The notes under the pieces: model-generated
What the model saw: the letters and a program-made list of their open reading frames with translations, nothing else
Databases searched by the model: none
What the model was told of the DNA's origin: nothing
Origin: Eledone cirrhosa
Lineage: Eukaryota
Assembly (NCBI GenBank): GCA_964016885.1
Contig: OZ024742.1
Coordinates: 271,622,001 to 271,686,000 of the forward strand
Length of the DNA: 64,000 nucleotides
Direction: 5' to 3'
In this document: positions 1 through 64,000 of the stretch, one piece after another
Layout of the letters: the number at the start of each line of letters is the position of its first letter
Numbering within the stretch: the stretch's first letter is position 1
Position numbers and translations under genes: made by a program

Positions 1-2229
1 TGTATCAATTCCTATGAAGTGATGGTTGCAAACGAGTGATATTTATTGAGAGATACATTGTCAAAAAATATACGTCGCCTTATGTTGCTGCTTATACGAG
101 AATTTCATCCTTATGATTTAATAACTATTATCAAAGCATACAAAGAAGCAATAAATTCCAGACGTTATATTAAACTGTAAATCGATTGGGGCAATTCTCA
201 CCTATGGCGTGTTATGCTGTCATATTTTAGAAGAGAAACATTCACCTCTGTATTTAAGCTAAAATAGCTAAATAAAATAAAACGATAAGTCTGGAAGGAA
301 TTTAATAATCCTAATTGCTACTGATTAATAGTTTTCCGAAATCTTACAAAAGTGCATATTCGAAATCACGATACAATTTCTAATTTTTAACTTAAGAATT
401 ATTCATTAGATGTCAGTTATATATGCGTGTAGAAGGTTTGGTAATTCGGAATGGAGTGCTATAAAATAACAAACTTAAACATATTATAGTTTAATAAGCA
501 GTAATATCGAATAAGAAATGTTGACATTTGCAGGACAATTAACATATTAATTTAAACATTTATGAAGTGCAAAATCTGGTATGGGATTGTAAAGGTGTCC
601 AGATGGTGGTATTCTTAACATGGAAACAATACTTTCATTCGGATACCATACAAAATATGAGATATTGTAAAAGTTATTCATAAACATTACATTTAATCAT
701 TCTGTAGAAACTCTTCAAACTGGAGCATGGAACTCCACCATTTGAATTATGTTAATTTACTGATATATTTATATCAATATCTGATTCATTTGAACATGTA
801 GTAGGATTGTTGTGGTCAACAGTACATCAGCAGTGACTGAGCGTACACAGTATGAATGTCAACCAGACTAAGGCAAATGCCGTTCGTCCTATGCCATTAG
901 TTCTAGTAACGAATATGTGCATCCCTTAATTTCAAGGAGATTTGGATATCAACCGACCAATTATATGCGCCAGCATTGATTTATGATTTATGATACTTCT
1001 AACATCAATTCATTACTAGAAAACATGGACAAAGGTATTCTACCCGTAGCTGTCCATTCCATTTAGCGATATATAGAACCACCGTTCTCATTTTAAAGCA
1101 ATGCTGGTTGAAATTTCTAGCACTGACCACAACGTTTTTGCTCATTGTTGTTTTTGGTGGTGTTATGGTTAGTGTTGATAAGGTAAGCATGTCTGAGCAA
1201 ACAACGTGATCAAAAACACCATATCCATGAAGATCTCATTTATGACAAAATCCAGTAAATTGAAAATTCAGAGTGGTTTGGTTTCTATATGTTGTACAAC
1301 TGTCGACTATGTAGACTCACTATGATTATTATTAATGTATGAATTTACTAATATATATTTGCGCTGGTATTTTTTGTTTATTGCTATTTGAATTGGCAGT
1401 TAATTTTTATATCATTAGATTTGCTTTGCAGCATCCTCATTTATTTACCTAGTCTCATGGGGAGAATTTTAATTCTATATTTCATAAAAGCCACGAGCCA
1501 GTGTTTGAACCTTATTGCGAAAGCATTCTCTCATTTCGTGTTCAGGTTAAAATAATATGTGTTTTTTTCAAAAACCAACTAGTGTTATACTATCTGGATC
1601 ATAATTACGCTTGTAATTGCAGGTGGAACTTGTTGATTAGTCTATTCTTGTGTACCGTATTTTTTTATTAGAAGGTAGGAAGATGAAGATGGAGGTAACA
1701 GCAGCAATTTGAAGCCATTATCTTTAAGTCGTGGCTTTAATTCGTATGAATTTAGGTTGATTTCAGTAATGGAGAGCGCAATTGAAAGGAAACGTCTGGA
1801 GTGTATAAATGTTATTCACTGATGGCTGTTTGATAAAAAGAATAATGCCAGAATAGTGATGTTAACAATGTTTATTTTACAATAACAATATTCACTTTGA
1901 ACATCGAGTAATCATGTTTATGACCTGATTTATCACTACATTATTTGCTGGCTAGCTACTTCGAGCTAGCGTGTATGGATGTATCAATGCAACGATACAA
2001 TATGACAGGGAGACGGAAGAATAGATGGAACGTAGATGTAAATATGAAACTTACATCGTTAACCTTAACACCGACTGCTTGTTTCGTAGTCTGGCTGCTG
2101 GATTTCCCAAGCCCTATAACTACAAGGATGTGTCTGTGTTCTCTGTCTAAAAGCTGGGGTCACATGTGAAGTGGTATGTACGTTTATTATACTTGTTTCT
2201 TGACAGGATAATCTTGGGAACTTCCAATA

Positions 2230-5200
2230 ATAAGTGGTCCCATATGCGAGAACTCTTAGATTCTGTTTCGAATCTTCGCCGGTAAAACATAGGAATATTC
2301 CATTACACGTCGTTTAGCAAGAGAAAGACAGGGGAATAGAATAGCTAAAAGATATGCTGCCATAAGACACAAAGACAGAATTCGACAAGTATGTCACCGT
2401 TAAAATAAAACTGATTTTGAAACTTATGCAAAGAGAGTTTCGCTAATGATTGCAAAGACGGCAAAGCAATACCAATGCAATGAGAGCTGCCCGTATAAAT
2501 GATGCAGGTTTTATCCGCAATAATAACATATATTCATAAAACAGAGTTCTTATTCATAACTATGGAAATATAGATTCCAACTGTCAGTTTTCCTCAGGAA
2601 AACATTTTTCTTTGCGAGAAACATCGGATAGACATTTTAATAATTGTTGTCATAAAGGCAAAATGTTACGCCCTATCAGAAGAGAATTTCCATCATATTT
2701 AGTTTCATTGTTATATCTGATCAATTCATCCTCATTATAGGAATTTTAAAGAAAACATTCGGTCATATAATTCCTCCTCATAATTCGCCTCGATTCGTGT
2801 TCAAGTGCAGAATCCACCAGGAAAAGACCCATTTTGTTTCCGTGTGCTTGTACAAATTTACAAGAGAAATACACAGATGAAGGCAAACGAATACAATATG
2901 CTCATCTTTATGTTGTAGACTCCCCCCAATCAACAGGAATAAGAGCTCATAATCAAACCAATTCAGGCTGCCTCCAAGAGTTGCTTGAAAATTTGAATAA
3001 TATTATTCGGAGAGATAACGTGTATGCTCAGTCTTTTCAAACACTTCGTGAAATTGAAGTACAAGTAGAGAGTGCTCAAGAAGAAAATATTGATATGCCA
3101 AGCGTCAACTTAGTATTCAGCAGAGATCGTAATACCGACAGAAGAAGATCCGATTTTCAAACAGTCAATGTAATTGCTATTGTATTCAGAAACGAAGAAG
3201 GCGAACCACCATTTGGTAGAGATTTTAATGTATATTCAAGGAACTCCAAGGTTCCTACTGTAAATCTCAACATCTTGAGCCAAAATATTGATCCAACGAC
3301 GTTCCTTTTTGTTTTCCACACGGTGAACCAGAATACCAAACAAACAGGACTGGAAATCGTGATAACCAGCAAAACAATCTGAAAGTGGAACAATATCAAG
3401 GACTTGCTGACCATTTAACCAATGCAGCAAATACTGAAGATTGTCGAATCGGAGGGACAGTAATTCTTCCATCATCAGAATATCAAGAAATATGAGATTT
3501 CGCTACCAAGATGGATTAGTAATTGTGAGAAATTGTGAGAAAATCTAGTCCACCTGATATATTTCTTGCAATGACATACAATCCTAATTGTCCCGAGATA
3601 CGAAACAACCTTTGCCAGCTCAAATAGCCTCTAGTAGACCAGATTAGTGGATCGGGAGTTCAATATTAAGTTACAGGTACTAATAATTGATGTAGAAAAA
3701 AGACTTGATTGACCGAATTGTCGCATATTGTTACACAATATAATTTCAGAAGAGAGGACTGTCGCACGCCAATTTATTATTTATATTTCATGGGCGGTGG
3801 ATTGGCAGTATCAGTAGAGGGTCGGGCGCCATGCTTTGACGCATAGAGTTACGGTCCTTGCCATTCTGATTTCAAATCCCGCCGAGGTTAACTTTGCTTT
3901 TCATCCTTACGGAGTCGATAAAATAAAGTACCAGTAATGCACTGGGTATTGCTGGCCTTGTGCCAAATGTAGAAACAATTAATTATATTTCATCCAGAAG
4001 ATAAACCAAACTCAATTGAAAGTATTGACAAAATTCTGTGTGCTGAAATTCCAGACCCAGAGATAGAAACAATACACTATGAAATTATAAAGAAATGTAT
4101 GTTCCATGGTCCTTGTGGTGAGCCAAACCCTCATGCACCATGCAAATAACAACTGCTCAAAAGATTTTCCCCACAATTTCAACAGGAAAATCTGCGATAG
4201 TTATCCATCCTGTAAAAGACGTCCAGCTTCAACGTTGAACGTTGGTCAGAAAGTAGTGGATAATCGATATGTTGTACCTTACAACAAATATCTCAGTAAA
4301 AACCAACAACTGTCACGTAAATGTAGGAATTTGCGCCTTCATCCGCTCAATGAAATATGTGTATAAATACATATACAAAGGCATCAGCGAAGCAACTTAT
4401 AGTAATGTCATAATTCATGATGAAATCAAGACAGATACGTGAGTGCTCCAGAAGGAATGTGGAGATTGCTTGAATTCAAAATGCATGATAAATCCCACGC
4501 AATTATTCGCCTCCATGTTCATCTCCCGTAGGAACAGCCCGTCTATTTTGAGGAGGGACAAAAAAGATGTGTGCTAGAAAGGGTTGCGCAACGCAACACT
4601 CCTCTAACAGTATGGTTCTTGTTCAACCAAAATAATGAAAATGCAAGACAATATCTATATGTAAACATTCCTTATAATTATGTCTAGAATAAGAAAACGA
4701 AGCGGTAGATTCCCAGACAACGTGGAGTTTTGTTGCTGCACGTTAAATGAGCTCGAAGTTTCGAAGAAATGGAAACCGTAGATGAGGTCATATCCGGCAG
4801 CTATAAGGAAGTAGCAGGGCGCCGGCAGTTGGTTCAAAATGACAATGAGTGGCGAAGATGGCTGCTTCGATAAATATGCCAAAGCAGTTCTGGCAGCTGT
4901 TTGCACTCATTGGCATTTTCAATAATACAGTCAATCCCGAGGTACTGTTCAACGCACTTGAAGAAATTTGGCTGAAGACTTCTTTACACATTACACCAGA
5001 AAAATATCAGTACAACTGGCTTTACGAGATATCGAAACGACGAAGTCCTTGCAAGGTTTGACATGCCTAGAGTTGCATCTTCCGATTGTTGATATGCCTT
5101 TGTTGAATGCCCAGAATGTAAAACAAATCCAGAACCACATTCGAATGGAAGTACAAAGTTCCTCTTTGACATATAATCAGCGTTGTGTGTTTGATCAGAT

Positions 5201-5425
5201 TTTCCCAGCTATTGATGAAGAACACCCACCTAGCAGACTTTTTTTCTTAGATGGCCCTGGTGCTACACGAAAAACGTACCTCTACAATACCTTGATATTG
5301 CATTTGAGTCGTCAAGGAAAGCATGTTCTCTCATTTGCTACAACCGGCATTGTGACTGATCTATTTCACCAAGGAACAACTGTACACACTGAATTTAAGC
5401 TTCGAGTCCCTATCATGGAACATTC
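2230..5425 (+). mobile_element. Decayed Helitron Rep/PIF1-helicase gene (pseudogenised, 3' part missing)
   Basis: Motifs in the expected order across frameshifts: Zn-finger-like HF..E...FNNCCHKGK (~2600-2660), KENIRSYNS, QYAHLY, DRRR...IAIVF..GEPP (ORF 2834-3382), HUH region FQKRGLSHA (3744-3770), CAEIPDP, HGPCG..NPHAPC, VDNRYVVPYN, KYVYKYIYKG, degenerate PIF1 Walker A FFLDGPGATRKT and ATTGI. Termini not found. Confidence 0.9.
3792..3982 (+). mobile_element. Full-length tRNA-derived SINE inserted in the Helitron Rep domain
   Basis: A-box-like TGGCAGTATCAGTAG, B-box-like GATTTCAAATCCC, core CTTTCATCCTTACGGAGTCGATAAAATAAAGTACCAGT. 11-bp TSD TTATATTTCAT at 3781-3791 and 3983-3993; removing it restores the frame HANLLFIFH-PEDKP. 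Confidence 0.92.
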
Positions 5426-8340
5426 TGGTGTCGGAGGAAGAAGAAGAAGGAAAGCGACCAGAACCAACTGGACGAAAGAATTGAATAGAACTGTTATGCA
5501 ATGTTACCTGAAGAGTAACCCCAAGGAGAAAGGCTATAGGAAACGGATGCATAACATTTGGAACGAGATTGGTCTATTTAAATTAGATGAACAAAAATTG
5601 GCCGGGCAGGCTCGGGTAATAAGAACTAATGGGTGGATAAGCGAGCTGGAACTGGAGGAACTGAGCAGAGAGATTAGCTTTGAAATGGAGGGTGGAGCGT
5701 CCAAGGCAAACGAGCCAGTGGGAAATGAAGGTGAAGAGGTCGAGAGAACGGAGGAACCATCCGAAGCAGACAATGATCTGAATGATGAAATAAATAATAC
5801 CTGGAACAGAGATACGGCCACTGAGGAGATGAATGCTGACGGGCTATGACAAGATTTGGTTGATATCCTAAACTTAGTGATAGATGAATTGAACAATGAT
5901 AGTGGGAAACCTATGAACATAATATTTGTAGACAGGAAAAAGTTAAAAGAAACAACAGCTAAGGTAAACAAAGTCATCCCATACCTTGAGGCGATGAGCC
6001 TTCACCAATGCAACAATATCCTCAAAGCAACAGCAAATACGATGAGGAAATTACTTGGTATAAAAGCGAGAGGAAACAACAAACAAAACAGATCACAAAA
6101 AAGGATCACAAAAAAGGCCAAAAAACTAACCAACTCGAGATCACGAGGCCCAGACGGTGTGCAGAGGTATTGGATTAAAAATATAACATCCCTCCACCCG
6201 AAACTGACAACCATGTTCAATGACTGCTTGATGTCAGGTGAGGTACCAGAGCGGTTGACAAAAGGTACCACCGTTCTGGTAATGAAAGACCGAATCAAGG
6301 GTAATGATGTTACCAACTATAGACCTATCACATGTCTGCCCGTAATGTGGAAACTGTTGACAAGCATTGTGTCTGAGGAAATCTACCATCATCTCCACAC
6401 AAACAACTTGTTACCGGACGAACAAAAAGGATGCCGAAAGAAGTCCGTGCTACAAAGGACCAGTTACTTATTGATAAGATGGTAATGAGGAATTGCAAGA
6501 GGAGACACACTGGTCTTGCCATGGGATGGATAAACTACAAAAAGGCATTTGACATGGTGCCTCATTCTTGGATCACCAAAGGCCTGGGATCTTCAGGGTG
6601 GCAGATAACATCAGACAGTTGTTGGGGAAAAGTATGAAGTCCAGGGAAACAGAGTTACCATCAGCTGGAGAATCATTGGGAAGCGTGAAGATCAAGAGAG
6701 GTATCTTCCAGGGAGATAGTCTGTCCCCTCTGTTGTTTGTCCTTGCCCTGATGCCCCTGACCAGTGTACTGCGAAAAGTGAGAGCAGGATACAGGTTAGG
6801 AAAGGGAGGGCTTACGATCAATCACCTCCTCTTCATGGACGATCTTAAGCTCTTCGGGAAAAGTGAGAAGGATTTAGATGTGCTTGTTGACACAGTCCGT
6901 ATTTTCAGCAATGATATATGTATGCAATTTGGTATTAGTAAGTGTGGATTCTTTGTAATGAGGAGGGGTAAATTGAGCAGAAATAACGGAATCCAGATAC
7001 CAACAGGTGAGATGATAAAGGAAATTGACACTGAAGAAGGATACAAGTATTTGGGTGTTCTGCAGGCTGATGACATCAAGACAATAAAAAAATGAAGGAA
7101 TTGATAAGAACTGAATACATTCGGAGAGTAAGGAGCGTGTTAAAGTCACATCTGAACAGTAGGAATGCCATGCGTGCAGTAAATTCCCGAGCTGTGTCTT
7201 TTATTAGATACATTGCGGGAATTCTGAGATGGAATGTTGCTGAACAAAAAGAAATGGATAGGAAGACTAGGAAGCTATTGACTATCTACAACATGTTCCA
7301 CAAGAGGAGTGATGTCGATAGATTCTACTTAAGGAGATCTGAAGGTTGAAGAGGTCTTATCAGCATAGAGGACTGTGTTCAGATGGAGAAAAACAACCTA
7401 CACAAATACGTGACTGATAGTAAGGAGCCAATGCTCACAGCTGTACTGAAGGAGAGGACAATGGACCAGGGGATGTCCAAGGAGGAAATAACATCAAGAA
7501 GAAAGAGCAGCCTTCAGAAAAAATCCATTCATAGTACCTTCTTTGAGAAAACTGAAATTTAGAGATCCACAGACATGGAACTGGTTGAAAAGAGGAGACC
7601 TTAAAAAGGCTACAGAATGAATGTTAATGGCTGCGCAAGAGCAGGCCCTCAAAACGAAGTGGTTGAAACACCATATTTACAAGGAGGAATCTAGCCCACT
7701 GTTCAGGATCTGTGGAGAGAGAGAGGAGACTGTGGCTCACATTGTATCCGAGTGTAAACAACTAGCCCCGACTCACTATAAGGGATGGAGACATGATGTG
7801 ATGGGCAGGGTGATCCACTGGCACCTATGCAAAGTAAACAATTTGTCACATTCTGAGAGTGGTTTGAGCATAAGCCAGAGTCGGTGATAGAAAACGATCA
7901 GGTGAAGGTGCTGTGGGATTTTAGGATACAGACGGACTAGAAACTGGAACACAATAGACCTGACATGGTGGTTGTGGACAAAGAAAAAAGATCTTGCCAG
8001 ATTGTGGATGTGGCCTGCCCATTCGACACGAGAGTGCAAGAGAAGGAGAGGGAGAAAATTAACCGATACCAGGATTAAAGTGGGAGGTAAAAAGGATTTG
8101 GAACTGCCATGAAGTCAAAGTCGTCCCGATTGTAATAGGCGCACTAGGTACTATCTCAAAATGTTCCCAGGGATGGTGAAAGAAAATTGGCCCCTTCACG
8201 CATTTTGGAACGCTTCAAAAGGCATGCTTGCTGGGAACAGCAAGAACCCTCCCATACGTCCTGAATATCTGAGGCTGCAGGTAGTGGCTTGATATTCATT
8301 TCGACAAACTTTCCAGTTAACTAACATCAATGACTGAGAC
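5426..8340 (+). mobile_element. R4/Dong-clade non-LTR retrotransposon, family D1, copy a (5'-truncated, decayed)
   Basis: RT motifs YRPITCL, KKAFD, GIFQGDSLSP, FMDD; knuckle remnant RICGEREETVAHIVSEC; RHD; RLE RPD...VDVACP; 3' UTR ...CATCAATGACTGAGAC then A-run and (TAA)n. Multiple stops and frameshifts. Confidence 0.9.
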
Positions 8341-8370
8341 TAAAAAAAAAAAAAAAATAATAATAATAAT

Positions 8371-11300
8371 GTTTTGTTTTCTTTATTAACCCCAAGGGTT
8401 TACATAAAATAGACATTAAGGACAGTACAGGACAATACAGGACGGAACAAATGGGCATTTCTGCGTGTAAAAAAACAGAGGATGTAATAAAAAAATAACA
8501 ATGAAAAATTCCCCAATAGGGGGGAGACTTCCTAGGGACATTTGTGGAGAATGCCTATTAAAAGGCCAAAGTGACCCTGACCAGCAGGGCAAGTGCCCTC
8601 TCCAAGTTTTCCACCTTTAATTTACGGACACATTCTCAGAGTAGGCCCATTCACACGGGCCATACTTGCCTCTCACACCCATCTTTCAACAAAATGCTGG
8701 GAAGAGAGCACTTCCCTCTCTACCCTGATATTCCTTTTCAAATGAAATTTGAAAAAGTTAATCAGGGAATCACCGAAGAGGTAAGTGCTCGTCTTCAGCC
8801 CTTTCAAACGTGTAAACCATACTATCTCTTTCGCAAAGGCCACCAGACAGATAAAAACTCCCTGCCCTTCCCGGCTAAAAGAAGAGGGCGGGGCAATCCT
8901 CACAATGGTCTCGGCTGCTAGCTGGATCCGTCCTACACGTGACAGCTGGTGTTCGACATAAACCCACAAGTCAGCAATGCTCGGACACTGGACGAGTGCG
9001 TGCAGGACGGTTTCGTGGCCCTGCTCGCATCTCGGACATGCTCGGCTGACGGCACCTCCAGGCCTGTAGAGTCTATCCCGAACTGGCAAGGCTCCTCGGT
9101 AGCACTGCCAGGCCAGGGATTTCTGGAAGTTGTCCATAGGCCCCGGCCCGAAAGTCCTTCCGAAGAGATTGGATCGTTGATTTTCGTCAACGCCTAGAGT
9201 TTCTCCAAGTACGTCGTCGCTCTTTCCCTCCACTAATCCTATATAGAACGCCAAGGTGGAGTTTCCACCAATCATTTGCCCGATTGGTCGAGGGCTGTGA
9301 GCGCCTTAAGGCATTCCAGTCTCCAATCGCTCCCTCTCGGTCTTCGCACTGCAGCTCTGTCACGGAGACGAGCTGGGGAAAGACGTGTCTAGCAAACGGC
9401 GACCACACCTGATCACCGTCGAGGAAAAGATGGAGATGTCGTAGCCTGAGCGCGTGCCTGCGCATCATCAGCCACGGCATGCCCATCCGTCCACGTAGCG
9501 GTTGTTGACAACAGATGGACCGCCAGACCATCGGAGCGCGTCCTTTCCACAAAAAGCGAAAGAGCAAACGCTCCAGCGCAGTCAGGCGAGGCTTAGGACA
9601 AGGTACGACGGTCAGGTGGTAGCAGTTGACAGAGGCGATGTACGCGTTAGCCACCTCCGCTCGACGTTTCAGGGATAGCTTCCTCTCCGCCTATTTCTGG
9701 GTGAGAGAAGCCACCCTTCTCGACACTTCGTCCCAGTTTTTGACCGTCTGGAGGTCCGGACCGAACCAGACACCTAGCAATTTAACCGGTCCGTCCGTCC
9801 AGCGTACGACGACGCTGTTGGACGGCATGGACCTGCCTCTCCAGGTGCCGAGCTGCAGGCCCACTGACTTTTCCTGGTTGATCATTTCTCCTGTCACCGC
9901 TATTCTCTTAGTGTAGTGCCGATCGCCTCGATTTTTTTGGCGTTCGACACCACTACGGCGACATCGTCCGCATATGCTCACACGGATCTTCCGCATCCTA
10001 GTTCGCGCGGGAAGCCCCTCAACGTCTCCAGTTTGTGCAGTAATTACTCGAGAGTCAATACGTAAAAGAGGGACGAGAGGGGACATCCTTGGCGGACCGA
10101 GCGCATGATGTTGAACGGTTCCGAAAGGTGCCCGTTCACTCTCACCACAGAGCAGATGTCGCTGTGCATGGCAACGATCCAGCCTCTGAAGAAGTGCCCA
10201 AAGCCAGCCGCCCTCAGGACTGCCGCCAGGTAACGATGGTCGACCCTATCGAAAGGTTTCGACTGATCTAAATTGATCAAATACCCACCCGTGCCAGGTT
10301 CCCTAGCTACCCTCTCTACGATGTATCGCATGAGGTGGAGGCTGTCGTGGATGGATCTGCCGGGAATGACGCATGTCTGCGCCTCTCCCACCAGACCACC
10401 AACGACAAGCGCCAACCTCTTTGCTAGCACCTTGGCCAAAATCTTGAACTCTGTGTTTAGCAGAGTTATGGGCCTAAAATTATCTATGTTATCCCCCTTG
10501 TTCGGATCCTTTCTCAGCAGTGCCACCGCTCCTAGGCTCACAGAGCTGGGAATTCTCCCGTTCTGTTGCCAGTTGCAGTAGACGTCCGCCAAAAGGCCTC
10601 GGAACAAGTCTGGCATCTGTACGTAAAGTTCATAGGGCAGACCATCCAAACCAGGCGATTTACCCCTTGTGCAGCTATTGTGCAGCTAATCATTTCCCCC
10701 CGTACTTCAGCGGCTGTTATCGGCTTTTCGCAACACTCCGCCTCAGTGGCCAAGAGCCGCGGCATTCCGTCGAGTTAGACACTAAAGTCCATCCCTCGAC
10801 CCGGCCCGCCGCTTCCCCCGAACAGCTGAGCGAAGTGTCGCTGAAAAGCTTCACACATTTGCCCGGGATCGAGTAGCATGCGCCCGTCGTGGTCCACCAA
10901 ATACGGAGGTCGTGGCTTTGTTGCCACGACGCGCCTCCGCCAATCGGGCCCATTGAACGGCTTTCGTCCCCTCGTGTCTGAGAGCACGCACCCTAGCTCT
11001 GAAACGCAGCCTTCGTGCTTTGCATTGAAGAATTGGTCAAATGCCAATTTCGCCGTAAGCATGTCGGTCGCGATGCCTCTGCTAAGCGCCTCGTCTAATT
11101 TTCCAACTAGTTCTCCCTCTGCTCTATTTTTCTCTATTGCTAAAGCCTTACTAAACCTAATGGATTCTATTCTAGTCGCTCTTTTCAGAGCAAACCACCA
11201 CTTGTTGTTGACGATGGCCCCCGTCAACGCCCGCTTAACTAGTTCGCTAATCCGGTATCTGTAGGCCTTGCGCGCTGGTAAGGACGCGTTTGGCTTCCAG

Positions 11301-13017
11301 TAGCCGGGTCCTCGTCTATGAAGCCTATCTAAGTCAAGCACACATATCACGAATTTGTGGTCCGTGTAGCTGATAATCTTGAATTGTGGACAGCCTATGC
11401 TAGACCTATCTATTTCCCTACAAAATACTCTATCTAGATATGATCTGGATGACCCTATACGATTTGTCCAAGTCCACATTGGCACATTCGGGAAATCCAA
11501 TCGGTACCTGTCAGACATTTCAAAACGCCTGAGCAGGTTGGTGAGGCTCTTGCACCCTCCATCCCTATCCGCTAATCCCACACAGTCCCAGCTTGCATCT
11601 AAGATCCCGTTCCAGTCGCCCACTAACACTAAAGAGCGGGACGTTCCAAGCAGGGTCTCCAGACGCCGGAAGAAATCAGGCCGCCCTGCTCCTGTAGGGG
11701 CATAGACGGCCACTAGCCTGAACGCTTGCCCGTCTCCGCTGGTCACGTCCAGCACCACCAACTTACCCTCTGGGTCCAGGAAGATGGCCCGTATGGCGAG
11801 ATCGAAACCTCTCCGAAAAAGCACAGCAACTCCCCCCACCCCCCGATCCCGGACGGCTGGGAGATGCGTACACTTCGTAGCCGCCGAAGATCGGTGCGAA
11901 GGCCCGTGCTTCGGAGATTCTGGTCTCGCTGATGGCCACTACATCTATGTTTAGTGACCAGAGGTCGTTGAGCAGGTGACCCTGTTTCCATGACGACCCC
12001 AAGCCATGCGCATTTATGCTGCCTATTCTGAGTGAGGTCATGTTTAAAATAGACCCTAAGGCTTTTTGTATTTGAGCCTCTGTGGCTCTTTCAACCCTAC
12101 GGCATTTTGTGCTTACTGTACGGTACGTAACCGTACAGTGCTGTTGGGTTTCGAAAAATGCTTCGGCTGCCTTGCAGATTGCTCGGTGTCCGGTTTTCGT
12201 CACCATCTTCTTCGCTTCCTCTAATTCCTCATTTGTTATGAGGATGGTTTCCAGGTTCTTTGCGATACCTGCAAACGTGATTGGTTTTTCTTTGCTGCTG
12301 TTGTTGTTTTGTTGTTGTCGTCAGAGCTGCTGTTACTGTTGTTGTTGCTGCAGGTACTACGACTACTGCCGCCGCCGCTGTTGCTGTGGTTGTTGTTGTT
12401 GTTGCTGCTGCTGCTGCTGTTGTTGTTGTTGTTGCTGCTAATGCTGTTGTTGTTTATGTTGCTGCTGATGCTGTTGCGGCTGCTACTGTTGTTCTCCTTG
12501 TCACTGTTGCTGCTGCTGCTGTTATTACGGCTGCTTGTGCTATTATTCATGACGTCAGACGAATGAAATGTGTTTTCGTATTTCCCGCACACCTTTTACG
12601 TCGTTGTCGTTGTCGTCGTCGTCGTGGAGAAATGTTACACGCTTTGTACGTGATTTTTCTTTACTGGCGTCGCTTGCGAAAGAGAAGGGAGGGAGAGAGA
12701 CACATTTAGAGAGAGACAATCTTCTCTCTGTTGTAGTGACGATTGAGGACGAAGAAGACGGAATGAGTGGGAGTGACCTATGAAAATTCTTTTTCGTAGC
12801 CATGTTTGTTTTTGTTTAAAATAAATATTGGGCACAAAACACCAATAAGCGGTTATTTAACCCCGAAGAGCCAAATAACGGGCAGAAAGACCCCTCTCAC
12901 GAGGAGGAGGGTGTTTTTGTCTACAATTTGGTTAAAGTTTTAAACAATTTACAATTGTTATAGCGGTCAAAATTTACAATACCTTACAGAGCCGAGCCTC
13001 CGTCAACCATAGCATTC
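8371..13017 (-). mobile_element. Tx1-type (L1 group) LINE, copy B1: both ends present, most of ORF1 deleted
   Basis: APE motifs IGSINAHGL, ISETR, VGDWNG, YLDRVF, TDHK, GPGYWK; RT motifs FRPITLLN, RQGCPLS, YADD; C-terminal CPRC..ETVLHALVQC; AATAAA at the 3' end; (AAT)n on both sides. Confidence 0.92.
12290..12535. repeat. Mixed (GTT/GCT)n trinucleotide tract within Tx1 ORF1 (Thr/Ala-rich linker on the minus strand)
   Basis: Direct reading; the other Tx1 ORF1 copies have similar Thr-rich tracts. Confidence 0.85.

Positions 13018-13059
<42 letters not shown>
13018..13059. repeat. (AAT)14 between two head-to-tail Tx1 copies
   Basis: Perfect repeat abutting the B1 5' end and the B2 3' end. Confidence 0.97.
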
Positions 13060-13060
<1 letters not shown>

Positions 13061-16000
13061 TTTTCTTTATTAACCACAAGGGTTTACATAAAGTAGACAT
13101 TAAGGACAGTACAGGACAATACAGGACGGTACAAATGGGCATTTCTGCGTGTAAACAAAAACAGAGGTTGAAATAAAATAACAAAGAAAAATTCCCCAAT
13201 AGGGGGGAGACTTCCGAGGGACATTTGTGGAGAAAGCCCATTAAAAGGCCACAGTGGCCCTGACCAACAGGGCAAGTGCCCTCTCCCAGTTTTCCACCTT
13301 TAATTTACAGACACATACTCAGAGAAGGCCCATTCATTCGGGCCATACTTGCTTCTCTCACCCATCTTTCAACAAAATGCTGGGAAGAGAGCACTTCCCT
13401 CTCTACCCTGATTTTCCTTTTCAAATGAAATTTGAAAAAGTTAATCAGGGCATCACCGAAGAGGTAAGTGCTCGTCTTCAGCTCCTTCAAACGTGTCCAC
13501 CATACTATCTCTTTCGCCATGGCCACCAGACAGATAAAAACTGCCTGCCCTTCCCGGCTAAAGGAAGGGGGCGGGGCAATCCTCACGATTTACTCAGCTG
13601 ATAGCTGGATCCATCCTACACGTGACAGCAGGTGTTCGACATAAACACACAGGTCAGCAATGCTCGGACACTGGACGAGTGCGTGCAGGACGGTTTCGTC
13701 GCCCTGCTCGCATCTCGGACATGCCCGGCTGACGGCACCTCCATGCCTGTAGAGTTTATCCCGAACTGGCAAAGCTCCTCGGTAGCACTGCCAGGCCAGG
13801 GATTTCTGGAAGTTGTCCATGGGCCCCGGCACGAAAGTCCTTCCGAAGAAATTGGCTAGTTGATTTTCGTCGACGCATAGAGTTTCTCCAAGTACGTCAT
13901 CGCTCTTCCCCTCCACTAATCCCCTATAGAACGCCAAGGTGGATTTTCCACCGATCACATTGCCAGATTGGCCGAGGGCTGTGAGCGCCTGAAGACATTC
14001 CAGTCTCCAAGCGCTCCCTCTCGGTCTTCGCTTGACCCAGGACTGCAGCTCCGTCAAGGAGACGAGCTGGAGAAAAACGTGTGTAGCAAACGGCGACCAC
14101 ACCTGATCACCGTCGAGGAAGAGGTGGAGATGTCGTAGCCTGAGCGCGTGTCTGCGCATCATCAGCCACGGCATGCCCAGCCCTCCACGTAGCGGGTGTT
14201 GACAGCAGATGGACCGCCTGACCATCGGAGCGCGTCCCTTCCACAAGAAGTGAAAGAGCAAACGCTCCAGCGCAGTCAGGCGGGGCTTAGGACAAGGTAC
14301 GACGGTCAGGCGGTAGTAGATGACGGATGCGATGTACGCATTCGCCACCTCCGCTCGACCTTTCAGGGATAGCTTCCTCTCGGCCCATTTCTGGGTGAGA
14401 GAAGCCACCCTGCTCGTCACCTCGTCCCAGTTTGTGTCCGTCTGGAGGTCTTGACCGAACCAGACCCCTAGCAATTTAACCGGTCCGTCCGTCCAGCGCC
14501 CGACGACGCTGTTGGACGGCATGGTCCTGCCTCTCCAGGTGCCGAGCTGCAGGCCCACTGACTTTTCCTGGTTGATCATTGCTCCTGTCACCGCTTCGTA
14601 TTCTCTTAGTGTAGTGCCGATCGCCTCGATGTGTTTGGCGTTCGACACCACTACGGTGACATCGTCGGCATATGCTGAAACGGATCTTCCGCTTCCTCGT
14701 TCGCGCGGGACGCCCCTCAACGTCTCCAGTTTGTGCAGTAATGGCTCGAGAGTCAATACGTACAATAGGGACGAGAGGGGACATCCTTGGCGGACCGAGC
14801 GCATGATGTTGAACGGTTCCGAAAGGTGACCGTTCACTCTCACTACAGAGGGGACGAAGCCCCTCAACGTCTCCAGTTTGTGCAGTAATTGCTCTAAATT
14901 GATCAAAGACCCACCCGTGCCAGGTTCCTAACTACCCTCTCTACGATGTATCGCATGAGGTAGAGGTTGTCGTGGATGGATCTGTCGGGAATGGCGCATG
15001 TTTGCGCCTCTCCCACCAGACCACCATCGACAAGCGCCAACCTCTTTGCTAGCACCTTGGCCAAAATCTTGAACTCTATGTTTAGCAGAGTTATGGGCCT
15101 AAGATTATCTATGTTATCCCCCTTGTTCGGATCCTTTCTCAGCAGCGCCACCGCTCCTCGGCTCACAGAGCTGGGAATTCTCCCGTTCTGTTGCCAGTTG
15201 CAGTAGACGTCCGCCAAGAGGCCTCCGAACAAGTTTGGCATTTGTACGTAAAGTTCATAGGGCAGACCATCCAAACCAGGCGATTTACCCCTTGTGCAAC
15301 TAGTCATTGCATCCCGTACTTCAGCGGTTGTTATCAGCTTTTCGCAACACTCCGCCTCAGTGGCCGAAAGCCGCGGCAGTCCGTCGAGGTAGACACTAAA
15401 GTCCATCCCTTGATCCGGCCCGCCACTGGCCCCGAGCAGTTGAGAGAAGTGTCGCTGAAAAGCTTCACACATTTGCCCGGGCCGAGTATCATGCGCCCGT
15501 CGTGGTCCACCAAAGACCGGATCGTGACTTTGTTGCCACGACGCGCCTCCGCCACTCGGGCCCATTGAACGGCTTTTGTCCCCTCGTGTCTGAGAGCACG
15601 CACCCTAGCTCTGACAACGCAGCCTTCGTGATTTGCATTGAAGAATTGGTCAAGGGCCAATTTCGCCGCAATACGTCGGTCGCGATGCCTTTGCTAAGCG
15701 CCTCATCTAATTCTCTAACTAATTCTCCCTCTGTTCTATTTTTCTCTATTGCTAAAGTCTTACTAAACCTAATGGACTCTATTCTAATTGCTCTTTTCAG
15801 AGCAAACCACCACTTGTTGTTGACGATGGCCCCCGTCAACGCCCGCTTAAATAGTTCGCTAATCCGGTCTCTGTAGGCCTTGCGCGCTGGTAAGGACGCG
15901 TTTAGCTTCCAGTAGCCGGGTCCTCGTCTATGAAGCCTATCTAAGTCAAGCACACAGATCACGAATTTGTGGTCCGTGTAGCTGACTATCTTGAATTGTG

Positions 16001-18769
16001 GACAGCCTATGCTAGACCTATCTATTTCCCTACAAAATACTCTATCTAGATATGATCTGGATGACCCTATGCGATTTGTCCAAGTCCACATTGGTACATT
16101 CGGGAAATCCATTCGGTACCTGTCAGACAGTTCAAAACGTCTGAGCAGGTTGGTGAGACTCTTGCACCCACCTTCCCTATCCGCTAATCCCACACAATCC
16201 CAGCGTGCATCTAAGATCCCGTTCCAGTCGCCCACTAACACTAAAGAGCGGGACGTTCCAAGAAAGTTCTCCAGACGCCGGAAGAAATCAGGCCGCCCTG
16301 CTCCTGTCGAGGCATAGACGGCCACTAACCTGAAAGCTTGGCCGTCTCCGCTGGTCACGTCCAGCACCACCAACTTACCTTCTGGGTCCAGGAAGATTGC
16401 CCGTATGGCAAGATCCAAACCTCTCCGAAAAAGCACAGCAACTCCCCCCACCCCCCGATCCCGGACGGCTGGGAGATGCGTACACATCGTAGCCGCCGAA
16501 GATCGGTGCGAAAGCCTGTGCTTCGGAGATTCTGGTCTCGCTGATGGCCACTACATCTATGTTTAGTGACCTGAGGTCGTTGAGCAGGTGGCCCTGCTTC
16601 CATGACGACCCCAAGCCACGCGCATTTATGCTGCCTATTCTGAGTGAGGTCATGTTGATAAGTAGTGGAAAAGATGGGAAAGACCACTTACCTTACTTCT
16701 CGTAGGGGAAGGACGGTTTTTCCATCCTTTTCACTGCTTGTGGCCTCCTCAGGAAGGATGTCCTTATAAATCCTCCTGGAGAGTGCTTGTCGGAAGTCTC
16801 CGATGTCTTTGGGGAATTTTTTTTAGTGTCATGTACGTTTTCTGTGTGATGCGAGTGATTTGTATGTGTGGAGGTGGTGTGAATTTTGGGGTTGTTGTGT
16901 AGTCTTTTTCTGTGATGCTGGTGTTGTGTTGGATGTAGTGTAATAATTGCTTGTTGTTCAAATTTAATGCTGTGTAGTGTGTATCGTTTTGGTTGTTTTG
17001 TTTTGTTTGAGTTTGTTGTGGGTTTGTTTCTGTTTCGCATTTTGGTGACTTTTGTGGTGTAGGTGATGGTGGTGTTGGGGTTAATGATGGTGATGGTGTT
17101 GGTGTTTGGGTTGATGGGTTGGTGATGCTGGTGTGGATGGTAGCATATCTGTCCTAACTTTTTTGTTTCTTAATTTATTTGTTTCCCTCTGTATTTTGTT
17201 TTTGGAGAGGGAAGGAAGAGAATTTTTTTCTTTTTGGGTTTCTTTTTTATTTTCCGGATATCGTTTCCCACTCCTCGTCGTCACAATCTATCTCCAGTTG
17301 TGATAGGCCGGGGAGTGGAAATTCTCCACAGCCGTTGTTGCTGTTATAGTTGCTTCTGTTGTTGCTGCTACAGTTGTTGCTGCCATCTCTGCTACTGCTG
17401 GTGTTGATGGTTGGGTCACTGGGGTGGGTAGGAGAAGTGGCCTCAACCTTTTAGCCTGAGGGCAGAAAGCCCTTAGGTGGGTTCCTTCACCACAAACGAC
17501 ACACCTAGGTCTTCTGCCCTCGACAATTACCGTGAGGTGGCTGCCGTCAGTGCGGTCTATTACCTCTGGTCTCTCCTCAATGCTTTTTTGGTCCGCTTGG
17601 ATCAGGAGCTCCATCCCAGATCCGGACCAGTTCTCCTGCTTTTCTTTTGCTATTGCTATTATTTTCGTGTTGGCTTCGAAGCCGGCGAGGACAGCCCCTA
17701 TTAGCCAGGGAATTTCGATGGCCGGTGGAACGTGGGTCACCCTGATCTTTACGAGTCTCTGGCCACAATAGCTTGGGACGAGTGTGAAGTCGTCACTTCT
17801 TAATGGGGCTATGGAGTGTCCTCTAGCCTCCTCTGGTGTTTCAAAGAACACGTCCATGGTTCCATACTTTTGCCCACGTCTGATGTGGGTTTTTCTTGCC
17901 CACACATGTCCCAAAGCGTTTTGGATTTGGGACTCGGATGCCCGTTCCACTCGGCGCGATTTTACATTTATTGTTCTATACGACATGGTGCATAGGCGCC
18001 GATGCTCCATTTTATTAGGGGGTGGGTGGGGGTGAGGCTGACCCTGTACCCATCTTTCTTTACCATTTGTTTGGCATTTTCTAAATCATCCTGAGTTACC
18101 GTAAATGCTTCGAACTGTTTTCCTACTCTGGCGAAACTGAGGGGGGGGGGGGGGGTTATAATGTCATTGTTGTTGTTGTTGCTATCGTTAATATTAATTT
18201 TAGTTTCAGTTGTGGTGGTGGTGACGTCAGTCGTCTTTGTTGGGGAAGAGTCCATTTTGCTTGATTTCATTTCGACATCACGAGTTAATTTATTTTTTTC
18301 TTCTTTTGTTTCTGTTGTCGCGGTGGTGGTGGTGGTGGTGGTTGTCGCGGTGGTGGTGGTGGTGGAGGCTTTAACACCTGCAGTCATTGGTAATGGCGGG
18401 AAATGAATGTCTGCCTGTGACATATTTAAAATATTGCTAGTGCTTATATTTTTTTTTTTTTGTGTTGGCAAACGTAGTAACATTTACAATGGTGGCGTCG
18501 GTGTGAGGTCTTAATTTATGAGGAAGGCTTTCAGCTGCTTCGTGCAGAGGTGAATTAGCCATTTTTTTCAAAGAAATTTTTTTGATAATAATAAAAGTTT
18601 AAATTTTGGGCACAAGGCCCCAATCATTTTGGATGTCCTTTTCGGAAAACAATGTATGTGCGCTTATAAACAGTTAACAATAAAATTTTCCATAAATGAC
18701 AATTTTAACAAACGGAAATAACAAACATTTGCGGAGCTCACGATGATACGATTTACTACGTAGGTCGCC
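13060..18769 (-). mobile_element. Tx1-type LINE, copy B2, essentially full length (ORF1 plus APE-RT ORF2, frameshifted)
   Basis: ORF1 with CCHC knuckle CVVCGEGTHLRAFC (17288-18010); ORF2 starts MTSLRIGS at 16653; GPGYWKLN, KSPGLDGLPYELY, YADD, CPRC...H...C; flanked by (AAT)n. Confidence 0.93.

Positions 18770-18822
<53 letters not shown>
18770..18822. repeat. (AAT)17 between the 5' end of Tx1 B2 and the 5' end of a Dong copy
   Basis: Perfect repeat at a head-to-head junction. Confidence 0.97.
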
Positions 18823-18823
<1 letters not shown>

Positions 18824-21495
18824 GATCTAGATTCTATAAGGGCAATAATATGTTCAAAAACAACCAAAGAAACTTCTACAGAAAAATTGTGAAGTCAACA
18901 ATAACTGCTAAATCAATACCACCCAAGGAGGAAGTGCAATAATTCTGGGAAAAGATCTGGGCCGAAGAAAAAGTTCATAACATACATGCCCCATGGATAG
19001 ACAGACAAATGAAAGATACAGCTCACCTTGAGGAACAAACATGGGAAAATATAACAGTTGAACAGTTGCGCTTGGCTCTAAGAAAAACCAGCAAATGGAA
19101 ATCCCCAGGAAAAGACAAAATACAAAACTTTTGGATAAATGACTTCACAGAGTCTCATGGGCTGTTAGCCCAACTTTACAATGAAATAGTTAAGGAGCCA
19201 GAAAAGATACCATCATGGCTAGTTAACGGCATTACATTCCTGCTTCCGAAGAATGATGAGACAAACAATCCCAAAAATTACAGACCGATAACTTGCTTGA
19301 TCACAATGTATGACATTTTAACATCAGTCCTAACTGAATACACATATGACCACCTGATAACAAATGACCTATTTCCCATTGAGAAGAAAGGGTGTAAACA
19401 AGGCTCATATGGCTGTAAGGATCAGCTTCTGGTTAACAAAATGATACTGGAAGATTGTCATAATATACACAAAAATCTATCGATTGCTTGGATAGATTAT
19501 AAAAAAGCATTCGATAGTTTGCCACACAGTTGGATTGAAAAATGGTTAGAGATTTTCAAAATATCCCCCGTTGTCAGGAGGTTTTTGTCATTCATTATGA
19601 AGACATAGAAAACGACACTCCTTTTGAATAGTGAAACAAAATCACTGGAAGCTGGAGAAGTTAATATTAATTGTGGAATTTTTCAGGGTGACTCTTTATC
19701 ACCACTTTTATTCTGCATCGCGCTTATACCATTAAGTAAAATGCTCAATGAAACAAAACATGGATATAAAGTCTATGACAAAACCATTAATCACCTGTTC
19801 TACATGGATGACCTGAAACTATTTGCAAAAAATGATGAACAATTGCAAGGGCTATTATCCACTATGAAGCAGTTCAGTGATGACATTAAAATGGAGTTTG
19901 GACTAGATAAATGCGCCAAAGCAACGTTCACCAGAGGAAAGCTGCTGAAGAGTTCAGACATTAATCTTGATCGGGGGAACGTGATAAGAGAACTTGATCA
20001 AGAAAACTCTTACAAATATCTAGGTGTTTGTGAAGGAGACGGAATCAAGCACTCGACAATGAGGGAAATGATAAGGAAGGAATGTTACCGCAGAGTAAGA
20101 GCAATCTTAAGAACGGAATTGAATGCAAGGAATAGGATCGATGCCATAAACACGCTTGCCATACCAGTAGTAACCTACAGTTACAATGTCATCAACTGGT
20201 CAAGCACAGAGATCCGTAGGCTCGATACAAAAATTCGAAAATTCTTAACCATGCACAGAATGCATCACCCTAAGGCAGATATAGATAGAATATATCTCCC
20301 TAGGAAAGAAGGAGGACGTGGGTTAATCCAGTTAGACATTGCGTTGAAAACTGCAACAATTGGATTATCTACATATCTAAGGGAATCACATGATTGGATG
20401 ATCAAACTCGTCTTGAAATACGAAAGCATCAAAAGATCATATTCCATTACAAAAGATGCACAAAGATACAGTAATGGACTACACATTTCAGAAGTCTCAT
20501 TTACTGCTGAAATGGAAAACACAGAAAAAGCAAAGCAGGTAAAAGTAACTGCAAAGAAAGAACTGCTACAGAAACTGGCTAAGAAATGGCAAGAAAAGCC
20601 TCTGTATGGAAAATACCCAGAGCGAGCTAACAATCCTGATGTTGACAAAACTTTAACCCATCAGTGGTTGGCATCCTCCGGACTGAAATCGGAGACTGAA
20701 GGACTGATTATATCGGCACAAGATCAGTGTCTGCCAACAAAAAATTACCAAGCCAACATAATAAAAAATGGATGCAGCCCATTATGCCGTGTATGCAAAA
20801 AACAACCAGAGACCATTGACCATATAATTTCAATGTGCAGTCCTATAGCTCCAACCGAATACCTAAACAGGCATGACAGAGCTGCACAATACATACATTG
20901 GATAATGTGTAAGCCTTTTGACCTGCCCCATCAAAAGAATTGGTGGGAGCATCAACCACCTCCCATACTTGAAAAAGATCACATCTCAATCTTGTGGAAT
21001 TTTAGCATCCAAACAGACCGAAAAATAGATGCAAATAGATCTGATATAATATTGAAGGACTTTCAAAAGAGGGTATGCCTGCTAATTGATATGTCTGTTC
21101 CAATAGACAAGAATGTATCTATAAAAACATTTGAAAAATTGAGCAAGTATAAGGACCTGGAGATAGAAATTGGAAAAATGTGGAAATTGAGAACTAAAAC
21201 AATGCCAGTGGTTGTAGGCGCTCTGGGAATGATACCTAAGGGGTCTAATGACTACTTATCGCAAATCCCAGGAAACCCGCGTATAGGAGAAATACAAAAG
21301 ATAGTACTAATGGAAACTGCCCATATACTAAGGAAGATTCTGTCAATATAAGTACATCACAAGCCTAAACACTAAAGATGCATGTGTGAATATGTATGTT
21401 CTTTCTTGAACATGGCGGACCTTGTTGTCTCTTGAGGTCACTGGTTGTGACTTGGTGATAACTCGTATGAACATAAAGCAAGATAAATGCAACTG
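18823..21495 (+). mobile_element. R4/Dong-clade element, family D2, copy a (5'-truncated, relatively young)
   Basis: ORFs 19009-19608 and 19624-21351 are in one frame, split by a single TAG; YRPITCL, QGDSLSP, YMDD, CRVC..ETIDHIISMC, RHD, NRSD..LIDMSVP..KLSKY; ends in (TAA)5. Confidence 0.95.
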
Positions 21496-21510
21496 TAATA
21501 ATAATAATAA

Positions 21511-22715
21511 TATCTCCCTAGGAAAGAAGGAGGACGTGGGTTAATCCAGTAAGACATTGCGTTGAAAACTGCAAAAATTGGATTATCTACATATCTAAGG
21601 GTATCACATGATTGGATTATCAAACTCGTTTTGAAACACGAAAGCATCAACATATCATACTCCATTACAAAAGATGCACACAGATACAGTAATGGGCTAC
21701 ACATTTCAGAAGTCCCGTTTACTGCTGAAATGGAAAACACAGAAAAAGAAAAGCAGGTAAAAGTAACTGCAAATAAAAAACTGCTACAGAAACTGGCTAA
21801 GAAATGGCAAAAAAAGCCTCTGTATGGAAAATACCCACAACGAGCTAACAATCCTGATGTTGACAAAACTTTGACCCATCAGTGTTTGGCATCCTATGGA
21901 CTGAAATCGGAGACTGAAGGACTGATTATATCAGCACAAGATCAGTGTCTGCCAACAAAAAATCACCATGCCAACATAATAAAAAATGTATGCAGCCCAT
22001 TATGCCGTGTATGTAAAAAACAACCAGAGACCATTGACCATATAATTTCAATGTGCAGTCCTATAGCTCCAACCGAATACCTAAACAGGCATGACAGAGC
22101 TGCACAATACATACATTGGATAATGTGTAAGAATTTTGACCTGCCCCATCAAAAGAATTGGTGGGAGTATCAACCACCTCCCATACTTGAAAAATATTAC
22201 ATCTCAATCTTGTGGAACTTTAGCATCCAAACAGACCGAAAAATAGATGCAAATAGATCTGATATAATATTGAAGGACTTTCAAAAGAGGGTATGCCTGC
22301 TAATCGATATGTCCGTTCCAATAGACAAGAATGTATCTATAAAAACATTTGAAAAATTGAGCAAGTATAAGGACCTGGAGATAGAAATTGGAAAAAATGT
22401 GGAAATTGAGAACTAAAACAATACCAGTGGTTGTAGGCGCTCTAGGAATGATACCTAAGGGGTCTAATGATTACTTATCGCAAATCCCAAGAAACCCGCG
22501 TATAGGAGAAATACAAAAGATAATACTAATGGGAACTGCCCATATACTTAGGAAGATTCTGTCAATATAAGTACATTACAAGTCTAAACACCTAAAGATG
22601 TATGTGTGAGTATGTATGTCCTTTCTTGAACATGGCGGACCTTGTTGTCTCTTGAGGTCACTGGTTGTGACTTGGTGATAACTCGTATGAATATAAAGCA
22701 AGATAAATGCAGCTG
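21511..22715 (+). mobile_element. R4/Dong family D2, copy b (3' 1.2 kb), tandem with copy a
   Basis: Near-identical to 20293-21495; (TAA)5 before and (TAA)7 after. Confidence 0.95.
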
Positions 22716-22737
22716 TAATAATAATAATAATAATAAT

Positions 22738-23141
22738 GATTTCTTTATTGGCCACAAGGGCTGACATCTATAAAAACATGACAGACGGCACAGGACGGTA
22801 CATACTGTACGATGTGGGTTTTGTGCGTGTAAATATTTTTATTATTTATATAAGAAAAGAAAAAAATGACATAGAAACATATATATATAAACAATAAATA
22901 TGAAAATTGAAACAATGAAAAATTCCACAATGAGGGGGAAACCTCCGAGGGTTACTCGTGGCGAAAACCACACAAAAGACCACGGCCACCCTGACCACCA
23001 GGGCAAGCGCCCTCTCTCAATGTTTATATTTCTCAAACTACACACGTATATTCAGAGCGTTCCCGTTCACTCGGACCATTCTCGCTACATTCACCCATTT
23101 TTCAACAAACTTGCTAGAAGGCAGCACTTGCCTCTTCACCC
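22738..23141 (-). mobile_element. Tx1 3'-end fragment (C subfamily)
   Basis: Reverse complement closely matches ~28690-29076; 3' end abuts the (TAA)n tail of D2b. Confidence 0.88.
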
Positions 23142-23203
23142 GGCGTGTAAAAAACAAAAAAAAAAACAGAGTATGTAATAAAAATAATAATAATAATAAT
23201 AAT

Positions 23204-23298
23204 TGTTTCTACTTTTGGTACAAGGCCAGCAATTATCCAGTACATTACTGGTACTTTATGTTATCGACCCCGTAAGGATGAAAGGCAAATGTAACCTT
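23204..23298 (-). mobile_element. 5'-truncated SINE
   Basis: Reverse complement of the SINE core and 3' end, abutting (AAT)n at 23183-23203. Confidence 0.85.
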
Positions 23299-23313
23299 AA
23301 CGTTAATAATAAT

Positions 23314-23485
23314 GCTTTCTTTATTAACCACAAGGGTTTACACAAAGTAAAACTTTAAGGACAATACTGGACAATAGGTACAATACAGGTCGGTACAAAT
23401 GGGCATTTCTGCGTGTAAAAAAAACAAAAAAAACAAAAAACAGGGGATGTAATAATAAAAGAAACAATGAAAAATTCCCCAATAG
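23314..23485 (-). mobile_element. Tx1 3'-UTR fragment (B subfamily)
   Basis: Matches 13060-13202; preceded by short (AAT)n. Confidence 0.85.
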
Positions 23486-24736
23486 TTTACGGTAAACACA
23501 GAAATTGATACAACAAAACCATTACAAACAACGTGAACAAAATTAGCAAGGACAACAACACTAAGAACACTAATTAAAAATAATATAACCAAACCCAACA
23601 ACAGTAACAGCGACAACCAAAATATAGACAACAGATAAAATGACAACAAAAGCAACAACGATATTAACACCAAGAAAAGAAATAGCGACAACACCAACAT
23701 CAACAATACTGATTGCACGGAGAACAACATCAACGGCGGCACCAAAAACACAACCAACTGCAACAGACATAACCGCATCAACAACAAGACCAGTAGCAGC
23801 AGTAGTGGCGACAACAAAGATGCCATCAACAAAGGGACCATCTCTTTTGCAAAAGTGGCTCGTAGCAACAGTCCTGGTCAAGAGGAGGAGCTGGTGGTCG
23901 CATGACACATGGTAACCAGAATGAGTTTCCAGTGTCCTTGAAACCACCAACCGACTTCCCAGTGGAACAAGAGCGATGCACAGTGCCATACCGCACAATT
24001 GCCATGAAATCGTGTCGTGTAGAGAGAGCCACGGAGGCCCAAATTCAGAAGACCTTGGGAACTCTGTGGACACATAAAACCCACATCACCCGAGTCAATT
24101 AGTATGCTACCATGGACGTCCTTTTTTCTACCACCCAGGAAGAAGAATCGTACTCACTGAGGGCCCTACGGTGAGATGACATAAAATTAGTCCCGTTTTA
24201 CTGTGGGAAGAAAATTGCAAGGCCAGAGTAAACCAGTTCCCGCCCTACGTACCCGTGCCTTGGGTGGTTCTGTCTGTTCTTGGGGGCATCGAGGATAGAA
24301 CAACCATTCTGCAAGTATAGAAGTTGGGGAGAGAGAACTGGTCCGGTATTGGAATGGAAATGCTCATCCAAACCGACAAGGACGGCATCAGCTCTATTCC
24401 TGATGTAATAGGCCTCGGGAATCACTCCCAACTTCTCATGTCTGTTGAAGGAAGGCGTCCAAATTGCTTCAACTGTGGATCGAAGTCTCACCTCCTGGCT
24501 TTCTGCCCACAGAAAATAACAAAGGTGAAGGTCCCCCTCCTTCCAATGCTGAAACCGCTGCCATCAGAAACAGAGCAGTCAGCAAAAATGTCGGGAGATT
24601 CTACAGAGAGTAGGTGGACAACGTCCGTTGCACCCACATCTAAGCCACGGACAACTAAAACAACGGCGGCAAATGCAGCAACAAAAACAGTTGCACTAGC
24701 TTCACCTGTGCCAAGAACGGCTGACCAGGCTCCACC

Positions 24737-24768
<32 letters not shown>

Positions 24769-27700
24769 CAACAACAACAAAAACAAATGAGAGGATAGAA
24801 CTCATACCCATCCCCGACCTCTCACAGTCAGACATGGAGGATGAGGCAGCTGAGGAGTGGAAAATGGTTGACAAAAAAACCCCGCAAAAACACCACAGCT
24901 TCGCCCTCCAAAGGCGAAGGCAGAGAAAGAGGTGAAAAGGCTGCAAGGGGAGATGCAGCAACACCACCATCATCACCATCACCACAACAAACATCACAAC
25001 CAACAACAACCACACCATCACCAGCATCAAGACATACACCTACATCGCAAACACAACAAAGCACACACCAAAGAGCAACAAGAAAAAAGCAACATTACCA
25101 CCACCACCACCACCCCAACCCCCACAAAAAAGAAAATAAATTACATAGCCATAAACATCGTACACAATGGATTTACGGAACTTATAAAGCTGCATACAGA
25201 CATGACAGACATAAATTCTCACACCCCATCAACACCAAGATCGTTACCAAACAATATTAACATTGTCGAAATTAAGCTCAAAGATTATAAACAGTTAAAA
25301 AAAAGGATCACTCTCCAAAATAATATACACATATATCATCTTGGCGACGCCCATTACCACCCGAAAGGACAGTTCTACTGTCCATTCCCCAGACGATCAA
25401 GGTAAGTGATCCTTTCTCACTTACCCCGCTCCTCACCCAACTTGGCCGTACTCAGAATAGGCAGTGTAAATGTACGTAGCCTGGGATCATCTTGGAAGCA
25501 GAGTCAACTGCTCAACGACCCCAGGTTAATCAACATAAATGTGGTGGCCATCAGCAAGACCAGAATGTCCGAAGCACGAGCCTTCGCACCGATCTTCGGC
25601 GACTACGATGTATACGCATCTCCCAGTAGTCCGGGATCGGGGCGAGGTGGTGCTGTGCTTTTTCGGAGAGTCTTGGATCTCACCATACGGGCGATCTTCC
25701 TGATTCCAGAAGGTAAGTCGGTGGTGATGGACGTTACCGACAGCGAAGGCAATGCTTTGAGTCTAGAAGCCCTCTAAGCCCCAACAGAGGCAGGACGGCC
25801 AGTTTTCTACCGACGTCTAGAGACCTTTCCTGGAACGTCCCGCTCTTTAGTGTTAGTGGACGACTGAAACGGTATCTTCGATGCACGCTAGGATTATGTG
25901 GGGGTAGTAGACAGGGAAGGAGGGTGTAATAGCCTCAACAATCTGCTCAAACTTTTGAACTGTCTGACAGGTATAGACTGGATTATCCGAATGTGCAAAT
26001 ATGTGCATGGGCAAACCGTATCGGGTCATTCAGATGTAATTGGATGGGGTATTCTGTAGGGAAACAGATAAGGCTAGTGTAGGCCTCCCACAACTTAAAT
26101 TAGTCGACTGCACGGACCAGAAATTGGTGATCTGTGAAGTTGACTTAGATAGACTTCATAGGCAAGGACCCGGCTACTGGAAGCTGAACGCATCGTTCCC
26201 GGCACGCAATGTTTACAGACACCAGATTACCGAATTAGTTAAGTGTGTGTTGACGGGTGCGATCGTCAACAACAGGTAGTGGTTTACCCTGAGAAGTTCT
26301 ATTAGATAGAATCGATAAGGTTTAGCAAACGAGTAGTGATAGAGGAAATTAGGTTAGAGAGAGAGAGAGAGAGCTAATTAGAAAACTAGAACAGGCGTCG
26401 CGACCGACATACTTGCGGCGTAATTGGCACTCGACCAATTTTTCAATGCAAAGCACGAAGGCTGCGTTGTCAGAGCTAGAGCACGTGCTCTAAGACATGG
26501 AGGACGAAAACCTTTCAATGGGCCCGGGTGGTGGAGGTGCCACATGGCAAATAATCTACAATTCGGTCGTTGCCTTATCAAAACGGACGCATGTTGCTCG
26601 AAGTCTAGCAGACGTGTGAGGCTTTTCAACAGCACTTTGCTCAATTGTTCAGGAGCGGTGGCGGGCCTGATCGGATTATAGGCTTCGTTGCATACCTCGA
26701 CCGACAGCTGCGGCTCTCGACGGACTGCCGCGGCTCTAGATGACCGCAGTGCAGTGCTGCAAAAAACCGATGACAGCAGGTGAAATACGGGAAGCGTTGT
26801 GTAACTGCACGTGGGGTAAATCGCCAGGATGGTCGGCCCTACGAACTTTATGCGTACCTGCCATACTTGTTTGGCGACCTCTTGGCAGATGTCTACTGCA
26901 ACTGGCAGCAGAACGGTTCATACCCAGTTTTGTGAGACGGGGAACGGTAGCGCTGCCGGGAAAAAAACCCGAACAAGGGGGACGTTATAGACAACTTCAG
27001 GTCCATAACTCTGCTAAACGCAGACTTTAAGATTTTGGCCAAGGTGTTAGCATATAGATCGGCGCTTGTCGTCGGTGATCTGGTGGGTGAGGCGCATACA
27101 TGCACCATTCCGGACAGATCCATCCATGACAATCTCCATCACATACGATACATGATAGAGAGGGTTGTTAAGGAATCTGGCACGGGTGGGGCCCTGATAA
27201 ACTTGGATCAATCTAAAGCATTTCATAGTGTCGACCATCGGTACATGGCTGCGGTGCTCAAGGAGGCCGGCTTCGGGTCCGTTTTTAGGGGCTGGATCGC
27301 TGCGATGCAGAGCGATATCTGCTAGATTGTAAGGGTGAATGGTCACCTATCGCAGCCTTACAGCATCATGCGCTCGGTCCACCAGGGTGTACCCCTCTCG
27401 TCCCTCTTGTACTTACTGGCCCTTGAGCCGTTAGTGCACACATTGGAGACGATGAGGGGTGTCCCACGTGAACTGGGATGCGGGAGATCATTATCACCTT
27501 ACGCCAGCGAAGTCACAGTAGTGGTGTCGTGCACCAAACACGTCCAGATTCTCGGCACCGATCTCAAGGAATACGAAGCGGTAACAGGAGTAAATATAAA
27601 CCTGGAAAAGTCGGTGGGCTTGCAACTCAGCACGTGGAGAGGCATGCACATGCCGTCCGACAGCATCGTGGGGCGCTGGACGGAAGGACCGGTTAAATGT

Positions 27701-29076
27701 TTCGGTCCTGATCTGCAGATGGAGAAAAACAGGAGCGAGGTGATGCGCAGGGTGGCATCTCTCACCCAGAAATGGGCCGAGAGCAGGCTGTCTGTGAAAG
27801 GTCGAGTGGAGGTGGCGAATGCTTACATCGCGTCCGTCATATGAAACCGCCTGACTGTCGTACCTTGCCCCCACCCATCTGGAGCCTTCTCTTACGCTTT
27901 TTGTGGAAGGGATGTGCTCTTATGGTCAGACGATCCATTTGCTGTCAACACCCGTTGCGTGGAGGAATAGGCATGCCGTGGCTGATGATGCGCAAGCATG
28001 CGCTGAGGCTGCGACATCTCTGGTGCTTCCTTGACGGTGAACAGTAGTGGTCGCCGTTTTCCAAACGCGCTTTTCCCTAGGTCGTCTCCTTGAAGGAGCT
28101 GCCGTCCTGGATCAGTAATAGCGAGGAATAGCGCTTGGAAGCTGGAATGTCTCCCAGCGCTCACCGCCCTCTACCAGCTGGGCACTAGTATCGGTGGAAC
28201 ATCCATCTCGCCGTTCTATAGAGACCTAGTTTGAGGGAAACAGCGACGACGTTCTCGAGGAGACCCTGGGCGTGGAAACCGATCAGTTGTTCGCTCTCTT
28301 CAAGAAAACTTTCAGACCGGGGCCTATGGATGACTTCAACACATCCCTGGCCTGGCCTGGCAGTGCTACTGGGGAGTGTTGCCGGTTCGGGATAAGCTCT
28401 ACAGGCACGGATGTACTGTCAATCGAGTCTGTCCGAGATACAAGCAGGGCGCCGAAACCATCCTTCACGCACTCGTTCAGTGCCCGAGGATTGCTGATTT
28501 GTGGAGCTATGTTGAACAGTGGGCATCCTCCTTTAATGAGGAGGAAGGGAATGCAGTTTTCATCGGCCTGGTGGCCATGGTGAAAGAGATTGTGTGATGG
28601 AAAGGTTGAAAGGGTTAAAGGCGGACACTTTCCTCTTCGGCGAATCCCTGATTAACTTTTTCAAGTTTCACTTGAAGAGGAAAATCAGGGTGGAGAGGCA
28701 AGTGCTGTCTTCTAGCAAGTTTGTTGAAAGGTGGGTGAATGTAGTGAGAATGGTCCGAGTGAACGGGAGTGCTCTGAATATACGCCTGTAGTTTGAGAAA
28801 TGGAAAAATTGAGAGAGGGCGCTTGCCCTGTTGGTCAAGGTGGCCGTAATCTTTTGTGTGGATTTCGCCACGAGTAACCCTCGGAATTTTCCCCCGTATT
28901 CGGTAATTTTTCATTGCTTGAATTTTCATTTTATTTTTTACAAATATATATGTTTCTATGTCTTTTTTCTTTTTCGTTTCTTATATGAATAATAAAAATC
29001 TTTACACGCACATGACCCACATCATACCGTCCTGTGCCGTCTGTAATGATGTCAGCCCTTGTGGTCAATAAAGAAA
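23486..29076 (+). mobile_element. Tx1-type LINE, copy C (older, near full length)
   Basis: ORF1 YRTIAMKSCRVERATE and knuckle CFNCGSKSHLLAFC; ORF2 LRIGSVN (~25450), GPGYWKLN, LINLDQSKAF, degenerate YASE at the YADD position, CPRY..ETILHALVQC; AATAAA then (ATT)n. Confidence 0.9.
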
Positions 29077-29105
29077 TAATAATTATTTTTATTATTATTA
29101 TTATT

Positions 29106-30184
29106 GTTCTTTGAGTCTCAGTCATTGATGTTATTTAACTGGAGAGTTTGTTGAAATGAATATCAAGCAGCTACCTGGAGCCTCAGATATTCAGGACGTA
29201 TCGGAGAGTTCTTGCTGTTCCCAGCAAGCATGCCTTTTGAAGTGTTCCAAAAAGCGGGGCGGGACTAACATTCTTTAACTATCCTTGGAATTACTTTGTG
29301 ATAGTACCTAGAGCGCCTATGACAATCGAGACGACTTTGACTTCATGGCAGTTCCAAATCCTTTTTACCTCCTCCACTTTAAGTCTGGTATCGGTTAATT
29401 TTCTCCCTCTCCTTTTCATTCACTCTCGTGTCAAATGGACAGACTACATCTACAATCAGGCACGATCTTCTTTCCTTGTCCAAAACCACCAGGTCAGGTC
29501 TATTGTTTTCCAGTTTCTTATCGGTCTGTATCCTTTAATCCCATGGCACCTTCACCTGATCGTTTTCTATCACCGACTCTGCCTTATACTCATACCACTT
29601 CTCAGAATGTGGTAAATTGTTTACTTTGCATAGGGGACAGTGGATCACCCTGCCCATCACATCATGTCTCCAGTCTTTATAGTGAGTCTGGGCTAGGTAT
29701 TTACACTCGGATACAATGTGAGCCACAGTCTCCCTCTCTTTCTCCACATATCCTACACAGAGGGCTAGCCTCCTCCTTGTAAACTTCGTTTTGAGTGCCT
29801 GCTTTTGCGCAGCCATTAGCATTCCTTCTGTAGCTTTTTAAGGTCTCCTCTTTTTAACCAGTTCCATGTCTGTGGATCTCTAAATTCAGTTTTCTCAAAG
29901 AAGGTACTATGAAGGGATTGTTCATGAAGGTTGCTCATCCTCCGTGTTGTTATTTCCTCCTTGTACATCCACTGGTCTATTGTTCTCTCCTTCAGTACAA
30001 TTCTGAGCATTGGCTGCCTATTGTCGGTCACGTATTTGTTCAGGTTATTTTTCTCCATCTGAACACAATCTTCTATGCTGATAAGACCTCTTCCACCTTC
30101 AGATGTCTTTAAGCAGAGTCTATCGACATCACTCCTCTTGTGGAACTTGTTTATAGATTAGCAATAGCTTCCTCGTCTTCCTAT
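29106..30184 (-). mobile_element. R4/Dong family D1, copy b (3' 1.1 kb)
   Basis: Reverse complement matches ~7258-8340; (ATT)n on both sides. Confidence 0.9.
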
Positions 30185-30199
30185 TATTATGATTATTAT

Positions 30200-30300
30200 C
30201 CCGCTGAGGTTGACTTTGCCTTTCATCCTTACTGGGTCGATAACATATAGTACCAGTAATGCACTAGGTATTTGCTGGCCTTGTGCCTAAAGTAGAAACA
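30200..30300 (+). mobile_element. 5'-truncated SINE inside an (ATT)n spacer
   Basis: SINE core and 3' end GGCCTTGTGCCTAAAGTAGAAACA followed by (ATT)n. Confidence 0.88.
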
Positions 30301-30321
30301 ATTATGATTATTATTATTATT

Positions 30322-32270
30322 GTTTTTGAGTCTCAGTCATTGATGTTATTTAACAGGAAAGTTTGTTGAAATGAGTATCAAGCCACTACCTGCAGTCTCA
30401 GATATTCAGGACGTATCGGACTGTCCTTGCTGTTCCCAGCAAGCATGCCTTTTGAAGTGTTCCAAAAAGCGGGGCGGGACCAATTTTCTTTCACCATCCT
30501 TGGAAACTGTTTTAGATAGTACCTAGTGCGCCTATGTCATCCTGGACGACTTTGACTTCATGGTTGTTCCAAATCCTTTTTACCTCCTCCACTTTAAGTC
30601 CTGGTATCGGTTAATTTTCCCCATCTCCTTTTCATGCACTCTTGTGTCGACAACGGCAGGCTACATCCAAAATCAGGCACGATTGTCCAAAACCACAAGG
30701 TCAGGTCTATTGTGTTCCAGTTTCTTGTCCGTCTGTATTTGTGCAGGTTATTTTTCATCATCTGAACACAGTCTTCTATGCTGATAAGACCTCTTCCTCC
30801 TTCAGATCTCCTTAAGTAGAGTCTATCGACATCACTCCCCTTTTGGAACATGTTGTAGATAGTCAATAGCCTCCTAGTCTTCCTATCCATTTCTTTTTGT
30901 TCAGCAACATTCCATCTCAGATTTCCGCACTGTACCTAATAATAGACACAGCTCGGGAATTTACTGCACTTATGGCCTTCCTACTGTTCAGATGTGAATA
31001 TAATACGCTCCTTACTCTCCGAATGTATTAAGATCTTATCAATTCCTTCATGTGTTTTGTTGTTGATGTCATCAGCCTCCAGAACACCTAAATATGTGTA
31101 TCCCCCTTCAGTATAAATTTCCTTTATCATCTCACCTGTTGGTACCTGGATTCCGTTGATTCTGCTCAATTTAACCCTCTTCATCACAAGGACTACGCAC
31201 TTACTAATACCAAATTGCATGCATATATCATTGCTGAAAATACAGACAGTGTCAACAAGCACATCCAAATCCTTCTCACTCTTCCCGAAGAGCTGAAGAT
31301 GGTCCATGAAGAGGAGGTGATTGTTGGTAAGCTCTCCCTTTCCCAACTTGTATCCTGCTCTCACTTTTCGCAGTATAATGGTCAGGGGGATCAGGGCAAG
31401 GACAAACAACAGAAGGGACAAACTATCTCCCTGGAAGAAACCTCTCTTGATCTTCACGCCAACCAAATATTCCCCGCCCGATGATAACTCTGTTTTCCAG
31501 GACTTCATACATTTGATCAACAACTGTCTGATGTTATCTGCCACCCTGAAGATCTCTAGGCTTTTGGTTATCCAAGAATGTCGAATGCCTTTTTGTAGTC
31601 TATCCATCCCATGGCAAGTCTAGTGTGTCTCCTCCTGCAATTCCTCATTATCATCTTATCAATAAGTAATTGGTCTTTTGTACCACGGGACTTCTTTTGG
31701 CATCCGTTCTGTTCGTGCGGTAACATGTTTATGTGGAGGTGATGGTAGATTTCCTCAGACACAATGCTTGTTAACAATTTCCACATTACGGACAGGCATG
31801 TGATAAGTCTATAATTGGTACCATCATTACCCTTGGTTCGGTCTTTCATTATCAGAACTGTGGTACCTTTTATCAACCACTCTGGTACCTCATCTGACAT
31901 CAAGCAGTCATTGAACATGGTTTTCAGTTTCAGGTGGAGGGATTTTATATTTTTAATCCAATACCCCAGCCCACCATCTGGGCCTGGTGATTTCCAGTTG
32001 GTTAGTTTTCTGGCCTGCCCCTTAAGAATTTCAACTGTGATACTCAACTCATTTTGTTGGTGTGCCTGTTCACTAATCTCCTTTTGAACTGTCTCTATCC
32101 ACACTGCCTGATCGTTATGTTCAACATCCTGCTCCCATATTCCTCTCCAGAATGTCTTAGTTTGTTCCGCCTCAGGGATCAATTCGTTGCCTCTTTCTTT
32201 CCCTTCAAGCTGTCCAAACAACATCTTCTGGTTGTTGTCAAACATACGGTTCTGTCTATACTGACATACT
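30322..32270 (-). mobile_element. R4/Dong family D1, copy c (5'-truncated, internal deletion at ~30738)
   Basis: ORFs 31568-32245 and 30981-31607 (KSPGPDG, YRLITCL, QGDSLS, FMDH); D1 3' UTR; (ATT)n flanks. Confidence 0.9.
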
Positions 32271-32302
32271 TTATTATTATTATTATTATTGTTATTGTTA
32301 TT

Positions 32303-33346
32303 CCTTGAATCTCAGTCATTGATGTTGGTTAACTGGAAAGTCCGTTGGATTGAATATCAAGCCACTACCTGCAGCCTCAGATATTCAGGACGTATCGGAG
32401 GGTTCTTGCTGTTCCAAGCAAGCATGCCTTTTGAAGCGTTCCAAAAAGCGTGAAGGGGCCGATTTTCTTTAACCATCCCTGGAAACCTTTGGAGATAGTC
32501 CCCAGTGCGCCTATGACAATCGGGATCACTTTGACTTCATGGCAGTTCCAAATCCTTTTCACCTCCCACTTTAGGTCCTGGTATCGGTTAATTTTCTCCC
32601 TCTCCTTCTCTTGCACTCTCGTGTCGAACGGGCAGGCCACATCCACAATCAGGCACGATCTTTTTTCTTTGTCCACAACCACCAGGTCAGGTCTATTGTG
32701 TTCCAGTTTTTTGTCCGTCTGTATCCTAAAATCCCACAGCACCTTCACCTGACTGTTCTCCATCACCCCCTCTGGCCTATGCTCATACCATTTCTCAGAA
32801 TGTGGTAGATTGTTTACTTTGCACAGGTGCCAGTGGATCACCCTGCCCATCACATCGTGTCTCCAGCCCTTATAGTGGGTCTGGGCTAGGTGTTTACACT
32901 CGGACACAATGTGAGCCACAGTCTCCTCTCTCTCTCCACAGATCCTGCACAGTGGGCTAGCTTCCTCCTTGTAGATATGGTGTTTCAACCACTTCGTTTT
33001 GAGGGCCTGCTCCTGCGCAGCCATTAGCATTCCTTCTGTAGCCTTTTTGAGGTCTCCTCTTCTCAACCAGTTCCATGTCTGTGGATCTCTAAATTCAGTT
33101 TTCTCAAAGAAGGTACTATGAAGGGATTTTCCCTTAAGGCTGCTCTTCCTCCTTGATGTTATTTCCTCCTTGGACATCCCCTGGCCTACTGTCCCCTCCT
33201 TCAGTACAGTTCTGAGCATTGGCTCCTTACTATAGGTCACGTATTTGTATAGGTTGTTTTTCTCCATCTGAACACAGTCCTCTATGCTGATAAGACCTCT
33301 TCCACCCTTAGATCTCCTTAGGTAGAGTCTATCGACATCACTCCTC

Positions 33347-33347
<1 letters not shown>
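32303..33347 (-). mobile_element. R4/Dong family D1, copy d (3' 1.05 kb, open frame, probably the youngest D1 copy)
   Basis: Uninterrupted 296-aa ORF 32377-33267 with CRIC..ETVAHIVSEC, RHD, NRPD..IVDVACP..KINRYQDL; 5' end abuts (ATT)18. Confidence 0.95.

Positions 33348-33401
<54 letters not shown>
33348..33401. repeat. (ATT)18 at the right edge of the nest
   Basis: Perfect repeat. Confidence 0.97.
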
Positions 33402-34019
33402 TAATCTCAAAGCTGTCTCGAAATGTTTACTTCAACTATTAAGGGAGGATCTCAACTTGTATTTTAAACATATGTAACAGGTCGAAAAGCTACTGAACAC
33501 AACACAGACATAAAGAAACGCAACATCAGAAGTTCTCAAAATTCTGAAGGCAACACCCCTTACTTCCCTCGTTATGGCTACGAGCTTAGCATAGCGAAAA
33601 TCATAAACAGCAGCAGCAGCAGCATAATATAACAACAACACTAGTAACCGATGTTAATAAAAAGACAACCGACTTTCAAACATTACAATGACAACCACCC
33701 TCTCGACCACCACCAACTACTACCACCGAAAAATGAAAATTATAATGTGTTGTTGATCTTGATGATGGTGAGGCTGATGATAATGGTTGTTTCTACTTAT
33801 GGAACAGGGCCATCGATTGCCCCAATGAAATGCTGGTGCTTTGTCTTGTCCATCCCGTCCAGTTGAGGAGCGGTGTTGATCTCGGCGGGATTTGTGCTCC
33901 GATCATAAATGGTAGATGCTGCTGATAATAATAAGTGTATCTGCTTTTGGCACAGATCCAGCAGTTGACCTCGAATGTAGATGCTGATGATTTTGGTGAT
34001 TGTTTCTGCTTTTCGCACA

Positions 34020-34487
34020 GTGCCAGTATTAACCCCAGTGTATTACTAGGGCTCTATTTTATCGACCCCGTAATATAATAATAATTATTTCTAATTTTGG
34101 CACAAGACCAGCAATTAAACAGTACATTACTGGTACTTTATTTGATCGACTCCGTAAGGATGAAAGGCAAAGTTACACTCGGCGTGATTTGAACTCAGAT
34201 CATAAAGGGATGTAACTCTATGCTTTAAATCATTGTGTCCGACTCTCTACTGATACTGCCAAATCAAAGATTCACATTACGAAAACATTAAAAACAGCAC
34301 AAAAAATATCTGTCTCTACTTTTGGCAGAAGGCCAGCAAAAACCCAGTACATTACTGGTACTTTATTTTATCGACCCCAAAAGGATGAAAGGCAAAGTTA
34401 ACCTCGGCGGGATTTGAACTCAGTCCTTGAAGGGACGTAACTATGCTAGAAAGCATGGCGTCCGACCCTCTACCGATACAGCCAATC
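34020..34487 (-). mobile_element. Cluster of three SINE copies (one partial, two near full length)
   Basis: Repeated reverse-complement core GTACTTTATTTTATCGACCCC..AGGATGAAAGGCAAAG and B-box GGATTTGAACTC. Confidence 0.88.
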
Positions 34488-34509
34488 ATAAATATGCCCC
34501 CAAAATAAT

Positions 34510-36812
34510 GATAATTTAATGTTGCATAAATTGCACCGAAACATATTTCTTTTCTTTTTTTAAAGTGATGGTGTCAAGATAAAATCATTGCTGTTGGTAC
34601 AAACTTAAATTCACTAATCCTCGATATGAGTGTTTAAATGTCGAACATAAATAGTTCGAATAACGGTAAAACGGGGGCTGAAACTTCATGTGAAAGACTC
34701 TCACACAGCAAGTGCTCCCTGACCCAGCAGCGGGGACCTGCCTGTCATCGAAATACTGTTGGTGTTGGAGGAGGAAGAAGAAGAAGGAATAGGGCAAGGC
34801 CCAACTGAACGAATAATTGAATAGAACTGTCATGAAATGTTACCTGAAGAGTAACCGCATGGAAAAAAAACTATAGGAAACGGACGCATAACATCTGGAA
34901 CCAGAATAGTCTATATAAATTAGAGAAACAAAAGTTTGCGGGTAAGGTTCGTGTAATAAGATCTAATGAATGGATAAGCTAGCTGGAACTGGAGGAACTG
35001 AGCAGAGAGATTGAGTTGGAATTGTAGAGTGGTGTATATCAGGTAAATGAGCCAGTAGGAAATGAAAGTGAAGAGGTTGAGAGACCTGAGGAAGCAAACG
35101 AAGAAGACAATGATCTGAATGCTGAAATAAATATATCTGGAACAAAGATACAGCCATTGAGGAAATGAATGCGGGCGGGGTAAAGCAAGGTTTTGTTGAT
35201 ATTCTGAACTTAATGGTAGATGAAATGTACAATGATAGGGGAAAACCTATGAACCTAACATTTGTAGACAGAAAATAGTTAAAGGAAACGACAGCTAAGG
35301 CAAACAAGGTCATCCCATACCTTGAGGCGAAGAACCTTCACCAATGAAACAATATCCTCGAAGAAACTGCAAATAGTTGCTTAGTATAAAAACGAGAGGA
35401 AACCACAAACAAGAAAGATCAGAACCTTGGTGGAAGAAACAACTGAATGATCAATTCAAGAAAATGAGAACAGACATTGGAAAAATTGAGTCTTTACTAA
35501 AACGTAGACACTAACGATAGACTGAAAATAAAATACAAAACTAAGGGAAAAGAACTGAATGTTATCATAGAGGAACTGAAGCATTGCATAGTAGCAAAAA
35601 GTGCAAAGATTAAGTGATATGAGAACAGAGTTAGTCAGTATAGTCAGAAGATGTTGTTTAGACAGCTTGAAGGGAAAGAAAGAGGTAACGACGTGATCCA
35701 TGATGCTGGACAGTCTCAGGCATTCTGGCGAGGAATATGGGATCAGGATGTTGAATATAATAGTCAGGCAGTGTGGATTGAGACAGTTAAAAAGCCGATT
35801 AGCGAAGAGGTCCACCAACAGGCTGATTTGAGTATCACAGCTGAAACTCTTAAAAAGCAGGCCAAAGAACTAACAAACTGGAAATAATCAGGTCCAGATG
35901 GTGTGCAAGTATATTGGATACAAAATATAGCATCCTTCCTCCATAAATTGACAACCATATTCAAAGATTGGTTGGTGTTAAGTGAAGTACCAGAGTGGTT
36001 GAAAAAATGTACCACAGTTCTGGTAACGAAAGACCGAATCAAAGATAATGAGGTTACCAACTATAAGCCATGTCTGTCCATAATGTGGAAACTGATAAGA
36101 AGCATTGTGGCTAAGGAATTCTACCAACACCTCCCAAACAACAACTTATTACCGGACGAACAGAAAGGATGCCGAAAGAAGTCTCGTGGTACAAAAGAAC
36201 AGTTACGTATTGATAAGATGGTAATAAGGTGACAGACAACATCAAACGGCTATTAAGTAAAAGTATGAAGAAACAGAGCTAACATCAAATGGAGAATCCT
36301 TGGGAGGCGTGAAGATCAAGACAGGTATCTCCCAAGGAGATACTTTGTCGACATTGATTTTTGTCCTTACCCTCATAACCTTGTCCCTCATATTGCGAAA
36401 ATTGAAAGCAGGATACAAGCTGAGAAGAGGAGAGCTTACCATCAACCACCTTCCCTTCATGGACGAACTAAAACTCTTTGGGAAAAGTGAGAAGATGTTC
36501 GATGTACTTGTTGACACTGTCCGTATTTTCAGCAATGATATATGTATGGAATTTGGTGTTAATAAGTGTGGAGTACTAGTGATGAAAATGTATTGAACAG
36601 AAGCAACGTAATCCAGGTAGCAACATGTGAGATGATAAAGGCAATCGACAATGAAGAGGGACACAAACATTTGGGGGTTCTGGAGGCAAATAACATCATG
36701 AATAATAAAATAAAGGAATTGATAAGTTTTGAATATATAAGTAGAGTAAGAAACATACTAAAATTACATCTAAATAGTAGGAATGTCATAACATTAATGA
36801 CTGAGACTCCAT
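34510..36812 (+). mobile_element. R4/Dong family D1, copy e: old, retains the N-terminus, internally deleted, keeps the 3' tip
   Basis: ATG at 34638 (MSNINSSNNGKTGAE), colinear with 5426-7170, then jumps to AACATTAATGACTGAGACTC plus (AAT)n. 5' boundary approximate. Confidence 0.85.
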
Positions 36813-37039
36813 GAATAATAATATTGAAGCATAAACCACGCTTAGTATCGGTTGCAGTAATATTTCAAGGTACGTTAAACGTTTCCTACATTTTCTAGGT
36901 TTGTATTTAAGCTTTAAACTTGATACGCCTTTAGACAAGTCTGTCTGCTTTCTGCAGGTTTTGATAAAAAAGTGTTGTACTGTATAAAACAATCGTGGAC
37001 CATATCAAGACGTCTGCGAAACTGTTTAAAAAAGAACAA

Positions 37040-38285
37040 CAACGGAATTATATACCACACCAACACCAACTGCAACAAAGACAACCACAACTGGACTTAG
37101 ACCAACATTAACACCAACAGCAGCAACATCAACAAGAGAAACTGGAAGAAAACTGAAAGCAGCAACAACACGTTCGCAACTGCATCAGGAAAACCCAATA
37201 ACACAGACACCTTCACAACAACAATCCCCGAAATGCAATCACCCACAATAAACACAGAACAATATAAGACACACAGGACCCTCAATTATCTGCGAAATTT
37301 AGGATGGCGATCAACGTTGTTGCTTCCCGTAAAGCGAATAGTGGGCTGTCCATACAGTAAATCAGCCAACATTCTGCAAACAATGACAGCAGCAGGACCA
37401 GTGTGGGCAGCATCGGCAACCGAAACTTATCTAGTGGAAAAAGTGAACTTTACGGATCTGCTAATATTTACCAAGTTATATGCCGCCGCCCCAACCACAT
37501 TGACGGGATGTGTGGCCAATAGCACTTACAAAATCATCACCAACACTACCACTGATAGAATGGAAATGAAAAACAAAATCAGAAATAACAAACACGATTA
37601 CGACAACAAAAAAGATAACAACATTAACAACAATATCAACAAGACCACCACCAACAACTACAACAACAAGACTTGAAATAAAGGCAACAGCATCAACGGC
37701 CATAGCAACAAGGGCAACAACAGCAATAACAAAAGTATATTCACAGACACAGCTACGAAAGCCACATAACTATTTGTTCCGGACATCCTAAATTAGAACA
37801 AGCCGCCCAAATTAATCAAAATACAAAATACAGGAGCGGAAGTAGTCATCCCGTCCCAGGTGCTGGCGGCTAAAGAAATGAAAATGTATATATACCGAAC
37901 TATTGCAATCACATGGAGACAGGCTGTATCAATACCTCAACATGAGTGGGGAATGTCACAAAAAGCATTATGCTCGATATAGTAGACATTACCAGAGATA
38001 AGCAATACACAGTCATGTCAGTGCTCTTCAAAAGAGAGGAGCTGGACAGACGAATACGGAATATGTTCTATACCTTTCGGACCGCAGAGGAAGGACCATA
38101 AGGATCAGAATCGATGATATACTGCCATTAATGCCCATCTAGGAGAACCTAGCTTGTGTGTTACGATAGGGTATTGACATACACTTGGAAGTCACTCGCA
38201 CCCGGAAAAAACACTATATTTAGAGATTATCTAACATATCATACTAGAGAAGTTGGAAAACATCCCTAATTTCATTTACCTACCA
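37040..38285 (+). mobile_element. Possible decayed ORF1 region of a Tx1-like LINE
   Basis: ACA/CAA-rich tract followed by YRTIAITWR (~37893), resembling the YRTI motif of the other ORF1 copies; heavily degraded. Confidence 0.4.
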
Positions 38286-38389
38286 GCTGGGGTGGTGCTG
38301 TTCTATCTGGGTGTGTCTGATTTGTTTTGTTAGTTAGGTTTTTGTGTGTCTGTGTGTCTTCGTTTTGTCCTTAATTACTACTTGTGGTG

Positions 38390-39110
38390 TTGTGATTCTA
38401 CTCATGTTTCCTGTTAAATTTTGGTTTGAGTTCGTTTATATTTGTTGACTCTGTGATTTGCCTGAGCATTGCATCTTTTCTGTGTGTTGATATATATGTC
38501 CCTGTGTTCTATTTTGGCATGTTGGTGAATTTTTCCTGTCCAAGAGTTTTCGCCAGTGTTCACTTATCCTTTCTTCTATGCTACGAGTTGTTTCACCTAT
38601 GTATGTTATATTCTTATTCCTACACTGATCCTTAGCACATCCTACGCTATGTACTACGTTCCTAGTTTTGCAGTTAATTTGAAGTCTATCCTATTAGTAA
38701 AGGGGGATCTTTGAAATGGGTATGTTTGGCTTATTAGGTTTTTTCTGGGAATACCTGATCTTTCAACTATCTTAATATTTAAATTGAGCTTGTCTAGGTC
38801 TCTTCTAAATCTCTAATCTGGTTCGCTTCTAGGGGTGGTATTAACTAAGATCACACTATGGTATTTATTGATATCATACCATGAGTTTATTTTATTTACC
38901 TTATTCCTAATTCTTTCTATTCTGTTCCAAAATTTGCTCCTATACAAGGGGCAAGTTCCATTTGCATAAGTTTCTAAAATATTTGCCCATTTGGTTCTAG
39001 CTCCTTAATATACCCTGATCATGTCTCTATGATTGTAGCCAGAGAACTGCATGCGGTGGATTAAGTGTTGTATGTGTCTTTCTAATTCTTTGCGGTTGCA
39101 CATGCGGGAC
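38390..39110 (-). mobile_element. Penelope-like element fragment (linker plus GIY-YIG endonuclease)
   Basis: Manual translation: MQFSGY..., CPLYR, KIVERSG, NCKTRNVVHSVGC...C...TYIGETTRSIEERISEH, LRQITESTNINELKPKFNRKHE. Confidence 0.85.
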
Positions 39111-39269
39111 AGGTTCCTCATCACTCTTACTCAGTCCGGAATGAGTATGTTGATTTTTTATATGATAACAACAGAGTTTCAGTGGATCAGGTTTTTGGAG
39201 GTCATGGGTGTAGCATAACTGGATTAAAAGAAATAAACCGTACGCATTCCCGCAGATATTACTTTATCA

Positions 39270-40546
39270 TAGTTTAGATTGGCCATCTATACACCGAGAT
39301 ATTGAAAACTTGGTGAGAACGAGACTAGGTTGTGCGCTCGCGTCAAAAGCCACGCCGGTAAAATATCAATCATGGCCAGAGGTGGAGAAACCATGGTCTA
39401 GGTTACACATTGACTATGCCGGACCGGTAAGCGGTGCTTACTACCTAATTGTAGTAGATTGCTGTACTGAGAGGGACAGATGTTTGCTGGTGCTATAAAC
39501 CAACCTCTAAGTCAACTATAACGTTCATATATGAATTGTTTGCGTTATACGGTATCCCCGACTCGCTAGTTTCAGACAACGGAACGCAGTTCTTTTGGCA
39601 TAATTCAAGAACTTCTGTAAAAAGCACGCGATAAAGAATATTTTTACTCCACACTATCACCTGAGGTCAAACAGACAGGTAGAAATATTTATGGACACCT
39701 TTAAGAGAGCGTTAAGCAAAGCGAGAAATGAATTAAGTAAAGACGAAGCAATGACATATTTCTTAAGAATATACAGAGTGATCCCAAATCCAAGTACAAA
39801 TTCAGGGAGTTCTCCCGCATAATTGATGTTCACAAGAAGAATAAAATCCATTTTTGATAAGCTATTACCAGAGTAAAAAGGACGTAAAGGAAATACGAAA
39901 GAGCCAACGAAATACATCAAGATGGTAGATAATGTGCATATTTCAAAACCTATAGAAACGGTAATGAAGTCTGGGAAGATAGCTTTGTTACCAGACAAAT
40001 TGGATGTATGATGTATCAAATTAAAGGGTCATACGGTTAACATAAGAAGCATATAAACCAGATAAGGAAGAGGCATACCCAAGATCAGGTAGGAATTCCC
40101 ATGGGAGTATTGTCAAATATGCGATGTACCGGTACCAAAAGTAGTAGAATCACGTAGAACCAGCATGAGAAAAAGAAAGTACACCGAGCACCTTCAGATA
40201 AAGACCAAGCGAAAGAGATATAAAAACAAAAACATTTTCTTTCTTTTTGTTGAACATGAAATCTCAAAAGGGCAGATGCTGTGCGAGAGTACGACGCCCC
40301 CATGGCTGGACTACTATATGTAAATATTAGCGACACGAGTAAGTGGATAAGTTGGTATTAGTTCCAGAGTTCGTGTGTTGATAGTCAAATTTGGAATTGG
40401 AGTTCAATTTCACAGTTCAACTTAGCGTGTTAGATTGTTGGTTCTTAAAAGATTGTTTTTCCGTTACCTGTGGGTTTTGCCGTTTGTTTCGATTATATTG
40501 TTATCACACTGTTGCAGTGTATTCGTTTATCCATAGGGACATAACA
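39270..40546 (+). mobile_element. Decayed Gypsy LTR retrotransposon 3' half (integrase plus probable 3' LTR)
   Basis: WPEVEKPWSRLHIDYAGP, LVSDNGTQF; purine tract AAAAGGGCAGA then TG at 40277; candidate LTR end ATAACA at 40546 (tentative). Confidence 0.75.
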
Positions 40547-40689
40547 GTATATTTGAAATAAATCATCGGTGTACATAATGTTTCGTAGCCCAAATCTGTC
40601 TAATTTCCTTCCGCGTGGTCCATTCCGTTTCTTTTTGCGCATTATGAAAGAAATAAGTTGAAATTGACATACTAATAAAAACATCTTAT

Positions 40690-40691
40690 CA

Positions 40692-40768
<77 letters not shown>

Positions 40769-40781
40769 CACACACGCACAC

Positions 40782-40821
<40 letters not shown>

Positions 40822-40885
40822 GTACACACACACATATATATATATACATATGTGTGTGTATGTAAGTATATATATATATATATGT
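40690..40885. repeat. (CA)n/(TA)n compound microsatellite
   Basis: Direct reading. Confidence 0.97.
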
Positions 40886-43285
40886 ATTCGTAAATAATAT
40901 TCTAAATGCAATGTGTGATCGTAGATGATATGATGTTCTGCTTGCATACATATAATATTGAGGATAATATCTTGAATATTTCTACATATAAACTCTGTAA
41001 GGCTGCCCGTGGCTAGAATACAGGAAGTCTTTTCGAGAAAAGTGTTAATATGAAAACGAAATTTCTATAGATGGAATAATTAAATAAGTGGGCGAGTGAA
41101 GAAATAAATTTACTGGAAAGATTATCGTCTAAACATCCAAATCAATTTCCCTCCGGTAAAGAAAAAATGAAATAAACAATATCACCCCTTGCAGGTTAAA
41201 AAAAAAAAAAAATCTCCGAAATGATGCTAATTCTAAAAAGCAAAGAGAAAATGTAAAAGTAAAATGCGATGAGATTTGGAGAGGACTGAAGAATAACATA
41301 AACGAATTATAAGACGCAATGGTGTGAAATAAATGTAGAAAACTAAGTTAACCATTATGCACTCTTTTAACATTGGTATGACGTGATGTATGTAATAGAA
41401 AGCAACAAGCGTTTCTGTATAAAATTTTGCTTGCGGTTAAAACGGTATTAAAATTATTTTATTATCATAATGCACTTGCTGCACTTGACATGAAAATCGA
41501 CATCAATGTCAATATTTCCCTGTGCAACGTAGATGAATATTTAAAAAAACACCTAAACGAACATTTCTTTCCAGTAAACCAACGAATGAAACATAATTAT
41601 GTAGCCTGTATCGATGGGTGGATATACGTGAAGTTATCCAACTCTTTATGTCTAAATATATTTATGAATTCGCACGTGTATGCAAAGTTATACACCCTTA
41701 CATAAACATGCACAGGTTTTCAAAAACTTGAACATACACACACACGTACGCACGCACACACACATACACACACATACACACATATATAAAATAATCAGGA
41801 CCCCGACGCTGAGCTCAAGTCGTTTCGACAGCTAGATCCGAACTAAAGCGCTGATATCTAGCTGAACTCCTAAAGGGGTAGGTACATACATGTACAGACA
41901 GTCTATGCAAAAGAATCGTAAAAGTTCGCTATTTTTTGTTTGTTTGTTTTTTTGTTTTTCTCCGGGAATAATCAGTAATCTGGAGGGGAGTACATTTGTT
42001 CAAATGTTCCCGATCGTAAACATAGTTGGCTTAGTTCCGCTTCATCCCGATACATGACTGGAATTATCTAGTTTTATTACACTCATGGTGGCAAGGAAAG
42101 GAGCTAGACAGGAAGAAAAGTGGGAGGAAATGGGTAACTAAACTTATTGACCTGAAGATGGTAATCTTGTCAGTAGAGCACACACGCAATTGACAGGGAA
42201 TTCTACCTTATCAAATGTTTCGAATCTGTAAAAATGACATTGTACTTACCTACATTAATTTAAATAAAAAAAAATAAAAAACAACGATAGAAATTTAAAT
42301 TTCGGTGTATTTAAGACAAAGGATTAGCGTCGTACATTTATGTGTTTCTTAATTTGCTTTTTATTTAAGATTTGCTAAAAAGCTAAGCATTTATAATATA
42401 TTACTCTATCCCTACACGTAGAGATGTCTGGTTATCAATTGCTTTTATGGCCTTGTTCACTAATTTACTTATTTCAAATACCAATAAATCTACCGTTAAT
42501 CTCAAATATAGTTCTAGTTATTTCGGTTCTTGTGCTATCGTAAGTTAGCTAAGAATCTATTGTTTTTGACTCTTGTTTTATATAAGAAATGACTCAAAAT
42601 ATATTTGCATCTGGTATATCAAAGCCATATACCTTAACAAAAGGAAGTAATAGAATTGAATGCTAATAGCTTTCTCTATTGTATATGTTTTATGATGGTG
42701 CTTAAGTACGAGCCTAATGTATGTGTTTATAATAGTACACATTTGCTCTACATATCAGGCGTACCATTGCTCCAGTACAGGAATGGCGGTGTTTAAACTT
42801 GTGCCCCGTGCTTAAGCTGAGAGTAATGGATCTGTGCATATATTGTAGCTAACTAATCGGCTGGTCCTAAATGGCAGTATGTATATATTTACAATAATGA
42901 AAATATTATATTTCTACCTAGGCATGCTTTAGGAAAGGAACACGTGCGCTGAACGAATGTGACTTTTTAGTCCAGCCAGCGACTTGAAAACTCTGGTACA
43001 AAGACAACACTTGTGACCATTATTGACACATAGTGAAGGGCCCATGGTACCATGTGATGACAAGTGCAGAGAGATCTCCAGATATAAAGCAATGCCTGTG
43101 CTGTGAAGCTTTTATAGTGAGCAAAGGCACTGCACAAAGCCAGTCCCACTCTCTTAACCAATATGATATTTACCAAAAAGAAGAACAAGTCAACATCATT
43201 GGATACCATCAGGGTTGCAGGTGTTATATCAGAGTTTTCCTTCTCCTAGAATTCTGCCTTGACAAAGGCTAAGGGGTCATCTCTC

Positions 43286-43758
43286 ATATATATATATACA
43301 TATATACATCCAGGTACACATATATATATATATGTACGTATCAGTTTAGCGAACGTTTATTATAACGCCCGCTTTGTTCGTTTGTAAACAAGCGAACAGC
43401 CTGATTTATGCCATACGTTGTTAGGGCAACCACGTCACCTTTTTGTTCAACACTGACACAGGAAGGATGTACTAGTTTCAAGCTTGTTAGCTATCATCAG
43501 CACCGTATACCCTTCTGCCAGATAGTTGAACGTTCGAAAGTATATACTTTCCTTATGAAAATTAACGGCTGAGCAGCCTAATTTGCATATCGAGTGAGTT
43601 AAGTCGGCCAGTTTGCCTTAACACCGTATGGCATAAATCAGGCTGTTCGCTTGTTTACAAACGAACAAAGCGGGCGTTATAATAAACGTTGGCTAAACAG
43701 ATACGTACATATATATATGTGTACCTGTATGTATATATGTATATATATATATATATAT
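43286..43758. mobile_element. Non-coding fold-back/MITE-like element with ~145-bp inverted arms
   Basis: 43286-43429 is the near-perfect reverse complement of 43613-43758, with a ~183-bp spacer. Confidence 0.85.
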
Positions 43759-43901
43759 GCATGCTACTGTACGTCTGTATACATATATGTATGTACGTAT
43801 ACATACATACTTACATATATATATATAGTACAGAAAAAAGAGAAAAGAATAAAGGAAAAAAATAATATTTGTCTTCCTAATAATCTTTTTTTCTCCCTAT
43901 T

Positions 43902-43904
<3 letters not shown>

Positions 43905-43962
<58 letters not shown>

Positions 43963-44012
43963 TTGTGTGTGTGTTTGTGTGTGTGTGTGTATGTGTGTGT
44001 GTGTGTGTATAT
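43905..44012. repeat. (TA)n(TG)n microsatellite
   Basis: Direct reading. Confidence 0.95.
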
Positions 44013-44483
44013 AGGACTATTGTAATCTGAGGTTTTCGAATACCAATAATAATACTCGATTCGTTTGCAATTATGCAAATAACCTCTCTTAGCATGTGAG
44101 TAGAATGACCCCACCATTCTTGATCTTATGTTGGCATATAAATAGAACAGCTGACACTAATGTTTCTTCGTCATTACCATTCATATGTACCGGATTCTTC
44201 ATACCTGCCAACTGACAGAACTTGTGAAAATATATGATTTTTCAGGAATATACAGTGACAGATCGGCCTGTTTTGCATATTAGCAGATCCACTGATCAGT
44301 CAGAACTGCATATTAGCAGTTCCACTGATCAGCCAGATTTGCCTGTCAGCCGATAGGAGAGTCAGTTTCATGTATACAAATGATTAATGGCCGGCTTTGC
44401 CATAGTCAAATAACTAATAAATAGTTTTATCACTGCATGGCTGAATACAAGAAATATAAATCTGAGTTTTTCGAATATAAATA

Positions 44484-44618
44484 ATTGTTTCTACTTTTGG
44501 CACAAGCCCTGCAAATAACCAGTACATTACCGGTACTTTATTTTATCGACCCCATAAGCATGAAAGGCAAAGTCAACCTCGACGGGATTTGAACTCAGAC
44601 CGTAAAGGGACGTAACTG
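44484..44618 (-). mobile_element. 5'-truncated SINE
   Basis: Reverse-complement core, B-box and 3' end. Confidence 0.88.
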
Positions 44619-44674
44619 ATATCCAATTAGGTTGCAATTATGCAAACGGCCACTTTTAGCCATTCTTGCTCTTG

Positions 44675-46625
44675 TATTTCATCATTACTGCCTTACCGAG
44701 CACAGCTCTCTGCGCCTTGGGTATCGCCTTGGGTATGAACAGTGTACTTTTTTTCTGATATTGTTTCTATTGTATTGATAGTACTTTTGGTAATATGTTT
44801 GTAGTGCTTAGTAGTGCTATATTTTGTATGATGTATATAAATTTATGTTCTGGGGCTCTGAATATTTAACTGTCTCTGTATTTTTTATCATTCCTAGAAC
44901 ACCTATTATTATAGGTATTGTTTTTGTTTACATTTTCCACATTCGACTTATGTCTACCTCTAGATCTTTATATTTGGAGAATTTCTCTATTTTTTGGAAG
45001 TCTATGGTGATAGATACATGTATTAGAAAGCCATTTTTTTTTTATGCACTCTGACTATAATATCTGGTCGGTTGTCCTTGATCTCTCCGTCTGTATGTAT
45101 TGGGATATCCCAGAGAATAGTTGCTTTGTCATTCTCTGATACTTTTACTGGTGTGTGGTCGTACCATTTTTTTCTTTTGCTATTTCATAATGCTGGTATA
45201 ATTTCTAGTCTACAAAGGTTCCAGCTCTATCATGCCAGTGGATATATTCTATTTTGGCTAGAGCTAGGCATGCAGAAACTATGTGGTTGATTGTTTCTTG
45301 CATCTCTCCACATATTCTACATTTACTTATTTTGCTTTGTTTCATTATGTACTTCTGGTAATAGCTGGTAATATCCGGTCCTGCGCTGCAATTAGAAATC
45401 CTTCCATCTCAGCTTTTAGTCCAGTACTTCGGAGCCAATTTTGTGTGTTTTCTTTGTCTGCTTCCTTTCTATTTAGCTTTTTGGGGTATTTGCCATATAA
45501 GGATTTCTCTTGCTATCGTTTTAACATGTCATTCTGGAGGTCAGTTTTCAATTAAAAATTTGCCTTTCACATTTTATATTGTTGTTTTTCTTTGCTTTCA
45601 TGTTACTTACAATTATCTGTTAGTCGATTGTCTGATTTGAAAATCTTTCCTTCCTTGAAGACAGATAACATTTTTTTTTTATTTTGTTCGTGTTTCGATG
45701 TATACACTTTCCTTTGCTTTTTTATTATTTTTTTTTTTTTTGCCCTGGTGTAGTTATTTTATGAGCGTTTTCTATTTGTGTAAGGCCCTTTCTTCCTTGT
45801 TTTCTTGGTAAATATAATCTTTCTACGTCTGATTTTGGATGGTGTATTCTAATTGAAGTCGTTATTTTTCTTGTTTTTCTATCTATTCGAGTTAGTTCTT
45901 TTAGTGTCCAGTTCAAAATATTAAATTTGCAGATCTTTACGAGGACTGCTAAAGTGTGGATGCCAATCAATTTATTCTTTGCATTTATCTCAGTTTTCAG
46001 TTTTAAACTAATTCATCTGTAGTATTCTATTCACATCTTTTCTTTCATCTGTGTGTGTTGTATCTTATCTAGTTCGTTGATTCCTAAGTATTTGTATGTT
46101 TGAGTTTGATCTAGTTCTCCTATTTCTGTTTCTTTATCTAACATGATATAGCGTTTCACTAGTTTTCCTGTCTTCAGAGTTGCCTTAGCACAATTTCTAA
46201 TCTAAATTTGATGCCTATTTCTTTTGTGAATTTGTGTACAATTTGGAGCAGTGTTTGGAGTTGTATTCTATTAATAGCATACAACTTTAGATCATCCATA
46301 TATAGGAGGTGGTTAGTTTTCCCATTATAGAATTTATATCCAAGCCCAGGTCTATTTAGTGTTTCAGATAGTCGAGTTAATGTGAGACAGAAAAGCAATG
46401 GTGATAGGGAGTCTCCTTAGAATATGCCCCAGTTCATTGGTATAGGCTCTGTTTTTTTATTGTTTTATCTTTTGTTTGTATCAGCAGAATTGTTTGCCAT
46501 TTACTCATGACATTTCTGATAAATATTGTTATTTTTGCTGATACCCTACACATGGCTAGTGTGTTGACAATCCATGTATGTGGAACAATGTCAAACGCTT
46601 TTTGGTAATCAATCAAGACATGCTG

Positions 46626-46656
<31 letters not shown>

Positions 46657-48003
46657 GTTTTGCAGTTTTCAGTTGTGGCTTTATTTATTAAAAACTGGTC
46701 TTTGCATCTATGTGAGCCTCTGCGGTATCTTATCTGTTCTTCTGGCTACAGGATGTTTTTTTTCCAGGTTTGTTATTTTCTATGTTTTTCCAGGTTGGTT
46801 ATTTTCTGTAATAGTATTGAAGGTAAGGTTTCGTATTTAGTAGGCAAACATATTATGGGCGTGTAATGTTTTCGGTTTGCTGTTTCATTATTTTTTCGGA
46901 TCAGGATCGTTTTACCGTTCGTGAGCCAGTCAGGTTTTTTTTTTCTGATTCCGTCAGAATTTCGTCAAATTCTTTTACCCGCATTTCATGTGTCCCTTTC
47001 AAATATTTTAACCAGAAGATTCCCAACCAGAAGTTGGAGATCTTGTCATGTCCTGGTGCCTTCCATCTGCTTGCCCCACTGAGTGTGATAGACACACCGT
47101 CCTGCTATAATGGTTCGTCTGCAGCTTTGCTGTTTTTGCTAGCTTTTTACATAGTAATTCTTTTCCCCTTCTGACCAATTTTTCTCCAGAACTCTTCCAT
47201 TTATTTTACTTTTGGCGCTATATTGACTTCTATTTCTTTTTCTATCAAGTTCTTGGAAGTGTCGTTTTGGGTGGAGTAAAACAGATCATTTTGTCGTAAA
47301 AACATTTGGCGCTTTTCATATCTCTGGATTCTTTGTGCCTTTGCAAGTATTTGTTGTTTAAGGCTTTCCTTAATGTTAGGGATTTCCCTTTTTGTTATGT
47401 TATATTTATTTAGTGTTTTTATTTTCTCCCTGTTCTTGGTTTTGTGGTTTTCATTTAATATTGAGATGTCTTCTTTTTAATTTTTATCTTTTTTTGTATC
47501 CATGATTTCCACGTTTGTGTGGATTTCGTTCTTTCTGGCTTCTATAACTCTGAGAGATTATCCACTTTCTTTTGTTAACAATAATGGCTGCTGCATATAT
47601 TATATTGTCTAAATATGTTATATCAGTGGTTTTATTCGTATATGTTAAGTATGTGATGGCTAGGTTAGCGTTTTTTATAAGGGTTGCGACATTATTATTT
47701 ATTTTTCGTTGGGAAATTTACTTTTTGGTCCATAGAGGAATCGCTTATTTTTTGGAGTATATGAAGTATTTCTTTATCCTATTGTAATCTTGATTTTCGT
47801 CATTAGGGTTTTTTTGTTAACACTCTGTATATGGTTATGGTTGGGGGTTTGCTCTGTTTTGTCGATTATTTTATCTGTTTGCTGTATGTCGGTTTTTACT
47901 TCACTTTTATAAATTATCGGTATCTTTATGTACGGTAACTACTGCGTTATCATTACTTGTGTTTGCGTTATGAAATTGTTTTTTTAGTTGTGTGAATTCA
48001 TTG

Positions 48004-48048
<45 letters not shown>

Positions 48049-48230
48049 TTTATTTTTAATATGTATCTCCTTAAATTTGCTAGCGTCAATTATTAACTCA
48101 AAATGTGGATTGTTTCTTTGCCAGATTTTATAAGTGTGTGTTGTTGTATTTTCGTTTCTGTGCAGTGTTCCGTTTGATTTGCCGGTTTTATAATTTTACT
48201 CATGTGGTCAAAAATTTAATTAGGAAAATT
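44675..48230 (-). mobile_element. R4/Dong-clade element, third family D3, old and near full length
   Basis: WKAPGHDKISNFW, IDYQKAFD, HLLYMDDLKLYA, HHPKSDVERLYLPRK, C-terminus IALLSTTNILPKVLSIQ*; many stops; 5' boundary approximate. Confidence 0.85.
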
Positions 48231-48296
48231 ATGTTACAAGGACGATACGTATATAATATTTATGTTTTGTAGGCCTGGTTAGATCACATTACATAA

Positions 48297-48482
48297 GGGC
48301 GATGGTCGATTGGCAGTATTGGTAGAGCGTCGGATTCCATGCTTTAACGCATAGAGTTACGGCCCTTGCAATTCTGAGTTCAAATCCCGCCGAGTTTAAC
48401 TTTGTCTTTCATCCTTATGGGGTCTATAAAATAAAGTACCAGTAATATACTGGTAAATTGCTGGCCTTGTGCCAGAAAGTAG
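48297..48482 (+). mobile_element. Full-length SINE split near its 3' tip by the LTR element (resumes at 53488-53509)
   Basis: ...GGCCTTGTGCCAGAAAGTAG | AGTAGAAACCATTATTATT. Confidence 0.9.
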
Positions 48483-48761
48483 TGTTGTATTCCTCTCGGT
48501 ACTCGCAGAGGAAACACAATGAGATATATCAAATAATTTGTGTATTGTACGAAACAACCAAAACGCCCCTCCTCCCAGTAGCAGAATAACATAAAGTAAT
48601 GGAAGCAGCAGTCTGTGATCGAGTTTTAATACCAACGCTGACTGACTGCCCAGGTCACGTGATTCATATGCAAATGTATGAGCACGTGTAAATTGAATAA
48701 AACGACTGTAACAGTCCATACAACAATGAGGTTGTGAGTTCGATTCCCCGTCCATACAACA
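48483..48761 (-). repeat. 3' LTR
   Basis: TGTTGTAT...ATACAACA termini; direct repeat of 53209-53487. Confidence 0.95.
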
Positions 48762-51700
48762 CCTCGCCACCGAAATTGATGCGACAAAAGAAGCATCAAC
48801 AACAAAGTCTCGCTGGGGGTTTACGAGTTCTCTTGGACCGTCTTCGATTGTCTGGTCCATACTTTGGAACGGGCAACAAGGTCTTGGGTCTGGTCTGTCT
48901 TGGAGTTAGTGGTACGATTTCCGAGATCTCCATCGGGTGATCTGTTGCAAATCCTAAAACAGTGTCTACTGCATCAACAGGTTCATTGACTTCCTCAGTA
49001 GTGTACCGTGGTTGCAGCTGTTCCCAGTGTCGTTTCCACACCGGGCCATGAGGTATGACCTTAACGTTGAAGCAGCGAGTACCCAATTACTTCTTAATGA
49101 TTGCTGGTACCCATCGGGGATCTTTGTCTCGGCGAGGTCCGTAGTACAGTGCATACACAGGATCTCCAGCCTTGTACTGCCTGGTAACCTTAGCGACACC
49201 TGTCGAGTCCGGAGTCATCTGAGACTTATATGCTTCCTTAGACTGCTTGCCTTGAGCGATGTGTGCTGGCGAGGGCAGCAGAGAATCAATCCTTGTCCGT
49301 ATCTGCCGGTGATTCAAAAGTTCACTCGGAGAGAATCCACTGGATGTCGGTGTTCTCCGGTACTGCATCAAGAACTCTTGAAGTGCTCTCTTCAGCGGAA
49401 GAGAAGTCTTCCTCAGAGCTTGTTTGAAGGTCTGCACCAAACGTTCCGCTGCTCCGTTGGTAGCTGGGTGGTAAGGTGCCCCTGTCAGGTGCGTGATCCC
49501 ACGTTCTTAGCACCAGCTCTGGAACTCCTCAGAAATAAAAGTTGGTGCGTTATCGGTGACTAGCGTTTGAGGAAATCCGAAGTGCGCAAAGTCTTCTTCA
49601 AGCAGATCTAAAGTGGCTCTGGAGGACGTGGATGACGTAGGATGAATGCATGGATACTTGGAATAAGCATCCGTGATCACCAACCAATTACTGCCCATGA
49701 AATTTATTGCGTGGTCCAGGTGTAAGCGGCTCCACGGCTTTTCAGGTAACATCCATGGGTGAACTGGAGACTTGGATGGCTGGTTTTGATGTTCACCACA
49801 CGAATCACATTGTCGACTGCTTTTCTCTATAGCAGCATCGAGACCAGGCCAATAAACAACAGTTCTTGCCAATTGTTTCATGCGCTCCATGCCAAAGTGT
49901 CCGAGATGCAGAAGATTGAGGATCTTTGGCTGTAGGATATGTGGAATCACAACTCTCGATCCATGGATAAGGCATCCGTGGCAGATACTGAGTGAATCCG
50001 ATAATTTCCGGACCTTATTGACTTCGTCATTGATCTCAGTATGCTTTGGTGGCCAGCCTTCACGGACGTAGCGTATCACTGTAGATATCACTGGATCTTT
50101 CCCTGACTCTTGACGGAGGACGTTAGCATCGATAGGTTGGACGTGAAGACTGAGAGCTTTGATGGCGCACACCATGTCCATGTCTTCACCATTTTCCTTC
50201 CTGTCAAAGTCGATGTCATTACCAAATGGCAAGCGACTGAGGGCATCTGCATTGCCATGATCCGCTGTTTTCCGATATTCGATGGTGTAGTGAAACTGGT
50301 TCAGCCACAGGGCCCACCGTGCTAGTCGGTTAGCAGTGAGAAATAGCGCCCCTTTCCTCGGACTGAAGAGTTATGTCAGTGGCTTGTGGTCAGTTACGAG
50401 TATAAACTGATGTCCGTACAGATACTGATAGAACTTCTCCAAGCTAAATATGATGGCCAGGTCTTCCTTTTAAATTTGGCCGTAGTTACGCTGTGTAGAA
50501 GTAAGAGTCTTGGACACATTGGATATTGGGCGCTCGCTTCCATCAGGATAGCGATGAAACAGGACTGCTCCAATACCAACGTTTGACGCGTCGCAAGCCA
50601 GTCCCAAAGTTTTGTTTGGATCGAAGTGTATCAGAACTCGATCCGATGAAAGCACATTTTTCGACTGATCGAAAGCTGACTGTTCTTCATCTCCCCACTT
50701 CCAAGTAGTCGTTTTTTTCGTAAGGCAATAGAGTGGCTCTGCCATGCTGGCCAGGTTTGGGATAAACTTTCCATAGAACTGAACTGAACCCAGGAAAGAC
50801 TTCAAGCTTGAGACGTTCGTTGGAGGTGGCATCTTTAAAATTGCTTCGACCTTGGATCCCTTCGCGATCCCTTCAGCCGACAAGGTGTGTCCAAGTTATT
50901 CCACACTGGGTAGTGCAAACTGGCACTTGTCACGGCGACATCTGAGTCCTTTGTTGCACAGACGTGTGAGCAGACACTTTAGGTTGTTCAGGTGATCGTT
51001 TGCATCTTTCCCACTGACGAGCATGTCGTACTGGAAGACGGCCACACCAGGTAGATCTTGAGTCAGGTTTTCCATGATCTCCTGAAAGTAACCAGGTGCT
51101 GACTTGATTCCGAAAGGGAGTCGTTCCTGCAGGAGCACACGACGGTGAGTGCTGAGTGCAAGCCTTCGTTGACTTTCTGGAACCAGCTTGATCTGATTAT
51201 AGGCATCAGCAAGATCAATCTTTGTGTATCCGAATCCACCTCCGAGCTTCTGCAACAGTTCCTCTGGGAGTGGCATTGGATGACGATGATCTGCAAGTTG
51301 GACATTAATTCCCACAGAGTAGTCACCACAAATCCGTAGTTTGGGCTTCAGGTTGCCTGAAGTATGTGCTTTACGAATCGGTACCACTGGCGTTCCGTAT
51401 TCGTTGAACTGTAGTGGCTTCCAGATTCCTTTGGCGATGCCTTCTTCGTAACCTTTGGCCAGGTCATCCCGAAGAGCAAACGGGACCGGGCGTGTCTTGT
51501 GAAAGACCGGTGTCGCGTCCGACTTGAACTTCACTTTCAGTTCGAAGTCATTAAGACATCCCAATTCTTGCTTGAAGAGATGTGGGAATTCATCACACAT
51601 GTTGTGACAATCTCGTTGCATGGAAATATAGGGCTCATTTGAGGTCTTTGGATGCATCACTTCTGCATCCTCACTCTTGGCCTGGCTGTCTATGCTTTTC

Positions 51701-53058
51701 AATCCTAGAGCATTGTCCACGGAAATTCCCAGAGTCTGGATGCGTTTCGTTCCAGCAAATTAAGATCAGGGATCTTGGTGACGATGTAGGGTATTGAATT
51801 CCGTTTACCGGTCATTGGATCCTTTGTTTGGCTCATGAAAGTTCCCAGAACGGGCAGGTCGTGCTTGCTGGCAGATTCAAACCAATGTTTGACATCTTGC
51901 AGCTTCGGTTTTCCTAATTGTTTCCAAACTGACAAGGAAACAAAATTGCCTGTAGTAGCTGTGTCCAATTCCATTGTGAAAAGTCTGTTCTGGATTGTTA
52001 TTGGCACATTCAAACTATGAGTATCGTGGGGAACTTCACCAAGGATCGCATTGACTAGCTCAGCTTTCGTGATTCTTTTTACGTAATTCGTGAGCGATGA
52101 TTACGTTGCTGATGTTGTTTCTTTCTACACACCGCTTGCAAATGTCCCTTTCTGTCACAAAAATGACATTTGGCTTCTTTGAAGGGGCAGTCTGTCGCTT
52201 TGTGGGCCTTTCCACATCGGTAGCACATCTCCTGGTCTGTGGAATAAGACTGCTGATGGTTCTTTCGAGGACCTTTGTTATTGTTCTACTGGACCTTGTA
52301 GACTTGCTTGGTTTTGGAACCGTAAACAGTTTCCTTGGCAACCTTTGCTGCGTCTTCGGTCTCGATGGCAACTTGGACAGCACGGGCGAAATTTAGTTCT
52401 GTATCCTTGATCTTGAAAATAGCCTTCAACACAGCTTCATTATTGACAGAACATATAAATATCTGTCCTAGAGCTTCATCTTGTAGATTTGTGATCGAAG
52501 GAAAATCACAGGTAGCTGCATCCTGACGTATACGTGCTGCCAGCTCCTGGAGAGTTTCGCCTGACTTTCGTTGCATGTCACTCCAGAACTTGAAACGTTC
52601 TCTCACAATGAAAAGTTTTGTGTCGAACTGTTCTTTCATGAAATCAACAATTTCGCCCATTGTCAACTTGTTGATATCCTTAGGCGGATTTTGTTGAGCA
52701 GCCAGATTTGCGAGTTGTTTGTAGATAGCAGCCGTCTGATTAGTCAGGAACACTTGTGCCATGCGTTGCTCGGGTACAGCGTTAGCAGCCACAAACGTGC
52801 AGAATCCTGACCAGTAATCAGGCCATAGTTCTGTTGTTGAATCAAAAGCAGCAAATGGTGGGATGAATGCTGTTGGTGTCGAAGCAACTGGCGACGCCAA
52901 CAAACTCCGTTGTTCAGAATCTCGAGCACCAAACAGTTTTATCAGAGTGTCCATATCTTTCTTGTGTTGTTGCATTTGTTGTTCCATCTGTTCTCTAAAC
53001 AACTTTATTAGCTCCGCTGTTTGTTGTTCCGCCATGTTTTTATGATAAACAATTGCCT

Positions 53059-53192
53059 GGCAATGTAGGTAAATCCTATCGGCAATGTAGGTAAATCCTA
53101 TCGCCAATGTAGGTAAATCCTATCGGTAATGTAGGTAAATCCTACCGGCAATGTAGGTAAATCCTATCGGCAATGTAGGTAAATCCTATCGG
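53059..53192. repeat. 6 x 22-bp tandem repeat CAATGTAGGTAAATCCTATCGG overlapping the PBS
   Basis: Units start at 53061, 53083, 53105, 53127, 53149 and 53171; three single-base variants. Confidence 0.97.
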
Positions 53193-53208
53193 CGACGCCA
53201 ATAAACTC

Positions 53209-53487
53209 TGTTGTATTCCTCTCGGTACTCGCAGAGAAAACACAACGAGTTATATCAAATCATTTGTGTATTGTATGAAACAACCAAAACGCCCCTCCTC
53301 ACGGTAGCAGAATCACAAAGTAAGTGGCAGCAGCAGTCTGTGACCGAGTTTTTAATACCAACGCTGACTGACTGCCCAGGTCACGTGATTCATATGCAAA
53401 TGTGTGAACACGTGTAAATTGAATAAAACGAATTTAACAGTCCATACAGCAATGAGGTTGTGAGTTCGATTCCCAGTCCATACAACA
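53209..53487 (-). repeat. 5' LTR
   Basis: Direct repeat of 48483-48761; about 16 substitutions and 3 small indels by eye. Confidence 0.95.
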
Positions 53488-53509
53488 AGTAGAAACCATT
53501 ATTATTATT

Positions 53510-54260
53510 GGCGGTCAGAAACCATGCTTTGAGGCATAGAGTTACGGCCCTTGCCATTCTGAGTTCAAATCCCGCCGTGGTTAACTTTGCATTGCATCCG
53601 TACGGGGTCGATAAAATAAAGTACCAGTAATGTACTGGGTATTTGCTGGCCTTGTGCCAAAAGTAGAAACAATTATTTTTTCTCGATAAAATAAAGTACC
53701 AGTAATGCACTGGATTATTGCTGGCCTTGTGCCTAAAGTAGAAACAATTATTTTTCTCATAATAGTTACGTCCCTTTACACTCTGAGTTCAAATCCCGCC
53801 GAGATTAACTTTGCATTTCATCCTTACGGGGTCGATAAAATAAAGTACCAGTATTTTACTGGGTAATTGCTTGCCTTGTGCCTAAAGTAGAAACAATTAT
53901 TTTTCTCAGAATCGGTAGAGGGTCGGTCAATATGCTTTGCAGCATAGAGATACGGCCCTTTGAAGACACAGTTCAAATACCGCCGATGTTACCTTTGCCG
54001 ATGTTACTAAAACACCAGTAATGTACTGGGATAAATGTCGGCCTTGTGCCAAAAGTAAAAATAGTTATTATTGTGGATTGGCAGTATTGGTAGAGGATCG
54101 GACGCCATGCTTTGACCCATAGAGTTACGGCCCTTGCCATTCTGAGTTCAAATCCCGCCGAGGTTAACTTTACCTTTCATCCTTACGGGGTCGATAAAAT
54201 AAAGTACCAGTAATACACTGATTAATTGTTGGCCTTGTGCCTAACGTAGAAACAATTATT
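53510..54260 (+). mobile_element. Head-to-tail array of five SINE copies, mostly 5'-truncated
   Basis: The 3' end GGCCTTGTGCC..AAGTAGAAACAATTA recurs near 53670, 53745, 53895, 54060 and 54255. Confidence 0.9.
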
Positions 54261-54449
54261 AATTGTATTATTTCATTATTATTTCTTTTTATTTCAATTT
54301 TTTTCCTTTTCAGTCAGTATTGTTTCTGATATATGCCGAGTGCCTTCCTGACACCTAGGATAAATGAATTCATTGTATGCTTAGGTAAGCCAGTTAACAC
54401 ACCACATTGATTAAAATTTACAGCTTTAAAAAAAAAAAATAATAATAGT

Positions 54450-54750
54450 AATATATACATACATATATACACACACATACTCATATATATATACCGACAC
54501 ACACACGCTTATATACATATACACATCCACACACATACGCACATAGCCACACAAACATACACACACATATACAAATATACACCCATACACATATATACTC
54601 ATCCATACATATACATACATATAAATAAAAGATATATATGCACGCACGCACAAACACACATATACATCCACACATACATAGGAGGGATATCATTCTTACA
54701 GAAATAGTGGACTACTCACACATACACACACACTCCCACACATCCACACA
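54450..54750. repeat. Degenerate (CA/TA)n low-complexity tract
   Basis: Direct reading. Confidence 0.9.
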
Positions 54751-54759
54751 GGAAAGGAT

Positions 54760-55776
54760 ATCATTCTCACAGAGATAATGCTCTTCTCATTACGTGGGCA
54801 GTACCAGTCAAGACAACTTCTTGCACCCCTTGCAGAGAGATTAGACCAGCAATCATTCGCAAATACTGTTCTTGTCCTTTCTCGATCATTCCTTGTTCTC
54901 CCACAATTACTGGTATTATAACGAGCTTCAGATGCCACATTTTTGCCATTTCAATAAGCAGATCTTTATATTTTCTTAGGTTGTCAAATTCTTTTGCCTC
55001 CATATAGTGATCACATGGGATGCTCATGTCAATAAATAAACAGACCTTGCTGTGATGGTCTTTTACATTGATATCGGGCATATTAACTGTTATGGTCTGC
55101 TCACTATGTACAGGAAAGTCCCAAATAGTTGTTACTTTTTCTCCTTCAGAATGATGATTGTACCACATGTCAGCATCTTTGATTTTATTATGCCGACATA
55201 TTATCCAGTGTAGATATTGGCCAACTCTGTGATGTCTTTATTGTTACTCTACTGGGGCTAAAGTGTAACATCCAGAAACAAGGTGGTCCACTGTTTCAAC
55301 CTCAACATTGCAGAATCGGCACTCTGGATTTACTCCATTTCTCCTCAAATTGGCCTGGTATTTCGTTGCCAGTAAACTTTGATCTTGGGCAGTTACGATG
55401 AAGCCGTTAATCTCTGCTTTTAGCCCTGAGATACGTGGTCACTGATGTTTGTGCTTTTGCTCAATATCCTCTTGTTTGCTACGGGCCACATATTTCTCAG
55501 GTAGAGATTTCTACTCCCACTTTGGTGCTAATTGCTATTGCCCTTTTGTTTGGCCATTAATTCTATGTACTTAGCGGCATTAATTGCAACAGTTTCCTTA
55601 GTCTGACCAACCTGCTCATCAAGCATGAGTTCAGTAGTATATGGTTTGCTCTCCTTCAAGACAGAATGAAGCTTCTTACTTCTCTCATGTTTTTCAACAA
55701 GTTTCAGCATAGAGTTGCTTGTTGTTTCAAGGTAATATGAGACGCCGATAGTGCTGGTCTTGGAGGTGAAATCAAA
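54760..55776 (-). mobile_element. R4/Dong-clade element, fourth family D4, 3' fragment (knuckle plus RLE)
   Basis: ORF 54767-55168: IWDFPVH..NMPDI..LFIDMSIP..KYKDL..TAHVMRRALSL. Confidence 0.85.
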
Positions 55777-58700
55777 TGGGATCGGGCCACGACCTCCTTG
55801 AGGTCAAGGAAGGTAAAGACGATCCACACTTGCTTTCGGGTGATGCAACCTATTATATGTCAGTAACATACGGTTTTGGGTATGCCTTTGAGTCTAGGGG
55901 CTGTTTATGCCCCGATATGAGCAGGACCCTGATTTCTTCAGGCGACTGGAGACCTTCCTAGGAACGTCCCGCTTTTTATTATTAGTGAGCGATTGGATTG
56001 AGATCATGGATTCACGCTGGGATTGTGTGGGATTAGTGGAATGGGAGAAGGGTGTGAACGCCTCGAAAAGCAGCTCTGACTTTTCCAACTCTCTCAACAG
56101 ATCGTATCTAGATAGAGTATTTTGTAAGGAAATAGATAGTTCTAGCGTAGGCTGTCCATAATTCAAAATAGTCGACTACAGAGGCCAAAAATTCGTGACT
56201 TGTGTGGTTGAATTAGGTTGGCTCTATAGACAAGGACCCGGTTACTGGAACCTAGACGCGTCGTTGACAGTGTACAAAGCCTACAGAGGCAGGATTATCA
56301 AACTAGTTAAACGTGCGTTGACGATGGCATTCGTAAAACCAATGGTGGTTAGCTCTGTAAAGGGCGACTAGAATGGAGTTTGTAGGTTTGGTAAGGCGTT
56401 AACAATAGAGGAAAATAGAGCAGCGGGAGAACTAGGTAACAAATTAGATGAGGCGCTTAGCGAAGGCATTGTGACCGACGTACCTGCGTTGAAATTGACA
56501 CTCGAGCTATTCTTCGACGCAACGCACGTAGCCTGATATGTCAGAGCTACGGCCCGTGCTCTCAGTAACGAGGGGACAACAGCCGTTCGATGAGCCTGAG
56601 TGGCAGAGGCACGAGGGGGCAGCAAAGCCATGATCAGGTTTTGGAGGACCATGCAGGGCGCATGTCACTCGAACCGGAACAGATGTGTGGGGCTTTTAAG
56701 CTGCACTACGCTCAGCTGTTCGGGGGCAGCGGTGAGTCGTATCACAGGATGGACTTTAGTGCCTACCATGACGAACTGCCGCGGCTCTCGGCTATTGAGG
56801 TGGAGCATTGTGAAGGGCTTATAACAGCCGATGAAATACCGGTAGCAATGACTGACTATACGATGCGTAAATCGCCTGGTTTAGATGTTCTGCCCTACGA
56901 ACGTTACGTAAGCCCGCCAGACCTGTTCGGCGAACTTTCAGCAGACGTCTACTCCAAATTGCAGGAGAACCAGATTATTCCCAGGTCTGTGAGCCGTGGA
57001 GCGGTAGCGCGGCTGAAAAAGTACCCGAACAAGAGGGACAAGATAGATAATTTCAGGCTCATAACTCTGCTGAATGCAGAGTACAACATTTTGGCCAAAG
57101 TCCAAGCAAAGAGGTTGGCATTTGTCGTCGGTCGTCTGGTGGAAGAGGCGCAGAGCTGCGCCATTCCAGACAAATCCATCCACGACAACCTCTACATCAT
57201 GCGACATATCGTGGAGATGGTAGCTAAGGAAACTGGAAGGGCAGGGGTCTTGATCAATAGAGATCAGTCGAATAGCTTTTGAACGTGTCGACATTAGTTC
57301 GTCTGGCAGTGGTCCTGAGGGCGATCCAGCTTTGGGCCCCTCTTCAGAGGCTGGATCGCTACCATGCACAGAGACATTTGCACTGTGGTGAAAGTGAACA
57401 GAACCGTTAAACATCATGCGCTCGGTCCGCCAATGATGTGCCCTCTCGTCACTGTTGTACGTATTGATTCTTGAGCCATTACTGCACAAATTGGAGACTT
57501 TGAGGGACGTCCCACGCAAACTATGATGCGAAAGAACCGTGTCAACATATGCCGACGACGCCACCGTAGTGGTGTCGAATGCCAAACAGACCGAGGCAAT
57601 AGCACTACACTAGAGAATACAAGGCGGAGAATACGAGCAATGTTTTATCAAGAAAAGTCAGTGGGCTTGCAGCTCGGCACCTGCAGAGGGAGGTCCATGC
57701 CGTCCAACAGTGTCATCGGGTGCTGGACAACGGATGGGTGTCTGGTTCCGTCCAGACCCCCAGACGGACAAAAACAGGTACGAGGTGACGAGCAGGGTGG
57801 CCTCTCTCACTCCAGAAATGGGCTAAGAGGAAGCTATCCTTGAAAGGCTGAGCGGAGTTGGCGACCGCGTACATCTACTACCATCTGACCATCATGCCTT
57901 GTACTAGGCCTCACCTGACTTCGCTGTAGCGTTTGCTCTTTTTGTGGAAGGGACGCGCTCTGATGGTCAGGGGTTCCGATTGCTGTCAGTACACGTTATG
58001 TGGAGGGCTGGGCATGCCATGGCTGATGATGCGCAAACATCTGCTCAGGCTACCGCACCTCCACTTCTACCACGACAATGATCAGGTGGAGTCACCGATT
58101 CCTAGACATGTATTCCCCAGCACATCTCCTTGACAGAGCTGCAGTCATGGGTCAAGCGAAGACCGAGAATGTGCGCTTAGAAACTGGAATGTCTTCAGGC
58201 GCTTACAGTCCTCGCCAATCGGGCAGTGGTTTCGCTGGAAACTCCACCTCTGTGTTCTATAGAGGTTTTGTGGAGGGAAAGGGCAACGGCGCCCTTGGAG
58301 AGACTCTGGGCGTCGACGAAAACCAACTAGCTAATCTGTTCGGGAGATCTTTCGGGCCGGGGACCATGGACATCTTCCAGAAATCCCTGGCCTGGCAGTG
58401 CTACCGAGGAGCCTTGCCAGTTCATCATAAACTCTACAGGCATGGAATTGCCGTCAATCGCGCCTTTCCGAGATGCGCGCAGGGCGATGAAACCGCTGTG
58501 CACGCACTCGTCTAGTTTCCGAGCATTGGACACTTGTGGGTTTATGTCGAACCCCTGCCGTCGCGTGTAGGATGGATCCGCCTATCAGCTGGGTCCATCG
58601 TAATGATTGTTTCGCCGCCTTCCTTTAGCCGGGAAGGGCAGACAGTTTTTATCTGTCTGGTGGCCATGGTAAAATAGATCGTATGGTGAACACGTCTGAA

Positions 58701-59031
58701 AGTGTTGAAGACGGGTACTTTCCTCTTCAGTGACGCCCTCATTAACTTTTTCAGGTTTTACCTGAAAAGGAAATCCAGGGAGGAGGAACACTGGAAGAGG
58801 GCACTTGCCCTAGCGTTCAGGGTAACCATAGTTTTTTTGTGGGCCTTCTCCACGAATGTCCCTCGTAAGTCTCCCCCTATTCGGGGATTTTTCATTGTTT
58901 TGTTTTTTTCGTTACGTCCTCATTTTTTGTTTTTTTTTAAACGCAGAAATGCCCTTTTGTATCGTCCTGTACTGTACTGTCTTGTCATTAATGTTATACT
59001 TTGTGTTAACCCTTGTAGTTAATAAATAAAG
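55777..59031 (+). mobile_element. Tx1-type LINE, copy E (old, ORF2 only)
   Basis: Colinear with B1/B2 ORF2 (SYLDRVF, KSPGLDVLPYE, YADD at ~57548); 3' CCCTTGTAGTTAATAAA then (ATT)n. Confidence 0.88.
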
Positions 59032-59043
59032 CTTTATTATTAT

Positions 59044-62000
59044 TTTCATTTATGTTACCTATGTTCATACGTGTTATCACTGAGTCGCAATCAGTTATCT
59101 CAAGAGGCAACAAGGTCCGCCATGTTCAAGAAAGAACACATAGACGTATATTAAGTTGTTTAGACTTGTGACGTATTTATATTGACAGAATCTCACTTAG
59201 TATACGGGAAGTTCCCATTAGTACTATCGTATGTATTTCTTCTATACGCCTTTTTTCTGTGATTTGGGATCAGTTATCATTAGACCCATTTGCTATCATT
59301 GCTAGAGTGCCTACAAACACTGGCATTGTTTTAGTTCACAACTTTCACATTTTTCCAGGTCTTGCTCAACCTTTTAAATGTTTTTATAGATACATTCTTG
59401 TCTATTAGAAAGGTCTTGTCAATTAGCAGCCATACCCTCCTTTTTAAAGTCCTTCAGTATTATATCAAGTCTATTTGCATTTATTTTTCCGTCTGTTTGG
59501 ATGCTGAAGTTCCATAAGTTTGAGATATGAACTTTTTCACGTACGGGAGGGGGTTGATGTTTCCACCAATTCTTTTGATGGAGCAGGTCCAAATGCTTAC
59601 ACATTACCCAATGTATGATTTGTGCAGGTCTGTCGTGGATGTTTAGATATTCGGAATGCACATTGAGATTACATGATCAATGGTCTCTGGTTGTAATATA
59701 GGGAGATGTATGCTATCTGTATCTGCCTTAGGTTGATACATTCTCTGCATGGTTAAGAATTTTCAAATTTGTGTATGGAGGTTACGCATCTCTGTGCTTG
59801 ACCAGTTGATGACATTGAAACTGTAGGTTACTACTGGTATGGCAAGTGTGTTTATGGCATCGGTCCTCCTCTTTTCATTCAACTCCGTTCTTAAAATTGC
59901 TCTTACTCTGCGGTAACATTCCTTCCTTATTCTCTCCCTCATTGTCCAGTGGTTCATTTGGTTTCCTTCACAAACACCGAGATACTTATAAGTTTCTTCT
60001 TGATCAAGTTCTCTTATCCCATCCCCGATCAAGATTAATGTGTGAATTTCTTAGCAGCTTTCCCCTAGTGTACGTTGCTTTGGCGCATTTATCTAGTCCA
60101 AACTCCATTTTAATGTCATCACTAACTGCTTCACAGTAGATAAAAACCCTTGCAATTGCTCATCTTGTTTGTAGATAGTTCCAGGTCCTCCATGTAGAAC
60201 AAGTGATTAATGGTTTTGTCATAGACTTTATATCCATGTTTTGTTTACTTCTTGCGTTACAGAATAAAAGCGGCGATAAAGAGTCACCCTTAAAAATTCC
60301 ACAATTAATATTAACTTTTCCAGCTTCCAGTGATTTTTTTTCACTATTCAAAGTGAGTGTCGTTTTTCATGTTTTCATATCGAATGACAGGAACCTCATG
60401 ACAACGGAAGATATTTTGAAAATTTCTAAATACTTTTCGATCAAATTGTGTGGCAAACTGTCACGTGCTTTTTTTATAATCTTTCCAAGCAATTGATAGA
60501 TTTTTGATTCTATTATAACAATCTTCCAGTATCATTTTCTTAATCAAAATCTGATCCTTACAGCCATATGAGTCTCGTTCAAATCCTTTCTGAACATTGG
60601 AAAATCGATAATTTGTTATCACGTGATCGTACGTATATTCAGTTAGGATTGATGTTATGATTTACATTGTGTCAAGCAAGTTCTCGGTCTGTAACATTTT
60701 GGATTATTTGTCTCATCATTCTTCGGAAGTAAGAAATTAATGCCGTTAACTAGCCATGACATTGTCTTCTCTGGGTCCTTAACCCTTTCCTTGTAAATTT
60801 GGTCTTAGAGCTCATGAGATTATGTCAACGCATTTATACAAACATTTGGTATTTTGTCTTATCCTGGGGATTTCCATTTGCTGGATTTTCTAAAAGTTGA
60901 ACGCAGATATTCAACTGTTATATTTTCTCATGTTTGTTCCTCAAGGTGAGGTGTATCTTCATTTGTCTGTCTATCCTCCATGGGTGGTATTGATATAACA
61001 GCTATTGTTGACTTGCCAATATGTTTGTATAAGATTTGTTTGTTGTTTTTGAACATATTAATTGTCCTTTTATAATCTGGATGGTTTTTCTAAGCGTCTT
61101 ATACGAGCAGCTTTAGCCGACGCTTTTTGCTTGATTATTTCTATAATGATGTCTATGGCGCTTGGTGATTTTATATTATACTTTCTTTTCAATTTTCTGA
61201 GTTTAGTCTGTTTTACATGATCACCTATTCTGTAGTTTGCGAAAATGTCTATGTCAGATAAGAGAAGGTTTATTTGGTGATTGATGTTCTCTTGGCTAGT
61301 AGGTTTTGGGGGGCATTCCTTTGTTCTTTTCATTTTCACTCAACATAAATGAGTGATGATTTTAGCTGATGCATAGTAGAGATGATTTAGATCATTAATC
61401 TTTAGTTTATTTGTGATGATAATGTTTATCAGAGCTATGCCAGTCTTCCGTATTATCCTCTGTTTTTTTTATTTAGAGTATGCGTCTTAGGGATGGTGTC
61501 TAGTTCCTCCATGTCAGATTCTTTCATTTTCATCCACTCGATCATAATTTCATTCTTCAAGTTGGCGAGTTATTTCGCGTTTATTTCTTTATTATTGATG
61601 ATCTATTTGTTGTTTTCATTTTGAGTTTCATCTTAAACATGCACTCCTTCCACCTTTTCGATCCTTTCATTAATTTACCCAGCTGTCAGACATTCCGCCC
61701 CTACCCTTGGATTTAAGGTATTACAATTTACTTTGTTTTCACTGATACATGTTTCATTTTCCCTTCGATGACTTTGTGCTAACTGCTTGATCTGATCAAT
61801 TCCTATGTCAGTTAGTAATTTCTTCTTAACAATATTTCTGCGTATATTAACTGGTTTGTTACTGTCAATATAATCTCTGTTCTCAGGATGTTTCTTTTTC
61901 CAGTCGATATATGTTTTTTTCTGTATTCGATCTATTTGATGGGCACTACATGTATAGAAAGTTCCAAGGACTTTTTATTGTCTTCCTGTGACTATTTTCT

Positions 62001-62380
62001 CTCTTTTTCTTTAGATATCTTGGTGGTGAGAATGGAGTGCCTTCAGTAAGGGTATTCCGATTATGGATGCTCTCCAGCTCCGAATTGGTGGGAAGGTTTG
62101 AACCATTAGCTGATTTTTCTTCCCCAATCTGGTTCCTCTCAGAGGGACGCGGCTCTTTTTAACCCGGGTGACAGTTTTTATAATTTGACATTAGACTTTT
62201 TTTGTTGCGTTTTATACTTAACCGCCAAGGGGTAATCGTTTCGAATTACCACTCCTAGGACGAATGTCAACCAAGACTACAGGGGTCGCCCTCCCTTAAG
62301 ACACGGCTACTCCCCGCCGGCCACCATCCCGGTATTTCTTGGTCACAGTTTTTTTCTTGGATGGGGGAGGGGGGGGGGGG
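59044..62380 (-). mobile_element. R4/Dong family D2, copy c: old, with ATG (62191) and 5' UTR
   Basis: Colinear with 18823-21495 apart from internal deletions; short (ATT)n at both ends. Confidence 0.88.
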
Positions 62381-62449
62381 GTAAATTGTTATTATTATGA
62401 GTGGTTCCTTAACGTGATCCCTGTGTGGCTAATAAAGAAATTATTAATA

Positions 62450-63110
62450 AAATATGCTTGTGGCCTTTGTTGAAGTTGCCTTTGTTGTTCTTGGCTATGC
62501 CAGTGGTGCTGGGGCTTTTCCGGAGGGTGGAAGGGAGTTATATTGTTGGTGGGGGTTTTGGGTGCCAGTGTAGCTGTTAATGTTGAGATGTTCAAAATTT
62601 CATTTTGGCCGGGTCACTAAGTCCGTCTATTTATATCCTTTTGTAGCTTCTTCCTTTCTAGTCTTTTCTAGTGTTACTGCTACCTTTCCTGTCCTCCTCA
62701 ACAAATTTGATGTCAACTTTTCTTAAGTTAACAGAAGGTTGTGGGGGAGTAGTGGTGGTAACAATGAGGGAGTAGTGGCGGGGATGGAGTAGCAGTGGCG
62801 GTGGAGATGGAGTAATGGCACTGTAGTGATGGCGTTGTTGTTGCTGTTGGTTTGTCTCGGCTAAATTTTGTAGCCATTACAATGTGTTGTTTTGTTTGTT
62901 TGATTTTTTGATACTTTTTCCCCCTTATTCTGTTCAGTAGCTTTATGGTTTGTTAGTTGTATCTAATATACATGCTGACAACCTTACTTAATATTTGACC
63001 TAAATATTTTTTCAGAAAACTTGTGATACAATAATAAATAATTATTATTAAGCTGGGATTGGTGGTGGTGGTGGTGAAATTGCCGTTATTTGGCTGTTGT
63101 ATTCAGTGTA
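62450..63110 (-). mobile_element. Possible 5' UTR/ORF1 start of another Tx1-like LINE
   Basis: ATG at 62877 giving MATKFSR..TATTTP, resembling the MATKK start and Thr-rich tract of B1; weak. Confidence 0.3.
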
Positions 63111-63328
63111 CGCAGAGGGTTTTTTCTTCTATTTGTAAATAATTTCTTTCTTTAATATAAAATTTCTAATACAAAATTAGATATTTGAGCCATATGACAG
63201 TGTATTACGGGACCTCACTCCTGAGTGCAAGGCTGATGCCTTATGTCCCATTTGCAAACAATTTTCTCTTCCAATTTAAGTTCAACCTTTCTCACCGAGC
63301 TTAGGATAAAATAATGCAAGTTAGTCAT

Positions 63329-63673
63329 TTAGTGAGATCATTGAGCTTGATGTATGCTGCAAAATGTTTTTATTCGAGGCACTATTTTAGGCAGTTTTAA
63401 TCATAAATCTCCTCGTTTTGTGATATCCAATCGATGTATTTTTTCTAGAAATACGTCATTGACAGCAGTAAAACCACATTTTACCTTATATGAGAATGTT
63501 AAATGTAACAATAATTTCCTTGTCAAATTATTTGAATTTGGGTATTTAACCTATGTCTCTTCACTGAGCCACATAATAGTTTTCTTAATGTTGAATATAA
63601 TATTAACAGACTCATCAATTTGTATTTCTGTCAGTTCTTCTTGATACTGCATGGTCAATTCAGATAAGTCCAT
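63329..63673 (-). pseudogene. hAT (Charlie/Buster-like) transposase C-terminal remnant
   Basis: Manual translation QEELTEIQIDE...KYP...KLLLHLTFSYKVKCGFTAV...RLDITKRGDL*LKL..I.PRIK...HQAQ*SH*, matching the hAT dimerisation-region ending typical of Charlie-type transposases; three in-frame stops. Confidence 0.8.
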
Positions 63674-64000
63674 GTAACGTTTGTTTTAATATAACTGTCT
63701 TCTTTCTTTTATAATCACCCAGAATAACAGTATTATATGCATTACAACATCAGCAAATGCTAGAAACAAAATCATTTTGAACTTGATAGAGCCGTCTTCT
63801 GATAATTAAAGCTCGGTAACTCGTCTACAACGTGACTGAAAAACAAAGCTGCAGTCGGCAGTACGTACATGTTACGTACCAAACACGTTTAATACAGGTT
63901 AATCCATTACTAGTGACAGTACCTTCCTAATCTGAATGTTATCTACGTAATAAAAATCCTGCTGACAATACATACGGAACATTTTTTAAAAATTCTATCG

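Follow-up and report, generated by a model that had tools for sequence, protein, structure and literature searches.

Antiparallel arrays of Dong-like and Tx1-like retrotransposons at (AAT/ATT)n repeats in the genome of Eledone cirrhosa

Retroelements of unrelated families crowd one segment of the Eledone cirrhosa genome, and the trinucleotide repeat between them raises the question of whether it is merely a by-product of their tails or a target that they share. The segment lies in a 64,000-nt window, the whole stretch of DNA analysed here (GCA_964016885.1, contig OZ024742.1, 271,622,001-271,686,000, forward strand). An earlier note had described about 13 insertions there, in a nest organized around a single microsatellite. 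BLAST against natural reference copies mapped 13 non-LTR insertions in the nest (5426-33400), which consists of two Dong-like RLE families (DongA and DongC), APE-encoding Tx1-like LINEs and one 185-bp SINE. An ARAGORN scan of the window for tRNAs returned 0 genes.

The left part of the nest carries spacers that read AAT on the plus strand. It opens with a DongA copy (5426-8341, plus) that has RT, CCHC and PD-D-K type motifs, an internal deletion and frameshifts, and whose 5' edge adjoins a PIF1 helicase fragment at 5425 without any repeat. An A-run and (AAT)5 (8342-8370, the run itself at 8356-8370) separate it tail to tail from a Tx1-like LINE of head type b (8371-13017, minus) with a full 5' end, a ~1.3-kb internal deletion and APE, RT and zf-RVT domains. 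An (AAT)14 spacer (13018-13059) leads to a second Tx1-like LINE, of head type a and near full length (13060-18769, minus), which stands head to head across (AAT)17 (18770-18820) with a 5'-truncated DongC (18821-21495, plus). This copy is 98% identical to a full-length one, marking a young family; beyond (TAA)5 (21496-21510) follows a second, shorter 5'-truncated DongC (21511-22715, plus), 95.7% identical to the first. A (TAA)7 spacer (22716-22736) joins it tail to tail to a type g Tx1-like 3' fragment (22737-23141, minus), directly abutted by a 40-bp scrap (23142-23182). The series then runs through (AAT)7 (23183-23203), the 3' half of a SINE (23204-23297, minus), (TAA)3 (23304-23312) and a last Tx1-like 3' fragment (23313-23485, minus).

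From 23486 onwards the spacers read ATT on the plus strand. An older, type g-like Tx1 LINE (23486-29074, plus), with a missing head and an ORF1 in which a CCHC-like knuckle was read by eye, meets a 5'-truncated DongA (29106-30184, minus) tail to tail across a degenerate (ATT)n spacer (29075-29105, with the run at 29089-29103). A short degenerate (ATT)n run (30182-30197, of which 30185-30197 is spacer), a 5'-truncated SINE (30198-30300, plus) and an (ATT)n spacer (30301-30321) precede a 5'-truncated DongA with an internal deletion near 30735 (30322-32265, minus). Next come an (ATT)n spacer with the GTT variants of the DongA tail (32271-32297, run 32271-32288), a further 5'-truncated DongA whose frame is open across the zinc knuckle and RLE motif (32298-33347, minus) and a terminal (TAT)18 run (33347-33400). 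A separate, older pair lies beyond the nest (55886-62450), where Tx1 (55886-59030, plus) is tail to tail with DongC (59044-62450, minus).

All twelve spacers that the earlier note had listed are present, as are its four tail-to-tail Dong/Tx1 junctions (8341-8370, 22716-22737, 29077-29105 and 59032-59043). Its statement that insertions are separated almost only by repeat holds at these spacers and fails at 5425, 23141/23142 and 23485/23486. At the last of these boundaries the polarity flips without a repeat; the nest is therefore two arrays placed back to back rather than elements sharing one microsatellite, and a deletion likely joined them. Repeat runs exceed chance: the 28-kb nest holds 10 of ≥15 nt, and 200 kb of control DNA, sampled at even spacing, holds 6 of ≥5 units, the two counts coming from slightly different regular expressions.

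The Dong copies encode an RT recognized by Pfam and no Exo_endo_phos domain, and CxxC-H-C and RPD...D...K motifs could be read from their translations, as could a Trp in the N-terminal segment. Searches against the PDB matched only R2 proteins, and a search of atlas clusters for a named R4 or Dong sequence gave unnamed matches; one copy (L085) has a single frameshift. Judged from its sequence features, namely RT, CCHC and RLE motif without APE, plus (TAA)n on the sense strand, the group is probably Dong-like. The other LINEs have two ORFs, with APE, RT and a C-terminal zinc motif in ORF2 (PF03372, PF00078 and PF13966), which is intact over 1139 aa in L031 and whose best PDB match is human L1 ORF2p (E 1.5e-52; R2, 1e-19). 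No named Tx1 reference was found among 35 homologues or in atlas clusters, and by their anatomy these LINEs probably belong to the Tx1 clade.

Genome-wide, the polarity of the repeat was fixed and opposite. Counting distinct junction sequences, window included, Dong ends adjoined AAT runs in 165 cases and ATT in 1, Tx1 ends adjoined ATT in 120, AAT in 1 and both in 2, and SINE ends adjoined ATT in 73, AAT in 4 and both in 1; background polarity in random DNA was 35:33 among 16,640 windows. Outside the window, 176 of 185 repeat-separated neighbour pairs obeyed the rule, and the 9 that broke it include some low-complexity hits. We counted 227 exact DongC/Tx1 tail-to-tail joints and 0 same-strand joints of a DongC tail to a Tx1a head, along with 22 parallel Tx1-Tx1 and 14 parallel SINE-Tx1 pairs. 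The elements also cluster: another member started ≤150 nt after the end of 23/30 DongA, 20/29 DongC and 20/35 ATT-tailed Tx1 copies, as against 133/3800 random positions. The DongA 3' end was located genome-wide by pattern search, a DNA search that skips common words having given no match.

The 5' junctions were enriched for the repeat as well. Full-length Tx1a heads followed (ATT)3, in phase, in 1570 of 1687 cases, and all five exceptions checked lie in degenerate ATT runs; 50 of 51 full-length Tx1 heads were preceded by sequence ending in ATTATT. This invariant phase could reflect an RNA that carries some upstream repeat. We rejected the idea that full-length elements bring repeats of their own to unique sites, since 0/41 full-length Tx1 copies have a target-site duplication (TSD) beyond the run (AT-only matches ignored). 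Among truncated Tx1 heads, 15/41 keep the repeat, against a background of ~0.2%, 25/41 are without it and 1/41 has it on the wrong strand; later deletions are a likely, though unproven, cause of the missing repeats. These counts skip internal boundaries (37 Tx1, 6 DongA and 5 DongC cases), and a raw count of 63 truncated Tx1 heads without repeat was dropped because it included them. Truncated Dong heads were preceded by AAT in 37/51 DongA and 23/26 DongC copies. The points of truncation are many and varied, yet AAT precedes them, which makes the repeat a Dong target and not a tail alone. Beyond the repeat run, no TSD was found in 53 truncated Dong copies; TSD lengths and nick sites of the LINEs are unreadable within the repeat, and two Tx1 fragments (L180 and L232) have short TSDs beginning ATTA. 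The DongA tail contains two AAC variants common to 19/30 copies and is thus RNA-templated. At Dong and Tx1 5' ends, HDV-like ribozymes gave no Rfam match and 0 hits with a strict descriptor, the true DongA 5' end lying beyond the reference used, and folding z-scores of -0.3 to 1.1 were not significant. Neither outcome that the earlier note would have taken as refutation, random orientation or 5' junctions not enriched for the repeat, was thus seen, and its proposal that an RLE class and an APE class share the repeat as a target is supported.

A sister Tx1 group serves as an internal control, since it lacks the (ATT)3 tail (0/20) and non-ATT-tailed Tx1 ends rarely have a neighbour from these families (5/25). 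Its tail is ATCT in 12/20 copies, and its target is likely (ATCT)n. Intact ORF2s of the ATT and ATCT groups are 68% identical, and the groups differ in tail as well as flank.

The SINE behaves differently from the microsatellite specialist that the earlier note had made of it, a candidate role that we rejected. It is present in at least 68,735 copies, and 26 of 31 copies in an unbiased sample have a TSD, only 1 of these 26 being pure ATT. Most copies sit at a short ATTATT motif: positions +1 to +6 match it in 28-33 of 35 sites per column, a pyrimidine stands at -1 in 26/35, and the median TSD is 15 bp (36 non-repeat TSDs). The score of its last 30 nt against Tx1f and Tx1g ends was reached by 3 and 11 of 2000 shuffles, compared with 1897 and 1916 for Dong ends. 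This short similarity does not name the partner family: it is weak for Tx1a and Tx1b (83 and 760 of 2000), and the ATCT sister scores just as well (1 of 2000). With target motif and orientation in common with Tx1, and TSDs present, the SINE is probably moved by Tx1 machinery. ARAGORN found no tRNA and L121 had no Rfam match; a likeness to the CORE domain and to pol III boxes makes the SINE a candidate member of the tRNA-derived CORE-SINE type. The arrays thus probably reflect two targeting systems, RLE Dong and APE Tx1, rather than three unrelated ones.

We consider it likely that antiparallel Dong/Tx1/SINE arrays at (AAT/ATT)n grow by opposite-strand priming and target renewal, a reading that builds on the directly observed polarity of each family, the clustering, the repeat flanking LINEs at both ends and the ~15-bp SINE TSDs starting ATTAT(T). 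From the geometry of TPRT, we infer that Dong and Tx1 nick opposite strands. Dong would prime reverse transcription on the T-rich strand, and Tx1 and its probable SINE passenger on the A-rich strand. The Tx1 endonuclease would nick 5'-AATAAT^R-3', an L1-like pyrimidine/purine step, and cut the second strand ~15 nt away. The LINE inserts almost only into runs and the SINE mostly at single motifs, from which new short ATT runs likely arise. Dong would need a longer run and likely enters these runs from the opposite strand, aided by a (TAA)-like RNA tail. Every insertion would be flanked on either side by repeat that could serve as the next target, and slippage would then lengthen the spacers. 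Such regeneration, claimed in the earlier note for every insertion, is borne out by TSDs for the SINE; for the LINEs, repeat on both sides points to it. Reads over 17800-21480, which derive from many copies, contained no empty-site allele, and the independent sequencing runs listed were RAD-seq only.

The polarity could instead arise from RNA-tail annealing, with loose nicking of AT-rich DNA and extension only where the 3' end of the nick pairs with a (UAA)n or (AUU)n tail. The RNA-templated DongA tail with its shared variants fits this account, as do a SINE (L142) with extra ATT solely on its 3' side and the divergence of the ATT group from the ATCT group in tail and in flank alike; tail-target annealing has also been proposed for SART1Bm, in the available text of PMC7265360. 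The pyrimidine bias at -1 of SINE sites, however, lies outside the annealed part, and the same text has the specificity of TRAS1 and SART1 moving with a swapped endonuclease domain. Annealing as the source of polarity is unlikely in our view, although it is compatible with opposite-strand priming and both may act together.

One-way parasitism, in which Tx1 and the SINE only end in (ATT)n with little preference and Dong alone targets the repeat, inserting antiparallel in their tails, is very improbable. It accommodates the majority of SINEs outside microsatellites, the 25/41 truncated Tx1 heads without repeat and the Dong-(TAA)n targeting already known (PMC7998251, as excerpted). For the Tx1 LINE it is largely refuted by the (ATT)3 before 1570/1687 Tx1a heads, the repeat at 15/41 truncated heads, the lack of TSDs outside the run (0/41) and the parallel Tx1-Tx1 and SINE-Tx1 pairs, which need no Dong. 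We give marginally less credence still to the view that the arrays stem not from repeated retrotransposition but from tandem duplication at the DNA level, from crossing-over between repeats that was unequal, or from faulty assembly. A tandem Tx1 pair (L233/L234) is 99.5% identical, versus 96.5% to another copy, and has a spacer variant in common, which suggests DNA-level duplication; L208/L209 are 99.2% identical versus 98.5-98.7%, and internal deletions are frequent. Against this, adjacent insertions in the window vary in family, in head type and in where they are truncated, same-family neighbours there are 86-96% identical, and in reads from another individual AAT-like runs precede positions internal to DongC (loose ends lie at 20146 and 20655). 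Such processes account for a minority of pairs at most.

Several parts of the reading based on opposite-strand priming are already known. TRAS1 and SART1 of Bombyx belong to the R1 clade and insert in opposite orientation within one repeat, but both are APE elements at telomeres, whereas here RLE and APE elements form mixed arrays at a dispersed microsatellite. Utopia (RLE) and Keno (Tx1 clade, APE) both reside in U2 snRNA genes, a low-copy target for which the text available describes no mixed arrays; their 3' flanks are identical and they thus share one orientation, unlike Dong and Tx1 here. Elements in the R4/Dong clade, found in Bombyx, ostracods, molluscs and cnidarians, combine RT with a C-terminal RLE and target (TAA)n, a target stated for Dong of most insects, molluscs and cnidarians in the excerpted text of PMC7998251. 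Bombyx Dong has the same polarity, its 5' junction primer containing sense-strand TAA repeats (PMC3774820, in part). In Eledone, by contrast, two divergent young families share runs with an opposite-oriented APE element. Rfam and a simple descriptor found no HDV-like ribozyme in the reference ends scanned. Microsatellite-specific Tx1 elements with an APE-RT-zf ORF2 include Kibi at (TC)n, Koshi at (TTC)n and crocodilian Tx1 at (TTCC)n/(TTTC)n; the targets named in the available portion of PMC4494074 are all pyrimidine-only, unlike (ATT)n and the likely (ATCT)n of the sister. The same portion presents crocodilian SINEU as inferred to move by Tx1, sharing the target of Tx1-Mar with weaker preference and inserting in tandem around the TSD. 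SINEU thus goes to a Mariner element; the SINE described here, with at least 68,735 copies, goes to a 6-bp motif or microsatellite. In the literature searched, some of it as excerpts, we found no description of a Tx1 specific for (ATT)n, of a sister associated with (ATCT)n or of antiparallel arrays that combine RLE and APE elements.

These results show that both endonuclease classes of non-LTR elements can share one dispersed microsatellite, in strictly opposite polarity, at thousands of loci. A broader picture, which we offer tentatively and hold to be somewhat doubtful, is a self-feeding community in which a Tx1-driven SINE makes ATT runs genome-wide, RLE and APE elements split the strands and regenerate each other's target, and sister Tx1s split ATT and ATCT through endonuclease changes. 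If such changes drove the split, the sisters offer a natural comparison from which APE specificity could be read. As their intact ORF2s are 68% identical, exchanging RNA tails or endonuclease loops between them can directly test how target and strand are determined, a question that also bears on targeted-insertion tools. Short-read insertion callers likely undercount elements that lie inside repeats and in one another's flanks, which may bear on the few non-reference Dong insertions reported in an octopus (PMC9115989, in the text available). For such a genome, antiparallel arrays offer a concrete cause for transposable-element hotspots and many (AAT)n runs.

Mapping by BLAST against single natural reference copies placed 13 insertions between 5426 and 33400, in keeping with the roughly 13 claimed in the earlier note: four copies of DongA and two of DongC (two Dong-like RLE non-LTR families), five pieces of Tx1-like APE LINEs, and two of a 185-bp SINE. 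The twelve AAT/ATT spacers listed there and the four tail-to-tail Dong/Tx1 junctions were all present in the window. The repeat was absent at three joints of the nest (the left edge at 5425, 23141/2, and 23485/6), and at 23485/6 the spacers change from AAT-on-plus to ATT-on-plus. Therefore, the nest consists of two opposite-polarity arrays placed back to back, and the idea of a single microsatellite shared by the whole nest was not borne out. A PIF1-like helicase fragment (4962-5425), possibly Helitron-derived, directly adjoins the first DongA copy. Elsewhere in the window lie a Gypsy-like LTR retroelement between SINE copies (48483-53487; terminal repeats of 281 bp, 92.9% identical; RT, RNase H, and integrase pieces on the minus strand), a tandem repeat with a 22-bp unit (53037-53212), and, amid AT-repeat-rich DNA, an inverted repeat of 144 bp, 94% complementary (43286-43752), possibly a miniature inverted-repeat element.

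Genome-wide searches covered the 3.0-Gb assembly, in which the window occupies positions 271622001-271686000 of contig C3. We sampled 39 best-hit loci for Tx1, 29 for DongC (20 of these extended upstream), and the first 30 pattern matches each for DongA, the SINE, and Tx1; an extended Tx1 sample comprised 60 of the first 100 pattern matches, read out to 7 kb. Pattern-match samples all came from the start of one contig (C1), control DNA was 20 evenly spaced 10-kb pieces, and no anchor was picked on the basis of its flank. Polarity was scored over distinct junction sequences adjoining a 9-nt run, window included, with identical flanks collapsed. Dong ends adjoined AAT at 165 junctions and ATT at 1, Tx1 ends ATT at 120 (AAT at 1, both at 2), and SINE ends ATT at 73 (AAT at 4, both at 1); control DNA held 35 ATT and 33 AAT among 16,640 windows. 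In 176 of 185 repeat-separated neighbor pairs outside the window, elements of the same kind lay parallel and Dong ran opposite to Tx1 or the SINE, upholding the fixed opposite polarity first noticed in the nest. Among them were Dong/Tx1 pairs in tail-to-tail (38) and head-to-head (23) arrangement, and some of the nine exceptions were low-complexity matches or polarity-flipping spacers. Exact DongC/Tx1 tail-to-tail joints numbered 227 genome-wide; a DongC tail joined to a same-strand Tx1a head was found nowhere in the genome, a configuration with fewer possible partners (1,687 heads). Clustering also held: another member began within 150 nt past the end of 23/30 DongA, 20/29 DongC, and 20/35 ATT-tailed Tx1 copies, compared with 133/3800 random positions.

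A repeat seen only on the 3' side might be no more than a tail, so it is the 5' ends that show whether the repeat is a target. These counts omit internal deletions (6 DongA, 5 DongC, and 37 Tx1). AAT preceded the truncated heads of 37/51 DongA and 23/26 DongC copies. For truncated Dong copies flanked by the repeat at either end (n = 53), the run on the 5' side measured 15 nt or more (median 45), and a target site duplication (TSD) reaching beyond it was never found. Full-length Tx1a heads had (ATT)3 directly upstream, in phase, in 1570 of 1687 cases; among the first 100, all five heads lacking it lay in degenerate ATT runs. None of 41 full-length Tx1 copies showed a TSD outside the run, AT-only matches being ignored. 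Truncated Tx1 heads followed ATT in 15/41 cases (12/25 short, 3/16 long), AAT in 1/41, and no repeat in 25/41. The expected enrichment at 5' junctions was found for Dong and full-length Tx1a and was weaker for truncated Tx1, where the background is about 0.2%. Several of the 25 repeat-less heads were fused head-to-head with a truncated Dong without a spacer, and such fusions (L012, L043, L062, L088, L104, L117, L119, and L216) look as if a later deletion had removed the two 5' ends together with the intervening repeat.

The SINE is an informative exception to microsatellite insertion. At unbiased loci, a TSD accompanied 26 of the 31 full-length copies, and (ATT)4 stood upstream of 2 of 31. Non-repeat TSDs (n = 36) measured 7-29 bp (median 15) and reached at least 10 bp in 33/36, versus 100/1260 mismatched pairs. 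From +1 the site is ATTATT (28-33/35 per column), and position -1 holds a pyrimidine in 26/35. The L1 consensus site carries a T-tract, and the SINE site is L1-like in geometry, with AATAAT in its place. Over its last 30 nt the SINE is similar to Tx1f/g ends and unlike Dong ends; the match to Tx1a/b is weak, and that to the ATCT-tailed Tx1 sister group is as good as to Tx1f/g. Because motif, strand, and tail are common to both, Tx1 is the likely mobilizer of the SINE. Two Tx1 fragments in unique DNA also had short TSDs starting ATTA. In a small sample of control-DNA runs of at least five units, 4/6 touched a SINE or Tx1, which fits seeding of Dong targets by these elements. Overall, the original observation stands and its interpretation holds in part: Dong/Tx1 polarity and clustering are supported, whereas the SINE as a microsatellite inserter is not, as only 1 of the 26 TSDs was pure ATT.

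The pattern that retrieved ATT-type Tx1 also picked up the sister group, in which (ATT)3 tails were found in 0/20 copies and ATCT tails in 12/20. The repeats beside these loci on C1 (L227, L240-L249, and L251-L259) are (ATCT)n or similar AT/CT repeats, with (ATCT)n upstream of several truncated copies (L241, L242, L256, L258, and L259) and TSDs of 16 bp (L253) and 19 bp (L245). In one ATCT-tailed copy (L246), ORF2 is intact and shares 68% identity with that of the ATT type. Therefore, the flanking repeat is family-specific and no general property of this AT-rich genome.

In both Dong families the RT precedes a CCHC knuckle and a motif of the PD-D-K type, an APE is absent, and DongC matched only R2 proteins in the PDB. 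The intact ORF2 of the Tx1-like LINE (1139 aa) combines APE, RT, and zf-RVT and is nearest to L1 ORF2p. As no named Tx1 or Dong reference was among the homologues or atlas matches returned, the clade labels are provisional, drawn from anatomy and target rather than from a tree. Related Tx1 ORF2s are joined to no fewer than four distinct 5' heads or ORF1 regions (window 8371-29074; L031, L055, L214, and L250); head types a and b differ over a near-identical ORF2 and 3' end, which suggests 5' module exchange. Both LINE classes are young: the 40 best DongC 3' ends are 99-100% and Tx1 3' ends 92-100% identical to the query. Exact-motif counts, as lower bounds, gave at least 2,989 DongA copies, 16,285 Tx1-like ends (sister group included), and 68,735 SINE copies. 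Within the long 5' region of full-length DongC, ~240 nt upstream of the ORF, lies a 53-bp piece with 81-83% identity to the SINE 3' end (L085, minus strand, ~1910-1960; also L076, L081, L083, L084, and L086). Ahead of full-length DongC heads there is often (AAT)n and then (AAG)n (L072, L073, L077, and L084), suggestive of a purine-rich 5' end expanding by slippage.

Each ingredient has precedent in the accessible portions of earlier reports: Dong targeting of (TAA)n, molluscs included (PMC7998251, PMC3774820); microsatellite targeting in the Tx1 clade and Tx1-driven SINEs (PMC4494074); opposite orientation of TRAS1 and SART1 within one repeat (PMC7265360); and convergence of RLE and APE elements on one site in Utopia and Keno (PMC4640811). 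The 2026 Octopus vulgaris annotation describes TE hotspots as well as Dong-R4 and L1-Tx1 families with recent activity, and 'target' or 'nested' is absent from its accessible part (PMC13282606). Neither an (ATT)n- or (ATCT)n-specific Tx1 nor mixed antiparallel Dong/Tx1 arrays were found in the literature searched. Earlier descriptions may exist outside it, for instance in Repbase or in supplements such as those of PMC4494074, which show Tx1 flanks; to judge from the searchable literature, neither the combination nor the two Tx1 targets seem to have been described.

DNA-level duplication may account for some tandem pairs, as the 99.5% identity of the L233/L234 pair would suggest, but neighbors in the window are unlike in family, head, and truncation point. 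A DongC copy elsewhere shows a 26-nt duplication (window 20439-20464) around a 14-nt TAA insert; reads came from three individuals (X4, X5, and X6) with one read start per run, possibly from a single locus, and it may be an insertion scar. Polarity, clustering, the repeat at both LINE ends, and the SINE TSDs are established. The DongA tail is identical in 19/30 copies, including two AAC variants, and is therefore RNA-templated. By target-primed reverse transcription, the priming nick would fall on the strand complementary to the element's sense strand: the T-rich one in the case of Dong, the A-rich one for both Tx1 and the SINE. This choice could be set by the endonuclease or by tail annealing, and the genome fits either. 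Each enzyme would finally have to cleave both strands. A second, staggered cut within the run would keep the repeat on both sides, so that every insertion would add a target.
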